Shown one piece after another: positions 1-64,000 of a stretch of DNA of 64,000 nucleotides (positions within the stretch are counted from its first letter, which is position 1; each line of letters begins with the position of its first letter). Below the pieces are notes generated by a model. The model saw only the letters and a program-made list of their open reading frames with translations. It was not told the DNA's origin and ran no database searches. Position numbers and translations under genes: made by a program. Source of the stretch: an uncultured Chlamydiae bacterium (GTDB lineage: Bacteria; Chlamydiota; Chlamydiia; Chlamydiales; SM23-39); contig CAWHDP010000002.1 in assembly GCA_963828125.1 (NCBI GenBank), positions 1,024,001-1,088,000 on the forward strand, read 5' to 3'.

Positions 1-959
1 TTCAAATAGAGACAGAACAGGGCCTTTTCCAAGCCAAAAATATCGTTATTGGCGTTGGACAGGTTCCTCATATTCCTCCATTCGCAAAAAAGGTCAATCA
101 TCCTACCGTTTTCCACGCTTCAGAGCTTTTAACCAAGCAATGGGCCCTGAAAGACAAACGCATCGCCGTAATCGGAGGAGGCCAGTCTGGAGCCGAAGTA
201 TTCTCAACCATCCTCTCTTCGCCAAAAATAGAGGCTCCCTCTAAATGCTTATGGATGTCCAGAAGAAGTAATTTTTTCCCCTTGGATGAATCCCCCTTTT
301 GCAATGAATTTTTTATGCCTATTTACAGCGAATATTTCAACAAACTTCCAGATCGAATCAAAAAGCATAAGCTAAAAGAACAAAATCTGATAAATAATGG
401 TATTTCTCTAGATACAATTAGACATATCTACCAGGCAATCTATCAAAATGCTTTTTTAAGCAAAAAACCTATCTCCATCAAGCTTTTGGCTGGGAGAGAG
501 GCACTCGATATCGATGCAAGAGGAAATTCTTGGAAACTGACTGCAAAACATATGGATACCGGAGAATATGAAGCCTTTGAGGCGGATATCATTGTACTAG
601 CAACAGGCTATCGATACGAAATCCCTAATTTTTTAAGTCCTATACGGAGCCGTCTGCAAATACAGGACGAGGAGCTAGTCATCCGAGACGATTTTTCAGC
701 TAGATGGGATGGCCCCGATCATCACCGGATTTATATACAGAATAATGCGATCGGCCAAAAAGGGATTGCCGATCCCAATTTAAGCCTCATCGCCTGGAGG
801 AGCGCCAAAATTATCAATAGCCTCATGAATCAACAGGTGTATAAAGATCAAAATATCCAGTCTTTCATCAGCTGGGGGGGAGGATCTTCGCAAAAAAATA
901 GCCCAGTTCCTTTCGATCTGCCCTGCAGTATAACCAGTGGGGATACAGTTGTCCTTTGA
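1..959 (+). CDS. Lysine/ornithine N-monooxygenase (IucD/SidA/PvdA family), 5' truncated by window edge
   Basis: Frame open from nt 3: KRIAVIGGGQSGAE (NADPH-binding), FFPLDESPFCNEFF, IVLATGY, GIADPNLSLIAWRS, all typical of this family. Confidence 0.9.
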   Translation, partial: QIETEQGLFQAKNIVIGVGQVPHIPPFAKKVNHPTVFHASELLTKQWALKDKRIAVIGGGQSGAEVFSTILSSPKIEAPSKCLWMSRRSNFFPLDESPFCNEFFMPIYSEYFNKLPDRIKKHKLKEQNLINNGISLDTIRHIYQAIYQNAFLSKKPISIKLLAGREALDIDARGNSWKLTAKHMDTGEYEAFEADIIVLATGYRYEIPNFLSPIRSRLQIQDEELVIRDDFSARWDGPDHHRIYIQNNAIGQKGIADPNLSLIAWRSAKIINSLMNQQVYKDQNIQSFISWGGGSSQKNSPVPFDLPCSITSGDTVVL

Positions 960-1992
960 CTGCGTAGTGATCGGCGCTGGAATCCTTGGAGTCACTATCG
1001 CCCGACAGCTTGCTCTGCAGTTTCCCAATAGGAGCGCTCTCCTCCTAGATCAGTCATTGGCTGGAGGAGGTGCCAGCCGTTTTTCCGCAGGATTGCATAT
1101 CCCATATGGATATAATTCTACGGTAAAGCGGCTCTCCGCAATGAGCGCCGAAGTCTATGCCAAGAGTCGCCAAAAGAGTGCGCACTTTCCCATCTACCCC
1201 CTTTTGATGACAGGAATCGTAAAAGCTGAAAAATATCCGGAAATTTCGAGCCGGTTTTATCAACTTGGACTTGGAGTCTTATCTAACAATCTTGTCCCCA
1301 AAAGCATTGGCACTGTCAAGCTTGAGGACGCCGATCTACTTTTCCCCATTTCAGATGCCCACTACGCAAACGTGGGTGGAATCATTCATCATTACCTCGA
1401 AGAAATCCGTCTGAGTCAAACCACAAAACTTTGGGAGGGTGTTGCCGTATCTGAGATCAGCTGCCAAAAGAACACCGTAGCGATATCGCTGGCCGACGGA
1501 AGACGCATAGAATCGCAAAAAGTGATTCTCGCTCCAGGTCCATGGGTTAAAAAAAATAGCTTGAACGGAATCCTAGATCATCTGCCTATCCGAACTAAAA
1601 AGATCGTAGCCCTCCACATCGATCGAAAACCGGAACCAAACGATCCCGGATTATTCCTCTTCGACCTGGATGCCTTTTTGCTTCCTCTACACCATCTAGG
1701 GTATTGGCTTTTTAGTTTCACATGCCAAGAATGGGAAGTATTGCCGGATCCAACTACACTTGCGATTCGTCCAGAGGACAGGGACCTCGCACTGAGTATT
1801 TTATGGAAATACTTTCCCGATCTGGCGCCCCATGCAAACTCGGGCCGTGTCTTTTGCGACGCTTATTCAAATGATCGAGTTCCCATCATTGCAAAACTAC
1901 CGATCAACCCGAATATCGTATTCATCGGAGCCACCAACGGATCTGGGTATCGTCTAGCTCCGGGCATCGCTATTGAAGGCATTCTCTTATGA
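937..1992 (+). CDS. FAD-dependent oxidoreductase, D-amino-acid oxidase/glycine oxidase family
   Basis: VVIGAGILG Rossmann motif, GASRFSAG, ILAPGPW, C-terminal GSGYRLAPG; overlaps end of the N-hydroxylase gene. Confidence 0.85.
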   Translation: MGIQLSFDCVVIGAGILGVTIARQLALQFPNRSALLLDQSLAGGGASRFSAGLHIPYGYNSTVKRLSAMSAEVYAKSRQKSAHFPIYPLLMTGIVKAEKYPEISSRFYQLGLGVLSNNLVPKSIGTVKLEDADLLFPISDAHYANVGGIIHHYLEEIRLSQTTKLWEGVAVSEISCQKNTVAISLADGRRIESQKVILAPGPWVKKNSLNGILDHLPIRTKKIVALHIDRKPEPNDPGLFLFDLDAFLLPLHHLGYWLFSFTCQEWEVLPDPTTLAIRPEDRDLALSILWKYFPDLAPHANSGRVFCDAYSNDRVPIIAKLPINPNIVFIGATNGSGYRLAPGIAIEGILL

Positions 1993-4900
1993 TCGCACAC
2001 ATCTTCTCCAATTCCTGTCTGTTTTTGATCCAAGAAAAATGATCGTGCAATAGAGGAATCGTCCTAAAACGATCTGGGCTTAAAAAAGCATCCATATGAT
2101 TGTAGTTGGCCTTTTCCACGTAGTACTCGAATATTTTTCGCTGCTCTCCATTATTTGGTACTTTGGTCGCCTTAAATAACACAACATTTTCCACAAAATC
2201 CACAACTTCAAACGAAGGAACGTATTTAAAGCTTATATCTTGACTTTCTATACACATCTCTTTCATAACTGTATTTAAACAAAACAACGGATCAACGAGA
2301 AAAATATTTTTTATGATCCCACATTTTGCAGCCAGCTGTTTGGCTACCTCTAAAGCCAACACCCCTCCAAAACTCCAGCCAAAAAATTGATAAGGGCCTT
2401 TTGGAGCCACAGATTGAATCAATGCAACGTATATATGAGCTAATTTTTCCACAGAAAAAGTATTCGCTGTTATTAAGCTAAAATTTTTCGCAATATATTC
2501 ATAAATATTTTCAAATAAAATCAGTTTGTAATCGGAAAGAAATTTTCCGATATTATTTACATAACTTTCTATTCCTCCTGTCGCGGGGGGAAATAAGAAT
2601 AAAGGAGGAGAAAGACGATTCTGATTGAGAATGTGAAATGGCTCAAAATCGACAAACTGGGGGATCATCCGCAGAGAATCTGTTGTTGAATTCAGGTTCT
2701 GAATATGAGAGGAAAGGGATCTGACAGTTGAATAAATAAAAATATCCTTTACATTTAAAGTTGGACACAATTCAATTTTCAATCTATGTATTAATTTTGC
2801 AGCTAACAAACTATTGCCGCCTATTTTGAAAAAATCATGATCTATACCTATACTATGATCATCACCCAATATATCGATCCAAACGAGGAGGATTTGTTTT
2901 TCCAGTGCATTTCTCGGAGAAATATTCAGATCAAGAGCTGCCATTTGTGGAATAGGCAAAGCCTTTTCATCGAGTTTTCCATTGACTGTTAATGGAAACC
3001 GATCCAAATGGATATAGATTTTCGGGATCATCTGTTTGGGGAGCTTAGTTTGTACAAAGTGGATAAACCGCTCTTCTGGAATAGGGGACGAGGCGAGATA
3101 GTAACAGATTAAAGAGAGTTGATTTCTCTCTGCCAAAAGTGGTTTGGCCAATACTGCGCATTGATTTACCCCTTTATAAGAAGAAATAACTCCCTCAATT
3201 TCTCTGAGCTCGATCCTATATCCTAAAATCTTCACCTGTCGATCATCTCTTCCGATGTATTCTAATCCCCCCCCTAATAGACTCCGAACCCTATCCCCTG
3301 TTTTGTAGAGCCTCCCAGAGAACTCGCAATCGGCGGACAACTGGGAGTTAATCTGGACAGGATCGATCCATTTTTCTGCAGTCAGTTTTGGGTGGTTGAG
3401 GTATCCTCTAGCAACCCCTTGACCGCCAATATATAACTCTCCAGGAGCGCCTATCGGAACCGGCTTTAGACTTTGATTGAGCACATATATCTTCTCGTTA
3501 GGCAATGGCCCTCCGATATACGATCGTTCTGAGAGAAACTGTGTATTGTATAGTTTCGAGGTAGACCAAATAGTCGTTTCAGTCGGGCCATATGCATTGA
3601 TGATTTGGAAACCGGCATTCAATAGATCCCGCGCTAATTTCGAGTCGAGAGGTTCTCCTCCTATGATAAATTTTGTATTGCCAATATTTGTAAATCGACA
3701 CACAATTAATCTAGATAGACTCGGCGTTAATTGAATGAAATCAAAATCGCTGCAATTTATTTTTTCAAAGTTTATATTCCCCAAAACGATCTTGCCTCCG
3801 GTCAAAAAGGGGAGGCCAAATTCAAGACCGAAGATATCAAATACATAACTCGTCATGCTATAGGTCGTTAGGGCCTTAACAGCGGCAAAATACGTTTCCC
3901 TAAACCCGAGTACTGCGGCTATATAGGAATGATGCTCAATCATCACCCCTTTGGGATGGCCTGTCGTACCCGACGTATAGATCACATAAGCCAAATTAGA
4001 GCTTAAGGCCAGAGTTTGTGGATTCGTCCTATTTTGAGCGAGATCCCCCATCCTATCTATCGGAATCATCTCGAAAGAATGGATAGCAGCTGTTCGCCGC
4101 AACACCGACAACTTCTCTGTGAACTCAGAATGGGTTAACACCAGTTGAATATTTGCGTCTTGAAGGATATAGGCAATCCTTTCGTCCGGATAGTTGATGT
4201 CGATGGGAACATAAGCGCCGCCCGCTTTTAAAATCGCTAAAATACCGATCAAACTTTTTTCATCTCGTTTAAGAAACAAAGCAATACGAGATTCTGGCCG
4301 AATACAAAACAATGAGTGAATGTAATTCGCGATTCTATTTGCTTCTATGTTCAGTTCAGAGTACGTAAGAGAAATATTTTCGCACTGAACTGCGATCTGG
4401 TTCGGCGTCTCTTCCACCTGTTGCTCAAAAAGCTGAGGGATCGTCGCAGCCTGGGGAAATGGATGATTCGTCGCATTCCACATAATGCAGACTTCACGTC
4501 GCCGTTCGTCAGAGAGATAGGACAAATCTTCTATCGAGAAATTAGGATTAATCCATATATTCTCAAATTGCTTTAAAATGACCAGATAAGTTTCTACGTA
4601 ACCATCAATCGTCTCTTTTTTAAATATAGATGTAGAAAAATTGATACACCCCTGAATATCCGATTGACTATCATCGATCAGGAGAGTGAGTTCAAATTTT
4701 GCCGTATTGAAAAACCTTAAGGAATCAAGCCGTTGAAAAAGCTCGCCCCATTGATTTTGCTGAAAACTTTGAAAAATAAATAATATCTGAAAAATGGGGT
4801 GTCGACTCGTATCAATCTCCTTAGAGAATTCACTCACTAATTTCTCAAAGGGCAATCCTTGGTGTTGTTGAGCCCGCGCCACCTCTTTGCCTACCTGTTC

Positions 4901-7900
4901 GATAAAGACGCTTAAGGTGGATCGAGCTGAGCATTTGATTCTGATGGGTAAAGTATTGACAAAAAAACCGATTAAATTTGCAGTCTGCGCCCGGGCTCTA
5001 TCGGCCGATAAAGCGCCAACGATGACGTCATCCTGCCCTGAATAGATTCTCAGCATCAGCACATAAGCGCTTAAGAACACTGTTGAGAGACTGACGTTGA
5101 GCTTCTTAGATATATTTCTCAACCCCTCCGACAGGGTAGATCCGATTGGGAACTGCACTTCATCTCCTCTGTATTCGATAAGAGGAGGTCTGGGATAGTC
5201 CGTGATTAGATTGAGGGGTTCAAAGGAAAGGAGCTGTTTCTTCCAAAAAAGGGACTCTTTCCTCAATCTATTTTTGGTCAGATATTTTCTTTGCCATAGG
5301 GCAAAGTCTTTATATTGAATAGATAAGGGAGCTAGACCCCAATCGGCCAAACACTTGGAATTGGCACTTAAGAAAGAGTCATAATATGATTTCCATTCTC
5401 CTAAAAAAATTTCCAAAGACCATCCATCAAATGCGATATGATGAATCACAATGCTCAGATACAATCCATTTGAATCACTCACCTCAATCAAGGCGACCTT
5501 GATCGGGATTTCATGGTATAAATCAAATACATGGGACATTTGCTGATCGAGAATGTCTCCCAGTTGCTCTTTCCGAATGATATTTTTTTTGATGATCGGA
5601 ACATTTAATTCCGACACATCTAAAACAAACAGACAATAAGCTCCCTCTCGATTCTTTTTAATAATCGTTCTTAAAGCCTCATGACGTTCAATCAATGCCA
5701 ATATGCTTTTCTCCAATATCTCGAGTTGAATTGAAGGTGAAATGTTAAAAAGCAACGGAATGTTATGTATACACAAAGAACCTGAAGAATCGGTTTTTGG
5801 CGACGTCGGCTTGATACCACCATCGGCCAAGAACTTGGATTTGGATCCACGTGAAAGCTCCCGATTCTTTAGGTTCTTTGCGTATACATGGGAGCCGCCT
5901 TCATATTCTTCTATAAATAAGATCCGTTCTTGGGCAAAAGAGACAAACTGTTCTTCTGAACCGACTAAAAATTGGGGGATTGGCCGCTCATTTTCTGATC
6001 GGACTGACATCTTGTGGTAAATGTTTTCAGCTGTTCGAGCCTCAAATATTGAAGAAATAGAAATCTGTTTTTTCAGAATTTTGGTGAATTGATTGACAAG
6101 TCTAATAGCCAATATACTATTGCCACCGAGCTGGAAGAAATCATCTTGCGGCCCGACTTGATCCATCGGAATATTGAGTATTTCAGCAATTATTTTGCGA
6201 ACTCCCTCTACTGTCGCGTTGAATATATTAGACTCTGTTGTTGAAATCAGAGGTTCAGGAAGTTTTTGTACGTCTAGTTTTCCATTCAAAGTCAGCGGAA
6301 TTTCTTTTAATCGAATGAATAGTTTGGGAACCATGTATTCGGGCACCTTGGAATGCAAATAGTTAACAAGTCCCTGAGTTTCGATCGCCTCTTTTTCAAC
6401 ATAGTAACCGATCAAATAATCTGTCCCATTTTCTCCCTCCTTTTTATGGAGAATGATCGCCTGTTTTATGGCTCTGTGCCCCATTAGAGCCTGCTCTATT
6501 TCTTGAAGCTCAATGCGAAATCCCCTTATTTTTACCTGGGAATCGATGCGGCCTATATACGACAAATTGCCATCTGAAAGTTGCCGAACTAAATCGCCTG
6601 ATTTATACAATCGGGAATGGATGCCTCTTCTTTTTTCTTCATCTGTTTGAAACGGATTTACAATAAATCTCTCCGCACTGATTTCCGGAAGATTCAAATA
6701 CCCTCTACTGATCCCCTCCCCGCCAACATACAATTCGCCCACCATTCCTTGGGGTACAAGATTTAAATCAGAGTCCAATACATAAGCACTTCTATTCGCG
6801 ATCGGTTTCCCAATAGGGACTCCACCAGTATCGCCCGTGCCATCTAGATTTTTGCTCACCTGGAAAACGGTGCTAATCGTCGTATTCTCCGTGGGTCCAT
6901 ATGCGTTAAAAACATGCTCAGGAGAATTCTTCGAATGAACTAGTTCGAGAATAAATTTCTTATTTAAAGCTTCACCTCCGACAAAAAACCACTTAACTCC
7001 CTTAAAAAGGGCCGGATTATACAAAAAAAGCTGATCAAACAAACTTTTAGTCAATAAGAGGACAGAAATTTTGTGATGTAGAAGACAATGTTCTAGTAGA
7101 TCAAGTCCTAAGGCTGATTTGGGTATGTACAATTTCGCCCCGTTTAATAAGGCTCCCCAGATTTCAAATGTTGCAGCGTCAAAAGAAATATTGGATATTT
7201 GAATGAATGAATCGTTTGAGGTCACTACCATATAGTCTACGTTTTTTACTAATGAGACAACGCCCCTATGTTCGATCATAACCCCTTTAGGCCGACCCGT
7301 TGTACCTGATGTGTAAAGAATGCAAGCTAAAGGATTGATTTCTAATTGATCGGGTATATTATCCTTAGAATATTGAAAAATTCGACTCAATATAGAGGGC
7401 TCATCAACCGACAATACCTCTATCTTTTGACTGTCGAACAGGCTTTGCAAATGAGCGATTATTTTTAGTGTAGAATCTATCAAAAGGATCTTAACCCCAG
7501 CATCTTTTAACATGTAGCCAATTCTTTCAAGAGGATAGTTTGGATCGATCGGTAGATAGGCGGCTCCTATTTTTAATACAGCTAAAAGACAGATAGGGAG
7601 GGTTTGACTTTTATCGAGGCATAGGGCAATCGCCCCATGATGAACTGGGTAGTTTTCTCTGATAAAATGGGCCCATTGATTCGACCGTTGATTGAGTTCA
7701 TTATAGCTCAATGAAAGATCACCATGAATAATTGCTATGTGATCGGGAAGGGCTCTCACTTGCTCGTAAAAAATCTCCACAATAGAGGGCGTCTGCTGAT
7801 TGCGTTTGTGAACAATATCTGGCCCCTTGGCCATGGCTACTAAGCGGGACATTGCCGTTGCCGTTAAAATGGGATATTGATGCGGGGCCAAATGGGGATT

Positions 7901-9178
7901 TTGGCAAACGTGAGAGAGCAACTCTTTGAGGTGATTAACCATCTGCTCGATTCGGGAGCCTTCGAAGAGATCTATTGGATAGTCAAAATTCAAGTAGCAT
8001 CCCGTTTCTGTCTCAATGATGGAAATGATCAAATCAAAAACCGAAGAGGCATTTGAGACAAACTGGCGCTGAATAGTCAGCCATTCCGATTTGTAATTGG
8101 GTCTCGATAAATCTACATGGTTTATTGTTGTCTGAAAGAGAGGATTATGAAGCGGACTCCACTCCGGTCTCATCGTCTCAACCAATGAGGCGAAAGGCAT
8201 TTCTTGATTAAGAAGGCCCCCTAGAATTTTTAATCGGACTTTATGGATCACATCGATAAACGTATGGCAATCGCTGAGGTCGATCCGGATGGGCAAAGTA
8301 TTGACAAAAAAGCCAATCATATTTTGGAACACCCTCCTTCCTCGATTCGCAAAGGGAATTCCGATCACCACATCTTTACTCCGGCTATATCGACTGAATA
8401 AGATGAACATAGCTGCGGAAAGAATCACAAACAGCGTGGCATTATTTTGACTGGCAATATTCTTTATGTTTTGCCACAAGTCGCTGGATAGGTGAACACT
8501 ATAAGAATTGCAGGTCTGCTCCCGAGGACATTTTGGGGAGAACGAGGTGGGCAATGAGAGGGTGGACGGCGCCCCCTCAAGCGATTTTTTCCAGTAGTTG
8601 AACTTTTCATGAGTAGAGCCTTCTGTAAAAGCTCTTTTTTGAAACTCCACGTAATCTACATATCGATTTTTACTATACCGCACACGGGTAGATTCATAAA
8701 ACATTCCTATTTCGCGTCCGATCTGATCAATAGACCATGCGTCCATAATTAGATGGTGAATAGTGATTAGAAAAAAACATAAATGATGCCCCATTTTACA
8801 AAGATGAAATCTGAATAAAGGTGCTTTTGAAAGGTCGAAAATAACCATACCCTCCCGACTCAAGAGGGCATCGAATTCTTCTCTCTTGTTGGATAAATCC
8901 AGAACATGGAGTTGACCCTTTACCTTTTTTTGAAAAACCTGGTATCCAACACCATCTATTTCAATAAATTTCGCCCTCAAAATTTCATGGCGCTGAATCA
9001 GTTTTTGAAGAGCTTTTTCAAAAATCGGAATCTGCAGTTCCCCCGAAATTTGCAGGATTGTCCGGACAGTGTTCACTCTTGTCCCTGGATAGAGCTTTTC
9101 TAAGTACCACAGTTGACTCTGATTGATCGACAGAGGATAGGAGAGTACGCCTGAGGCCGTTACGTTTTGCCTTGTCAT
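1970..9178 (-). CDS. Bimodular non-ribosomal peptide synthetase C-A-T-C-A-T-TE (2402 aa)
   Basis: C motifs HHLIMDAW and HHIAFDGW; A motifs YTSGTTGRPKG/YTSGTTGHPKG, NAYGPTE, LYK(S/T)GD, NGKLD; T motifs FFQLGGNSI and FFKIGGNSL; TE GWSFGG. Confidence 0.95.
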   Translation of the reverse strand: MTRQNVTASGVLSYPLSINQSQLWYLEKLYPGTRVNTVRTILQISGELQIPIFEKALQKLIQRHEILRAKFIEIDGVGYQVFQKKVKGQLHVLDLSNKREEFDALLSREGMVIFDLSKAPLFRFHLCKMGHHLCFFLITIHHLIMDAWSIDQIGREIGMFYESTRVRYSKNRYVDYVEFQKRAFTEGSTHEKFNYWKKSLEGAPSTLSLPTSFSPKCPREQTCNSYSVHLSSDLWQNIKNIASQNNATLFVILSAAMFILFSRYSRSKDVVIGIPFANRGRRVFQNMIGFFVNTLPIRIDLSDCHTFIDVIHKVRLKILGGLLNQEMPFASLVETMRPEWSPLHNPLFQTTINHVDLSRPNYKSEWLTIQRQFVSNASSVFDLIISIIETETGCYLNFDYPIDLFEGSRIEQMVNHLKELLSHVCQNPHLAPHQYPILTATAMSRLVAMAKGPDIVHKRNQQTPSIVEIFYEQVRALPDHIAIIHGDLSLSYNELNQRSNQWAHFIRENYPVHHGAIALCLDKSQTLPICLLAVLKIGAAYLPIDPNYPLERIGYMLKDAGVKILLIDSTLKIIAHLQSLFDSQKIEVLSVDEPSILSRIFQYSKDNIPDQLEINPLACILYTSGTTGRPKGVMIEHRGVVSLVKNVDYMVVTSNDSFIQISNISFDAATFEIWGALLNGAKLYIPKSALGLDLLEHCLLHHKISVLLLTKSLFDQLFLYNPALFKGVKWFFVGGEALNKKFILELVHSKNSPEHVFNAYGPTENTTISTVFQVSKNLDGTGDTGGVPIGKPIANRSAYVLDSDLNLVPQGMVGELYVGGEGISRGYLNLPEISAERFIVNPFQTDEEKRRGIHSRLYKSGDLVRQLSDGNLSYIGRIDSQVKIRGFRIELQEIEQALMGHRAIKQAIILHKKEGENGTDYLIGYYVEKEAIETQGLVNYLHSKVPEYMVPKLFIRLKEIPLTLNGKLDVQKLPEPLISTTESNIFNATVEGVRKIIAEILNIPMDQVGPQDDFFQLGGNSILAIRLVNQFTKILKKQISISSIFEARTAENIYHKMSVRSENERPIPQFLVGSEEQFVSFAQERILFIEEYEGGSHVYAKNLKNRELSRGSKSKFLADGGIKPTSPKTDSSGSLCIHNIPLLFNISPSIQLEILEKSILALIERHEALRTIIKKNREGAYCLFVLDVSELNVPIIKKNIIRKEQLGDILDQQMSHVFDLYHEIPIKVALIEVSDSNGLYLSIVIHHIAFDGWSLEIFLGEWKSYYDSFLSANSKCLADWGLAPLSIQYKDFALWQRKYLTKNRLRKESLFWKKQLLSFEPLNLITDYPRPPLIEYRGDEVQFPIGSTLSEGLRNISKKLNVSLSTVFLSAYVLMLRIYSGQDDVIVGALSADRARAQTANLIGFFVNTLPIRIKCSARSTLSVFIEQVGKEVARAQQHQGLPFEKLVSEFSKEIDTSRHPIFQILFIFQSFQQNQWGELFQRLDSLRFFNTAKFELTLLIDDSQSDIQGCINFSTSIFKKETIDGYVETYLVILKQFENIWINPNFSIEDLSYLSDERRREVCIMWNATNHPFPQAATIPQLFEQQVEETPNQIAVQCENISLTYSELNIEANRIANYIHSLFCIRPESRIALFLKRDEKSLIGILAILKAGGAYVPIDINYPDERIAYILQDANIQLVLTHSEFTEKLSVLRRTAAIHSFEMIPIDRMGDLAQNRTNPQTLALSSNLAYVIYTSGTTGHPKGVMIEHHSYIAAVLGFRETYFAAVKALTTYSMTSYVFDIFGLEFGLPFLTGGKIVLGNINFEKINCSDFDFIQLTPSLSRLIVCRFTNIGNTKFIIGGEPLDSKLARDLLNAGFQIINAYGPTETTIWSTSKLYNTQFLSERSYIGGPLPNEKIYVLNQSLKPVPIGAPGELYIGGQGVARGYLNHPKLTAEKWIDPVQINSQLSADCEFSGRLYKTGDRVRSLLGGGLEYIGRDDRQVKILGYRIELREIEGVISSYKGVNQCAVLAKPLLAERNQLSLICYYLASSPIPEERFIHFVQTKLPKQMIPKIYIHLDRFPLTVNGKLDEKALPIPQMAALDLNISPRNALEKQILLVWIDILGDDHSIGIDHDFFKIGGNSLLAAKLIHRLKIELCPTLNVKDIFIYSTVRSLSSHIQNLNSTTDSLRMIPQFVDFEPFHILNQNRLSPPLFLFPPATGGIESYVNNIGKFLSDYKLILFENIYEYIAKNFSLITANTFSVEKLAHIYVALIQSVAPKGPYQFFGWSFGGVLALEVAKQLAAKCGIIKNIFLVDPLFCLNTVMKEMCIESQDISFKYVPSFEVVDFVENVVLFKATKVPNNGEQRKIFEYYVEKANYNHMDAFLSPDRFRTIPLLHDHFSWIKNRQELEKMCAIIRECLQ
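5768..5886. mobile_element. TA-flanked palindromic miniature element (MITE/RPE-like) inserted in frame in the NRPS second C domain
   Basis: Inverted arms 5765-5793 and 5861-5889 (27/29 match); TA at both ends; net 117 bp = 39 extra aa between GSHV and HNIP. Confidence 0.8.
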
Positions 9179-10641
9179 GCGGAAACATCATTCAAAAAAC
9201 GGTTCAAAATGGCCTGGCGTTTTAATTTGTATTGCGATGTCAGCAGCCCATTTTCGACGGTGAAAGGTTCTGAGACCAAAATAAATTGAAAAATCTTTTC
9301 CTCTGGCAATAGTTCCCGATTGATTTCTTCTATAACGCCTTTTATTTCACGTTCTAGAACGTCAGGAGAAGAGGGCTCTATGAAAGCAGCCAAAAATACA
9401 GAGTTATTACTATACACCATACAATTTGTAATCAGCCCTGATTGGCACAATCTGTTTTCTATTTTCACCGGATTTATTTTTTTCCCACTACTTAAAACAA
9501 TGAGATCTTTCTTCCGTCCAGTGATAAATAAATATCCCTCTTCATCCATATATCCCAAATCTCCCGTAATCACATATCCATTAGAAAATGTAGCTTTTGT
9601 CTCCTCTTCAGATCCTTTGTAATATTTTATATTTACTTCATTGTGATTTTTAATCAAAATTTGGCCATCTTCATCAAATTGAATATCAATATTTGGGAGG
9701 AGCTTTCCTACGCTTCCAATTTTATGATTTTGAAAATTGTTTTTAGATACAATACAGGTTTCGTTCATCCCATATCCTTGAAACAGGGGGATACCCATTT
9801 GTTCGTAAAAAAGGAGAATGTCATCGCTTAAAGGAGCAGAGCCTGTCCAAAGATACCTGATGTTGCCTCCCCAAAAATTCTTGCAGTCTGATGTTTCGCT
9901 ATTTTTGGCCAGAAATCGCTGTCTCATAGTTTCATAGAAAAAAGGTACTCCCATGATGACTGTAGGTCTACTTTCTTGAATCGCTAACATGACTGAAAGC
10001 GAGGAGCTGATAACAATATTAAAATTATACAAAATCGCCGAATAGATCCAATATCTCTGCTGTAACAGATGGAGAGGGAGAAAGATCAGTATTTTGTCAT
10101 TTGATGTATGATTAAATAGCTCTTGAACGGAAACAATGGAGGCGTCGGCGCTTTTGACCTTTGCCTCAATCGCTTTAGGTCTTTGGGTAGAGCCTGATGT
10201 AAACTTGATCGTGAGTATGTCATCTGGAAGAAATTGGTGAGGCTGAAAGACGCCGCAGTATGACGATTTGCCTATTACATCGAATGAAATCACATGCGGT
10301 TCATGCCTATCCTCATTCCCGAGATTTGTGAAAATAACTCGCAGCTCATATTCATTGATCAGTGTGGACAAATCGTATTTCCCATTGGGATCGAACGGCA
10401 CAGAAATCAAACCTGCAGCTATGCAAGCCAGGTCAAATACAACAAATTCATATCCATTTGTTCCAATGATCCCTACCCGAGATTGGGGACGAAGGTTCAA
10501 TTGACGAAAACAACCAAAAACGCGAATTACGTCAAGATAGATCTCTTTAAAAGCGCGCCTTTTTAGCTGCCCCTTGCTAAAATACTCAAGAGAAGCTGTT
10601 GCGCTCGACATGCGGGGAATAATTTCGTTGATCACTTTCAT
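9175..10641 (-). CDS. AMP-dependent acyl ligase (long-chain acyl-CoA synthetase-like)
   Basis: FTSGSTQRPK, QGYGMNE, TGDLG, GRKKDLIVLSSGKKINP, LLTSQYKLKR; 4-bp overlap with NRPS start. Confidence 0.85.
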   Translation of the reverse strand: MKVINEIIPRMSSATASLEYFSKGQLKRRAFKEIYLDVIRVFGCFRQLNLRPQSRVGIIGTNGYEFVVFDLACIAAGLISVPFDPNGKYDLSTLINEYELRVIFTNLGNEDRHEPHVISFDVIGKSSYCGVFQPHQFLPDDILTIKFTSGSTQRPKAIEAKVKSADASIVSVQELFNHTSNDKILIFLPLHLLQQRYWIYSAILYNFNIVISSSLSVMLAIQESRPTVIMGVPFFYETMRQRFLAKNSETSDCKNFWGGNIRYLWTGSAPLSDDILLFYEQMGIPLFQGYGMNETCIVSKNNFQNHKIGSVGKLLPNIDIQFDEDGQILIKNHNEVNIKYYKGSEEETKATFSNGYVITGDLGYMDEEGYLFITGRKKDLIVLSSGKKINPVKIENRLCQSGLITNCMVYSNNSVFLAAFIEPSSPDVLEREIKGVIEEINRELLPEEKIFQFILVSEPFTVENGLLTSQYKLKRQAILNRFLNDVSA

Positions 10642-10760
10642 TTCGGAATAAAATAGACGAAAAACAATTTTTAAAACAGAAATTTTTGAGTCGCATCCAG
10701 CGTATAAAATTTTCTTGCAAAAATTCGTACGCCTTCAATACTCTTGCTTAAGAGGTTGCC

Positions 10761-11060
10761 GTGAGCAAAGAAAAGCAAGAATCAGCTCGGCTTAAGGGTT
10801 TGATCTGCGACTCCCTGTTGGGGAGTCTCAGAAAATTAAAAAAAAGTGGAGGATCCTTGAATCGGACTGTCGACGCAAATAGCCTTTTACAGGAAGAACT
10901 GCAGATATCCTCCCTTGAAATGATCTCTCTGATTACGGATCTGTGTGATACCTTCAGCATCGATATCACTAGAATTTCCGATGTAGATCTCATCAAAATG
11001 AGCCACGTTGCCGATATTGCCGATATTTTAGCTCTAAAAAAAATAGAGTCTTCTTTATGA
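10761..11060 (+). CDS. Stand-alone acyl/peptidyl carrier protein
   Basis: 99 aa, LQEELQISSLEMISL phosphopantetheine-site-like motif, VADIADIL C-terminal helix. Confidence 0.7.
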   Translation: MSKEKQESARLKGLICDSLLGSLRKLKKSGGSLNRTVDANSLLQEELQISSLEMISLITDLCDTFSIDITRISDVDLIKMSHVADIADILALKKIESSL

Positions 11061-11812
11061 ATCGGATCTTTTCTCATTTTTTGAATCATCCCCCTACTAG
11101 AGCCTTTCACATTGGAGTACCCATGAATCATATACAAGAAGCTCAGCCAATGATCCCCTCGCAAATATGTGCATTGAAACAGCAATTTTCTCAGGAGAAT
11201 TTTTTTGATTACGACATTGTGCTCAAAAATAGCTTAGTCCGCCTCAGGCCCATCACTCCCACAGATCAAGAACATTTAACTCAACTAGCCCTTAAAGAGG
11301 ACATCTGGGCCTATTTCGCGCTGAAAATGTCTGACTCTCAAAGCATTAAAAATTATCTAAAAGAAGCTTTAGAACAACGGGAATCGAAATTAAGGTATAC
11401 ATTTGTCATCGAACATCCGGTGACAAAACAACACATGGGTTCAACAGCTTTTGGTAATTTTTCCAAAAAAGATAGCCGGATTGAATTCGGTTGGAGTTGG
11501 CTTGGGAAAGAATTTCAAGGAACCGGCGTCAATTCTCAAGTGAAATTTCTACTCCTTGCCTTTGGTTTCGATATTCTCGATTTGGAAAGAGTTGAGGCCA
11601 AAACAGATGTATTGAACAAAAGAGCCAGAGGAGCGCTGATTAAAGTGGGGATGACTCAAGAGGGGGTCTTGCGCAGCCATACCTTAATGCCAGATGGTAG
11701 AAGGCGCGATACGATTTACTACAGCATGCTGAAAGGGGAGTGGCCTCTAAGGAGAGATGAAGTATTTAGCGGATGCGATTTCAATCTCTCTCTGAAACCA
11801 AAGATCGGCTGA
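11057..11812 (+). CDS. GNAT N-acyltransferase (RimJ/RimL type)
   Basis: RIEFGWSWLGKEFQGTGVN, NKRARGALIKVG, EGVLRSH, RDTIYYSML. Confidence 0.85.
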   Translation: MNRIFSHFLNHPPTRAFHIGVPMNHIQEAQPMIPSQICALKQQFSQENFFDYDIVLKNSLVRLRPITPTDQEHLTQLALKEDIWAYFALKMSDSQSIKNYLKEALEQRESKLRYTFVIEHPVTKQHMGSTAFGNFSKKDSRIEFGWSWLGKEFQGTGVNSQVKFLLLAFGFDILDLERVEAKTDVLNKRARGALIKVGMTQEGVLRSHTLMPDGRRRDTIYYSMLKGEWPLRRDEVFSGCDFNLSLKPKIG

Positions 11813-11824
11813 ATGCTGTATTTA

Positions 11825-12895
11825 TTATTGGACGACCCCTAAAGAGAAATTTTGGGTTGGATTTTTACAGGGATGTCCTACACGGATGGAAATTGTCTGA
11901 TTGTGCAAGTCTAAAATAACAGCTGCCACAGTATCTTCTCTCCGCGCATTCCCCTCAGAATGGGCGCAGAGACCTACCGGGTACAAAGAATGATCCGAAA
12001 ATATCTCAAATAGTCTTTCTGGATCTGTTTCCCAATTTTGGGCAGACACGAGTTCTCTAAGCCGTTCCAAGCGTAGTTTGGATGCGTTCCGGCTAAATAT
12101 GTTCATGCTGTCTAAATTTATAAAATCAGCATGCAAAAAATGATTTGTCCTCACTAGCTTGGATCCCCTAGTGACTCGCAAATTATCGGAGGTCATTTCA
12201 ACGATCGCTAAATGAGATCTATCGCAGATCGTGAAACTCCTCGAGGAGCTTCGCCGTATTTGACGAAGAGCCTGCAAACATTCTTCTAATGAGCGCAACT
12301 GGAGAAGGTGTCGTATGAGAAGATAGGGGGAGACGCCAGGCTTCCAATCATCAGAAGAGACAAAATTAATGCCGATGCCCAATCCAGCGCTGTTCATGCC
12401 CAGAAATCCCAGCAATCCGGAGAAACTAAACATCAAGATCTCTGGAATATTCTGATCGGATGAGCAAATCCGAAAGATCCTTCCTAAAGCGGCCATGACA
12501 GGGTTTTGATCCACTGTCTGAGCTATGACAGCCTCTTGCTGTTCAAGTTTAGCGATCAAGCTACATTCGCCGGAGGCCAAGCTGGATTTTCCGACGATTT
12601 CCCTCCGCATCTGCAATAAAATAGCCTCGTCGTAAGAGATGCCCGCCCCATCAGCCAGCCCCCTGAGTTCTTTGGCCAGCAAGGGGACGTCCTGCTCAAT
12701 GATCCATTTATGTTCTTGCACCCTATCAAGAATCTTTTCCCACGGGAGTTTTTTCGTTCGATTTGCATTGATATGGGAAAAATCATCCGCTAAAAAGGAT
12801 CGGATAACGGATCCCTCGGACAAACCGTGACAGTAGCCAATCGAATAAGGATCCCCGGACAGGGAAATCGGTTTGAGTTGAGTCACGTGGGACAC
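11825..12895 (-). CDS. C45 family Ntn-hydrolase/acyltransferase (isopenicillin-N acyltransferase-like)
   Basis: ELRGLADGAG, GECS autoproteolytic Cys, AQTVD, GMNSAGLGIGIN, RTNHFL, GHPC. Confidence 0.85.
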   Translation of the reverse strand: MSHVTQLKPISLSGDPYSIGYCHGLSEGSVIRSFLADDFSHINANRTKKLPWEKILDRVQEHKWIIEQDVPLLAKELRGLADGAGISYDEAILLQMRREIVGKSSLASGECSLIAKLEQQEAVIAQTVDQNPVMAALGRIFRICSSDQNIPEILMFSFSGLLGFLGMNSAGLGIGINFVSSDDWKPGVSPYLLIRHLLQLRSLEECLQALRQIRRSSSRSFTICDRSHLAIVEMTSDNLRVTRGSKLVRTNHFLHADFINLDSMNIFSRNASKLRLERLRELVSAQNWETDPERLFEIFSDHSLYPVGLCAHSEGNARREDTVAAVILDLHNQTISIRVGHPCKNPTQNFSLGVVQ

Positions 12896-14898
12896 GGCAT
12901 ATAAGCTCCCCGCTTGAGGATGGCTAGCTCCCCCAGATCGACTTGAGCATTAGCGATGGCAAAAGGGGGGATTTGCGGCCAAGAAATCCCATTTCGAGCT
13001 GCTGGGTGGCCCAATTGTCTCCAAAGGTGAGTCGCAAACTCCGGCATAAGAGGATATGTCAAAACAGCAAGCACGCCGGCAGCTGTTAGTTCGAGAGCCA
13101 TAGAGGTCCGAAATTCAGGATTTGAGTGAAGGGATAAAGGCCAATCTTTCTCTGCTTCAGAAAAGCAGATACACTCATCCACAAAACGGCTAATCAATCT
13201 GCAGGCTCTTTGCAGAGAAAAAGAGGGCACTTCGTAAGAACTGGCCACACCCTGTAAGTAAAATTCCATGCTTCCAAAAAAAACCTTATGCTCGTGGGTC
13301 CAGAGACCCGCTTCAGGCACTTTCCCGCTAAAATACTCCTTGATCTTGGCGTCGACCCCCAAAAGCCAGCGCCCCCAGCGCCCGAATTCCTGCTCTATAA
13401 ATTCATGAAAAGCCTCTATTGTAAAGTTGGTTCTACCTGCCTCAGGCCTTGTATAGGCTAAGTAAAACCGGATTTCATCTGGAGAGGCTTCTTTTAATAA
13501 ATCTCGTCCCCAAATGAGATGCCCTCGACTCGTCGAGAACTTAGATCCCTCCAACGAGTAAAACTCATTACACACATAGTCAATCTGCAATGGTTGATTG
13601 GGGAAAGCGGCAAGGTAGATAGCAGGGAATAATACAGTATAATAAAACGAATTATCAAAACCAAAAAAATGAACAATTTTCCCCTGATTTGGCAATCCAA
13701 AGTTATTTACACTCAACCCTTTTCTTCGTTCTAATTCTCTGATGGAAAATAAAAAAGCAAACGACATCTCGAACCAGGCTGAAATTTTGTGATCGGCGAA
13801 TGATTCGAGGGGCACGGCAACTCCCCAACGGCTCGGATAAGTGATAGGGAAATCGGGCAATTGATCTGTATTGAATTGATCGAATAAAACACGCAGTCGA
13901 GACCGAAGCGTCGCATGATCGTGATGGTTTTTAATCAAATTCGCGAACTGTCTCAAAGGGAAAAAAAGTCTTTGAATCTCTTTGATCACGGGCCTTGTCT
14001 TGGAACGGCTTGATACAGCACCCACTACATCCAAACAATAGTGGGGATGGCCACACTCTTCGCATAAATTTCCGGTACACGGACTCTCACAGCGAGGGCA
14101 ATAGCCTTTGATTTTCCCTTCCTGTAAAAATTCATGACTCTCGGACTCAAAAAATTCAGCTGTCGATTTCTGGATGAATGCCCCCGTTTGATAGAGCTGA
14201 TTGAAAAACCTCGCCAACCCATCTCGATATTCTTCTGAGTGCAGAGGCCTTAAATACACATCGAGCTGGATATTCATCGCGTCCAAGGTCTGTCGAATTT
14301 CCTCAGAAAAATAATCGGCGACCTGTTTTGGAGAGAGTCCTATTTGTTCGCTCTTATCTAAAACCCCTGTTTGGAAATCATCTGACCAGGAAATATTGTA
14401 CGCCTCTTTCCCTCGCATTTTTGAATACCGTACGCAAACATCTCCTCCCAAAAAAGGACCCGATAAATGTCCGAGATGTAAATCGCCATTGGGAGTAGGG
14501 GGTCCTGATGTGATGTAAATCGGCCCATCTGATTGTTTTGTTTCCTCTTTTGCAGCATGGAAAGCCCTTTGGTAGTCTCGCCAGTAGATACTGAGGAATG
14601 ACAGGGTCTCACCCCCTCTATTCAACAAACTATGACTTTCGAAGGGATCAAAATGGATTAAATCTCCTGCTTTTACCTTTTGAGTCCTCCCTTCGCTATC
14701 TATACTTCCCTCCCCTTTGACAATGAAAAAAGATTCAGATTCATCATGCCTATGCTCTTGAGTCCTTTGATTGGAAGCGACAGAGATATGGACGATATGA
14801 AAAGGAGCTCTAGAAGATCCGTTCTCAGGGAATAGATCAACCATTTGAATATCTTGCAAGCTACCCCGCTGTTCAAAAAGAGAAATCACTTCCATCAT
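12883..14898 (-). CDS. Cupin / methionyl-tRNA-synthetase-like fusion (putative hydrazine synthetase)
   Basis: N-terminal cupin EHRHDESESFFIVKGEG...FESHSL; MetRS-like PPTPNGDLHLGH, Zn knuckle CPRC..CEECG, GFDN, KFSTS; no C-terminal tRNA-binding domain. Confidence 0.88.
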   Translation of the reverse strand: MMEVISLFEQRGSLQDIQMVDLFPENGSSRAPFHIVHISVASNQRTQEHRHDESESFFIVKGEGSIDSEGRTQKVKAGDLIHFDPFESHSLLNRGGETLSFLSIYWRDYQRAFHAAKEETKQSDGPIYITSGPPTPNGDLHLGHLSGPFLGGDVCVRYSKMRGKEAYNISWSDDFQTGVLDKSEQIGLSPKQVADYFSEEIRQTLDAMNIQLDVYLRPLHSEEYRDGLARFFNQLYQTGAFIQKSTAEFFESESHEFLQEGKIKGYCPRCESPCTGNLCEECGHPHYCLDVVGAVSSRSKTRPVIKEIQRLFFPLRQFANLIKNHHDHATLRSRLRVLFDQFNTDQLPDFPITYPSRWGVAVPLESFADHKISAWFEMSFAFLFSIRELERRKGLSVNNFGLPNQGKIVHFFGFDNSFYYTVLFPAIYLAAFPNQPLQIDYVCNEFYSLEGSKFSTSRGHLIWGRDLLKEASPDEIRFYLAYTRPEAGRTNFTIEAFHEFIEQEFGRWGRWLLGVDAKIKEYFSGKVPEAGLWTHEHKVFFGSMEFYLQGVASSYEVPSFSLQRACRLISRFVDECICFSEAEKDWPLSLHSNPEFRTSMALELTAAGVLAVLTYPLMPEFATHLWRQLGHPAARNGISWPQIPPFAIANAQVDLGELAILKRGAYMPCPT

Positions 14899-15688
14899 CT
14901 ACCCTCATGTTCTTGCCATATAGTATACAGACTGAAGTATCAGATAACGGCGCATAGGTCTGTACATCTAGTGTAAATCCATTTTTTTCTAAAATATCGA
15001 CAAACATTGTGCTGCTCTGTTTATTTTCTATTTCGATCACCACTTGTCTGATTTTTTTCCAGTGACTTGATTCTATACCTTGAATCACATCCCATTCACT
15101 TCGTTCGACATCCACCTTTAATAGATCTATTCTCGGAAGCTGGTACTGATGAATGATCTGGGAGAGGGTCACTGAGGGGCAAAGAAGGGTCGTTTTTCCC
15201 AATTTCGAGTCGATTAATTGATCTAACAGGTGGGAGCTGAAAGAAAGTCCGGTCTCTTGCTGCTGGTAAAGAGCTGTGGCTTTCAAAAACGTTCGATCTT
15301 TAGCAGCATTGGGATAACAACCCGATTGGAGAGAAGACTTTGGGTAATGGGTAAAGCGCCTGGTACCTATTGAGTTAGATACGGCGACATTGAATAACTC
15401 CATATTCCAACCGAAAAAATGGGAATTGATTCTGAGAATTTCGAAAACTTCTGGGATCGGTTCAAAGGCGAAGACTTTGGCTCCCTGGCAATGGAGAAAC
15501 ACGAAAAGGGAGAACATTCCTATATTGGCGCCTACATCGAATACAATTGGATCTTTGTCTAGAATCAAGCCATATCGCAGGTAAAGGCGATCTTCAAATA
15601 TCTCTCTAAAGAGAAAATCTGTCTCATTTTTATTTATATGAGCAAACTCGATCCCATTGGGAAGCAAGCATTTTTCTAAAAGAGACAT
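14873..15688 (-). CDS. FkbM family methyltransferase
   Basis: VFDVGANIGMFS, AFEPIP, IDLLKVDVERSE. Confidence 0.9.
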   Translation of the reverse strand: MSLLEKCLLPNGIEFAHINKNETDFLFREIFEDRLYLRYGLILDKDPIVFDVGANIGMFSLFVFLHCQGAKVFAFEPIPEVFEILRINSHFFGWNMELFNVAVSNSIGTRRFTHYPKSSLQSGCYPNAAKDRTFLKATALYQQQETGLSFSSHLLDQLIDSKLGKTTLLCPSVTLSQIIHQYQLPRIDLLKVDVERSEWDVIQGIESSHWKKIRQVVIEIENKQSSTMFVDILEKNGFTLDVQTYAPLSDTSVCILYGKNMRVDDGSDFSF

Positions 15689-15695
15689 AGATCAC

Positions 15696-16580
15696 CTAGA
15701 AAGGGGCTCTGATTCCGGCCACAATTATATTTGGCATAAAGCTAATGATTGCGCCTTCATTCTTAGCCTCTTCCTTCAATTTCTGAACCAAAAGATCGAT
15801 TGTTTCTCGGGTCGACAAACCATGCTCTAGGAGGAATTTCTCACACTCCAAAGTGCCTCTAGCCATTTGCAATTTTTCATATTCGGTTTTTAACAACGGA
15901 TGAAAATATTCGTAATCAAGTATACGGAGACCCACATCAAGATAGAAAGGCAGCAATCTCTTTCCGAAGTCAGGATCTTTGCCATAGTGCGCATATATTT
16001 TGAGGGCTAACGCGAGCCATTCATCGACTACTTGGCTTTCTGGATAGCTGAAAATATGGCTGGCAATCAGATCTTGAATGACGACAACCCCAGAACCTGG
16101 TTTTAGTAGGGTTTGAATGGTATTTAAAACCGATCTATGATCGATTAAGTGAATAAATACAAAACGGGAAAAAACAAAATCCAACTGGTTTTCTAAATCG
16201 AGGGAATCGAGATCGTATGCAGAAACAACCTGAAAATCTATATTATCAATTCCCTCTTTAGCGGCCATTGCCTTTGCCAATCGGATCTGTTCTCCGCTAC
16301 TGTCAACTGCGATCACTCGTCCGTTTGGTTGAACCTCTTTGGCAAGCCAAACGCTCATTTGCCCAGCTCCGCAACCGAGTTCCAACACGGTCATTCCAGC
16401 CTTTAGGCCCATTTTTTTTAAAAAAGTTTGGCTGGAATCGTTCGTAAGGCTATTCAGAACATCGAGTCTCTCCTCACCTTTTTCACCGATCTCCAAAAAA
16501 TATCCCTTATCCTGCATAGCCGCTCCTTGATGGTATGAGGTCAATAACAACAAAAAGAATAAAAATTTTCTTAAGCGCAT
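15696..16580 (-). CDS. Class I SAM-dependent methyltransferase
   Basis: VLELGCGAG, VIAVDSS, DFVFSRFVFIHL, LLKPGSG. Confidence 0.85.
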   Translation of the reverse strand: MRLRKFLFFLLLLTSYHQGAAMQDKGYFLEIGEKGEERLDVLNSLTNDSSQTFLKKMGLKAGMTVLELGCGAGQMSVWLAKEVQPNGRVIAVDSSGEQIRLAKAMAAKEGIDNIDFQVVSAYDLDSLDLENQLDFVFSRFVFIHLIDHRSVLNTIQTLLKPGSGVVVIQDLIASHIFSYPESQVVDEWLALALKIYAHYGKDPDFGKRLLPFYLDVGLRILDYEYFHPLLKTEYEKLQMARGTLECEKFLLEHGLSTRETIDLLVQKLKEEAKNEGAIISFMPNIIVAGIRAPF

Positions 16581-16693
16581 TTTCAGACTACCTGATGCCG
16601 AGGGAGACTATCACAAGTACTATTTTCTTGAAAAGAAAAGCTATTATTTGACGTTTTTCAACCTGGAAAACTTTCCCCATTTCAAAGACCAAA

Positions 16694-16746
16694 CCCTGAA
16701 GAACGGCTGACAGATCCAACATTCAATCCGATAAAGGTGAAGGACG
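16694..16746 (+). repeat. 53-bp intergenic copy of a segment of the downstream ankyrin/J-domain gene (18430-18482)
   Basis: ccctgaagaacggctgacagatcca... matches 18430-18482 at 49/53. Confidence 0.8.
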
Positions 16747-16918
16747 AAAAGCGCCCGAAAGATCCCCAGATTTTTTGCCCCACATTGCGGATGGGCTCAT
16801 ATGCCGCCACCGGCCAAGACAACCAAAATTTTTGATACTACCAAACATTATTTAATGCGAATCGAAATATAAACAATTGAAATTAACACCCAGCAATTGT
16901 ATAATCTGAGCGGATATT

Positions 16919-18691
16919 ATGGGAACAATCACTGTAGTTTCAAAGCCAACAGAGAAGATTTTACCTACCCTGACCCCAAAACGGGGAGAAGGGACAGGTT
17001 CCCGCTCGTGTATTGTCCAATTAGTAATAAATATTTTCACACAATTAAAGCGTTTTTTCCTCTGTATTACCACAAGAGTAACCGGCTTATGCGCTAAAAA
17101 AGTAAAAGTCCTACCCGCCCCCAGTCCCAAAACCTCACCGTGTCGAGAAACGGCTCCTCTGACGCCTCCAGTCAACCGAAACATTTTACAAAGGGCCTTT
17201 TCCTCCATTAGAAGCTATCTGTTTTCTGCCGATCCTAGTCAAAAAAGCCTGGAAGATGCGATCGCTAAAGGAGATCTTGAATCATTCAGTAACGCCCCTG
17301 CTGCTTGTAACATCAATGAAAAACTCCCCAATGGAGAACTTCCCCTCCATTTCGCAGTCAGGCTTGGGAAAGAGGAAGTCGTTCGTGCATTGCTGGAAAA
17401 AGGGGCCAATCCAGCGGCTCAAGATTATCAAGCGCTCTCTGCGTTTGACCACGCTTGTTTACAAAACAATCCAGCTATTCTAGCTCTCTTAATCGGAAAT
17501 CGAAAAGATGGGCTATCCAGCGCAGTTCCGATTGATTCAAGGACACGTGGAAACGCTGCCCTTCAAACGATACGGACTCAAATGGAGCAGGCGCTTCAAG
17601 AAATAAGAGCTTGTGATAATCCTTTAGCTTCCGCCATTGCTTCGGGGGATCTGCAAACGGTAAAAAAGCTGTGGATCGACGGTTCCACTACCACTCCTTT
17701 GCCTAGCAAGACGCTTGCCCTTCTCCATCTGGCCGCCTTGAGCCCTTCGGCAGAAGTTTTTCAATTTTTGTTAGAAAAAGGGCTTGACCCCACATCGGAG
17801 GATGGATACAAGAGAACCCCGCTCCACTACGCTATCTCGAATCGAAATCCGAAAATATTTGAAACCATTTTCAAAAAAGCGACCCCCGATATGATGTTCT
17901 CTCGAGACAGAGAGAACATACGCCCTATCGATTTACTGATGGCTCGCGCCAAAGACGTCGATCCTTTAAAAATACCTGTAGGATTAGAATGCGCTTTATT
18001 TATTCCCATAGCCCAAATCATGCAGGCGTCGATATTCCCCGAACTCTCTATCTTGGAGTTAGCGCTATCTCTTTACCGAATGACTTACTTTTTCAAAGAG
18101 TTTTCTGGAGAATGGAAACCACTGGCCGCTTGGTTCGGACAGTGTTTTGTGGGGCCGCTCCCCTTCATTGGCCTTCCCTTTAGAATTTTCGAGATAGCTT
18201 GTATCACAAAGAGTTCTTTGCAAGGGTTGCGATCGAGCTGGAACAACCTTTCCTATCGTCCGAAACAAGCAGTAGTGCGGGGCCTCTTGGCTGGGTTCAC
18301 TGGTTGGGTTTTTTGGAAAGATTTCTTATCCTATTTGAAATTCACTCGCGCTTTCTATGAATACTGCCGGGATGATCTGCCTTCATCCACTTTCACACCG
18401 GAACAGTTTCCCGACGCCAAACGCCTAACCCCTGAAGAACGGCTGACAGATCCAGCATTCAATCCGGCAAAGGTGAAAGACGCCCTTTTTATGATCTGTC
18501 CCGACTGCTCTGCAAAAGACCTCTACAGCGAGGATCGCTCTTTCTATGTTAAGCCCTACCGAAAGCTCCAACAGCAGTTCCACCCGGATCGGTTCAAAGG
18601 CAACCCGGAGATCTCCCAGCGTTTGAATGTGGCCAAAGATACTCTCGATCAGTATACAGAGAGGAAGCCCTCAAGCTCAAGTGGGGATTAG
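16919..18691 (+). CDS. Ankyrin-repeat protein with hydrophobic segments and C-terminal DnaJ-like domain
   Basis: GELPLHFAVRLG..LLEKGA, RTPLHYAI ankyrin repeats; YRKLQQQFHPDR...QRLNVAKDTL J-domain helix-HPD. Confidence 0.8.
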   Translation: MGTITVVSKPTEKILPTLTPKRGEGTGSRSCIVQLVINIFTQLKRFFLCITTRVTGLCAKKVKVLPAPSPKTSPCRETAPLTPPVNRNILQRAFSSIRSYLFSADPSQKSLEDAIAKGDLESFSNAPAACNINEKLPNGELPLHFAVRLGKEEVVRALLEKGANPAAQDYQALSAFDHACLQNNPAILALLIGNRKDGLSSAVPIDSRTRGNAALQTIRTQMEQALQEIRACDNPLASAIASGDLQTVKKLWIDGSTTTPLPSKTLALLHLAALSPSAEVFQFLLEKGLDPTSEDGYKRTPLHYAISNRNPKIFETIFKKATPDMMFSRDRENIRPIDLLMARAKDVDPLKIPVGLECALFIPIAQIMQASIFPELSILELALSLYRMTYFFKEFSGEWKPLAAWFGQCFVGPLPFIGLPFRIFEIACITKSSLQGLRSSWNNLSYRPKQAVVRGLLAGFTGWVFWKDFLSYLKFTRAFYEYCRDDLPSSTFTPEQFPDAKRLTPEERLTDPAFNPAKVKDALFMICPDCSAKDLYSEDRSFYVKPYRKLQQQFHPDRFKGNPEISQRLNVAKDTLDQYTERKPSSSSGD

Positions 18692-18714
18692 CTTTTGGGA
18701 CGCAGCAACGATAA

Positions 18715-20295
18715 ATGGCCAATGTCCAGTTCAAGGGTGAGTCATTTTCGGTCTATTCAATAAAAAGTGTTTTGACTTATGCTCCGAAAAAAGGAGATCC
18801 CTTGCACCTCATCTTCCTGCTCGCCGCCTCCCTCTCTGCTCTCTACTCGACCCTCGATCCCACCTCGGTGTCGCAACACTTCGCCTTTTACGAGCTCTAC
18901 CCAAAAACCCCTGAGGGGCGCCAGGCCCTTTTGCATGCCTGGGAGTTACTGAGCGGCGGCTGCGCCGATTGCGATCCTGAACTGATCCTCCCCTCTTTAG
19001 ATCCGAAACCGCTGATCAACTTCGTCAACCGGAGCGCCCAGGATGCGGCTCCGCTCCTCAACGAAGAGCAGCTGGCGGTCATCGAAAAGCTCTCTCGCCA
19101 TCTCCTCAATCGACAATTGAAGGGGTTCGGCCTCTGGGACGAGGCAGCGCTGTTTGCCTTGCCGACAGAGGAGATCGATCTGGCGCGAGGACTGCTTCTG
19201 GCCGAGATGGGAGGAGGGGACGAGGCGAGACAAAAAGTGCGGAGCTATGAGGCGAGTTTGGATCTGATGGCCCTCCAAATTTACGCGCGGCTGAAGAGCG
19301 ATGCGACGCCGCTTGAAAAAGTGCGGGCGATGAACGACTATATTTTCTCCGAGATGCGCTTCCGCTTCCCGCCCCATTCATTGCACGCGAAAGACATCGA
19401 CGTCTATACATTCCTCCCGTCTGTGCTCGATAGCAGACGGGGGGTCTGCTTGGGGGTCTCGATTCTCTATCTATGCCTGGCGCAGCGGCTCGGGGTGGAG
19501 CTCGAAGCGATCACGCCGCCAGGCCACATCTATGTCCGGCATGTGGCGCCAGATGGAGAGATCGTCAACATCGAGACTACCGCGAGGGGGATCGACGTCC
19601 CCTCCGAAATGTATTTGGGAATGGAGACGAGAAAACTGCAAAAACGGGACATCCGGCAGGTGATCGGCCTTGCCTTCATGAACCAGGCGGCTGTCAGTTG
19701 GCACCGGAATGACCCGGAAACAGCGATCGCCCTCTATGAAAAGGCCCGCCCATTTATGGGAGACGATTATTTGTTGAACATGTTCTTGGGATTCAACTAC
19801 CTCTTCGTAGGGAGAGAAGAGGAGGGGCGGGCTTTGTTGAAGCGGGTGAAGGGGGTCGTTCCTGACCATGCGATTGTAGGCGATACGGTGGCCGAGGACT
19901 TTTTGGCAGGATGGGCAAGTCCCGAGGCGATCCAGGCTATTTATTCAGAGGTGGACGAGAGCAGAGAATCGATTGTGGAAAAACAGAAAAAATTGGAAAC
20001 AATCGTCAGAGAGCATCCCCAATTCAGACAGGGGGTCTTCCATCTCGCCACAACTTGGCTGCAGCTCGGACGGGAAAAAGAGGCTCTCCCCATTTTGGAA
20101 AAGTACATTGAGATGAATCCCCAAGATCCAACCGTAAATTACTACATCGCCGCGATCCATTTCCAGCGCTACAATTTCAATAAAGCTTGGAGCTATCTAA
20201 AAGCCTCTGAGCAGATCGTCTTCGCAAAAGACCATAAGCCCCGCGCCCTCAAAGAGCTGCGGGCTTCCCTACAGAGAGCTTGCCCAGAACCTTGA
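18715..20295 (+). CDS. Transglutaminase-like (SirB1-type) + TPR protein; true start probably ~18802
   Basis: VLDSRRGVCLGVSILY, TPPGHIYVR, NIETT; TPR-like C-terminus; a similar gene neighbours clpB in Chlamydiae. Confidence 0.8.
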   Translation: MANVQFKGESFSVYSIKSVLTYAPKKGDPLHLIFLLAASLSALYSTLDPTSVSQHFAFYELYPKTPEGRQALLHAWELLSGGCADCDPELILPSLDPKPLINFVNRSAQDAAPLLNEEQLAVIEKLSRHLLNRQLKGFGLWDEAALFALPTEEIDLARGLLLAEMGGGDEARQKVRSYEASLDLMALQIYARLKSDATPLEKVRAMNDYIFSEMRFRFPPHSLHAKDIDVYTFLPSVLDSRRGVCLGVSILYLCLAQRLGVELEAITPPGHIYVRHVAPDGEIVNIETTARGIDVPSEMYLGMETRKLQKRDIRQVIGLAFMNQAAVSWHRNDPETAIALYEKARPFMGDDYLLNMFLGFNYLFVGREEEGRALLKRVKGVVPDHAIVGDTVAEDFLAGWASPEAIQAIYSEVDESRESIVEKQKKLETIVREHPQFRQGVFHLATTWLQLGREKEALPILEKYIEMNPQDPTVNYYIAAIHFQRYNFNKAWSYLKASEQIVFAKDHKPRALKELRASLQRACPEP

Positions 20296-20331
20296 TCTCG
20301 TCTATAATCGGGGCAAAATCTGAGGGGTTTC

Positions 20332-20730
20332 ATGTTAGCCGTGATACTGGCGGCAGCCATCGCGTTCGATTCGAGTATGACTGATGAAGAATGGGAGCAG
20401 ACCGGCTTGATCAAACTCACGCTACAAGAGAGGATGGCCCTGCAAGAATGGATGGAAGAGCGCTACTCAAAAAAAATGGCGGCCCAAGACAAAAAGTCGG
20501 CTCCTGTTCTGCAAGAGGTTCTCAAAAATGGCCGGTTTGTCCGGCTCAGCGACCATTCCCTCTGGGAGATCGACGGCCAAGACACCCCGATCACGCAAGG
20601 GTGGATCACCCCTGCAGAAATATCTGCTGCGTCTAATGGAGACGCAGCGTACCCTTATACTCTCACAAATAGCCTGACCGGCTCCACCGTCAGAGCGCGT
20701 AAGGCTCAAAGTATTAACCCTGGTAAATGA
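20332..20730 (+). CDS. Hypothetical exported protein
   Basis: Hydrophobic N-terminus, GAGG RBS, fits operon spacing before clpB. Confidence 0.6.
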   Translation: MLAVILAAAIAFDSSMTDEEWEQTGLIKLTLQERMALQEWMEERYSKKMAAQDKKSAPVLQEVLKNGRFVRLSDHSLWEIDGQDTPITQGWITPAEISAASNGDAAYPYTLTNSLTGSTVRARKAQSINPGK

Positions 20731-20740
20731 GGAATGAACG

Positions 20741-23317
20741 ATGGCTCCGCAATTCACTGAAGCTGTGACCCAAGCCCTCGAAGAGGCGTTCCAATACGCT
20801 CAAACACATCGGCATGTTGAGCTGAACGAAAACCACCTCCTCCGCGCCCTTCTCCTCGATGGGCAGGGGTACTTCGCCTCCATCCTTTCATCGGTTGGAC
20901 TCGATGGAACCCTTCTGTTGAATCAAATAGAAACGGCTCTCGGAAGCGTCCCCACCTATTCCGGCGAGCCGAGCCCACCGCAGATCAGCGTCGGTCTTCA
21001 GCACAAGATCCAAGAAGCGGAAAAGTTTGCTAAGGCATTTCACGACACTTACATCAGCAGCGATCACCTGCTCCTCGCTTATTGGGATAAACCGATCGAA
21101 CCGTTCGCCTCTTGGAAAAAGATCTCAAAAAAATCGCTCAAAGAGATTGAGGCCGAAATCAAAAAACTGCGCGGCTCCAGACACATGGACTCCCCGAGCG
21201 CTGAAGGGAACATGAAGGCCCTCGAAAAATATTGCAAAAATTTGACCGCCCTCGCCAGGGAAGGGAAACTCGATCCGGTCATAGGGCGAGACGAAGAGAT
21301 CCGTCGGACCATTCAGGTGCTATCGAGAAGGACGAAAAATAACCCTATGCTCATCGGCGAGCCGGGCGTGGGCAAAACAGCGATCGCCGAAGGACTTGCC
21401 ACCCGGATTATCCAGGGCGATATCCCCGACTCGCTCAAGGGCAAAGAACTGATGGTTCTCGATATGGGAAACCTCATCGCCGGCACAAAATTCCGCGGCG
21501 AGTTTGAAGAGCGGCTCAAGAGCATTTTAGATGAGATCGAAAAGAGCGAGGGGAATATTATTTTATTCATTGACGAGGTGCATACGCTCGTCGGCGCAGG
21601 GGCCTCGGAAGGGTCGATGGACGCCGCCAATTTATTAAAACCGGCGCTCGCCCGCGGTCTCCTCCATTGCATTGGAGCGACCACTCTGAACGAATACCAG
21701 AAATACATCGAAAAAGACGCCGCTTTAGAACGCCGTTTTCAGCCGGTCATGATCCCCGAACCGACCCTTGAAGATTCGATCGCGATCCTCCGCGGATTGA
21801 AGGAGCGCTTTGAGATTTTCCACGGGGTCCGGATCACCGAAAAAGCCCTCCACGCCGCCGTGTTTTTATCCTCCCGCTACATCACCGATAGGCGCCTTCC
21901 CGACAAGGCGATCGATTTGATCGACGAGGCGGCGAGCCTCATCCGGATGCAGATCGGAAGCCTCCCCTTGCCCATCGACAGAAAAGAGCGCGAACTGGCC
22001 GCTTTGATTGTGAGACAAGAGGCGACGAAAGAGACGGGAGACAGCGAAAAGATCGGCAAGCTGAAAGAGGAACTCGGAACTCTTCGGGCAAAGTGGAACC
22101 AGGAAAAAGCGCTCATCCAAACAGTGAAAGAGAAAAAAGACGCCCTCGAAAAGCTCCGCTTTCAAGAAGAGGAGGCGGAGAGAAAAGTCGATTACAATAA
22201 AGTCGCCGAGATCCGCTATGCCAAAATCCCCGCTATGGAAAAACAGATCAGCGAAGGGCAAAAGGCCCTCGAGGGGCTGAAAGATCGGCTCCTCCAAGAG
22301 GAGGTCGACGAGAACCTCATTGCCCAAATTGTCGGCAAATGGACTGGCGTCCCAGTGGAAAAAATGTTGGAAAAAGAGACGCAGAAAATTTTACAGCTCG
22401 AGAATTATTTGGCAAAGAGAGTCATCGGTCAGCCGCTCGCCGTCAAAGCGGTGAGCGAGGCGATCCGGAGATCGCGCGCGGGCCTCAGCGATCCGCAGCG
22501 GCCGATCGGCGTCTTCCTCTTCATCGGCCCCACTGGCGTCGGCAAGACGGAGCTGGTCAAGGCCCTCGCCGAACAGCTCTTCGACAAAGAAGACGCCATC
22601 ATCCGGCTCGATATGTCCGAGTACATGGAAAAGCACAGCGTATCGCGGCTCGTCGGCTCGCCCCCCGGCTATGTCGGTTATGAAGAAGGGGGCCAGCTCA
22701 CCGAAGCCCTCCGCCGCAGGCCCTATTCGGTCGTCCTCCTCGATGAGCTAGAAAAAGCCCATCCAGACGTCTTCAACATCCTCCTCCAGATCTTTGATGA
22801 AGGGCGCCTCACCGACAGCAAAGGGCGCAAAATCAATTGCAAAAACGCCCTCTTCATCATGACCTCGAATCTCGGGTCGGATCTGCTGCTGAAAAAACCG
22901 TCCGCAAACAAAGAAGAGCTCCTCGCCATCGTCGATCCTAAACTCAAAGCCACCTTCCGCCCCGAGTTTCTCAACCGGCTCGATGAGATCCTCCCCTTCC
23001 TCCCCCTCAAACCACAAGATATGGAGGCGATCGTCACCATCCAGCTCAAGCGGGTAGCTGGCCGTCTTCTCGACAAACAGATCACCCTGAAATGGGATCC
23101 AAAAGTGTTGAGGTATCTCGCCGAAGAAGGGTACGATCCCGCCTTTGGCGCCCGCCCCCTCAAACGGCTGATCCAACAGGAGGTGGTCAACCTCTTCGCC
23201 ACCGCCATATTGGAGGACAAAATTCCCAAGAATAGCGAAATTCTTCTGACAGGCGAGAAAGAGGACGACCATTTTGCCGTTGGCTACGAAATCAAGAATA
23301 AAGCTGGAAGAGCTTAA
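20741..23317 (+). CDS. clpB: ATP-dependent disaggregase ClpB
   Basis: [29 protein letters not shown], coiled-coil M domain, [32 protein letters not shown]. Confidence 0.97.
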
Positions 23318-26300
23318 AAAGGGCGCTCTGAGGGTAGTCGGCACGGCTTTGCGCTTTCCACTCTAGGATCGTTTTTACAAAGAGCTTTTCGACTTCAGCG
23401 AGGGCGCCTGAATCGCGGAGTTCGGAGAACCAGATTTCGAGGGCTCTGAGTTCCTGTTTTGAATAGTGGGTCTCTCCATTGAAAAATTTCGCTTGCGTTT
23501 TGAGCCTCATAAAATGAGAGGTGGAATGCAAGGTAAGCTCTGAGGGGAAGTCGGCCCCCTCGGCATACAGCCCGTAATCTAGATGGTAAAGAGCTAAACG
23601 GACCCCGTTTTCAAGGAGATCCCTTTCTTTCGATAACCGCTCTTCAAATTGTCTGGCTTCATGTTGGTTGATCAGCATCATCCGCATCTCACCCGTCTCG
23701 AGGTCTTGAATCAGTAGAGCTTCTTGGACGAGGTCTTGGTGTTTCCCAAAGGGGGTGAACGGATAGACCTGGGTCCCCTCGCTTTGAAGGGGGAGAAAGC
23801 TCGCACTGGCAGTGAGACCGGGATCAAAAGGAATAGACAAATTAAATTGTCGGAGCGCCTCTTGTACCGAAATGACAGGGGTCAGTTTTCCTCCATTTTG
23901 GAAACGGGCCAAAGAATAAGAATCTGCGCGAATCAATTTGAGATTGGCTAACGACTGAGCGGGTGAGACAAGAAAATCTGCACGAGAGAGAGGTCCTTCC
24001 CAGGAGACGACGCCCCGCTCGCCATACGCTCTATCGTCTTGAAAAAGAGCTGCTTCGACTTGTACTTCGATCTCCTTTTCAACTTCTGTTTCCTGTTCTT
24101 GTTCTTTTTCGGTCTGAGTTTCAATTTCTACTTCTGTCTCATAGTCCGATATAAAGGAAGAAATCCGGTCGGGCAAGTAAGGGAGCTCTGCGGCGGCAAT
24201 CTCTTTGATATTTTGGCTGATTTCCTCTTGAGCGCTCGGAGTCATCTCCTGCAGCGCTTGGCTTAAGAGAACTTTGGCGACTTGGTTTTCAACAGCTCTC
24301 TCTTTGGGAAGGGAACGGACGATACGGCCATACCGTTCGTAGGGGTCTTTTGCTTTCTCTTTGTAGAAAAGTCCTTCTAAAACTTCCCGTTTGGGCAATG
24401 GTTGAGCCGGATCGGCAATCTGCTTTAAAATAGGCGCAATCAATTCATTTGCAAACTTGAATCCAAGCGCGCGAGCCGAGTGTTCTTTTCCTCGCGCCTG
24501 TTCTTTGAGCCAGCCATATTTAAAGAGATCTCCCGTTTCTAAGGGAAGATCTTTGGATCTGCCGGTTTCTCGATACAGAGCGTCTGCGATAAAGGCCCCC
24601 TCTTCTTCCGGAATGGCGAATTGAACCTTCTGGCCTTGGTGGAGTCCGCGCAATCTCCAGACGGATTGGAGCTGCTCATATGAATGGGTGTGTCTACTGA
24701 TCGTCACAATCGCTGTCGCCGCAGAGCCGAGGGGGATATCGGAGCCGGTGGTATGTTTTTGATCCCAAAATGCGAGGAGTTCTTCTTTCGGAATCGGGCA
24801 GGCTGAATACGCAATCGGTTCGGCTTGATTGCGAGTGAGCACTTTGAGATCGTCTTTTTCGTAATAAACAACCCCTTTCGCATTGGGTGAATTTTCAAGC
24901 AGCCTACGAGCCACTTCTCTATTTTTCATCTGGCGGAAGATCCCTCCCCGGTCTATCAGCGACTGATCGGTTATCCCACTCAAAAGCGGATCGGATCCTT
25001 GGCAAAGGAGGAGAGCCGTTTTTTGGGCTTCGAGCAAGTGGAGAGTGTACTCCCTTGTGTCGGACTGAAACCGCCGATCCAACGCTTTCGGGAATGTTTG
25101 GCTGTTCCAATTCGTTCCGCTAAATCCCCGAATTTCAGCGACGAGAAGGGGGAAGATGTGTCCATTTGTGAAGAGCTGCCGCGGATAGGTGGAGATTTCA
25201 GGAAGAATCCAAGATCTAATCAATTGAAGCTTCAAGCGGGAGGTTTGGTTGATTTTTTGCCGAATCTCTTCTATCTCATTGGGTTTCAGCGTGAAGAGAG
25301 GATATCGATCCGATCCGGCCAGTTCGATGAATCTTTGATAGGAGGGAGCCTGACGAATATCCTTTGTCCTTAATGCGTCGACTTCGCGTAAAACGATTTC
25401 TTTGATCTGATTGAGTTCTCTCTCTACGATTTCAGTCTCAATCCCTTTTACGAGATGGAGAAGGGTCGTGTAGTCGATCATCTCGAGATCTGAGCCAAAT
25501 TGTGAGCTGAGGGCGGGATTTTGACTGCCATGATACGGAATCGAGACTCTCCTGCACCCCTCCCCCTTATGTGAATCCCCGGGAGGAATTGCGCCAAAGT
25601 GTTCATCGATCTGTTTGCTGAGGGCAAGAGGGAGCATCCGGTTGATCTGCTCCTTCAATGTAGCTAGGGTATTTTGCACCTCGCGCGAGGCGATTCGATC
25701 TACATAGAGGCCGGCCTGCTCGCCGCTCTCTTCAAGGAGATAGCTTTTAAGGACTGTTTTTGAGAACGGGGAGAATTCTTCAGCCTCCAGAACTCGATCG
25801 ACGAGGCTCTCTTTCCAATTCGCCTCATAATCGGGGCGCGCAATCGGTTGGCCTGGTTCCCATCCTTTTGCGGAGAGGAGATGGAAAAGCCTCATCGCTC
25901 CGTCGATTTCGGCCATCGAAAGGGGGACTTTTGTTCCGTCGGAGAAATGGTGGGCTTGCAAAACATCGAGGAGAAGGTGCATCTCGTCGAGAATGAGGTT
26001 TCCCCGTTCTTTCATGAAAGCAATGATTTTTCGATACATCGGGGCTTCAGGACTATTTTTGTGAAACGAATCGAGCGCCATTAAGAAGAGAGACTGTAGA
26101 CTTGAGCCGCTCATTGCCACGACTCTCCGTTTTGCAACGGCCCTTTGCAGCCTTTCGTAAATTCTTTCTAAGCGCCTAGCGTCTAAATGAAGGTCACGGT
26201 TAAAAGAGAGGACGTCGATGGAATGGCCAAACGAAGCTCCTAGAGTCGTTTCCAGCGCTTCGGCCATCGACGGCAAAAGTTCGTGCGGCATGACAATCAT

Positions 26301-28715
26301 CGAGAGGTTTTCGCCGTTAGCAGCCCTTAGGGCGAGTAGAGGAAGGAGAACCATCGTTTTGCCAGAACCCATGATCATCTCTTGCGCTGTTCCGGCTTTC
26401 AGATTCTCGATCGCATCGATCTGCGCCTTTCTCAATCGGATATTGTTTCCATATTCGATGAGGAGGAATTCGGGATGTTGTTCCGGAGCATAGGCTCTTC
26501 TCTGCCCCCCCTCTAAGGCGAGCTCTCCAATCAATCTTTCTCCGTCGGCCCCTTCAGCTTTTTGCGCCGCGCTCCATTTTTTGAGGAGCCTTTCCAGATG
26601 TTGCCTTTGGGTGGCGACGATGAGAAATTCTTGTGTTTTCCGATAGAGGGCGTGGCACTCGCCGATGCTTAACGCCGGATTTCTTTGGTGGAGCGCTTGA
26701 GTGTCGAGCGTAAGGAAAAGTTTGAGCAGCTCGGGCATTTCAATCGGCCTTTGATGGTCGCTAAGATACGCTCCCACTTGAGCCAGTCGCGGCATTGCAT
26801 CGGAGTCCAGTCGATTGGCCTCTTTTAAAAGATCGATGGCGAGCTCACCTTCTCGCTCTCTGGCAAGTAGAGCAGCGTTTCTATAGCTCTTTTCAATCTC
26901 CGGCAATCGATGAGCCTCTTTTAACGAATAGCGCTTTGGCGCAGCTTGGGGAGATTGAGCAAATGCTTTGAGCTGTTCGAGCATCGTCCCTTCCGAAGAG
27001 AAGGTCTCAATCAATCTTTGATGCGCTGCCGCATAGGGAAAAAAGGAATGGACGGAAAAAAGGGATTCTAGGGCTACGTCAGGGATCGCCAGCGAAGAGG
27101 GCAAACGAGTCGATTGGCCTCTCCAAATAGAAGTGGGGCGCTCCTCCTCTGAAGAAGGGAGAATTTGATAAGGGGGATATGGAGGGCGCTCCAGATAGAG
27201 GAGGGAATATTTAGCCAAAGGGTCTGTCAGTTTTGAGTGGATCCATCTACTCATCTCGACGCTAAAAGGGTATTTGGCTTGATATTGCAAAACGGACAGC
27301 ATCTCAGACGCTTCAGGAAAATCGGAAGGGTGATCCATGACCCCGAGGAGGAGCGCTGCAATCGCTCTTTCAGAGGGATGTGATTCACTCCTAGCAACCA
27401 TCTTCAAACTATCATAGATTTCTTGCCGCATTTGAGCTGGAGACGGAACCTCTTTTCCTGGGAAAAATTTCAGATAGAGGCGGCTTAAGCTCTCTTGTGT
27501 CGGGTTTTGCGCACAAGCGTAGGCTTCGCAAATAAAATTGTGATTCCAATCTTGAGCTCTCAAAAATGAAAATGCTATTGGTTCGATGTTCTGATCTACT
27601 TTCAAAAGTTTCGCCGCTTCCTCAGGATCAGTGAGTAGACGCAAAGCCTTTTGGTCTGCCTCCGCAGCCTCTTTGGAGCGTGAAAAAGAGTAAAGTTCTA
27701 GCTGGTTTGTTCTCGATCGAATTTGTGGCCATGCCGATTGTGTAAAAGATCTAGAAAGACGAGTTTCTTCTTCCGGCGTGGGAAGAAACCGAGGCGGCGT
27801 CTGATCCCATTTTTGGAGCAGATTGGCATAATGCGAGTCGGAAAGCTGGTGCGGTTCCCCAAAATAGAAATGCTCTTGATCGCGCAACAGAAGAAGCTCT
27901 GCTTTTACGCGGAGGGCGATGGCTCTCGGATCGGGATCTTGAATGATTTTATCTACGCTTGAAAGCCAGTGTAAAATCTCCCTCTCCATTGCGTGTAGAG
28001 GGCGGAGCTCCGAATCAGTTCCTACGAGTCGATCCCAAGCCTCGTCGTAACGCTGTTCGGTTGCAAAAAGGTAGGCTAGATAAAGACGGGCCGCTGGGCT
28101 TTTCGGACGAGGCTCGCCGTTTGTATCGAGTTCGAATGCGAGCAGGGGCGCCGATTGCCTCTTGTCGAAGGGCGAATCTGTTTGTAGCCCTTTCCCCGGT
28201 TGTACCGTTCGAGGGTAGGCTGGGATCAGGACGAGTTTTTTAGCCCCATTTTCTAATGTAAGGTAGTTGTTTAAATTGCCGAACGATTCGACATACTGTT
28301 CATTCGCAATTCGGTATCCATCGAACAGCGGACTCGAAGCGCGTCCTTCAACGTCAATATCAAAGCGGAGGGAGAGTCTCGGGAGTTCGATTTGCTTAAT
28401 CTTCCCATTTTCCGGATCGATCCAATGGAGCGCATAGTGAGCATCTTCAATCCTGAGGATCGGATTTGAAAGGGGGGTTTTCGGACTTCCAAGCCTCCAT
28501 CCTGTATCGACACGATGCGCCTCGCCGATTTCCGATCCGTCGAAAGAGGCCCGAATCTGATCTCCAATCCAAAGGATGTGGGGAGAATCGAGCGACATCC
28601 AATGCTCCTTTTCTCGTAACGCTTCGGGAAGAGAAGCAAGGGGTCCGATTTTTTGAAACCATCTCCCCTCCTTCTCTTTTTGGATAATGAGAGCCTCCCC
28701 CGATTCGAGAAACAC
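23292..28715 (-). CDS. C-terminal part of giant DUF3638-type protein with SF2 helicase-like P-loop
   Basis: LLIEYGNNIRLRKAQ, EMIMGSGKT (Walker A), LILDEMH (Walker B), GFSGT, HTTGSDI, QSVWRLR, Glu-rich ETEVEIETQTEKEQEQE. Confidence 0.75.
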   Translation of the reverse strand: MFLESGEALIIQKEKEGRWFQKIGPLASLPEALREKEHWMSLDSPHILWIGDQIRASFDGSEIGEAHRVDTGWRLGSPKTPLSNPILRIEDAHYALHWIDPENGKIKQIELPRLSLRFDIDVEGRASSPLFDGYRIANEQYVESFGNLNNYLTLENGAKKLVLIPAYPRTVQPGKGLQTDSPFDKRQSAPLLAFELDTNGEPRPKSPAARLYLAYLFATEQRYDEAWDRLVGTDSELRPLHAMEREILHWLSSVDKIIQDPDPRAIALRVKAELLLLRDQEHFYFGEPHQLSDSHYANLLQKWDQTPPRFLPTPEEETRLSRSFTQSAWPQIRSRTNQLELYSFSRSKEAAEADQKALRLLTDPEEAAKLLKVDQNIEPIAFSFLRAQDWNHNFICEAYACAQNPTQESLSRLYLKFFPGKEVPSPAQMRQEIYDSLKMVARSESHPSERAIAALLLGVMDHPSDFPEASEMLSVLQYQAKYPFSVEMSRWIHSKLTDPLAKYSLLYLERPPYPPYQILPSSEEERPTSIWRGQSTRLPSSLAIPDVALESLFSVHSFFPYAAAHQRLIETFSSEGTMLEQLKAFAQSPQAAPKRYSLKEAHRLPEIEKSYRNAALLAREREGELAIDLLKEANRLDSDAMPRLAQVGAYLSDHQRPIEMPELLKLFLTLDTQALHQRNPALSIGECHALYRKTQEFLIVATQRQHLERLLKKWSAAQKAEGADGERLIGELALEGGQRRAYAPEQHPEFLLIEYGNNIRLRKAQIDAIENLKAGTAQEMIMGSGKTMVLLPLLALRAANGENLSMIVMPHELLPSMAEALETTLGASFGHSIDVLSFNRDLHLDARRLERIYERLQRAVAKRRVVAMSGSSLQSLFLMALDSFHKNSPEAPMYRKIIAFMKERGNLILDEMHLLLDVLQAHHFSDGTKVPLSMAEIDGAMRLFHLLSAKGWEPGQPIARPDYEANWKESLVDRVLEAEEFSPFSKTVLKSYLLEESGEQAGLYVDRIASREVQNTLATLKEQINRMLPLALSKQIDEHFGAIPPGDSHKGEGCRRVSIPYHGSQNPALSSQFGSDLEMIDYTTLLHLVKGIETEIVERELNQIKEIVLREVDALRTKDIRQAPSYQRFIELAGSDRYPLFTLKPNEIEEIRQKINQTSRLKLQLIRSWILPEISTYPRQLFTNGHIFPLLVAEIRGFSGTNWNSQTFPKALDRRFQSDTREYTLHLLEAQKTALLLCQGSDPLLSGITDQSLIDRGGIFRQMKNREVARRLLENSPNAKGVVYYEKDDLKVLTRNQAEPIAYSACPIPKEELLAFWDQKHTTGSDIPLGSAATAIVTISRHTHSYEQLQSVWRLRGLHQGQKVQFAIPEEEGAFIADALYRETGRSKDLPLETGDLFKYGWLKEQARGKEHSARALGFKFANELIAPILKQIADPAQPLPKREVLEGLFYKEKAKDPYERYGRIVRSLPKERAVENQVAKVLLSQALQEMTPSAQEEISQNIKEIAAAELPYLPDRISSFISDYETEVEIETQTEKEQEQETEVEKEIEVQVEAALFQDDRAYGERGVVSWEGPLSRADFLVSPAQSLANLKLIRADSYSLARFQNGGKLTPVISVQEALRQFNLSIPFDPGLTASASFLPLQSEGTQVYPFTPFGKHQDLVQEALLIQDLETGEMRMMLINQHEARQFEERLSKERDLLENGVRLALYHLDYGLYAEGADFPSELTLHSTSHFMRLKTQAKFFNGETHYSKQELRALEIWFSELRDSGALAEVEKLFVKTILEWKAQSRADYPQSALFKLFQLYS

Positions 28716-28767
28716 TCTTATTTTTTCCCCATTCTTCGAAGAAAATTCAAATATGTTGGGCTCTATT

Positions 28768-31700
28768 TCAAATCCAATTACAGATTGGGTAGGATCGAGG
28801 AAAGGGCGTACATCGGACGCCTCGCGAAGGATCCGGGGGAGCGGTTTGATCCCCCCCCCCTTTTTGGTAGAGCCGGCCTTGGAAAAGATCGAAATAGATC
28901 GACCCGTCGCGAGATGAAAAGTAGGGAAATTGCGGGCTTGCGTCCCATTGGACAGGTTGAAATGAGGGATTCAGCCTTTGCATGACTTGATTGAGGATTT
29001 CATCTCGATGCGATCCGTTGAGAAGTCGCTCTAGAGGAGCGCGGAGGTGAATGAGACGCATTTTTGCAACAGCCTCTTTTTCATTGGGGTAGTCAGGATT
29101 GAGGTAGGGACCTCGGCTCCCCTGTTTTTCTTTTTCTGGCCACTGAACAGTTTGAAGGCGGCTTGTAGCCTCTAAAAGATCGACAGCCCCTTGTACGTTT
29201 AAAGTCTCAGGAGTCTGCATTAAAATGAGATCGAGATAGAGAAAGAGCTCATCTGCGGGAGGATGCATTTTACTATCAATGAGAGATCGGAGCCGCTCCG
29301 CCGGGCGAATGGCCGAAGGGCTATAGTTAAAAAAGTCGGGCAGATGGGCGCAGTACCGTTGGAATTTGTCTGTGATTTCAAGGTAAAATGCGGCAGTCCT
29401 TGAACGTCCGAGTTCAGTATAAACGCGAACCCCGTTTTGACAAAACTCTTCGAAATAGGAGATGAATTTTTTGGCTTCTTGAGGGTGATTCAAAAAGAAG
29501 TCGAGAAGGAGCGGAGGTTCAAAGAAAAGCGCCTTAAAGAGCGCTTGCTCTTCAGGACGCTCGAGCAGGTGTGAGTTTTTTTGATAATAGGCGACCGTCT
29601 CTCTGATTTGAAGCGCCGGATCTGCACTGAGCGCCAATTTTTCACGCATTGATTGCAGGGGCATCTGAAGCCCCAAAGATTGACGCGTCCCCAGCCGCTC
29701 CAACTGAGACGTTGGAAATTCGAGTACTCTGACAGAAGGGGAAAGGCGGTGACGAAAATGCGATTGACTCCACTGCTGTCTGTTGATCTGCCGTGTCCGG
29801 TAAAGAGGTTCTTTATCAGGTGAGAGGCCATCTTGGCTTAGAGCTAAGCCGTGGTTGAGTTCGACATTCCAGATGGTGCCATATCCGTCATCATTACTCA
29901 ATATCGCCGGCTGCAGCCTGGAGCGGACATCTGTCCCGAAGACACTCCTGGAGGACTGCCACATCGTGTATGGATCCTGATAAGGTCCCACCGACACGGA
30001 TGAGCTCCGAGAAACAATTCCGAGTTCCCGCTGCGGAGGCTGATTCCATGAGAAAAAAACGGGACTCCCCATCACAAAATCGACACAGAAAGAGAGATCG
30101 AAGAGATCGGTAAAAGCTTGTGGTAGGATAGGAGGGCGCTTCAGTCCCTGCATCGAACGATTTTCATCCTCATCATGCAGCAAAATATGCGCCTGAACGG
30201 TCAGAGGCTTGGAGGCTAGATCGGGATCAAGGGCTATTTGCCGTTGGATTTCCGGCTTTTGGATATACTCCTTCATCCACTTCAGATCGGGCCAAACGAT
30301 GTTTAGCCATTCGCTGTCCGCGCCGGAATTTGCATATCCTAGGAGATCTTTCTCGCTCTCAAAAATGGCTCTTGAACCTTGGTGGTATGTCATGCTGGCG
30401 GGAAGGTATTCAAAGCCAAAAAAAGAGAGTTCTCCCTTTCTTGTCTCGAACGGTTCGACCTCTCTCCAATAATTTCTCAGTAAGCGGACATCTTCGTCAA
30501 GCCGAGGGTCAAAGAGGTGATTGGATCCCGATCTCCCTTCTAATATGAGATTCATCGCTTTCTGATAAAGATTGGGGAGGATCAGCCCCCCTTGCCCCTC
30601 AAAGGCGGAACTCAGCGCGTGGCCGAGCGTTAACAGTTTAATGGATGCAAGAGCTGCACGAGGCAAAACGGGAAAAAGGGGACCGAACAACTCATCCACC
30701 TTTCGCATCATCAATCCGTTAAAGATAAAATCTTTGCCGATCTCGCCGAGTTGATGGAGCAAGAGAGAGGCCTCCTTTGGATTCAGAACGGCGATGAGCT
30801 CCCCTCTTCTTTGGAATGGGATATGCTCAATCCATTGGAGGATGGCTTCGCTCACAAGTTCGTAATTTTGATTTTCATTTCCTTTTGCAAAACGGGCGCG
30901 CCAGGAGAGCGTCTCTCTTAAAAAAGTTTCAGGGCGGAAACCTGTCCCGATCTCCGAGAGGAGATCGAGCTTTTTTCCCCACATCCTTCCTTTCTCAGGG
31001 AGACTCTTCAGCATAGGCATTCTCACTTCAGATCGGAAAGGGACGCTCTCCAAAGAGCTTGAGTCCCCCACCGTAGGCTCTTCAAAAAGAGCCTTACCGA
31101 CCTCCTGCTGAATACGCCCCCACTCTTCCCTCGAGACGATCCCCCTTTCAAAGGCGCTCTGCGCATTCCGCGCCAGTTGCTGTCCGCTTTTTCTAATTAA
31201 CTTCAGATTGACCTCTGAGTGAAGATCGGCCTCTTTAGCAAAATCGGCAAAAGCCTTTGTTTGGAGTTCGATCTGGAACCGATCAAACAATGTGGGGGCA
31301 AATTCTTGCATCCAGTGCGCAAGGGAGAGGTAGGTGCAAAATCCGACCGAGACTGTTTTCGACATATTTTCGAGAATCGGCTCTTGCGATACCGGTTTTC
31401 CCTCTAAATGTGAGCGTAGGGCTTCATAAACCTCCACCCCCCTCCACTCTCCATAAGGAGCCTCCTTACCCATCATGCAAAGCGCTTTGCAGAAGGGGAA
31501 GCTAGCGATCCGCTCTGCGGAAATATCCTGAATTTCAGAAAAGCGAGAGTGGTATTCTTGATTTTCGAATACTGCATTTTCATGATATTCAAGTCCCTGC
31601 CCACTGTTATAAATGCGTAAACTAAAGAGATGGTTCTGCTGTCTCAAAAATTCAAGAACGATTGCATGCCCGCTTCCTTGATTCGTCCATCCGGCTTGAA

Positions 31701-33084
31701 AGAAAAAACGGCCCCCTTGTTTGAGACAAGAGAGCTCTTTTTGCAAAAGTTGCACCAGCTCCTCCGGCCCCCCATTCAAAGCTCGGTCGAATTGACCCGC
31801 TACACGAAACTGGGCCAAAATTGCCTCATAGGCCTCCGGATCCTCAGCGAGCGATTTTCTCTGCTCCAGAGCAGCAACGATAAAGTCTCTCATCCCGCCT
31901 GAGCGATATCCCTCTAACCCCGACCCTCCAGAAAAAGAGTCTCCAAGAATATGAGCAACAAGCTTCCCATCGACTGGGAGCGGCGGCGTTTCAAGCCATT
32001 TTTGCATTGGACGCTTGATTTGACTGAGAGGTGTGGCGGCAGGATTTGGAGCGGCAGCGAGCGGAGATGAGAAGAAAGCCCCTCTAAAATCTATCGCTGG
32101 AGGATGGGATATTAAAGAGTTCCGATAACGGTGCATGGCCTGAACCGGATCGATGGGAGAAGAGGCTTTTCGGCATTGATCTAAAATGGGGCGGGTATTT
32201 GGATACCTTTGCGTGAATCGGAAAAATTCCTCATCGCTCATTTTTTGCAAGACATTCAATTTCTCCCCGACCACCTTCCCCACAAAAGCAGATTCCCGCT
32301 CCTGTTTTTGGCTTAAAAGGATCGGTTTATGTCTTCTGATTTCCCGACTAAAAACAGACTGCATCGGCTCTTTTTTAATGAAATCGATCGCTTGCGAACC
32401 TAGCTGCATAGCGCAAAAGACCCCATTCCAAAACCGTTTGGTCCAGTCGCTCATTCCACCATCAGGTTTACCCTGCGCCGCTCTGATTTTTTCCACCTTT
32501 CTTTGGTAAATCAATTTTTTAGACAAATCGAGTTTAGAGCGGATTGGGGGAAATTTGGCTAAAGAAGAGATGAGGGAGCGGGCCTGATTGAAGAACTGAT
32601 CCCGTAAATGATTTTTTTGCTGCTCCACGGAAGGGAAAAGAGTCTGAATGGGATGGCGGATCGTATCGATGAATTCCTGGATAAGTCCCGGACTTTGGAA
32701 TTCCTCTAATGAAGGAAGCTCCCCAACCCACTTCAGAAATTTTTTAATTTCGTGGCCACTTTTGCCGTGTGACTGGATAATCGCTCTAGCTAGGGGCAAG
32801 TAAGTGTCTAAAGCATCTCTAATCGCAATGAGATCGAGCAGATAGCCATGGAGCTCCTCGGCAGTGACCGCTTTTTTTTTGGCCTCCTGGATCGCCTTCA
32901 CAACATGGGAGAAAAGGGGCTTGAGCTTTGTAGCGTCTAATGCAGATATGTCCCCCATTTTCAACGACTTGATTTGTTTGTGGAGCCCCAGAAGATCCCT
33001 CTCGCAGCTCTCCCTTATAGGGACAAGCGGACCTGCTGAATTAGCTCGATGCAAACAATATATTTTAGATAAATCAACCGTCAT
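28768..33084 (-). CDS. N-terminal part of the same giant protein (frameshift at G10 tract 28851-28860)
   Basis: Deleting one G reads KGGGIKPLPRILREASD...KIRVFLESGEALII straight into the downstream ORF. Confidence 0.75.
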   Translation of the reverse strand: MTVDLSKIYCLHRANSAGPLVPIRESCERDLLGLHKQIKSLKMGDISALDATKLKPLFSHVVKAIQEAKKKAVTAEELHGYLLDLIAIRDALDTYLPLARAIIQSHGKSGHEIKKFLKWVGELPSLEEFQSPGLIQEFIDTIRHPIQTLFPSVEQQKNHLRDQFFNQARSLISSLAKFPPIRSKLDLSKKLIYQRKVEKIRAAQGKPDGGMSDWTKRFWNGVFCAMQLGSQAIDFIKKEPMQSVFSREIRRHKPILLSQKQERESAFVGKVVGEKLNVLQKMSDEEFFRFTQRYPNTRPILDQCRKASSPIDPVQAMHRYRNSLISHPPAIDFRGAFFSSPLAAAPNPAATPLSQIKRPMQKWLETPPLPVDGKLVAHILGDSFSGGSGLEGYRSGGMRDFIVAALEQRKSLAEDPEAYEAILAQFRVAGQFDRALNGGPEELVQLLQKELSCLKQGGRFFFQAGWTNQGSGHAIVLEFLRQQNHLFSLRIYNSGQGLEYHENAVFENQEYHSRFSEIQDISAERIASFPFCKALCMMGKEAPYGEWRGVEVYEALRSHLEGKPVSQEPILENMSKTVSVGFCTYLSLAHWMQEFAPTLFDRFQIELQTKAFADFAKEADLHSEVNLKLIRKSGQQLARNAQSAFERGIVSREEWGRIQQEVGKALFEEPTVGDSSSLESVPFRSEVRMPMLKSLPEKGRMWGKKLDLLSEIGTGFRPETFLRETLSWRARFAKGNENQNYELVSEAILQWIEHIPFQRRGELIAVLNPKEASLLLHQLGEIGKDFIFNGLMMRKVDELFGPLFPVLPRAALASIKLLTLGHALSSAFEGQGGLILPNLYQKAMNLILEGRSGSNHLFDPRLDEDVRLLRNYWREVEPFETRKGELSFFGFEYLPASMTYHQGSRAIFESEKDLLGYANSGADSEWLNIVWPDLKWMKEYIQKPEIQRQIALDPDLASKPLTVQAHILLHDEDENRSMQGLKRPPILPQAFTDLFDLSFCVDFVMGSPVFFSWNQPPQRELGIVSRSSSVSVGPYQDPYTMWQSSRSVFGTDVRSRLQPAILSNDDGYGTIWNVELNHGLALSQDGLSPDKEPLYRTRQINRQQWSQSHFRHRLSPSVRVLEFPTSQLERLGTRQSLGLQMPLQSMREKLALSADPALQIRETVAYYQKNSHLLERPEEQALFKALFFEPPLLLDFFLNHPQEAKKFISYFEEFCQNGVRVYTELGRSRTAAFYLEITDKFQRYCAHLPDFFNYSPSAIRPAERLRSLIDSKMHPPADELFLYLDLILMQTPETLNVQGAVDLLEATSRLQTVQWPEKEKQGSRGPYLNPDYPNEKEAVAKMRLIHLRAPLERLLNGSHRDEILNQVMQRLNPSFQPVQWDASPQFPYFSSRDGSIYFDLFQGRLYQKGGGDQTAPPDPSRGVRCTPFPRSYPICNWI

Positions 33085-33151
33085 AACATTAAAACTTAAT
33101 TTTACGGTAGATTGTATCTACTAACTAATTATAAGTACACTTTTTTTAGAT

Positions 33152-34063
33152 TTAATTTCTTCGCGCTCCCTTATCTCTTAAAAACTGTTGAAGGCGGGTC
33201 ACTTTTTCAAACCAATAAGGGATGTAAATTTTACTGAAATTCCAGTCGCCCTTCTTGAACTCTCCCATCTTCTTTCGCAACAACTCCTCCGTCGCCTCTT
33301 CCCAAGCGCGTACAACGACCACCGGCAACCCCTCATAAAGAGGATTGAGCGTTGAATGAAGAACAATGGGATAACATCCCATATAAAGCGCTTCCCAAGT
33401 GCGATGACAGTCAAGACCACTGCCTGGAGGGCTGACAACGAAACTGGATCTAGACAGATCAACGAGATATTCCTCAAAAGTTTTTGGGACGGAATGCTCC
33501 GCCCAAGGCATTTTAGAAAAATAATCTAAACAAGGCTCTCTTTGTTTTGGATTCGTATCGATATTGAAATTCACATATGCCAATATATCGCGATCCCTCG
33601 GCTGGGCTTTAAGTGGACCCGAAGTCCAAAAGGTATTCGACAAGCCGATCGGTATCGGAATGAGCCGCTCTGTGGCTTGACAATCGATATTTTGCATGAA
33701 CCATGCCGCTAATTTTTTATACTCAAGTAATTTTGTAAAATTACCTGGAAGAGGGCCATCGGAATAATTTTCCACATTAGGCGTGATCAAAATAAAAGGG
33801 TGCTGAATCTCATGGGCTATTTCCTGAAATTGTTTCAACAATTGGTATTCGACAAAGATCGTATCGCCTCTTTGGATTTGCTCCGGACCGAATCCTTCGT
33901 CTTCAGTCAAGCGCCAATCACAAAAAAAACGCCACGTATCGCCTGTTATATAAGGATAGCTCGAGCGCCTTTCTACACTAAAACGGGAAAAACAGAGAAA
34001 AAAAAAGGGGGTCATTTCTTTATGCCGATTTGGGATACAAATCAAATGCGAATTCTTTTTCAT
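33152..34063 (-). CDS. Exostosin/GT47-like glycosyltransferase-domain protein
   Basis: SSFVVSPPGSGLDCHRTWEALYMGCYPIV, PIPIGL. Confidence 0.6.
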   Translation of the reverse strand: MKKNSHLICIPNRHKEMTPFFFLCFSRFSVERRSSYPYITGDTWRFFCDWRLTEDEGFGPEQIQRGDTIFVEYQLLKQFQEIAHEIQHPFILITPNVENYSDGPLPGNFTKLLEYKKLAAWFMQNIDCQATERLIPIPIGLSNTFWTSGPLKAQPRDRDILAYVNFNIDTNPKQREPCLDYFSKMPWAEHSVPKTFEEYLVDLSRSSFVVSPPGSGLDCHRTWEALYMGCYPIVLHSTLNPLYEGLPVVVVRAWEEATEELLRKKMGEFKKGDWNFSKIYIPYWFEKVTRLQQFLRDKGARRN

Positions 34064-34133
34064 TTTGGTTGACGTCCTATACTCGAGGCTCTCATAGCGG
34101 TGTATAATATTTTTGAGTTGAGATGTCCAGAGT

Positions 34134-36491
34134 TCAAAAATCGATTCCGCAGAATAAGCTGACGAAATAGGACTGATAGGAGGAGTTCGCCATAACCTCC
34201 CCTGAAAAACCGCCGTAGGGATAGGCGCTGTTTCTCGGGAAGAAAGAGAGGCTTAAATTTGCGGCGGCCAAATTTTCAAGCTTCGTACTTCCCACTAGAA
34301 CGGAGAAATGAGACGCCGAGCCGACAAATGCAGTGGTCGCGCTGTCAAGATGAAAAGGGGCCTGGTTGACGTAGCTCAATTTTTCTTCGACACAGAAGTT
34401 TCCCCATCCATATTGAATCCGCTCATAAAAGCGGAGCCCCGCCTCCGATTGCAATAGAGACCCGTACAAATTTCCTATCTGCAGATTAAAACCGGAGGCT
34501 CCAGATTCGGTGTAAGAGTACTGCCAGCCGTTCACCCAATCGAATGAAAAAAACGGCTCAACGGCACAAGTCCCCTTTGGGTCGATAGCCCAAGGGATGG
34601 CAAGTTCGAGGTGGGGCGATAAAATCCAACCGTGGGTTTTCCCCCTCGATGTAAGGATCGGAAGGGTGTGGCGGGTATTCGAAAATTGGTATAACCCTCC
34701 CCAAAGGGCCGCATTGAGTTTAAAATGATTGGCGTAATAGGCGCCATAAAAACAGAGCATCTCTTCTCGGATGTTTCCATGACCCAACCTCTCCGCATAG
34801 TGAATGGCGTTATAGGCGTATCCCAAAGACGCTCCGACCATGTAGTTGGAGCTCTGATGATCGTAGGCCAAGAGGACTCCGCCGATCTGATTTTTGTAGC
34901 TCGGCGCCGCCCCTTGAGCCGAAATGTGGACGTAGTCGCCGAACGGAGCGATCCAAATCGAATTTTTTCGAAAGGGCAAGGGATCTTTTGTGTTGTTAAG
35001 GGCAGCGCTGGGACTCGAGGAGGGATCTCGTTCATTGCAAACCAGATTGCCTCCATCTTGCGAAAAGCTGACCAAGGCAGTTTCCTCCGCACTCCTTTGC
35101 TTCCAAATTCTATTTTGTGCGATGAATCTAGCGCCTAAAGCGTAACTGGCTGCCAGCTGTGTATAGAACGTACTGGAAAAAGGGCCGACTGCCCGAGGCG
35201 TGGCCGCGGTTGCAAATCCAGAGGCCAGAGCCGCGCTATTGATCATATTTTCACCCGACACGTCCAAAAGAGTAAGAGTCCCATTCGGAGCTACGAGGGC
35301 CGCATAACCGGCAGAGCCTTGAATCCCTCCGATCAGTCCAACCCCCGCTGCATTGATCGAAACAACATTGATCGCACCCGCTATAGATTCCGAGAAGAGG
35401 GCGCTTATATTGCCATCGGGTTGAACGAGGGCCGCGTAGAGATCGAATCCGTTTTGTCCACCGATCAAACCCATTCCTGCATCGTTTAGCGCAGTGCTGT
35501 TGACGACTCCTGAAAAAGGGCTCTCAAAAAGGGGGGTCACGATCCCATCCGATGCGGCGTATCCAGCATAAACATTCCCAGCGCCGTCTGCCCCGCCAAT
35601 TAACCCCGCGCCTGAGTTATTCATCGCAACCCCCAGAATATATGCGCTAGCGGGCAAGGGGCTAAGAACCAAAGACGGACTCCCATTGGCCGCGACAAAT
35701 GCCGCATATGGAGCCGATTCGCCGTGATATCCTCCGACAATTCCATTGCCCTGATTATTGATTGCAACGCTGGCTATATTGCCTGGAAAATCTGAAGGGA
35801 TATCGGAAATTTGAGTGACCGTTCCATCGGAGGCCACATAAGCCGCATACGCATTCGCGCCGCCCCCTGCTCCCCCAATTAAGCCGATTTCATCATGATT
35901 CAGTGCGACACAAACCACTGAATCAGGAGAGGCTGGGAGAGAGAGAGGAGTCACCGTTCCATCTGGAGCCACGAGTGCGGCATAGGCGCCAAATTCATTG
36001 CTTCCGCTGATCAGACCATTGCCTGTTTGATTAATGGCTGTATCCGCAATAGAACCGCCTAAAAAAGAGGCCGAAAGAGGGATGAGCCCTCCAGTAGGCA
36101 GCACGATGACAGCATAGCCGTTTCCATCGCCCTGGCCTCCGATCAAAGCCCAAGCGGAGTCGTTGATCGCAACCGCCTCAATGACAGCGCCTTCTGGCAA
36201 GCCGGAAATGGGAAAGAGATGGCCGTTGGAAAAGACAAATGCCGCATATGCGGCCCCAGTCATCGTACCTCCCCCGACAATCCCTATAGGGAGATCAGCG
36301 TGAAGGGCTACCCCGCTTCCGATCAAACCAGCCGCAATGAGAAGCGTCATGGTCTTGGCTTGACTCAGGAAATAGCGCCTTTTCATAACTACGATCCTAA
36401 CGAAATAAGGCTGATGGTATGCAAACACCTTTTGCAAACACGAAGAGAGGGTAAAAATGCATACAACACACCACTTCACCGAAGTCCGCAT
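34134..36491 (-). CDS. Autotransporter with repetitive Gly/Ala-rich passenger (start likely ~36386)
   Basis: Signal peptide-like segment, 8 repeats of GLIGG..YAAxVxxDG, beta-barrel C-terminus (IWIAPFG, SEAGLRF) ending in Phe. Confidence 0.8.
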   Translation of the reverse strand: MRTSVKWCVVCIFTLSSCLQKVFAYHQPYFVRIVVMKRRYFLSQAKTMTLLIAAGLIGSGVALHADLPIGIVGGGTMTGAAYAAFVFSNGHLFPISGLPEGAVIEAVAINDSAWALIGGQGDGNGYAVIVLPTGGLIPLSASFLGGSIADTAINQTGNGLISGSNEFGAYAALVAPDGTVTPLSLPASPDSVVCVALNHDEIGLIGGAGGGANAYAAYVASDGTVTQISDIPSDFPGNIASVAINNQGNGIVGGYHGESAPYAAFVAANGSPSLVLSPLPASAYILGVAMNNSGAGLIGGADGAGNVYAGYAASDGIVTPLFESPFSGVVNSTALNDAGMGLIGGQNGFDLYAALVQPDGNISALFSESIAGAINVVSINAAGVGLIGGIQGSAGYAALVAPNGTLTLLDVSGENMINSAALASGFATAATPRAVGPFSSTFYTQLAASYALGARFIAQNRIWKQRSAEETALVSFSQDGGNLVCNERDPSSSPSAALNNTKDPLPFRKNSIWIAPFGDYVHISAQGAAPSYKNQIGGVLLAYDHQSSNYMVGASLGYAYNAIHYAERLGHGNIREEMLCFYGAYYANHFKLNAALWGGLYQFSNTRHTLPILTSRGKTHGWILSPHLELAIPWAIDPKGTCAVEPFFSFDWVNGWQYSYTESGASGFNLQIGNLYGSLLQSEAGLRFYERIQYGWGNFCVEEKLSYVNQAPFHLDSATTAFVGSASHFSVLVGSTKLENLAAANLSLSFFPRNSAYPYGGFSGEVMANSSYQSYFVSLFCGIDF

Positions 36492-36496
36492 CCAGG

Positions 36497-37660
36497 TTAG
36501 AAATCAAATTGTCCCTTCATTGTAAGCCCCTGTAGCCCCAGATTTCCATCTTCTCTCACTTCAGAAACAAACGTGCTGCCGCTGCCATCTCCAATGATGG
36601 AGATCAGCGTCTGAGACGTTTCATTTTGTTGAAACCATTCCATGAATTCATATCCGGCGCTGAAGTTTAAGGCATATTCATTGTTTTTGAAGAAGGCGTG
36701 CCATTCAAGTCCAAGAAAAGTTTGTAGGTTAGCGCGAATCCTATTCATCTCCTTCTCTTTGAAATTGCTATACGATAAAGGGGTCCCGTTTTCAGACGTT
36801 TGTTGATATCCTTGAATGGTTTGACCGACATCAAACTTGCCATAGAGGAGAGCCGCCGAAATTTGGCCCAAAACACTCCACTGGCTGGCAAAATGCCAGT
36901 GGAGATCGCTGCCAGCCATCAGTCCAATACCTTTGAAATCGTTGTCTGCTTTAAAACGAGTAGGCAATTGCGCAAAGCCGCTGACAAGAGGCCAAACTCC
37001 CATGTAATTTGCATGAATATCTTGATTGATCCACGCAGCCTTCAATCCTGCAAAAGGACGGACAGAAAATTTTTTTGTGGCGAAGCACTGCCTTCCAAGC
37101 TGCAAGTCGATCGTATTGTAATGGAGCCACCAATGTTCGGCGGCAGCCGACGTCCTCGCTCCCAAAAACGGATGCCATATAGGTGCATAATAGCGATTGG
37201 GATCAAAGGCATCGCTAAAATGGCCATGTGAATGATCCGATTTGCTATAGAAATAGGTCCAATTCAGGTAGAGATCCCATCGATCCATATTGCCAAAGAG
37301 ATATCCGATCCCGGCGCGCGCGCCGGAACTCCACGTTCCATTGACCGAAAAGGTCTTCGAGAGAGAAGAGGAAGAGGGGATGAATCCCCCTCCATGCGTG
37401 CTCACGACGTCAACCTCTCTGGCATATTCCAACCCATCCTCATAAGCGCTCCAGAAAAGATAGTCAGCCGACACGAAAAAACCGCCCCCTCTTTTTGCTA
37501 AAAGATTCGGGGGCTTTTCCTGCGCAGTATTTTTTCGGCATGTACGCGCTGGATCTTCGTAAGCCTCAAAGCAGTTGCAGCTCAAGATGAGCGCAACCAT
37601 CACTAACAGCTTGGAGATTTGTTTCATCGTTTTAACGGAGAAGATCCGTCTCCCTTGCAC
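36497..37660 (-). CDS. Lpg1974-family / MOMP-like outer membrane porin
   Basis: VSADYLFW, YNTIDLQLGR, RPFAGLK, GYEFMEWFQQN, GNLGLQGLTMKGQFDF. Confidence 0.8.
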   Translation of the reverse strand: MQGRRIFSVKTMKQISKLLVMVALILSCNCFEAYEDPARTCRKNTAQEKPPNLLAKRGGGFFVSADYLFWSAYEDGLEYAREVDVVSTHGGGFIPSSSSLSKTFSVNGTWSSGARAGIGYLFGNMDRWDLYLNWTYFYSKSDHSHGHFSDAFDPNRYYAPIWHPFLGARTSAAAEHWWLHYNTIDLQLGRQCFATKKFSVRPFAGLKAAWINQDIHANYMGVWPLVSGFAQLPTRFKADNDFKGIGLMAGSDLHWHFASQWSVLGQISAALLYGKFDVGQTIQGYQQTSENGTPLSYSNFKEKEMNRIRANLQTFLGLEWHAFFKNNEYALNFSAGYEFMEWFQQNETSQTLISIIGDGSGSTFVSEVREDGNLGLQGLTMKGQFDF

Positions 37661-37743
37661 ACATTGTTTTTAGACACTATAACCGGACTTCGATCCAGTG
37701 TAAATGAATTCCTTAAAACAGGGAAGTATAAAAATACTACGAA

Positions 37744-37920
37744 ATGGGCTCAGGCAACGTATTTGCTGATTTGGGCCTTGCAAATCCCGAAGAAGCTCTA
37801 GCAAAAACACAGCTTGTTTGGAAAATTGCTAAGATCATCAAGAAGCGTAAACTGACTCAAAAACGCGTTGCCGCAATCCTCAAATCTGAAAGAATTCCAC
37901 ATATTTCTGTTTCATCTTGA
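37744..37920 (+). pseudogene. Truncated XRE/HigA-type antitoxin, paralog of 59006-59392
   Basis: Manual translation MGSGNVFADLGLANPEEALAKTQLVWKIAKIIKKRKLTQ..., then internal deletion and stop. Confidence 0.7.
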
Positions 37921-38373
37921 GGCTTATACTCTGATCCGTGTTGCAGTATCCTTCCCTTTTTATTCCACTTTCGACGTCCTTTATCAGGCAATGCAACCCC
38001 TACAACAAGAGCGAGCTTCCAGCTTTTCGCGGGTGAAGGAGGGTAAATGAAGGATCTAGATTCATCTACTAGCCAATACATTAATGCGTCTCATTGGACT
38101 CATTAAAATCAATCTGCAAACATGCAAATGCATGTTTACGGCCATTTTTTAGGCATATCAAAACCGGCTGCAAATCAACTTTTCCCGATTTACGGCCTAA
38201 TTTTTAAGGGGAATAATGATCTGAAAATGTCTTTTTACGGACACCTCCTCTCAAGCAAAACTATATTTGGGGAAACAGCTGCTCCCATATTTTCAACATT
38301 GCAATTTAAAAAAATCTGATTGATATTTAGATGGTTGGAATTGAAACTAGGACAAGGGGTTAAGGAGTAAATC

Positions 38374-39084
38374 GTGATGCAGAAATTGAAAACAGTGATT
38401 ATTGGAGGGAGCTCAGGAATGGGTCTCGCCTCTGCAAAAATGTTGCATTCCATTGGGCATGAAATAGTTATTGCTAGTCGATCGAAAGAGAAGCTGGAAA
38501 AAGCAGTCAAAGCAATAGGTAGGGCAGAGAGCCATGTGCTGGATGTCACAAAAGAAAAAGATGTTGCTCAATTTTTTGAAAAAGTTGGCCCTTTTGATCA
38601 TCTGGTAACGTCCGCAGCAAGTTTTGCAATGGGGCCCTTTTTAAAAATGCCTCTCAGTGACGCCAAATACTTTTTTGATAGCAAATTTTGGGGACAATAC
38701 ATGGCGGCAAAGATTGGCGCACCCCATATACGCAGGGGAGGTTCAGTTACATTTTTTTGCGGGGTTGCTGGTCAAAAGCCTTTCATGAATTTTGCTGCCG
38801 GAAGTGCCATTAACGCCGCCATTGAAGGTTTAACCCGTGCGCTGGCTCTTGAATTATCTCCTCTTCGAGTGAATGCGATCTCCCCTGGCACAGTTGTCAC
38901 ACCGGTTTGGGATGAGCTTCCTGAAAAAGAACGTCTAGCAGAATTTGAGGAGACAGCTAAACGTTTGCCGGCTAAAAGAATAGGACAACCAGAAGACATT
39001 GCTGAAGCGGTGCGTTATTTAATTCAGTGCGGATATGCGACCGGGTCTATTGTTTACGTCGATGGGGGAACTCGTATTGTATGA
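38374..39084 (+). CDS. SDR family oxidoreductase
   Basis: IIGGSSGMG, DHLVTSA, RVNAISPG, VDGG. Confidence 0.9.
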   Translation: MMQKLKTVIIGGSSGMGLASAKMLHSIGHEIVIASRSKEKLEKAVKAIGRAESHVLDVTKEKDVAQFFEKVGPFDHLVTSAASFAMGPFLKMPLSDAKYFFDSKFWGQYMAAKIGAPHIRRGGSVTFFCGVAGQKPFMNFAAGSAINAAIEGLTRALALELSPLRVNAISPGTVVTPVWDELPEKERLAEFEETAKRLPAKRIGQPEDIAEAVRYLIQCGYATGSIVYVDGGTRIV

Positions 39085-39115
39085 TTTTACCGCCATTTTC
39101 TGCCCCAGCAGGGTT

Positions 39116-39223
39116 TAAAGGATCGGGAACTGCAAAAACGATTTTCATGCTGAACATGGAGGACGTAAGATTCCCGTGTTCAATATCAATTGGAATATTT
39201 GCATCACTAACGAGCAGCTGCAT
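39116..39223 (-). pseudogene. N-terminal fragment of PIN-like nuclease
   Basis: MQLLVSDANIPIDIEHGNL...FAVPD overlaps the stop of the XRE-IrrE gene, then runs into the convergent SDR gene. Confidence 0.5.
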
Positions 39224-40280
39224 GACGCGTTTCGTCCATTAAACGGAAATTTCTAAAGGCTTCGATAGAGTAGTCTAGTAGTTCAGCCGCTTTTGATTCA
39301 CCAATATATTCCTCGCCTAATGCATGAAAAACCATCTGCTTGAAAATATGAGTTTTTTCAGAAGGAGTTTGGTTGCCGGGCTCTTGTTTATTCCAACCCT
39401 TCTGATTGAAGACAAAAACCAAATTATTGAAATAAGACTCTTTTATAATTCCAACGTCTTTCAAACGATAACAAATTGAGTACATACTTAATTTAAACTC
39501 TTCTTTTAACAGAAACAATTCTCTCCATTCAATCGAAGTTCGAATCTTACCCATTTCTTGAATGATAGTTTCCTTTGGCAGCAGAAAAGCTCCAGCAAAA
39601 CGATTGCATGCTTTTTCCTCATTCAGCTCCTTGGATAATCTGTTCTGAAGAATAAAATGACCCAACTCGTGGGCTAGAGTAAAACGCTGTCGATCTCCAG
39701 GCCATTTTGAGCTTATTACAACAATAGGTTGGTCATTAATTAGGGTAGAAAGTCCATCGAACATTTTTTCTTCGTAATCAACAATAAATACCCTTATTCC
39801 GTGACTTTCAAGAACATCTATAAGATCCTGAATTGGCGCCCTCCCTAATTTCCAGAGATTTCTTATTTTATTGGCAATGTCTTCAATTTGGTTATATTCA
39901 TCAATTCGATCTGATAATGAGTCTGGGATTTTGAATAATTGAATCGGAGGATTTGGATAAAGATTTTCTAATTCCAAACGACGTTCAATTTGATCGGCAA
40001 TCTGAGCTTTAATAGACTCTTCAACTTTTTTTCTTAAACGCTGTCTTTTTCGAAATTTGATTTCTCCGAGCTTGACAGTCTCTGGGCGAAAGAAAAATTC
40101 CACGGAGACCTCTAAAGCTTTAGCCAGTTTTAAAAGGACATCTGAAGAAGGAGTTAATGAGCCTTTTTCATACTTGCTTATTGCCATATGGCTCAAACCC
40201 ACAAGCTCCGCCAGCTTGCGAAGTCCGAAGCCTGAAGCTTTTCTTGCTCTTTCAAGGCGTTTTCCTAAATTTTTTGACAT
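39207..40280 (-). CDS. XRE HTH + ImmA/IrrE Zn-metallopeptidase fusion
   Basis: HTH LAELVGLSHMAISKYEKG; RQRFTLAHELGH; EKACNRFAGAFLLP; GGAG upstream of ATG 40280. Confidence 0.88.
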   Translation of the reverse strand: MSKNLGKRLERARKASGFGLRKLAELVGLSHMAISKYEKGSLTPSSDVLLKLAKALEVSVEFFFRPETVKLGEIKFRKRQRLRKKVEESIKAQIADQIERRLELENLYPNPPIQLFKIPDSLSDRIDEYNQIEDIANKIRNLWKLGRAPIQDLIDVLESHGIRVFIVDYEEKMFDGLSTLINDQPIVVISSKWPGDRQRFTLAHELGHFILQNRLSKELNEEKACNRFAGAFLLPKETIIQEMGKIRTSIEWRELFLLKEEFKLSMYSICYRLKDVGIIKESYFNNLVFVFNQKGWNKQEPGNQTPSEKTHIFKQMVFHALGEEYIGESKAAELLDYSIEAFRNFRLMDETRHAAAR

Positions 40281-40298
40281 GCTTCCGACTCTCCTCTT

Positions 40299-40339
40299 TT
40301 GTTTACATTTTATCATTTTTTTAATCGTTTTGTAAACAA
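40299..40339. promoter_or_regulatory. Inverted repeat TTGTTTACA...TGTAAACAA, putative autoregulatory operator
   Basis: Perfect 9-bp inverted pair just upstream of the XRE-IrrE gene. Confidence 0.45.
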
Positions 40340-40527
40340 CAAAACAGCATGTCATTTATTATTAATCACTTGCGAATCCAGCAGTCATCCGATGCCGTAT
40401 GTTCTATCTCCTATTCGGCACACCTTGTAAAGATATGCGAAGCATTTTACACTTTTTTTAAAAAAATTAGTGATTCAATAAATGGAAGTTACAGTCGACA
40501 TAAACCAATATTTAACTAATTGATGAT

Positions 40528-41708
40528 TTGGAGGCGATGGCCATGACTTTTCTCCTTGCATTCGACACAGGAGTTAAAACCCGATTTGCCATTATTGGCG
40601 ACGAGGGACTAGACGAGGCGCAGGAAAGGTGGAACTGGTTGGTTGGGGAGTGTGATCGGCTCATCCCTGGGTTTAGTGGTGATTACACAACGGTTGATAG
40701 TCCCTTCGGATTCCTTGAGCAAATCTACCTCGGGAAACTGATACAAGACCTCCAGCAGGAGCGTAAAGATCGCATGGTTGGATATTTCCCAAAGCCTGAG
40801 GTTTTGTTTCATGTCCTCGATAGATTTTACAAGGAGGCGTCTCAGTCCAATTCAGTTGATTCTGGCGGAGTCTTGGGCGGGGTTGTTGACTTCTTGACAA
40901 GGGAAATCCTAGTTACAATGGATGCTCTTCAGTATTTTTTCTTGGACATTGTTGATCGAAAAGAGCTCATTGAAAAATCTATTGCTTGGCGTGAAGAACA
41001 TCGCTGCCATTCGCATGCCATCAGTGTTTGCGGCATGCTGGAAGACTGGGAAAAAGCTTTAAGGGAAGGGGACAAGGGGGCTGGCTTTCAAATTTTAGTG
41101 AGGCACTTGGCTTGGCATGTCCTGATGTCCCATGAGTGGTTAATAAATACGGGCCTGGAAAATGTCCCTTATGCCACTATTTGCCAGTTCGAGCAAAACA
41201 TAGCACTTCGGCTTCTGTATAGTTACCTATGCAAATCAAAGGGGGGGCAAATCTTTCAGGAGCGCGCCTTTTTGCCAGATTGGAGAGGCTCGGGTCGTAT
41301 AATAAATTTGCCCAATCGGAGAAACTTTGGAATTTGCGCCTCAATCTCTTTAAAGAGAAGGATAGGGAGCTATTAGATGGGGATCTTACAGAGTTTCTTG
41401 TAACAGGCTATATGTACAGGGAGGAACGCCACTCACTTATAGGACTTACTTGCGATGGGAAAAAGCTAAGGGAACGGCTCAAAGCGACCATCAGAGGCGT
41501 AAGATACGTAAACAAAATTTTAGGTGATAGGGAGCGAAAAGTGGAGTTGCCTTTTAGGACTCCTGATCGCATACCGATTCATCCTGGCATTATGATAGTG
41601 GTCGATCAGCACCGTAAAAATCCGACAGAAAAGATAGATGTGCGGCAGCTCATAGCTGAGATTGATGCAGAAAATGACGGAAATCCAACGGAGTTGTCAA
41701 TTGAATAA
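40528..41708 (+). pseudogene. Hypothetical protein probably split by a frameshift at G7 (41241-41247)
   Basis: ORFs 40528-41376 and 41229-41708 overlap and can be joined at the G run. Confidence 0.45.
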
Positions 41709-42050
41709 AGGTCCATGTTCAAAAAACCAGAGGATCACTGCGCCAACAATGAGCCATGCCAATTTGCTCCACCGCTCCCAAAGGCTGTTTTTCTTATGAG
41801 AAACGATTTCACTTTGGGCTAGCTGTTTAAAGCTAGATAAAAAGCACCCGTTCTCGAAAAGCCGTCCGGATAATTTTGTCAGACTATCATGATTTTCAAG
41901 GGTAGCAATCACCTCTTTGCGAGCCTGAAGGCGAAAATCCTCGCTTTCGGACCATCTTTGGAGTTCTTGTAAAATATGGTCTTGACGTTTTTTAAACTCC
42001 ACATCAAATCTTTCTTCATTCGAATATTTAACCTGTTCATTTTTAGCCAC
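41697..42050 (-). CDS. Hypothetical protein with C-terminal TM helix
   Basis: LAWLIVGAVILWFF; coupled to upstream ImmA/IrrE gene. Confidence 0.55.
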   Translation of the reverse strand: MAKNEQVKYSNEERFDVEFKKRQDHILQELQRWSESEDFRLQARKEVIATLENHDSLTKLSGRLFENGCFLSSFKQLAQSEIVSHKKNSLWERWSKLAWLIVGAVILWFFEHGPLFN

Positions 42051-42633
42051 GTAAGTTCATCTTTCTGAATCCGATGAGCGACTGTGAAACGTTAAATAAT
42101 CGAACTAGCTCAATGTCAGACTTTTCTTGGTACTCCTTGAGCATTCTTTCGGGAACAAGGAGATAGGCAGCAAAAGCATTTGCTTCAATTTCAAGCGGTT
42201 CAGTTTCTCCACCAATTGGCTTGCGATAGAAAATTCGAATATTATTTTTATCGGCTTTGACCTCATCCGGGTGCATTAGCCAGTGACCTAGCTCGTGGGC
42301 TATAGAGAAATTTTGGCGCCGTATCGAGTCTTCTTTATTTACTACAATCCACTTTTTGTCGAAGTCAATGTATCCGGCAATGTCTTTGTCATCAAAAGAA
42401 GCCCTAAACACGGTAAGCCCGTAATTTTCAACTAGTTCATGAATGACAACTGGGGGCGACTCAATGAAATTATCCTTGAGGGTCTTTTCGGCTTCAATCC
42501 TTCCCTTTGCAATATGAGACTCTTTATTTAGCACCATATGGGTTATTTCCCTTCTCTCCTCTTTCTTTATGTCTAGATGAATCGAGGAAGGCGCCATTTT
42601 ATGCTCTTCCGCCTCAAAAGTCCACCATAACAT
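42043..42633 (-). CDS. ImmA/IrrE family metallopeptidase
   Basis: RQNFSIAHELGH, EIEANAFAAYLLVP. Confidence 0.85.
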   Translation of the reverse strand: MLWWTFEAEEHKMAPSSIHLDIKKEERREITHMVLNKESHIAKGRIEAEKTLKDNFIESPPVVIHELVENYGLTVFRASFDDKDIAGYIDFDKKWIVVNKEDSIRRQNFSIAHELGHWLMHPDEVKADKNNIRIFYRKPIGGETEPLEIEANAFAAYLLVPERMLKEYQEKSDIELVRLFNVSQSLIGFRKMNLRG

Positions 42634-42894
42634 AATTTTTTAACATATTTTTTAGGTTTGCTCGATAGAAACGATCCGTCAAGTTCAAAAAAGGGGGTGG
42701 CAGGGATTGGATGGGCTATTTTGAATATAGAACAAAATCGGAAATCCAACGGAGTTGCCAATTTCTTGGCCTTGACTTGGATTGATCTTGGTCGCCAATA
42801 ACTCCTGACAAAAATCCAGATCTCCCTATATACTGCTGCAAGCTAAGGTGATTTAGGGTCAGGCAAGGCGCTTGGCGACAAGGGCTTTCCAAGT

Positions 42895-42937
42895 CTGAAA
42901 ATCCTTGTGTCGCTGGTTCGATTCCAGTTCTGGCCAC
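42895..42937 (+). other. 3' half of tRNA-Phe(GAA), att-like site
   Basis: CTGAAAA anticodon loop, GCTGG-TTCGATT-CCAGT T-arm, TCTGGCCA acceptor strand; no 5' acceptor strand or D-arm upstream. Confidence 0.8.
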
Positions 42938-42941
42938 ATCA

Positions 42942-42981
42942 CCGGAGACATTTTCAGAAATGGCAATGTCTTCGGCTTTTT
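42942..42981 (+). terminator. Rho-independent terminator after the tRNA fragment
   Basis: ccggagacatt/aatgtcttcgg stem followed by T run. Confidence 0.55.
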
Positions 42982-42995
42982 CATTTTCTAACCCA

Positions 42996-43368
42996 TTATT
43001 TTTCTGTTTCCTCCCTTATAAATGCAAGTGATTTGAAAATAAGAGGATGGTGAGAATAGCTATGATTGCCAATTTCATGGCCTTCCTCATGAATTTGCCG
43101 CGCGAGGGCTGGGAACCGCTCAGCATTTTGTCCTAGCAAAAAGAAGGTCGCGGGTATTCCCTTCGAATGAAGAATTTTTAAACTCTTCTGTGTGCTGGGA
43201 AGGACCATCGTCAAAAGTTAAGGCAACCACTTTCATCGGAGTATTTACACGATGAATGCATTTTCCTAAAATTTGTGAAGACCGATGGCTCTTGAACCAT
43301 GCGAAGGAAGCATAAGAAAACGCCATTAATACGACAACCAGACCAGTCCAAAATATTTTTCTCTTCAT
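42996..43368 (-). pseudogene. Polysaccharide deacetylase (NodB-like), frameshifted and truncated
   Basis: VALTFDDGP in one frame; ATFFLLG and EIGNHSYSH in another; stops early. Confidence 0.8.
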
Positions 43369-43430
43369 GATTATACCATTGTAAAAAAACGAGAGTTTTA
43401 TTGGAAATTTAAAGGGATTAGGCCTAAGAT

Positions 43431-43898
43431 TTGCGATACATAGAGCCAAACAAAGACAAGATTGCCAAAGGCCTCTTGGAGTCAAAATCCTTAATGCACA
43501 TGCCTGGCTGGGAATCCGTGATGGGTCTACAATTTGAAAACCTTGTCGTAAACAACCTAAAAAGTCTCTGCAAGATTCTTCGCATCGATCTAATTGAGAT
43601 TGCCAACGCAGGCCCATTCTTTCAAAGAGCCACAAAACGCCAGAAAGGCTGCCAAATCGATCTAATGATTCAGACTAGGCACAATGCCCTCTATGTGTGC
43701 GAAATCAAATTCAGCACCTCGGAAATCAAAAGCCTCGTGATTGAAGAAATGGAGAGAAAAGTCGAAAGTCTATCTACTCCAAAAGGATTCTCAATTAGGC
43801 CGGTCCTCATCCACGTTAACGGAGTATCTCAAGCTATAAAGGATAGTGAAGTTTTTAATGATATAATCGACTTTTCCCAATTTTTTAGCCAAACATAG
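43431..43898 (+). pseudogene. C-terminal PD-(D/E)xK fragment of an AAA ATPase-nuclease protein
   Basis: GLQFENL, QIDLMIQ..YVCEIKFS; ATPase N-terminus absent. Confidence 0.65.
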
Positions 43899-43901
43899 CA
43901 T

Positions 43902-44228
43902 CTATTCATCACAAGAAAGGTGCATCATGGCATGGATATCCCAATCCACCGCTTCATATTTTAGATGCAACTTGCGTGACTCCGGTGTATTCAAGTGCTT
44001 CGTCAAATAATCTTCAAGATTCGTCTTCAACATGTGCTTTACAACAGAATCCGGCCATTCCCAAATATGCAGGTTACGATGAATACCATAAATAAAGTGA
44101 TAGCACTCCCTCTTGATGTCATCATACGCAACAATATCAACGAGCTGGTTATCACGATCTGGAAAAGCATTCAGTTGGTCAGCCACACCAAAAACAAGAA
44201 TTATTGCTAACAGCCTGGAAACACTCAT
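43902..44228 (-). CDS. Hypothetical exported protein
   Basis: Signal-peptide-like N-terminus; overlaps stop of upstream gene. Confidence 0.45.
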   Translation of the reverse strand: MSVSRLLAIILVFGVADQLNAFPDRDNQLVDIVAYDDIKRECYHFIYGIHRNLHIWEWPDSVVKHMLKTNLEDYLTKHLNTPESRKLHLKYEAVDWDIHAMMHLSCDE

Positions 44229-44647
44229 ATAGCACTCGTGTTATTGCTATCAAGCTTGCTGTAAAACTTACTCAACTCTTTCTTAAACTTAAAGTCTTTG
44301 ATCGCTTCCTCGATCGCCTGTTCAACGATATCGGTCTTAGAGATTTTCTTATCTCCCCTAAGCTTTCGGATTTCAATCCAGCAGTCCTCAAGTTCACCAA
44401 GAACTGCCTTAGAAAGATTAAAGGTAGCCTTTTCCTTTTCGACCAGAACCTCGCCGAACCCTTCAGGCGGCTCCATCCCATCAAAATGAGCTTGCTTTAT
44501 TGTTTTATTGCTAACTTGTTTGATTTCTTTCTTGGAAGACAGCTTTATTGCTTGCGTGCTTTCTTGCTCTACAGCAACCTGGCTTTCTGGTTTTATTGTT
44601 TCTCCCATCAAGGCTCCAAGAATATCTGGAGTCGCTTTTCTGTTCAT
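44225..44647 (-). CDS. Putative partition partner (ParG/RHH-like)
   Basis: Coupled to parA; KEKATFNLSKAV..ISKTDIVEQAI resembles ribbon-helix-helix. Confidence 0.55.
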   Translation of the reverse strand: MNRKATPDILGALMGETIKPESQVAVEQESTQAIKLSSKKEIKQVSNKTIKQAHFDGMEPPEGFGEVLVEKEKATFNLSKAVLGELEDCWIEIRKLRGDKKISKTDIVEQAIEEAIKDFKFKKELSKFYSKLDSNNTSAI

Positions 44648-45384
44648 GATGCCATTACCTTTTGAACTGTGGATTTGTAATCTTGCGCGCCGGTTGATCG
44701 GGGAGCGTACTCAAAAATAGTCTGACCAAACCCACTTGCCTCAGAAATGCGCGAGCAGTAGCGAATAGGAGCGCAAAGGATCGGTTTGTAGTGCTTCTCA
44801 AGCAAAGCCATGATCTCTTTAGATTTCTTTACGCGCCCATCAGCAAAGGCAGGCAAAAGGTAGCTATGCTTGAGTCCTGGGTTAAACTTTCGCACCCCTT
44901 CTAGTCGTTGGGTGAATTCGGCAAGACTATTCAAGCTGAGGGCCTCCAATGACACAGGAACGAGAATCTCGGTGCAGTAGAAAAGGGCATTGATGGTCAA
45001 GCTGTCCCAAGATGGGGCAGTATCAACCAGGACGAAGTCGAACTTGCCCTCAATGGTGGAGAGGGCATCAGAAAGCGTCTTCTCGGCCCCAAAATCTTTC
45101 CGGCCAATCGACCGCTTAACCCCAGACAAAGCTTTCCCTCCAGCTAAAATAAAAAGGTTCGGCCTGGCCTCATGCATCGCCTCAAGAGGGGAGACCTCCT
45201 CATTCAAGACATCCGCAAGCCCGTGCTTTGGGCTAACCCCAAGAAGGTAGCTATCCTGCCCTTGGTCGTCGGAATCGATCAGAAGAACTTTTTTGCCAGC
45301 CATCGCGAGCCCATGAGCAAGCGATACCGCTGAAGTTGACTTGGCGACACCGCCCTTGCTTAGTGATATGCAAATCTTTCTCAT
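44644..45384 (-). CDS. parA: ParA family partition ATPase
   Basis: KGGVAKST deviant Walker A, VLLIDSD, FVLVDTAP. Confidence 0.9.
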   Translation of the reverse strand: MRKICISLSKGGVAKSTSAVSLAHGLAMAGKKVLLIDSDDQGQDSYLLGVSPKHGLADVLNEEVSPLEAMHEARPNLFILAGGKALSGVKRSIGRKDFGAEKTLSDALSTIEGKFDFVLVDTAPSWDSLTINALFYCTEILVPVSLEALSLNSLAEFTQRLEGVRKFNPGLKHSYLLPAFADGRVKKSKEIMALLEKHYKPILCAPIRYCSRISEASGFGQTIFEYAPRSTGAQDYKSTVQKVMAS

Positions 45385-45391
45385 GTTTGCT

Positions 45392-45580
45392 TTATGGTTT
45401 TATTGCTTTATTGTTTTCTTCCATTCTCTTCACGATCCACCCCTCTAAAGCAGTGCGCTCGAATTTCCATGCACGCCCCATCCGAAAGGCGGGGATTTCC
45501 CCAGATTTCACAAGTTTGTAGAGGGTAATCCGCTTGGTTTTCAGCAGAGAGCAGGCCTCTTTCGTTGTCAAAATCTCCAT
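45392..45580 (-). CDS. Excisionase-like HTH DNA-binding protein
   Basis: LTTKEACSLL..TLYKLVKSGEIPAFRMGRAWKF; GGAG RBS. Confidence 0.85.
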   Translation of the reverse strand: MEILTTKEACSLLKTKRITLYKLVKSGEIPAFRMGRAWKFERTALEGWIVKRMEENNKAIKP

Positions 45581-46006
45581 CTAAAACTCCCTCTTTTGAT
45601 CTAAGTCATACATTAAAGAACTGATTTATACAATACAGAAATCAGCGCCTACTCTATGATTTCATAGACAAAACGGGGGAACTGTGCTGAACCGATTATT
45701 TTTATTTCTTCAGGCGATCACGATGCTTTCCTTATGCGGCTTCCTGGGCTTCTCCGGCTTTTTTTGTGAGAAGGAGAGAACGCCAGGAAGGAAAAAAAAT
45801 AGGAGAATCCACAACAATCATTTACAGCTATCAATTTAAAAATTAGGCGGTTACAGCCAAGGATCTGTTGATTGTCTTGAATGATTCTAGGCTAAAATAA
45901 ATCATTGCTGTCCCATTCGTGTCCCACGGATCTCTCTTCATTTATCAGCAACCTAACTACAGTAACGGTTCAAAAGGTCCCAAAGCCCCCTTTTTAAAAC
46001 AAGGGA

Positions 46007-46054
46007 ACCCGGAAGCACTTGACTTCCGGGTAGCTTCCGGGTTATCTTCCGGGT
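46007..46054 (+). promoter_or_regulatory. Promoter overlapped by CTTCCGGGT repeats
   Basis: Three direct copies (46023, 46034, 46046) plus one inverted (46007); TTGACT-18bp-TATCTT. Confidence 0.55.
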
Positions 46055-46074
46055 ACTTATTTTGAGAAAAGGCC

Positions 46075-47421
46075 ATGATAGAGGAATTACTCCAACAAGA
46101 AGAAGGAAAAACCTTAGAGTTCAAAGAAAACAGCAAGAGCTTGGATAGGATTATCCATACAATCATCGCCTTCGCGAATACCGCGGGAGGAAAGGTTCTG
46201 ATTGGGGTCAAGGATAAGACGAAAGAGATCGTTGGACTACAAGACCCCGTCGAAGAAGAGATGCGGCTTGCAAATGCCATTGCGGACTCTATAGAGCCTC
46301 TTTTCAATCCAGACATTCACGTAGTATCATGGAGAAATAAAGAGTTTTTGCTCATTCAAGTGCCCCATAGCGTAGGCCCCTACTATGCGAAGGTAAAAGG
46401 ATTGAAAAAGGGAACTTACATTCGACTTGGATCTACAAATCGCTTGGCCGATGCGGCCATTTTAGCAGAGTTAGAGAGACTGGGAGAGAACGAATGCTTC
46501 GATGAGATGCCGACCACTGGTTGCTCTATCCAAGCTCTTGATCTTGAGGCCATCAAGGCGTGCTTTAAAAAAGTGGGTAAGAAATTCGAGGAATCCACGG
46601 CCTTCTCCCTTCATCTGTATCTGAAAAAGCAGTCTAAATCGATTCCAAGCAAGGGGGCTATCCTATTGTTTGGCAAAAACCGAAAGGAACTCTTCCCTCA
46701 TGCGACTATTCGCTGCGTTCGCTTTTCGGGGATAGCCAGAGATGAAGTCTTGGATCATCAGGATATCGACGACTATCTACCACTGGCCTTGGATAAAATT
46801 ATCTCATTTGTGCAACGCAATACCAAGTTGGGCGCCGAGATTGGCCCATCGATCCGAAAAAATATCGCAGAATATCCACCCGTCGTAGTGAAAGAGGCCG
46901 TTACCAATGCTTTAATCCATACAGACTACAGCGCCGCCGGGAGCCAAACTCAAGTGGCTATCTTTGATGACCGGATCGAGATCACAAATCCAGGGGCCCT
47001 GCCCTTTGGGCTCAATTTAGAAGACGCCCTCCAAGGAGTCTCTCAACTGAGAAACAGAGTCATCGGCCGTTGCTTCCGAGAACTGGAACTAATCGAGCTT
47101 TGGGGATCTGGCTTGAAGCGAATGATTTCTCAATGTCAAAAATCGGGGATAGCGATTCCGAAGTTTGAAGAATTAGGCCATTTTTTCCGTGTTACCCTAT
47201 TTAATCGCAGGGAAGCAGTCCTCGTGATTCGTGGATGGAGAAAAGATCTAATGGATCTGATTGCAAAACGCAAGGAGGTCACTACAAAGGATGCTGCAAC
47301 CTTTTGGAAGATCTCGGATCGCGCAGCAAGAGTTCGCCTCAAAAAAATGGTCGAAGAGGGTCTTATTGCTGCAATATCCACCCACGCCTTTGATCCTCAA
47401 AAGAAATTCGTTCTCAAGTGA
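46075..47421 (+). CDS. AlbA_2 (Schlafen-like) DNA-binding + HATPase_c_4 + HTH protein
   Basis: EGKTLEFKE, AFANTAGG, EAVTNALIHTDY, IEITNPG, IELWGSG. Confidence 0.85.
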   Translation: MIEELLQQEEGKTLEFKENSKSLDRIIHTIIAFANTAGGKVLIGVKDKTKEIVGLQDPVEEEMRLANAIADSIEPLFNPDIHVVSWRNKEFLLIQVPHSVGPYYAKVKGLKKGTYIRLGSTNRLADAAILAELERLGENECFDEMPTTGCSIQALDLEAIKACFKKVGKKFEESTAFSLHLYLKKQSKSIPSKGAILLFGKNRKELFPHATIRCVRFSGIARDEVLDHQDIDDYLPLALDKIISFVQRNTKLGAEIGPSIRKNIAEYPPVVVKEAVTNALIHTDYSAAGSQTQVAIFDDRIEITNPGALPFGLNLEDALQGVSQLRNRVIGRCFRELELIELWGSGLKRMISQCQKSGIAIPKFEELGHFFRVTLFNRREAVLVIRGWRKDLMDLIAKRKEVTTKDAATFWKISDRAARVRLKKMVEEGLIAAISTHAFDPQKKFVLK

Positions 47422-47467
47422 ATTAAAATTCTATTCGTTATCCAAGACAGAGGTGAATGTCGAGCTT

Positions 47468-47824
47468 TTAAAAAAGCTTCCCACCAATTTTTGCTTCAGC
47501 AAAAGGGGTAATGAAAGTGGCCTCCCCGCTTTCTGCTTTCGGATATTGCGCTCCTAAAGTCAAAACTTCTGAAAGAACGTCCCCGATTTGTCTTGGAGGA
47601 AAATTTAAGATACCAAAAACAAGTTTACCTTTGATTTCCTCAGGCTTGTGTTGAGTAAATCTTCCTACACTGGTCTTGATCCCAAATTTTCCGAAATCGA
47701 TTTTCAGTTTGTAGGCTTTCTTAGGTGCTGTAGGTTCTTCTTCAACACTGATCACCCGCCCTAGACGGATTTCCAGTTTATCGAAAGTTTCCTCTTTTGA
47801 AACGATCTCTTTTTCTTCTGTCAT
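47468..47824 (-). CDS. tRNA-binding OB-fold protein (CsaA/Trbp111 family)
   Basis: LEIRLGRV, AYKLKIDFG, NFPPRQIG..SEVLTLG. Confidence 0.85.
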   Translation of the reverse strand: MTEEKEIVSKEETFDKLEIRLGRVISVEEEPTAPKKAYKLKIDFGKFGIKTSVGRFTQHKPEEIKGKLVFGILNFPPRQIGDVLSEVLTLGAQYPKAESGEATFITPFAEAKIGGKLF

Positions 47825-47834
47825 AAAACACTCC

Positions 47835-48371
47835 TTACGTATTTAATTTTCGATACATGATGCACCCATCTTGATAGCTTCCATCCGGATTCCGAACAGC
47901 CTGAGAGAGTGTGCCAACTATGTTGAATCCAAGTTTTTCATAGAGCTTTAGTGCGATGATATTTTGGCTAAGTACCATATTGAATTGCATGGCCTGAAAT
48001 CCGAGATTTTTAGCGATCTCTAGCGAGGCGGCAGCTAAAAGGGTCCCCACGCCTTGGCCTCGATGTGTTCCTCTGATCATATAGGCTGCATTGGCAATGT
48101 GGCTCGATCTCCCGGAAAAATTCGGTCTGATGTAAAAGCCGCCAACCACTTCGTTGTTCGAGGAATGACAAACATAGACATGTGAAAGGGGGGCAAAAAA
48201 TTGACGATGAAATTCCTGAAGGGAGCTGCTCTCGTAAGGAAATTGGGTACCAGAATCGACCACTTCCTGAAATACTTCGTAGAGGCCGCCTTCATCTTCT
48301 TGGCTAAATGATTTTAGAGAATAACCCAACCGAGCCAATCGTTCGTGGATCTGTGATAAAGACTCTTTCAT
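47835..48371 (-). CDS. GNAT acetyltransferase
   Basis: HIANAAYM, RGQGVG, AMQFNMVLSQN, LYEKLGF. Confidence 0.88.
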   Translation of the reverse strand: MKESLSQIHERLARLGYSLKSFSQEDEGGLYEVFQEVVDSGTQFPYESSSLQEFHRQFFAPLSHVYVCHSSNNEVVGGFYIRPNFSGRSSHIANAAYMIRGTHRGQGVGTLLAAASLEIAKNLGFQAMQFNMVLSQNIIALKLYEKLGFNIVGTLSQAVRNPDGSYQDGCIMYRKLNT

Positions 48372-48859
48372 TTAGCGGTTCCGACAGCATCTTGCAGGAT
48401 CACGGAGGAATTCTTTCCTAATCGCGAGTTTTTAAGCCCTTTTGCATAAAGAGAGACTCCCTGATAAACAATCTCGATCTCCTCAGCAGTTAAAGTCAAA
48501 AGAGCCTCTTTGGTCTGATTAAATGCGATCGGTTCAAAGGCATTGAGGGTCTGTTTACCGATCTCTGTCAGTTGAAGAAACCGTTTTCTTTTGTCTTTTT
48601 CATCCAACGCGCATTTGACATACCCCTTTTTCACCGCTTTAGCAATCAATCGACTCGCAGTCGATTTATCTATCAGTAACCGATCAGCGATTTCTCCTGC
48701 CGTAGGACGCTCAAGGGAGGTTAATTCTATGAGAAGGTGACGCTCGGCCAGAGTCACGCCGATCTCGAAATAAGCATCGTTAAGAAGGCCAAGCTCACGT
48801 ACGACACTCCTTGCGTTGTGCCTCAACAGATCGACCTCTTCATTCAAAAGATTTTTCAT
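48368..48859 (-). CDS. MarR family transcriptional regulator
   Basis: IADRLLIDKSTASRLI, DKRKRFLQLT. Confidence 0.85.
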   Translation of the reverse strand: MKNLLNEEVDLLRHNARSVVRELGLLNDAYFEIGVTLAERHLLIELTSLERPTAGEIADRLLIDKSTASRLIAKAVKKGYVKCALDEKDKRKRFLQLTEIGKQTLNAFEPIAFNQTKEALLTLTAEEIEIVYQGVSLYAKGLKNSRLGKNSSVILQDAVGTAK

Positions 48860-48870
48860 AACATACCAGA

Positions 48871-48889
48871 TAGTTGTATATTGCAACTA
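48871..48889. promoter_or_regulatory. MarR-type palindromic operator TAGTTG-N7-CAACTA
   Basis: Palindrome 11 bp upstream of the marR ATG. Confidence 0.55.
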
Positions 48890-49286
48890 TTGTGCAAGAC
48901 TCGATCTTTTATAGCAAGAGATACGACTGAATCCTCCTACCCCAACATTTGAAGAATGGCCACGGCTCAAAAGGTTCAAAATGAAAGAGAGTCCCCGCCT
49001 TTTTTCTCTTCAATGGCAGGGTTCAAAAGGTTCAAAAAGAGAAGAGCAGGAGCTTTGTTCACTAGCCTGACTTTACAAGTTAACTGAAAAAAAATCCATT
49101 TCTCGAGGAGCAAAGGAGTGTGTACTGAAAAAACAGTTGTGAATTAATTCGTAGTTTTGGTAGGCTGCCAAACCGACAGCAGCCGTTGTTCCTCCTTCGG
49201 GAAGGAAAACGAAACAGTAGAAGCAAACTAGTTTTGCCTAAAAAGTTGTCCGGTCGATTGGGTTCACCTCAGCTCTTTTTCTAAAA

Positions 49287-49299
49287 TTGCGACAGAACC
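49287..49299 (-). mobile_element. Isolated IS terminal-repeat-like sequence (IS6-like GGTTCTGTCGCAA)
   Basis: Resembles IS6-family ends; no partner or transposase seen. Confidence 0.3.
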
Positions 49300-49764
49300 C
49301 TCAGTAACTTCAGAAGATTTCTGGGAAATGCCGTAAGATGCATCTCCGCGATCTCTATAGTAGAGGAATCAACCATGCATTTCAAAATTCAAGGCAAATG
49401 TGTTGGCTGCAAAGAAAGATATACTCCAGCCAAGGGAAAGACTCATTTACTCAAGTGTGCAGATGCTCTACGATTCTTGAAAAGCTTCGTCCTCATCGAT
49501 GGTTTGCTGCACTTTTTGAGCGACAATGAGATCCCCCAACTCCCTCGTAAGTGCCTGCACCTCCTGCTCCAGTTTTTCTAGATTTTGCTCATTATGAATC
49601 TTGTCGCTCCTGGCGATGATTTCCGAAATTTGCTCATTTATCGCTTGAATTTTGGCGATGAGGCCTTTAGAATTCTGGGTTATGTCTAATTGCATTGATC
49701 TTCTCCTTGTCTTTTGCGATTCAAAGAGTATCAGTGCTTTAGGCACTTTTTTTAAAGAAAAATT

Positions 49765-50007
49765 TTAATTTATGCGGCTACCCAGAAAATGGGAATGCGC
49801 CCCAGAATACTTAGAACAATAATCGTCCATTGCCTTTGTCTCTGTATCTTTTTCTTTGCAACCTACGCTTAAATAGTGACGCTTTAGTGAGTCGAAGACT
49901 TTTTGATGTCTAGCCGCAAGCTCAGGATCCCATGAACACTTAAATTCAACCCCGAGTAATGAAAAACCTAAAAAACATGGCAACAATAAACAAATTATCT
50001 TTTTCAT
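49765..50007 (-). CDS. Small hypothetical exported protein
   Basis: MKKIICLLLPCFLGFSLLG signal-like N-terminus. Confidence 0.45.
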   Translation of the reverse strand: MKKIICLLLPCFLGFSLLGVEFKCSWDPELAARHQKVFDSLKRHYLSVGCKEKDTETKAMDDYCSKYSGAHSHFLGSRIN

Positions 50008-50061
50008 AGCTTCACTTAAATTATATTGTTATAAAATACAAACAAATATCTAACGTCCTTA

Positions 50062-50334
50062 TCACTTCTTGAAAAGATCTGAATGCGTCCCCGTTCGCTC
50101 GAAGACTATTTCTTTTGGCGTAAGTCGGTAGATCAATAGCCAATCCGGCTCAACGTGGCATTCCCTGTGGTCTTTGTAGTCCCCTGTTAGCTTATGATCC
50201 CGATGCTTCTGTTCGAGTTGGGTTTCCTCGGCGAGTTTAGCCATTATGTCCTTCAGCTTCGACATGGGTCTGCCACGTTTTACAGCAAGCTTGACGTCGC
50301 GCTTGAATTGCGAGGTTCGAATCGGCGTGAGCAT
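50062..50334 (-). CDS. YafQ-family (RelE superfamily) toxin
   Basis: FKRDVK, DHKLTG, RECHVEPDWLLIY, RTGTHSDLF. Confidence 0.92.
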   Translation of the reverse strand: MLTPIRTSQFKRDVKLAVKRGRPMSKLKDIMAKLAEETQLEQKHRDHKLTGDYKDHRECHVEPDWLLIYRLTPKEIVFERTGTHSDLFKK

Positions 50335-50573
50335 TATATCCCGAGGTCTTCAAACAGGTCGTCAATGGTCTCAAATTTTTTTAAGTTTTTTCTTGATTCA
50401 GACTGCTTTAGAGCCTTAATAGTCACCTTATTCGGCTTCCTGTGCATGAACTCTTCAACACTCATCAAAACCAGTTCTTTCATTGAGATATCCATCATTG
50501 AAGCTACCATTTTTAGCCTCTTATGGGCCGAATGTGGCAAGTCAATCGTTAATCTGGATGCTTTGGCTGTCAT
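50334..50573 (-). CDS. Antitoxin (RHH, DinJ/RelB-like)
   Basis: RLTIDLP..HKRLK, PNKVTIKAL, FETIDDLFEDL; coupled to toxin; AAATACAG direct repeats upstream at 50605-50624. Confidence 0.8.
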   Translation of the reverse strand: MTAKASRLTIDLPHSAHKRLKMVASMMDISMKELVLMSVEEFMHRKPNKVTIKALKQSESRKNLKKFETIDDLFEDLGI

Positions 50574-50934
50574 GGGTTTTCCATTTTTTACTCATTGTAC
50601 CACAAAATACAGAAATACAGAAATGAGAAAAAAATAATTTTCCGCGTTTTTCGTCAAAATTGGTAGAAATTACTTTGCATGTTTTGCGAAAATTTAAGCA
50701 TTCCAACGCTTTCTGGTATTGAGTATCCCACTGATGATCATGGAGGCCATTCCGCGCGTTAGCTCATCGATCCCATCCTTGAACCCGCATGACCGAATAA
50801 TCGACTTCTGCCCTCCGGTGATTGGCAAGTTTCGCCATTCTGCCTCAAGGTCAGATACTGCAAATAGTTTCCTATTTGCTCGTGCAAAGTCTTCAGCGGC
50901 CGCAAAAGAATAGCTCAAGTCTAACCCAACTTGG

Positions 50935-50982
50935 ACTTTCCTAGCCCCCGTTGCAATTGCTAAAAAAACCACAGGATAAATG
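50935..50982 (-). pseudogene. Tyrosine integrase fragment
   Basis: IYPVVFLAIATGARK box-I-like motif, cut at the IS left end. Confidence 0.45.
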
Positions 50983-51148
50983 GCAACTGCTCATAAAACT
51001 GAGGTAATCACCCCGAAGCGGGGCCCCGATTACCTCGATTTCATGGGCACTGTTTTTCACCGTCTAATCTGTGTTCGTTGAATAAAAAATTTAGGTGATT
51101 GTTTTCTAAACATTTGCTATTGTATCCAGCCATACAAGGCATGCACAA

Positions 51149-53005
51149 ATGCAAGATTCCTCAAAAGTTCAAATTTCCTCTTCTCTTATCGATCAGCTTT
51201 CTAACGAAAACTTCCAACTCCGTCAACAAATTGATACAATGACCAATGCCTTGGCTGCACAAAAAGAACTGATCCAGCAACTCAAAGATGAAATTGCTCG
51301 CCTCAAAGGACAGAAGCCAAAACCGGACATTCCCCCCAATAACCTGGAAGGGAAAAAGAACAAGCCCGATCTATATAAACGAATTAGCCTCATCGATGTC
51401 CACGAGATGCGCGTTTTGTTCATTTCACCCGCGCAATTCACAACGAGTTTTGATGTTTCATTGTCGTCTCGCGATTTTTTCATAATCACTTCACCTTTGT
51501 TGCAAGAACGAACAGTTGAACTTTCTCGATTAGCTAGACTGATGATCAAAAATATTAGGAGAATTGGAAAACCTGGGCAACCAAGAGGCAAGAAACGTAA
51601 AAAGAAAAAAACAGTACTAGAAATCCACACCAAATTGGAAATTCAGCCTGAAAATATTCCGGATGGCGCTAAATTCAAAGGTTATTGCCATTATACAGTG
51701 CAAGACATCCTCCTTAAACCACACAATATCCAATACAAATTGGCTCGATGGGAACTACCTGATGGCACTTACGTAACAGGGCAACTCCCTAAAGATATCC
51801 ATGGGCACTATGGCCCAGAATTGGTGACTTACATCCTTCACCAATACCATGCTTGCCGTGTTACAGAGCATCTTCTATTAGACCAGCTACGCGCTATCGG
51901 TATTTTGATTTCCGCAGGCCAACTGAACAATATTTTAATTGAGAACAAGAACCCTTTCATTGAAGAAGCTGCAGAGCTAATGCTTGCTGCCACAAGTGTA
52001 GAAAACCAGGTGCAAGTGGACGATACAGGCGGTCGGCATAATGGGCAAAATCAGTACACAACGGTCATAGGGAATCGTTGGTTCAGTATTTTTACAACGA
52101 CAGAAAGTAAGAGCCGGAAAAATTTTCTCCAATTGCTTCAAAATGGAAAAGAAGAATATGTGATCAATCAAGATACCCTGGAATATCTGTCACATGTGAA
52201 CGTTGCTGAGTATCTGCCTGGCTATGTCTCTCTGTCCTTAAATAGCAAATTTGCAACACTCGCAGAATGGGAGCAATTTTTAAGGGAACGTAATGTTACG
52301 AAGGAATCAGAAGTTCGTTTTCTCACAGAAGCAGCTTTGTATGCATCTGTGATACAAAATGGAATCTCACGCGAACTGGGTGTGCATAGTGATGATGCAG
52401 GGCAGTTTTATGTATTTCAACATTCGCTATGCTGGATTCATGAAGATAGGCACTATAGAAAGCTCCTCATGACAACTGACAAGTCTCGATCTGAATTGGA
52501 ACAAGTCAGAGAGCAAATATGGGATATCTATCAAGACCTTAAAACCTATAAAGAATCACCCTCTCAAGAAGTTGCAGAGAGCATAAGCAAAAAATTTGAT
52601 GCCATTTTTCAGCAGAAAACGTCCAGTCCTACCTTGAATCACCAACTGGAGAAAACTCGTGACAAAAAGCAAGAACTACTTATGGTTCTGCGGAGGCCGG
52701 AGACGCCTTTGCATAATAACAGTTCGGAAACATGTGCCCGTGCGGCAAAAATAAAGCTGAAAATTTCTGGGGGAACTCGTAGTGAAATGGGGCAGAAAGT
52801 TAGAGACACCTTTTTAAGTCTAAAACAGACATGCCGAAAACTCGAGATCAATTTTTTGTCCTTTTTACAGGACAGAGTACGTGGGAAATATGCGATTCCT
52901 CGTTTAGCAACCGTGATTTTTGACCGAGCGCTAGCGGCTGCTGCAGACCCACCCGCACGAAACTCAAATGAAGCTGTAGAACATTGTTTGCCTCTCGTTG
53001 GGTAA
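51149..53005 (+). CDS. IS66-like DDE transposase
   Basis: N-terminal coiled coil, HYGPEL, QVDDTG, HSDDAGQF, LCWIH, PLHNNSSE, KISGGTRS. Confidence 0.85.
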   Translation: MQDSSKVQISSSLIDQLSNENFQLRQQIDTMTNALAAQKELIQQLKDEIARLKGQKPKPDIPPNNLEGKKNKPDLYKRISLIDVHEMRVLFISPAQFTTSFDVSLSSRDFFIITSPLLQERTVELSRLARLMIKNIRRIGKPGQPRGKKRKKKKTVLEIHTKLEIQPENIPDGAKFKGYCHYTVQDILLKPHNIQYKLARWELPDGTYVTGQLPKDIHGHYGPELVTYILHQYHACRVTEHLLLDQLRAIGILISAGQLNNILIENKNPFIEEAAELMLAATSVENQVQVDDTGGRHNGQNQYTTVIGNRWFSIFTTTESKSRKNFLQLLQNGKEEYVINQDTLEYLSHVNVAEYLPGYVSLSLNSKFATLAEWEQFLRERNVTKESEVRFLTEAALYASVIQNGISRELGVHSDDAGQFYVFQHSLCWIHEDRHYRKLLMTTDKSRSELEQVREQIWDIYQDLKTYKESPSQEVAESISKKFDAIFQQKTSSPTLNHQLEKTRDKKQELLMVLRRPETPLHNNSSETCARAAKIKLKISGGTRSEMGQKVRDTFLSLKQTCRKLEINFLSFLQDRVRGKYAIPRLATVIFDRALAAAADPPARNSNEAVEHCLPLVG

Positions 53006-53095
53006 TTCGCTGCCAGGAGAAATCACATTGCAAGATGCTTGCCTCCTGGGCTAGAATAATCCAGTTTTAGCAAGCTTTCAGAAGCGAATTAGAAA

Positions 53096-53572
53096 ATGTG
53101 TAAATGTAAAACAAGTTGTTCCACATATCGATGCGATTGTCTAAAAAACGGTCAAGGATGTACTGAGAAATGTCGTTGTGTTAATTGCCATAACCCTCTG
53201 AATGGACAAGACACGGAACATCTGGCATTGTGTGCTATACAAAATATTCGTATCGTCAAAGACCTTAAAGATAAAGAATTATCCAAAGAAATACTACTGC
53301 CGTGTGAATGCGAAAGCGTTCCCTTGAAATCCTTGCTGGGAGAATATGACTGTTCTAAATGCCAAGAAACTTATTGGTTTTCTTTTTGCTGGAACGATGT
53401 AGCTGCAGACAATTGTAGTTGGCATTGTGAGATTTGCAAAACATGTAGAGATTGGAGAGAGTGGCATTGTGACAAATGCAATAGGTGTACTTATGGTGTG
53501 TCACTTCCTTGTGAACATTGCGGCAAAAGGGTCCATATGCAGATTGGTAACCGAGTCCCATTTCTGGAGTGA
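53096..53572 (+). CDS. Cys-rich (24 Cys) Zn-finger protein with CXC-like N-terminus
   Basis: CxCx3Cx4CxCx6Cx3CxCx2CxN; tandem WHCxxCxxC. Confidence 0.7.
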
Positions 53573-53583
53573 TTACCTCAATT

Positions 53584-54369
53584 TTATGAGCACTTGCAAT
53601 CGTTAATACTCCCGATTGGCCAGGTAAATTCATTAGCCATAGGATAAATGCCTAAAGGAATGAGGTAACAATAGATATCTTGCATGTTGGATGGCAATTT
53701 TACACTCATAGGAACGGGGAACAGCTCGGCGGGGTGCCTAAATTGCAACTCTCCTTCTACAGCGTTATCGCCATTGTTTCTGATTTGGACAACCAAGTAG
53801 GCTTTCTGCCCCATCAACTCTCCAATGCTCAGCTGAGTAAGATGCTGAAAAGAATTCGAAAATAAAAGAGACGCCTGACTTTCCGCTAAAATGAAAGATC
53901 TCATAAAAATGTTATTGGCATAATCCTCATCTTCTCTCTTTATTTTCTTATAAGAAAAAGTCATGATCTGACAGCCTGCATCACAATTTATTTGAGAAGG
54001 ATTGGGGATTTCGTACCCTTTGAAAATGATCTCGTTGCCTGGAGGAGTTGTGGAAATACTAATCTCCGAACATTGAAGAGCATCCACATTTTTGCAAATA
54101 ATATTTACGACAGGAAGATTCCACTGCTCTTGAATTTTCCGCTCAAAACGGGCTAAAAATTCAGGATGCTTGAACAGAAATTCAATTTCATCTGCATCTA
54201 AAAGAATGGTGACTGTTTGATCCTCATCATTGCGCTGCACGCTATCCGTGTCCACATGAATGATCGATCCAGGAGCCAGTTCAATCGGAATTTCAAAGGC
54301 GCAAAGAGGTAAAATCTCTACGATTAGAAATGATAGGGTAAGAAAAAAACTTCGACGGCATGACAACAT
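53584..54369 (-). CDS. Hypothetical exported protein, 3' end cut by the IS
   Basis: Signal-like N-terminus, GGAG RBS; stop lies inside the IS right repeat. Confidence 0.55.
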   Translation of the reverse strand: MLSCRRSFFLTLSFLIVEILPLCAFEIPIELAPGSIIHVDTDSVQRNDEDQTVTILLDADEIEFLFKHPEFLARFERKIQEQWNLPVVNIICKNVDALQCSEISISTTPPGNEIIFKGYEIPNPSQINCDAGCQIMTFSYKKIKREDEDYANNIFMRSFILAESQASLLFSNSFQHLTQLSIGELMGQKAYLVVQIRNNGDNAVEGELQFRHPAELFPVPMSVKLPSNMQDIYCYLIPLGIYPMANEFTWPIGSINDCKCS

Positions 54370-54381
54370 TTATCTACTCCT

Positions 54382-55185
54382 TTATTTCGGTGCTACGGGA
54401 CGCTCAAACTCGTCATAGACGATTTCTCTAATCGAGCCGTTTGGCAACGTGATTTTAGTCAATCCGCCAAAAGCGCTGTATTCATAAAAGCTTATCCCTC
54501 CCAAAGCATCTACAACCTGTATCAAATGATCTTTGTCATCATAATCAAAAACAGAGGTTAGCCCTAGAGGGTCAATTTTCGACAATACGTTCCCGTTGTC
54601 GTCATATGAATACACCGTTTCACCAAAAGGAGAAGAGATTTTTGTCACTCGATCTCGTTCATCATAAGAATACCGTATGGTTTTGCCCGATTCAGAAACT
54701 TCAATAAGACGCGCGCGATCATCGTAGGCTCTTTTCGAAATGAATCCGTTGGGATAGCAAATTTCTAGAGGAAGTCCCCTTTCATCCAACTGGAAATTTT
54801 TCCTGCCGCCGCCAGGGAAATCAACAGAAAGAAGACTTCCCGTTTGAGAATCGTACTGAAAAGAGGTTGCAAATCTCTCATCTCCTTTCTTAGTTACTTT
54901 TCCATTTTCTATACTCAAAAAATTAAGACGAAATGGTTTATACATCTTTATCAATCTTCCGTATGTATCATATCGATATGCCGTAGTTATTCCGAGCCCA
55001 TCGGTTTCTTCAAGAAGATTGCCTGACTCGTCAAATTCAAATTTCCTTTCCCCTCGATAGGCATCGCTTATTTTTATGGGTCGGCCTAAGACGTCGTATT
55101 TGTAGGAAACTTCCAGCCCATTGTTATCAATAAGAATTTCCAGCATTGCTTGGCTGATCCATGGAGCCAAAAGGAGTGTAGGCAT
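54382..55185 (-). pseudogene. YD/RHS-repeat protein C-terminal fragment
   Basis: YDVLGR, YDTYGRL, YDERDRV, YDDNGN repeats; no credible start. Confidence 0.7.
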
Positions 55186-56398
55186 AGCGCTCTATTTCCT
55201 GCTGGTTTTTATCGACTAACAGCGAAACATTTTTTCCTGGCTGGTCATATAGATAGAATTGAGTGCCGGAAATCCCAGTCCCAAGAACCCGTGAATATCC
55301 ATACACATACCGTTTGTTGGTCTTCCCTTGGCTGTTTTTCTCTAGTAGAACCCTGCTAAGGGGAGCCGTTGGATCGTTAATAAAGAACGTTTTTTCCCCA
55401 TTGACACTTTTAGAAACTCGCCGTCCTTCTCCATCGTAGCCAAAAATGACTTTGTCATTTCCATTATCAAATGAAACTAATCGTCCTGCTGGGTCATATA
55501 CGAAGCTGATACTTTTTCCTGAGGACGTCTTTTTGACTAGATTTCCCGAAGCATCATAGTAAAAACGAGTCGTCCCCGCCCTTATTAATCGATTGCGATT
55601 ATCATATTCATAGTCCACAGTCCCTTTTGACGTAATCTTAGCCAAACGATTGCCAGCGCCGTCATAGGTATACTTTTCAAAGGAATGGTCAGAGCAGAGA
55701 ACCTCGACAAGTCTCTTTAATTTGTCATAAGAATAGATCGTGATTTTAGTCCCTGAGAGAGTACGTTCCTTGACTGATGTGCAATTGTTATTGCTGTCAT
55801 AGGCAAATTGATATTCAACAAGAAGTTCCCCATCTGATTTCTTGTGAGACACAGCTGTGATTCTGGGAAAGGAATCATAGCTGTATTCCGTAATAATCCC
55901 GTTAGGCAGCCGTTCCTTTACAACGAGATTTGTTTGATCGTCATATTCGTAAACAGTATTCCCAGCCTGATCAAAAACTCCAGTTAATCGACCTCGATGA
56001 TCATATTCGTACCTGACCTCTTCCCGATCAGGATAGGTAATTTTTACGATTCTATCCGCTAAATCGTAATCATAAACGATAGCACTATCTTCTGAAAATT
56101 GCGCTTTCACCAAACGGTTCGAGGAATCATAAGAATAAGAAGTAGCTTCAGAGCCTTTAGCTACTTTTGTAAGATTGCTGTTGTAATCATAGGTGTACTT
56201 AATGCTTTCGCCATTCGGATAGCGAGTTTCAGCAAGTCTGTTTATTGGATCATATGAATAAGTAATGTCTCCTGCATGAGGAGGAGTGCATTTGGAAATA
56301 TTTCCATTCGCATCATAGGCTATCGATTTTTCTGGATAATCTACTGAGAAGCAAAAATTAGAAAAGAGAAGATAAAAGCAAACAAAAAACTTTTTCAT
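55127..56398 (-). CDS. RHS/YD-repeat protein, truncated before core end and toxin tip
   Basis: Signal peptide, many YD repeats, ends just after YAYTPFG with no DPxG. Confidence 0.75.
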   Translation of the reverse strand: MKKFFVCFYLLFSNFCFSVDYPEKSIAYDANGNISKCTPPHAGDITYSYDPINRLAETRYPNGESIKYTYDYNSNLTKVAKGSEATSYSYDSSNRLVKAQFSEDSAIVYDYDLADRIVKITYPDREEVRYEYDHRGRLTGVFDQAGNTVYEYDDQTNLVVKERLPNGIITEYSYDSFPRITAVSHKKSDGELLVEYQFAYDSNNNCTSVKERTLSGTKITIYSYDKLKRLVEVLCSDHSFEKYTYDGAGNRLAKITSKGTVDYEYDNRNRLIRAGTTRFYYDASGNLVKKTSSGKSISFVYDPAGRLVSFDNGNDKVIFGYDGEGRRVSKSVNGEKTFFINDPTAPLSRVLLEKNSQGKTNKRYVYGYSRVLGTGISGTQFYLYDQPGKNVSLLVDKNQQEIERYAYTPFGSMDQPSNAGNSY

Positions 56399-56402
56399 CG
56401 CA

Positions 56403-56906
56403 CTACATCGTATACAAACTCTTCCATTCACAATTAACAGCAGGAATCTCATCGTTATTAGGGATAATTCCACCGTACATATGCAGGACAGAATCATAGA
56501 AAGATTTCATATACCCTGGCATCATCATTATTTCGATTGATATGGGATCTCCTCGATTCGAAAGCTTACAGTTTAAAGTGCCAAAAGATCTGTATTCGCC
56601 AAAATTTTTACAACGAACTAAAAGAAAAATCTCTCGACCATGAAGCTCTTTATTCGATTTTTGATTAATTTCTACATTCTCTTCGCTAAACAGTTTTGCT
56701 AGTTGATCTTTTGTAACCAAATAAGCTTTTACTTCGATATTCTTTGCGTATTTTTTATCGGAAAGATAGGCGCGAGAAACAAGATTCAAATCATCAGCTT
56801 TTGCAGAACAAAAGCAACAAGAACAGAACAGACATAAAAAACTCTTCCAAAAACGTGACATACACCCCTCTCTTGTCATACGCCAGCAAGGGCGTACTAT
56901 TTTCAA
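56403..56906 (-). CDS. Hypothetical exported protein upstream of RHS gene
   Basis: Cys-rich signal-like segment; operon spacing. Confidence 0.5.
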   Translation of the reverse strand: MKIVRPCWRMTREGCMSRFWKSFLCLFCSCCFCSAKADDLNLVSRAYLSDKKYAKNIEVKAYLVTKDQLAKLFSEENVEINQKSNKELHGREIFLLVRCKNFGEYRSFGTLNCKLSNRGDPISIEIMMMPGYMKSFYDSVLHMYGGIIPNNDEIPAVNCEWKSLYTM

Positions 56907-57111
56907 AACGACCTAGCAACCGCAGAGAAATTTCTTACGATCTAAGAGAGAGGATGATACCGAAATAATCTTTCTTGATGAAGACAATTATAGCGCAAAT
57001 GTTCGCAGAGGTTCTCAGAAATGCCGCCACATTCCAATTCAATTTTAGGTGCAAATGGACTCAAAATGGCAAAAACTCTAAAAACAGCTAGGAAAAAACA
57101 TGCCGCTTCTC

Positions 57112-58271
57112 TCATTCATGCCAATACTCCCGGCTGAAAGGATTAAATATAAAATTTCTCCCTTCAGTCAAGCATTTGAACATTTCTCTATCACTCTGAG
57201 TTGCACCCTTATAGATTACATAAGGCGGCGGCATGATCGATGAGAAATCATTCTCCTCTTCTTCTCTACCCACCATCTCCATTCTCACATTTTCTTTTGT
57301 TCCAGGGTACTTTAGGAAGACGGTGTCAGCCGTTTTCATAGTGGTATGATCTGAGGTCATTCCCATCATGAAAAATCCATTTAAGGTGGTGTCGCCATGA
57401 ATACATTCTTCCTCGATAATTAACGTATGACCGTACGGGATTTGAACTCCGATCAATTCGAGTTCATCAGTCCCTTCGCCGAGTCTAGCAAGAGCAACAA
57501 AACCTCCGGAATAGGGGGTAAGAGGGGTAATCGTCTGAGAAAAACAATGTTTCTCTAAAAAAAGACCACTTCCACTTTGAATTTGCCAATCAGCATACAT
57601 AGGTTCGTACAAATAGGTAACGAGCCGATATTCATCTTTTGAAGGGAGCTTTTTATTTGTAATCTGAAAAGGGACGTTGTTATCGACAAGCCGAGCCTTA
57701 AAGGAGCTTAGATCTACTCCTCGCGGATCGAAATACGCCAGCCTAATGAGATTTCTATCGATTTCCAGCAAACCTGGATTCAGAAAAAGGGATTGTCGCA
57801 GGTGTTTTTGAGTGACATTATATTCCCATTTTTTTTCTTCGATTGAATCATCTTCCACACCACCAATCCAATGAGCTTTGACAACCGTTACCATACTACT
57901 ATCAAATTCTTTGAGATTTAAATCCTGCAATCCACTTTCATCCTCTATAAGTCTCCTATGAAATACCGGAGGAAAATCGTTACAGATGGTGTATAAATCC
58001 CACATTCCGCACCCTGCTCCGCAGGGTGCGGAATGTGGGGAAGATAATATTCGCATCGGAAATTTGGTCTAAAATATCGGCTCTTGGGACGGCCTCCAGA
58101 GCGTTCCGCGACCCACATATTAAAAACATCGATATTTATATGAATTGGCTTATCGCTTTGGGAAAAATTTTGAACCCCCAAGGGGATCACATATGGAAAG
58201 TGTAAAGACTTTTTGATGAAAAGCCCCTGACTATCCACCACCCTCACCAGTGGATACTGCCATTGTATCAT
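57112..58271 (-). pseudogene. Hypothetical cupin-like protein (weak ureidoglycolate-lyase resemblance), interrupted by a MITE and probable frameshift
   Basis: LEKHCFSQTITPL, IHGD; two overlapping ORFs 57112-58056 and 57945-58271. Confidence 0.4.
57992..58140. mobile_element. TA-flanked miniature element with 19-bp perfect hairpin
   Basis: TATAAAT...ATTTATA ends, net 147 bp; stem 57999-58017/58021-58039. Confidence 0.6.
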
Positions 58272-58374
58272 CGCAAGCTGTCACAACAGAAAAATTGGAC
58301 AGGGGTTGGACAAAACCAAACTTATGAAAAATGATCATGGATTTAGTTTTTATTTAACTTACTGATTATTAACA

Positions 58375-58428
58375 TGCTCGGAGTGGGACTCGAACCCCCA
58401 CGGCATTGCTGCCAGGGGATTTTAAGTC
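58375..58428 (-). other. 3' portion of tRNA-Leu(TAA), att-like site
   Basis: CTTAAAA loop, long variable arm GGCAGCAATGCC, GGTTCGAGTCC T-arm, TCCGAGCA; 5' half absent. Confidence 0.8.
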
Positions 58429-58649
58429 AGACCCAATCCAACCATCCTCAACCCATCTTAACCACTATCAAACTAATAATCAATAGGTTGATGGCCACTT
58501 CAGGTGATTAGATATTATTTTAGATTGGCAGCTTTTGAGTCTTGCTGTCCCACCTGTGTCCCCTACCTTATAAAAACGACCTTATAGAAATCGATAGCCC
58601 ATTTATTACCGAACAGGTATAATCAAGACAAAGAGTTTAGGACTGGTCT

Positions 58650-59009
58650 GTGAAGAAGTTAGTTTGGGTGGGGTCGAGCTACAAGGCTCTTAAAGAATTT
58701 CCTCCGCCTGTTCGTCAGGCTATAGGGTACGCCCTATTCTTCGCTCAGAACGGAAAAATCCATGAGCACGCGAAGGTACTCAGTGGTATGGGCAGCGCAG
58801 GCATCCAAGAGGTCCGCGAAAACGATAAGAGCGGAACCTATAGGGTGATTTATACCGTGGAAACGGCCGAATATGTATTTGTGTTGCATGCCTTTCAAAA
58901 GAAATCTAAATCCGGTATTGCTACACCAAAGCAAGAAATGGAGCTATTAAAAAGCCGCCTGAAAGAAGCCAAGGCTCTCTATAAGAGAATGATTGAGGAA
59001 ACCAAATGA
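58650..59009 (+). CDS. RelE/HigB (Gp49-like) toxin
   Basis: IQEVRENDKSGTYRVIY, VLHAFQKKS. Confidence 0.88.
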   Translation: MKKLVWVGSSYKALKEFPPPVRQAIGYALFFAQNGKIHEHAKVLSGMGSAGIQEVRENDKSGTYRVIYTVETAEYVFVLHAFQKKSKSGIATPKQEMELLKSRLKEAKALYKRMIEETK

Positions 59010-59392
59010 AAACAAAAAAATTAAGAAAAAAACGTTTAGGAAATATCGAATATATTGAAAGTTCCGGGAATGTTTTTGCTGACCTTGGAATCCCCAATCC
59101 TGAAGAAGCGCTAGCTAAAGCCGAAATCGCCATGAAAATCCATGACGTTATCAAGAAAAAGAAACTCACTCAGGCAAAGGCCGCGAAAATCCTCAAAATT
59201 AGCCAACCCAAGATTTCTTTGCTTCTTCGTGGTTATTTGACTGACTTTTCTCTAGAACGGATGCTCCGTTTTTTAAATGATCTCGGTCAGGATGTCTATA
59301 TCTCAATCGTGCCTTCTTCACATTCGGGACACGGCAGCACTATGATTGGCGATTCCCCTTCCAATGCTAGGATTGCAGCCCTTGGCAAATAA
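59006..59392 (+). CDS. XRE/HigA-type antitoxin
   Basis: SSGNVFADLG, LTQAKAAKILKISQPKIS, FSLERM. Confidence 0.88.
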   Translation: MKTKKLRKKRLGNIEYIESSGNVFADLGIPNPEEALAKAEIAMKIHDVIKKKKLTQAKAAKILKISQPKISLLLRGYLTDFSLERMLRFLNDLGQDVYISIVPSSHSGHGSTMIGDSPSNARIAALGK

Positions 59393-59449
59393 AAATATAC
59401 TCCTTGAATTCCAAAAAACTCAGCTTACCAAAGGTCCAAAAGGTTCAAA

Positions 59450-59716
59450 TTAACGGAGAGGTGCTTGGAATTAAAGATGTCGTTACTTTTCAAGGCACGA
59501 CTGTCGATGAGATTGAGAAGGTTTTTAAGGACTCAATTGATGATTATCTGGCTTTTTGTGCCGAGAGAGGAGAAGAGCCAGATAGACCCTTCTCCGAAAA
59601 AGTTCAATCTACGTATACCACCTGAATTGCATGCCAAACTGTCTATAGCAGCACACCTCCATGGAGAGAGCCTTAACAATTATATCGCGAAGATGTTGCT
59701 GAGGTTAGTAGCTTAA
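59450..59716 (+). pseudogene. HicB antitoxin, 5'-truncated and frameshifted
   Basis: GEVLGIKDVVTFQG..DSIDDYL..PFS, then KFNLRIPPELH..SLN in another frame. Confidence 0.8.
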
Positions 59717-59731
59717 TCGATTGCCGCTCGA

Positions 59732-60304
59732 TTATCCGCGTTCCGGCACAAGCTGATTGTTCTGATTACAAATTTGTTTAATAATTCTTCCTAAATGTTG
59801 CTTAGAAGGAATTAAATAACTTTTGGCTGTCGTTGCTGGGTCGCTCAATAAGATGTTGTATAGTATGGGATCCTTCGTAATAATCGCTGTTAATCCACCT
59901 TTGACCATAGCATCATGTAACCAATCACCTTCAGCTTCCACATAAGCAATGGAGGGCTTTTCTCTGCCACAAAACCACCCAATTTCCCATGCACAATTTC
60001 GGCCATATGGAGGTAAGACTAATAATATGTCAGATTGATTCATTCCCTTGAAATCCGCTCGATAGATAGCATAATCCATCTCACTTGCTGAAACACCATC
60101 TAAATGTACGTCTTGTGGTCGAAAGAGAGTGAACCCTACACCTAATTCTTCTGATATTATGTCGTTCCATTGCTTTGCTGACTGAGTTAACCGAGAGCAC
60201 AAATAAATGTGTAACGTTTCTTCTTGGCATGACAACTCTAGCGAATACATAGAAACCCAAAGAAATAATAAGTTAGCGAGAATTCTTTTCATAAAGAGAC
60301 TCAC
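59732..60304 (-). CDS. Nucleoside 2-deoxyribosyltransferase-like protein
   Basis: IYLCS, LFRPQ, DFKGMNQSDILL, CAWEIGW. Confidence 0.6.
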   Translation of the reverse strand: MSLFMKRILANLLFLWVSMYSLELSCQEETLHIYLCSRLTQSAKQWNDIISEELGVGFTLFRPQDVHLDGVSASEMDYAIYRADFKGMNQSDILLVLPPYGRNCAWEIGWFCGREKPSIAYVEAEGDWLHDAMVKGGLTAIITKDPILYNILLSDPATTAKSYLIPSKQHLGRIIKQICNQNNQLVPERG

Positions 60305-60421
60305 AATACTGAAATCCGGAGAGTGATGTTAGCATATTAGGGTGTCGGATTGCCAGAATAATTTACAGATCAAACCCAATTGTCTTTTCGTTTATCTCGG
60401 TATCAATCGCAATAGGCAATG

Positions 60422-60661
60422 CTAATGAATGACCCAACCGCATAGCCTGAAGCCTTTGAAGCTCAGATCCCAACCAAGAATGTGTGGCAATGGACCATAG
60501 AAGTCCTTATAGCGTCCCTGGCGTACTTTTGCATCAAATGGGCTTACACCAGCACTACGCACTCGTACTAAGACCTCGTCTGCATTGATCGTTGGGGTAT
60601 CGGTATCCTCGTATCGAAGAACTTCAGGTCCCCCATAAGCGTGAAAACGGATCACTTTCAT
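60422..60661 (-). pseudogene. N-terminal fragment of NADPH:quinone reductase (MDR family)
   Basis: YGGPEVL, EVLVRVRSAGVSPFD, PHILGWD then truncated. Confidence 0.8.
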
Positions 60662-60966
60662 TCTTTTTTCTCTCTCTGCTGTGTCGATAATAGTGGATCA
60701 TGAAGGCCTGGGACAAATTCTATGATCTGGTATTCACTCACCTTTGCTTGAGTGAATGGGTCATCTCTTAAAAATTGCTCAAATTTATCTCGAGAAATAT
60801 TTTTGGCAATGATCACGCCTCCTGTACGGGGTTGCAATTTCCCAGAAATAAGCAACTTCCCTTCTTCGAGAAATTTCAGTAGATGTTCGCGGTGTTTCTG
60901 TAGCAGCGCATCTATTTCAGCAATAGGTCTTACGTATTTTAGTATTGCGATGAACATATTTTGCAT
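60658..60966 (-). CDS. YciI family protein
   Basis: HREHL, SGKLQPRTGGVIIA, DDPF. Confidence 0.8.
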   Translation of the reverse strand: MQNMFIAILKYVRPIAEIDALLQKHREHLLKFLEEGKLLISGKLQPRTGGVIIAKNISRDKFEQFLRDDPFTQAKVSEYQIIEFVPGLHDPLLSTQQREKKE

Positions 60967-61002
60967 AGGCTATTTGTGATTATCTCCTTGGGTCAATCAT
61001 AA

Positions 61003-61803
61003 TCAAGTCTTGAAAAGATCTTGGTGAGATCCTCCGCTCTTATAGATGTGATGTACTGAAGCTTGTGCTGTAGGAAAAATAACCATCTCTGAAATATCCA
61101 CATGCAGAGGCCTGGTAGCGCAGTAAACAATAGCGTCGGCAATGTCTTCTGCAGCTAAAGGGGTAAATCCAGCATACATTTCCTTAGCGCGTGCGCTATC
61201 CTGCCAACGGACCTCGCTGAACTCTGTTTCGGTCATTCCTGGAGCAATATCGGTAACACGCAAAGATGTACCTATTAGGTCGAGACGCAGGGATTTGCTG
61301 ATGGCCTTCACTGCATGTTTGGTAGCACAATAGACATTCCCTCTCGGATAGTAGTCATACCCCGCTGTGGAGCTTACATTGATGATGTGGCCGCGGTCAC
61401 GAGCTATCATCCCAGGCAAGATAGCGTGGGTTACATACAGAAGACCACACAGGTTGATCTGAATCATTTTGTCCCAATTCTCGGGGTCAGCGTCCTGGAA
61501 TTTGTCACTTGTTAAGGCCACGCCAGCATTATTTAGCAAAATGTCGATGGGTTGCCATGATTCGGTGAGTTCTTTGATAAGAGTGTCAATCTGCTTTCGG
61601 TCCTGAACATCAAGAGAAAGAGGCAGCACATCCACATGATAACGCTCATGCAATGCGCGTGCTAGCGTTTCCAAACGCTCCTTCCTCCGTGCAGTAATAA
61701 TGAGACGGGCACCTGCTGCGGCAAACTGTTCCGCGGAAGCCTTCCCCATTCCACTTGAGGCTCCCGTAATGAAGACGATCTTATTCTTTAACGACATAGC
61801 CAT
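61003..61803 (-). CDS. SDR oxidoreductase (YdfG-like)
   Basis: TGASSGMG, NNAG, YCATK, IAPGMTETEFS. Confidence 0.9.
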   Translation of the reverse strand: MAMSLKNKIVFITGASSGMGKASAEQFAAAGARLIITARRKERLETLARALHERYHVDVLPLSLDVQDRKQIDTLIKELTESWQPIDILLNNAGVALTSDKFQDADPENWDKMIQINLCGLLYVTHAILPGMIARDRGHIINVSSTAGYDYYPRGNVYCATKHAVKAISKSLRLDLIGTSLRVTDIAPGMTETEFSEVRWQDSARAKEMYAGFTPLAAEDIADAIVYCATRPLHVDISEMVIFPTAQASVHHIYKSGGSHQDLFKT

Positions 61804-61947
61804 AGATTAATTTCGATTTAGCATAAACCACATTTATGTTCCTAGCCGTTATAGAACAATCTATAAAATATCCCCAGTAGGGAGGGAGTCATGCGCGCGC
61901 ATTTGAGCGTGCTTTATTTGATTTTGTCCGGAGATCTCTAAAGAAGA

Positions 61948-62184
61948 TTAGCTCATTTGGAGCCCGAGAATTTTTTTGGAAACTTCTTTCATTTCTTTCA
62001 AAATCGACCTTTCTCTTCTTCTCTTCTCTAGAGCCCTCAAGGTGGTACCCCCGTGCTTTTCCCTCTTGTAGTATACCCCTCCATGCATTCTACACCGTCC
62101 ATTCTTCATGCCAGGTTGATCGCATGGATTTCCCCCCTTGGTTCTGCACTTTGCCCCACACGTCTTAACTCCTCGAATCGGCAT
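61948..62184 (-). CDS. HGGxSTG-domain protein
   Basis: CGAKCRT..C..P.MKNGRCRMHGG. Confidence 0.75.
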   Translation of the reverse strand: MPIRGVKTCGAKCRTKGGNPCDQPGMKNGRCRMHGGVYYKREKHGGTTLRALEKRRRERSILKEMKEVSKKILGLQMS

Positions 62185-62659
62185 CTTTGCCTCCCTTGTC
62201 TGGGATTATGGTTTCCATGAGTGCATTGCCTTGTCCGCTGTAGTTATAATTGACTGTGATATTCTGGGCACCCCCACTCCGCTTCTTTTCTAGTTGTTGC
62301 ATCGCCTCATTGGAAAAGCGGAGTAGGTTCAGTCCCAGTTTTTGATCGTCCATGTAGGGCTCAGCCAACTTCCGCATGCCCAACATATGGCAAGCCACAA
62401 TCTGGGCTGCATACAGCGTTTCCAAGCCATCTCTTGGGTTCATCCCCTTCATCAGGGCCCAGAGCCCATCTAATTCGTCTTTCGATATAGATCGAGCCCC
62501 AAACTCACTCTTTCCGTAAATCGTGTTGGCAGCTTCTTGAATCAACACCTTTGCAGCCTTATCCGAATCCACGTGAAAAGCCTGCATAATAGGAACTAGA
62601 GAGCTTGGTGCCTGAATCGACCTGTCGGGGGGAGGTTCGCTTTTTTGTTGTTTAGCCAT
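62165..62659 (-). CDS. Hypothetical mobile-element protein (paralog of 62867-63406)
   Basis: PRDGLETLYAAQ...LEKKRSGGAQNITVNY. Confidence 0.55.
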   Translation of the reverse strand: MAKQQKSEPPPDRSIQAPSSLVPIMQAFHVDSDKAAKVLIQEAANTIYGKSEFGARSISKDELDGLWALMKGMNPRDGLETLYAAQIVACHMLGMRKLAEPYMDDQKLGLNLLRFSNEAMQQLEKKRSGGAQNITVNYNYSGQGNALMETIIPDKGGKDADSRS

Positions 62660-62663
62660 GCCT

Positions 62664-62870
62664 TTAGGTCCAATAGTATCCGCTTTGACTGGCACGTCGC
62701 TTCAACTCTCGGTCTTCAGCTTCATGCTTTTTAATGGCTTCTAGAGCCTTTGGATCACCCTGTTTTGCCTTCAAGAAAAGCTTAAGCCATTTTCTGGCTC
62801 GACTTTCTTGCAACTTCTCTAGCTTTTCATGGTCGTAAAAGTCGATAAGTTCTATCGCTGGAATTTTCAT
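62664..62870 (-). CDS. Small hypothetical protein
   Basis: Translationally coupled within operon. Confidence 0.45.
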   Translation of the reverse strand: MKIPAIELIDFYDHEKLEKLQESRARKWLKLFLKAKQGDPKALEAIKKHEAEDRELKRRASQSGYYWT

Positions 62871-63406
62871 GCACTTACTCCATCCAGAGTTACGGGCTGA
62901 TCCTCTGATTTAACAGTTTTGATATTGACCACCTGCCCCTGATTGACGTTGTATTGAACGCTAATCTGCTGAGCCCCTTTACTACGGTATTTCTGGAGAG
63001 CTTCAAGGACCTTGTGACCAAATTCAAACAGATCGATTGGAACGCTATATTCCTCAGCTGCCTCCATCCCACGAATATAAGTGATGGCAAACTGACTCGC
63101 AAGCGCGGCTTCGATCGCATCTGCTGGCTGGAGCGATTCGATCAGATGCATCACCATCTCAACCTGATCACTCGTCGCCACCGCTTTGGGTTTTATATAG
63201 TTTTCGTGATAGTCCCACTGGGGAGGATCTTTCAAACGGTAAGCCGACTTTATAGTCCCACGAATAATCTGCCTGATTACTCCTTGATTAGTCGGCGGCC
63301 TATCTGTCCTGATTGGATTGAAGTCCTCGGGGACGGGGTAGTAAATATCCTCAGGGCTTTTTTTTTGTTTCGCTACCAATTTGCTTTTTCGTCTTGTAGG
63401 GCTCAT
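62867..63406 (-). CDS. Hypothetical mobile-element protein
   Basis: PADAIEAALASQ...LQKYRSKGAQQISVQY; ATGA overlap with upstream gene. Confidence 0.55.
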   Translation of the reverse strand: MSPTRRKSKLVAKQKKSPEDIYYPVPEDFNPIRTDRPPTNQGVIRQIIRGTIKSAYRLKDPPQWDYHENYIKPKAVATSDQVEMVMHLIESLQPADAIEAALASQFAITYIRGMEAAEEYSVPIDLFEFGHKVLEALQKYRSKGAQQISVQYNVNQGQVVNIKTVKSEDQPVTLDGVSA

Positions 63407-64000
63407 TGATTGCCTCGCAATTGAGGGTGAATGGAAACTTTGGTGGAAGGGCGACCGATTGTCTTCGTGGTTTCTGTTCTGACCCAACCGAATTCTTCCA
63501 ACAGTTTAATCGCATTGGCTACTTGTTCAGCCGTGTCCAATTTCGACCAGTGTTTTGCATGATACACATCGCGAGGAGAGAACCCATCGGATAGGTCTCC
63601 CCGCTTAATCCGCTCTAAAAGGGCTCTGGCCGATTCCATGCTGGGATCTTCGCCAGATGCATAAAGCCGCTTTGCATGGGTTTCCAGATATTCACACCAC
63701 AGAATTGCTTGACGAGCTGCTTGGAGATCGACTTCGACTGGCTGAATGCCTCTTCCTACCGTTTCAATGAGATAAAAGATAAGCGCCAGGCTTGGCATCA
63801 AGGAACGGTACTTTGCCAAATGACTTTCTAAGGCCGGGCCCAGTTCCCCATTGCGCAATCTCTGCTCAAGGTGAGTACGCCATTCATCGAACAAGTGTTG
63901 AGCTTGGGGTGCAAAACGGAGCTTGTAAGTTTCAAAAGCCCCACTCAACGAGGGTTCAAAAGGTGCAAAAGCATCGAGTTGCCTAAAAACCTCAAATGCT
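63403..64000 (-). CDS. DUF3987/YfjI-like replication protein, C-terminal part (cut by window edge)
   Basis: LESHLAKYRSLMPSLALIF, AILWCEYLETHAKRLY, C-terminal wHTH GRPS. Confidence 0.75.
   Translation of the reverse strand, partial: AFEVFRQLDAFAPFEPSLSGAFETYKLRFAPQAQHLFDEWRTHLEQRLRNGELGPALESHLAKYRSLMPSLALIFYLIETVGRGIQPVEVDLQAARQAILWCEYLETHAKRLYASGEDPSMESARALLERIKRGDLSDGFSPRDVYHAKHWSKLDTAEQVANAIKLLEEFGWVRTETTKTIGRPSTKVSIHPQLRGNQ

Follow-up and report, generated by a model that had tools for sequence, protein, structure and literature searches.

What is known of hydrazine synthetase (HS) pathways comes from work on free-living actinomycetes and on a small number of proteobacteria. The literature that we searched describes no chlamydial example, and antiSMASH-type surveys are the only source on chlamydial secondary metabolism (PMC9666466, PMC13229535). 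The closest described systems include the azaserine, triacsin and dob pathways; the functions of their cassette enzymes are taken here from parts of PMC10445470, PMC13061610 and PMC11705231, and that of the GNAT from parts of the first two.

Analysing a 64,000-nucleotide stretch of an environmental chlamydial genome (the window), we find a 17.9-kb cluster of 11 genes that begins with a PPTase gene about 1.3 kb upstream of the window and ends with a methyltransferase gene at position 16580. It combines homologues of the hydrazinoacetate (HAA) machinery, 34-47% identical to the published proteins over near-full length, with two methyltransferases, an NRPS and the PPTase. In our judgement, this is very probably a horizontally acquired biosynthetic gene cluster (BGC), with a small hydrazine-containing peptide as its most likely product. 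The first-pass annotation had placed the cluster within 16.6 kb. Its right end stands, but its left end does not, as the PPTase gene and the start of the hydroxylase gene lie upstream. All ten gene types that it named are open frames with matching Pfam domains, the free carrier being without a Pfam match. The genes are as follows, in window coordinates except for the first:

G000:C2:1022704-1023591, upstream of the window: Sfp-type PPTase (AzsU homologue)
1..959 (frame 3-959), + strand: flavin N-hydroxylase of the Spb38/AzsL/Tri26/DobG type (PF13434, E 8e-49)
937..1992, + strand: FAD oxidase, DAO-type, as Spb39/AzsM/Tri27 (PF01266, E 1.6e-24)
1970..9178, - strand: NRPS of 2402 aa, C1-A1-T1-C2-A2-T2-TE by Pfam
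9175..10641, - strand: AMP-dependent ligase of the AzsP/Tri29/DobC type (PF00501 and PF23562)
10761..11060, + strand: free carrier protein of the AzsQ/Tri30/DobQ type, with the phosphopantetheine serine in ISSLEM
11057..11812, + strand: GNAT acyltransferase, succinyl-transferase type, as AzsS/Tri31/DobB (PF13302, E 1.7e-17)
11825..12895, - strand: C45-family hydrolase of the AzsT/Tri14/DobA type (PF03417; NCBIfam NF040521, C45_proenzyme)
12883..14898, - strand: HS, an N-terminal zinc-type cupin plus a MetRS-like domain (Pfam Cupin_2 and tRNA-synt_1g)
14873..15688, - strand: FkbM-family SAM methyltransferase, tailoring (PF05050, TIGR01444)
15696..16580, - strand: class I SAM methyltransferase, tailoring (PF13847 and related families)

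The window start cuts the hydroxylase gene, leaving its 3′ 318 codons inside; the gene begins 393 nt upstream and encodes a full protein of 450 aa. All 11 genes are open and full-length compared with their homologues, and they sit in overlapping, operon-like runs. The oxidase and hydroxylase genes overlap by 23 nt, the AMP-ligase gene overlaps the NRPS start by 4 nt, and the class I methyltransferase is the first gene of a run that continues through FkbM and HS to C45.

We compared the cluster with 80 kept loci around HS relatives; the genome collection has confirmed relatives at 584 stretches. The hydroxylase is 39-44% identical over >90% of its length to HS-adjacent hydroxylases and is present in 77 of the 80 loci. 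The oxidase (34-42% over >89% of the length) and the AMP-ligase (34-40% over >90%) each recur in 72 loci, the GNAT (38-47%) in 69, and the C45 hydrolase (31-38% over ~97% of the length) in 53; the latter scores 219 bits against NF040521, whose cut-off is 85. The hydroxylase, oxidase, AMP-ligase, GNAT and C45 genes all lie within 10 kb in 50 of the 80 loci, including those of the azaserine producers Streptomyces fragilis and Glycomyces harbinensis and of the dob producer Nocardia ninae. Their clustering near HS is more than chance. The GNAT, AMP-ligase, free carrier and C45 genes are all beside HS here, and they are homologous to the S. fragilis, G. harbinensis and N. ninae genes. Thus, the proposal that a hydroxylase-HS-oxidase trio is followed by an adenylating enzyme, carrier, GNAT and C45 hydrolase is borne out as a gene-for-gene match to the azaserine, triacsin and dob machinery, as far as the consulted parts of PMC10445470 and PMC13061610 describe it. 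The description of such systems as mostly actinobacterial holds for the characterised examples only; the relatives among the 80 loci come from several phyla.

Syntenic copies of the cluster occur in one other chlamydial MAG (L002) and in a MAG labelled Rickettsiales (L003). The AMP-ligase is 62% identical in L002, where an FkbM homologue (57%) holds the equivalent position; the class I methyltransferase is 73% identical in L002 and 33% in L003. The free carrier also has counterparts at the equivalent position in both copies. It gave no Pfam match even at E 10 and weak NCBIfam ACP matches (E 3e-5), while an AzsQ-type carrier profile built from 38 loci matched it at E 5.6e-9 with the serine aligned. 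The same profile did not match either T domain of the NRPS.

As the first-pass annotation had suspected, the cupin-MetRS fusion is, by its sequence, a member of the hydrazine synthetase family (Spb40/Tri28/AzsN/PyrN) and not a housekeeping MetRS. Its best PDB match is PyrN-C (9vq4, E 3.6e-75), with true MetRS at 2e-46 or worse, and it stays below every NCBIfam MetRS cut-off (254 vs 587 bits). The genome encodes a separate housekeeping MetRS (C1:258864-260462) that is 26% identical to HS. In a FastTree phylogeny, our protein falls within the HS clade, and the branch that separates HS from MetRS has a length of 2.13 and 100% local support. Among 28 aligned sequences, the cupin metal-site residues H51, E55 and H89 are invariant and H49 nearly so; the resulting HHEH pattern is seen in the HS proteins of G000 (the genome studied here), L002, L003, S. 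fragilis and L080, and is missing in the genome's own MetRS. HLGH at 141-144 and KFSTS at 453-457 align to PyrN-C (147-150 and 458-462 of PyrN), where the genome's own MetRS carries HFGH and QFSKS instead. By analogy, HS would use ATP to join an amino acid to an N-hydroxy amine through an N-N bond. An unusual host had been predicted, and we indeed found cupin-containing HS in only 2 of 400 genomes sampled from the phylum in this query.

The substrate of HS was approached through the eight-residue pocket code (Matsuda), for which the glycine code TPDQWMNH is quoted in PMC12376268. Exactly this code is found in 72 of the 80 related loci. HS here reads GPDQWMNY, identical at six of the eight positions and different at positions 1 and 8, so the substrate may not be glycine. 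It also differs from the glycine type at a further position considered in the PyrN structure paper. We favour a small amino acid, most likely glycine, although with modest confidence. Use of another amino acid (e.g. Ala, Ser or Asp), giving an alpha-substituted hydrazino acid starter as in thrazarine, is a possible but clearly less probable reading. Among 81 HS proteins compared, GPDQWMNY is confined to G000, L002 and L003, which form a separate clade, and otherwise occurs in the metagenome proteins P0003 and P0004 that match L002 and L003. The Thr-to-Gly change at position 1 gives a larger pocket, and the His-to-Tyr change at position 8 is common to the APDQWMNY enzymes of a Bradyrhizobium MAG and Rhizobium rhizogenes; a Bradyrhizobium didomain HS uses Asp, according to part of bioRxiv 2025.08.22.671884, and in thrazarine a Thr-derived unit is handled by the same downstream cassette (PMC12376268). 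Against such a substrate, the six shared positions include Asn416 and the Trp/Met pair, and it is the Asn416-to-Gly change that makes side-chain room in the thrazarine paper (PMC12376268), whereas Asn416 is kept here. The nearest relatives beyond the clade, by overall sequence, also have the glycine code. Glycine thus remains our preferred substrate.

The PF13434 hydroxylase gene lies 12 kb from HS within one cluster. We considered whether the hydroxylase and the NRPS would instead make a hydroxamate siderophore, the MetRS-like protein having an unrelated role. Siderophore pathways are the typical setting of PF13434 hydroxylases, and the best PDB matches of this one are siderophore N-hydroxylases (6xbb, 7us3, 5o8p and MbtG). 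However, the hydroxylase gene is co-linear with the oxidase gene, azaserine-type clusters share the entire seven-gene HAA cassette, and the cluster has no transporter or receptor gene. IucA and IucC are absent from the genome, which also answers the earlier concern about an IucA/C siderophore operon. This reading is barely plausible to us, and we retain the hydrazine pathway.

The NRPS is the sole one of the genome, PF00668 matching genome-wide just its two C domains. Its C, A, T and TE domains score 558, 479, 88 and 69 bits, respectively, with Pfam, and it carries HHLIMDA at 141, HHIAFDG at 1246, Ser1021, Ser2123 and GWSFG at 2267. The C1 domain is closest to elongation-type C domains (1e-52 to 1e-41), lipid-starter C domains matching at 3e-19 to 2e-15. 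At the code positions, which we take to be those of GrsA numbering, the tentative, hand-derived binding-pocket codes are DAFLFGATIK for A1 and DILQIGAIWK for A2.

The first-pass annotation had left room for an acyl-CoA dehydrogenase upstream. Instead, an AzsF/Tri22/DobM-type enzyme is absent upstream and throughout the genome: PF00441 and PF02770 gave no match in the 95.4%-complete genome, whereas the controls matched in 9 of 14, and the AzsF-like protein of L080 reached a best E of 6.8 by tblastn. Since the genome lacks this dehydrogenase, the best reading is that the hydrazine is retained, as was proposed for thrazarine, and the annotation's other option, that the product keeps a hydrazine/hydrazide, is favoured. 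The absence alone is a weak predictor of product type, because 18 of the 67 loci with hydroxylase, oxidase, AMP-ligase and GNAT also have no dehydrogenase within 10 kb. A hydrazone or diazo product, with another oxidase replacing the dehydrogenase, is improbable in our view. A FAD_binding_4 oxidase gene does lie 1.2 kb upstream of the PPTase, and the oxidases of diazo-forming pathways are varied and partly still unknown (PMC12376268 and part of PMC13061610). But this gene and its overlapping Cfa partner are native accessory genes of the genus: of 13 other same-genus genomes, 4 carry the pair side by side (58-78% identity), and HS was seen in none of those four; the pair's GC content (0.493) is native, and it is next to HS in none of the 80 loci. 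The cluster itself has no haem-oxygenase-like, P450 or ferritin-like oxidase gene. A KS-like acyl shuttle (AzsD/Tri13) was not found among the main ORFs scanned from malQ to the transglutaminase gene.

From the homologues (Spb38-40, AzsL-U, Tri and Dob), we propose a pathway that ends in a hydrazine peptide. The flavin N-hydroxylase would form N6-hydroxylysine. The MetRS-like domain of HS would adenylate the small amino acid and esterify it to the N-OH, and the cupin domain would rearrange the ester to create the N-N bond. By analogy, the FAD oxidase may then cleave this lysine-amino acid hydrazine, removing the lysine side to release a free hydrazino acid, whose terminal nitrogen the GNAT is predicted to cap with succinyl. 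The AMP-ligase would load the N-acylated acid onto the free carrier, itself primed by the cluster PPTase, and the C45 hydrolase would take the succinyl cap off the carrier-bound unit. The hydrazino-acyl unit would remain a hydrazine, not a hydrazone or diazo group. Because the cluster has no KS-like shuttle, we infer that the N-terminal elongation-type C1 domain accepts this unit straight from the free carrier. A1 of the NRPS would add a hydrophobic-type residue and A2 a glycine, the TE would free the product, and the two SAM methyltransferases would methylate the peptide.

The genomic setting fits acquisition by this chlamydia. The GC content of the cluster is 0.418, against 0.486 ± 0.033 for the genome, with just 0.8% of equal-sized genomic windows as low. 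The cluster lies in an extra stretch of ~22.7 kb between malQ, which is frameshifted, and a conserved transglutaminase/TPR gene. These two are near neighbours in four same-genus genomes, which have none of the cluster genes between malQ and the next conserved gene, and HS was found in none of seven other same-genus genomes sampled in this query. Two further features lie just past the right end of the cluster:

16740..16801, no strand: dispersed repeat of 62 bp
16919..18691, + strand: ankyrin-repeat protein (ankyrin Pfam families), between malQ and the transglutaminase/TPR gene

The ankyrin-repeat protein is probably not biosynthetic. The syntenic region of the four same-genus genomes gave no match to its gene, and the ankyrin gene next to the L003 cluster is not similar to it. 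The 62-bp repeat recurs in full length (88-97% identity) at four other genome sites, and three further sites have shorter matches. In three runs, short-read contigs are broken at this repeat; it is also where the cluster meets the ankyrin gene, a junction that no short-read contig bridges. The metagenomic origin of the genome, the breaks of short-read contigs at repeats to either side of the cluster, the atypical GC content and the damaged malQ would all suit a cluster foreign to the chlamydial genome (an assembly chimera or bin contaminant) or a dead relic. We hold this to be highly unlikely. In the likely source run, the cluster and chlamydial-flank contigs are equal in word depth (12.8, 13.3 and 12.8), and the repeats at the cluster ends are dispersed repeats of the same genome. 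In runs of a second study, the flanking gene and parts of the cluster recur at 99% or more, the syntenic cluster of the related chlamydial MAG adjoins genes 69-86% identical to G000 genes, and the 11 intact genes speak against a relic. Thus synteny, short-read depth and the chlamydial neighbours of the L002 copy give the contig no chimeric look, and we retain the acquired, intact cluster.

The locus occupied in the related chlamydial MAG differs from that in G000. That two chlamydiae carry the cluster at different loci, and that a Rickettsiales-labelled MAG has it too, suggests gene flow among intracellular bacteria; the same distribution points to a small molecule of possible importance in host interaction. 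We tentatively suggest, as a possibility rather than an expectation, that obligate intracellular bacteria exchange and use N-N chemistry, the GPDQWMNY clade together with its own short NRPS making a methylated free-hydrazine peptide. The clade would be common to chlamydiae and a Rickettsiales-labelled, endosymbiont-type genome, and its amino acid may be new to the enzyme family. An ordinary C domain would take the hydrazino-acyl unit directly off the free carrier, and the peptide would act in or for a eukaryotic host, e.g. as a carbonyl- or PLP-enzyme-reactive effector or a defensive metabolite. The cluster offers a tractable case because it is compact, complete and without late oxidation steps. 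It suits asking what a retained hydrazine does in a natural peptide, which amino acid the new pocket code selects, and whether an ordinary C domain accepts a hydrazino-acyl carrier.

Among the known systems, PyrN of pyrazomycin (9vq4, 9vqj, 9vr2) belongs to the same two-domain family as HS here, which conserves its HLGH/KFST motifs, the Asp/Asn at the alpha-amino/carboxyl site and the zinc-knuckle cysteines. PyrN uses glutamate with the code SFVQALNR, its Arg390 and Arg425 being Ala and Tyr here, and the similarity of HS to it is far below that to glycine-type HS (257 vs about 500 bits). The triacsin and dob (Nocardia ninae) pathways follow, in the parts of their accounts consulted, a common free-carrier logic of succinylating, loading, oxidising and uncapping (Tri31/29/30/22/14; DobB/C/Q/M/A). 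There, a hydrazonoacetyl unit passes to polyketide machinery and yields N-hydroxytriazene or diazo products, whereas the present cluster has no dehydrogenase and no PKS, and the NRPS is the acceptor. The thrazarine (thz) cluster of Streptomyces coerulescens likewise has an HS cassette without AzsF and a non-glycine pocket code, SADQWYGH for Thr; a hydrazinyl rather than a hydrazone intermediate was proposed because AzsF is lacking (PMC12376268). Unlike the present cluster, it keeps the KS-like ThzD, the azaserine-type NRPS ThzO and the oxidase ThzE, and its product ends in a diazo ester. From the azaserine clusters (azs/aza) of S. fragilis and G. harbinensis, the AzsF dehydrogenase, the AzsD KS-like shuttle, the AzsE/AzsG oxidases, the saccharopine dehydrogenases and the transporter are all missing here, and HS has no fused carrier domain. 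The azaserine NRPS is Cy-A-CP and forms an ester to serine, in contrast to the C-A-T-C-A-T-TE enzyme with ordinary C domains found here, which is joined by two extra methyltransferases and an HS with GPDQWMNY in place of TPDQWMNH. Homologues of AzsL, AzsM, AzsN, AzsP, AzsQ, AzsS, AzsT and AzsU are nevertheless all present, and in both clusters the unit is, or would be, taken by an NRPS.

Combining an ORF listing with Pfam scans, we recovered each of the gene types that the first-pass annotation had listed for this cluster. The genome that carries it (G000) comprises two contigs and 2.37 Mb, with a completeness of 95.4%; the window corresponds to G000:C2:1024001-1088000.

Genes of the cluster in the window (coordinates, strand, assignment and its source)
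3-959, +, N-hydroxylase, PF13434, truncated by the window start (Pfam)
937-1992, +, DAO-type FAD oxidase (Pfam)
1970-9178, -, NRPS, 2402 aa (Pfam)
9175-10641, -, AMP-ligase (Pfam)
10761-11060, +, carrier ORF, 99 aa (ORF listing)
11057-11812, +, GNAT (Pfam)
11825-12895, -, C45 hydrolase (Pfam)
12883-14898, -, cupin + MetRS-like fusion (Pfam)
14873-15688, -, FkbM methyltransferase (Pfam)
15696-16580, -, class I methyltransferase (Pfam)

The hydroxylase/oxidase, AMP-ligase/NRPS, carrier/GNAT, fusion/C45 and FkbM/fusion gene pairs overlap by 4-26 nt, which is what co-translated operons would show. The 20 kb upstream of the window (L001) completed the hydroxylase at its 5′ end, to 450 aa in all, and contained a divergent Sfp-type PPTase gene. 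Past these lie genes for a Cfa cyclopropane-fatty-acid synthase and a FAD_binding_4 oxidase, then malQ, a CesT-type chaperone, copN, sctV and sctU. The stretch from malQ to sctU is a chlamydial type III secretion neighbourhood that same-genus genomes also keep.

The reading of the cluster depends on its fusion protein, which might have grouped with housekeeping MetRS. It did not, whether judged by PDB scores, NCBIfam cut-offs or a FastTree phylogeny. Its best solved match was PyrN-C (9vq4, E 3.6e-75), the part of pyrazomycin hydrazine synthetase that resembles MetRS, while true MetRS scored 2e-46 or worse. It fell under the cut-off of all NCBIfam MetRS models (at best 254 vs 587 bits), and the genome has its own separate MetRS on the other contig, 26% identical to the fusion. 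The HLGH and KFSTS motifs, defined in a passage of the PyrN structure paper (bioRxiv 2025.08.22.671884), and four zinc-knuckle cysteines are kept in common with relatives, and the cupin His-His-Glu-His site is kept across them. Searching 5.8 billion proteins, we obtained 7663 candidates, 1224 of them relatives at E <= 0.001; among the best 120 of these 1224, identities were 64% and about 51% (three proteins), then 44%, and 34-43% for the remainder. A tree of 87 rows, leaving out four (the partial L039 and L089; L087 and L088 with internal stops), placed the fusion with the hydrazine synthetase group, with the G000 MetRS and five chlamydial MetRS as a far outgroup. The proteins of G000, a chlamydial MAG locus (L002) and a Rickettsiales-labelled MAG (L003) formed one clade with 100% local SH-like support, sister to the glycine-code clade; L003 and L083 carry long-branch warnings. 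Judged from its sequence, the fusion protein is a hydrazine synthetase (HS) and not a MetRS.

We then compared the neighbourhoods of HS relatives, with 584 of 599 candidate stretches confirmed and the best 80 of the 584 analysed. Counting a tblastn match when at least half of the query was covered, we found the hydroxylase in 77 of the 80 loci, the oxidase and the AMP-ligase in 72 each, the GNAT in 69 and the C45 hydrolase in 53. All five occurred jointly in 50/80, including S. fragilis and G. harbinensis (azaserine), N. ninae (dob/nin) and the azs-like cluster of Kitasatospora aureofaciens ATCC 10762. Passages of PMC10445470 and PMC13061610 supply the homologues: AzsL/Tri26/DobG (hydroxylase), AzsM/Tri27 (oxidase), AzsN/Tri28/DobE (HS), AzsS/Tri31/DobB (GNAT, hydrazinoacetate succinylation), AzsP/Tri29/DobC (AMP-ligase, transfer of the succinylated acid to the carrier), AzsQ/Tri30/DobQ (carrier), AzsT/DobA (C45, succinyl removal) and AzsU/Tri15 (PPTase). 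The small ORF at 10761-11060 had no match in the Pfam search. A profile of AzsQ-type carriers from 38 loci matched it (E 5.6e-9) and aligned the phosphopantetheine serine, and found no match in the two NRPS T domains. By predicted gene function, the whole hydrazinoacetate cassette is present in the cluster.

Which amino acid the HS takes can be approached through its pocket. The Matsuda code, as quoted in a passage of PMC12376268, reads TPDQWMNH for glycine (Spb40, AzsN), SADQWYGH for threonine and SFVQALNR for glutamate over eight positions. The exact glycine code was found in 72/80 loci, and the G000 HS reads GPDQWMNY, a code confined to G000, L002 and L003 in the comparison with the best 80 of 584 related loci. 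Metagenome HS proteins form a continuum of codes, xPDQWMN[H/Y]. It is possible that the enzyme takes another small or acidic residue in place of glycine. Because Asn416 and the Trp/Met pair of the glycine code are retained, glycine is our best guess and seems somewhat the likelier substrate.

The first-pass annotation had also suggested that the acyl-CoA dehydrogenase of the hydrazone pathways may lie upstream. No such enzyme of the AzsF/Tri22/DobM type is there, and whole-genome searches with PF00441 and PF02770 found none in G000 (controls were positive in 9/14 genomes); an AzsF-like protein from locus L080 gave a best match of only E 6.8. Such a dehydrogenase lies within 10 kb in 49 of the 67 loci that combine hydroxylase, oxidase, AMP-ligase and GNAT, and is missing at that distance from the other 18. 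Pfam scans of the cluster likewise found no KS-like shuttle, P450, haem-oxygenase-like oxidase or transporter. The closest precedent is thrazarine, for which a passage of PMC12376268 proposes that, if AzsF is missing from a cluster, the hydrazinyl group is carried along during assembly.

Beyond the cassette, the cluster adds the NRPS and two methyltransferases. A negamycin preprint, checked for a methyltransferase link, mentions no methyltransferase. The NRPS is the only one in the genome, and motif search ordered it as C1 (HHLIMDA), A1, T1 (Ser1021), C2 (HHIAFDG), A2, T2 (Ser2123) and TE (GWSFG). C1 matched elongation-type C domains (5u89, Txo1, Txo2, fuscachelin PCP-C) at 1e-52 to 1e-41 and lipid-starter C domains at only 3e-19 to 2e-15; this elongation-type likeness would fit a small amino-acid-like donor supplied in trans. 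As a check on the hand mapping of A-domain code positions, the modules of LgrA for Val and Gly (6mfy) were read in the same way, and their codes came out non-canonical. Among the matches listed from the 5.8-billion-protein collection, none exceeded 39% identity to the NRPS and none was named chlamydial, although the incomplete NRPS of L002 may be outside the length range covered.

Four same-genus genomes show the arrangement sctV-copN-chaperone-malQ, a gap of 0.1-4 kb, and then a transglutaminase/TPR gene and clpB. In G000, the malQ and transglutaminase/TPR anchors stand 24.6 kb apart, and 13 cluster-region proteins and the ankyrin protein had no match in the syntenic region of the four genomes. 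The extra DNA is composite, joining a native FAD_binding_4/Cfa pair to the low-GC cluster. The 17.9 kb from PPTase to methyltransferase has a GC of 0.418 against 0.486 +/- 0.033 for equal-size windows, only 0.8% of which are that low. The adjacent FAD_binding_4/Cfa genes recur at 58-78% identity in 4/13 other same-genus genomes. We rejected them as cluster members, since this native accessory pair has a GC of 0.493 and lies beside 0/80 HS loci. The two genes (L001:16018-18622) overlap by ~170 nt, as they do in same-genus carriers, and in 3/4 of these carriers the FAD_binding_4 match has in-frame stop codons. The ankyrin gene was rejected as a conserved partner, because the one next to the L003 cluster is not similar to it. 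Adjoining the extra DNA, malQ (GH77; L001:14564-16038, G000:C2:1018564-1020038) runs in two overlapping frames, while its halves share a single frame in the two loci checked of the four same-genus ones, L092 (G300) and L094 (G312); the split reflects a frameshifted pseudogene or else an error of assembly. Base composition in G000 is patchy: GC reaches 0.53 over the transglutaminase/TPR and clpB genes (window 18001-24000) and then ranges from 0.385 to 0.51 through the window end.

An assembly chimera was considered as well, and no short-read contig bridges the methyltransferase/ankyrin junction. However, one sequencing run, possibly the source, contains the entire stretch, with equal word depths of 12.8, 13.3 and 12.8 on contigs over the cluster and its chlamydial flank. 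Parts of the hydroxylase, oxidase and HS genes and of a flanking gene are also present, at 99% or better, in a run from a second study. The short-read contigs break at 16740-16801, a 62-bp dispersed repeat just outside the cluster, with full-length copies (88-97% identical) at G000:C2:224151-224212, 226423-226484 and 891042-891101 and C1:207528-207588, and three further shorter matches. Short-read contigs also end at a distinct ~29-nt repeat, which has >20 copies genome-wide and occurs both at the malQ/FAD_binding_4 border and in the interval from Cfa to PPTase. Thus, the cluster ends bear the genome's own repeats, and we consider an assembly chimera very unlikely. An alternative junction at 16792 in two runs (X2, X3) was rejected, its loose ends being attributable to other copies of the 62-bp repeat. 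Most of the ankyrin gene is bracketed by a direct repeat of 53 bp (92% identical; 16694-16746 and 18430-18482), with one copy upstream of the gene and the other within its 3′ part.

Among 400 scored genomes of the phylum, our query found a cupin-bearing HS only in G000 and G379, so the expectation of an unusual host holds. The other nine matches were housekeeping MetRS (26-28% identity), and the same query found no HS in the 7 other same-genus genomes of the sample. L002, on a contig titled Chlamydiae bacterium, carries MT-FkbM-HS-C45-GNAT-carrier-AMP-ligase-NRPS in the G000 order at 52-73% identity. Its neighbours there are DUF6314, bioB and an aminotransferase gene; in G000 the orthologues of these three (69-86% identity) are on the contig without the cluster, and therefore the cluster locus differs between the two. 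The MAG titled Rickettsiales bacterium (L003/L100, GC 0.30) has MT, HS, C45, GNAT, carrier, AMP-ligase, PPTase and NRPS, then hydroxylase (56%) and oxidase (48%). Its NRPS of about 1300 aa shows C, A, T and TE domains, which agrees with a single module. At L003:1764-4427, three LuxR-family (GerE) regulator genes in tandem, together with an ankyrin gene, come before that cluster. The cluster also has genes for a class IV aminotransferase, a D-2-hydroxyacid dehydrogenase and a glyoxalase-fold protein, none of which is in the chlamydial version.

An FkbM-type methyltransferase homologue beside both an HS and an NRPS occurs only in L002 and L077 among the 80 loci; in L077, an uncultured Acidobacteriota contig (HS 10001-11995), it shows 35% identity over 95% of its length. 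G379, a chlamydial genome of another family, holds a second, unrelated HS cluster (L099, G379:C4:1073001-1093000). Its HS (L099:10005-11894, -) is 35% identical to that of G000 and has the code TPDQWMNN. Alongside are a methyltransferase, a pre-ATP-grasp ligase, a lysine-2,3-aminomutase-like radical SAM enzyme, an N-hydroxylase, a DAO oxidase, a Cupin_8 protein and a beta-lactamase-fold protein, a set reminiscent of a negamycin-like product (beta-lysyl/methyl-hydrazinoacetate) arrived at by another route.

In the literature searched, N-N papers mention chlamydiae only via citations of the Chlamydia CADD enzyme: "chlamyd" has 0 occurrences in PMC11705231 and PMC8664883 and appears in PMC13061610 and PMC13274452 only within a reference on the Chlamydia trachomatis Fe:Mn oxygenase. 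"Hydrazine" has 0 occurrences in a survey of chlamydial BGCs (PMC9666466). In summary, this is a known kind of system, an HS-based hydrazino-acid cassette supplying an assembly line. The cluster comes as a surprise in chlamydial biology and is of use to N-N enzymology, but its core chemistry is already established. Compared with known HS-based pathways, it has another host phylum and its HS falls in a separate clade whose pocket code is a variant; it lacks the dehydrogenase and the KS-like shuttle, has an ordinary C-A-T-C-A-T-TE NRPS as acceptor, and adds two methyltransferases.
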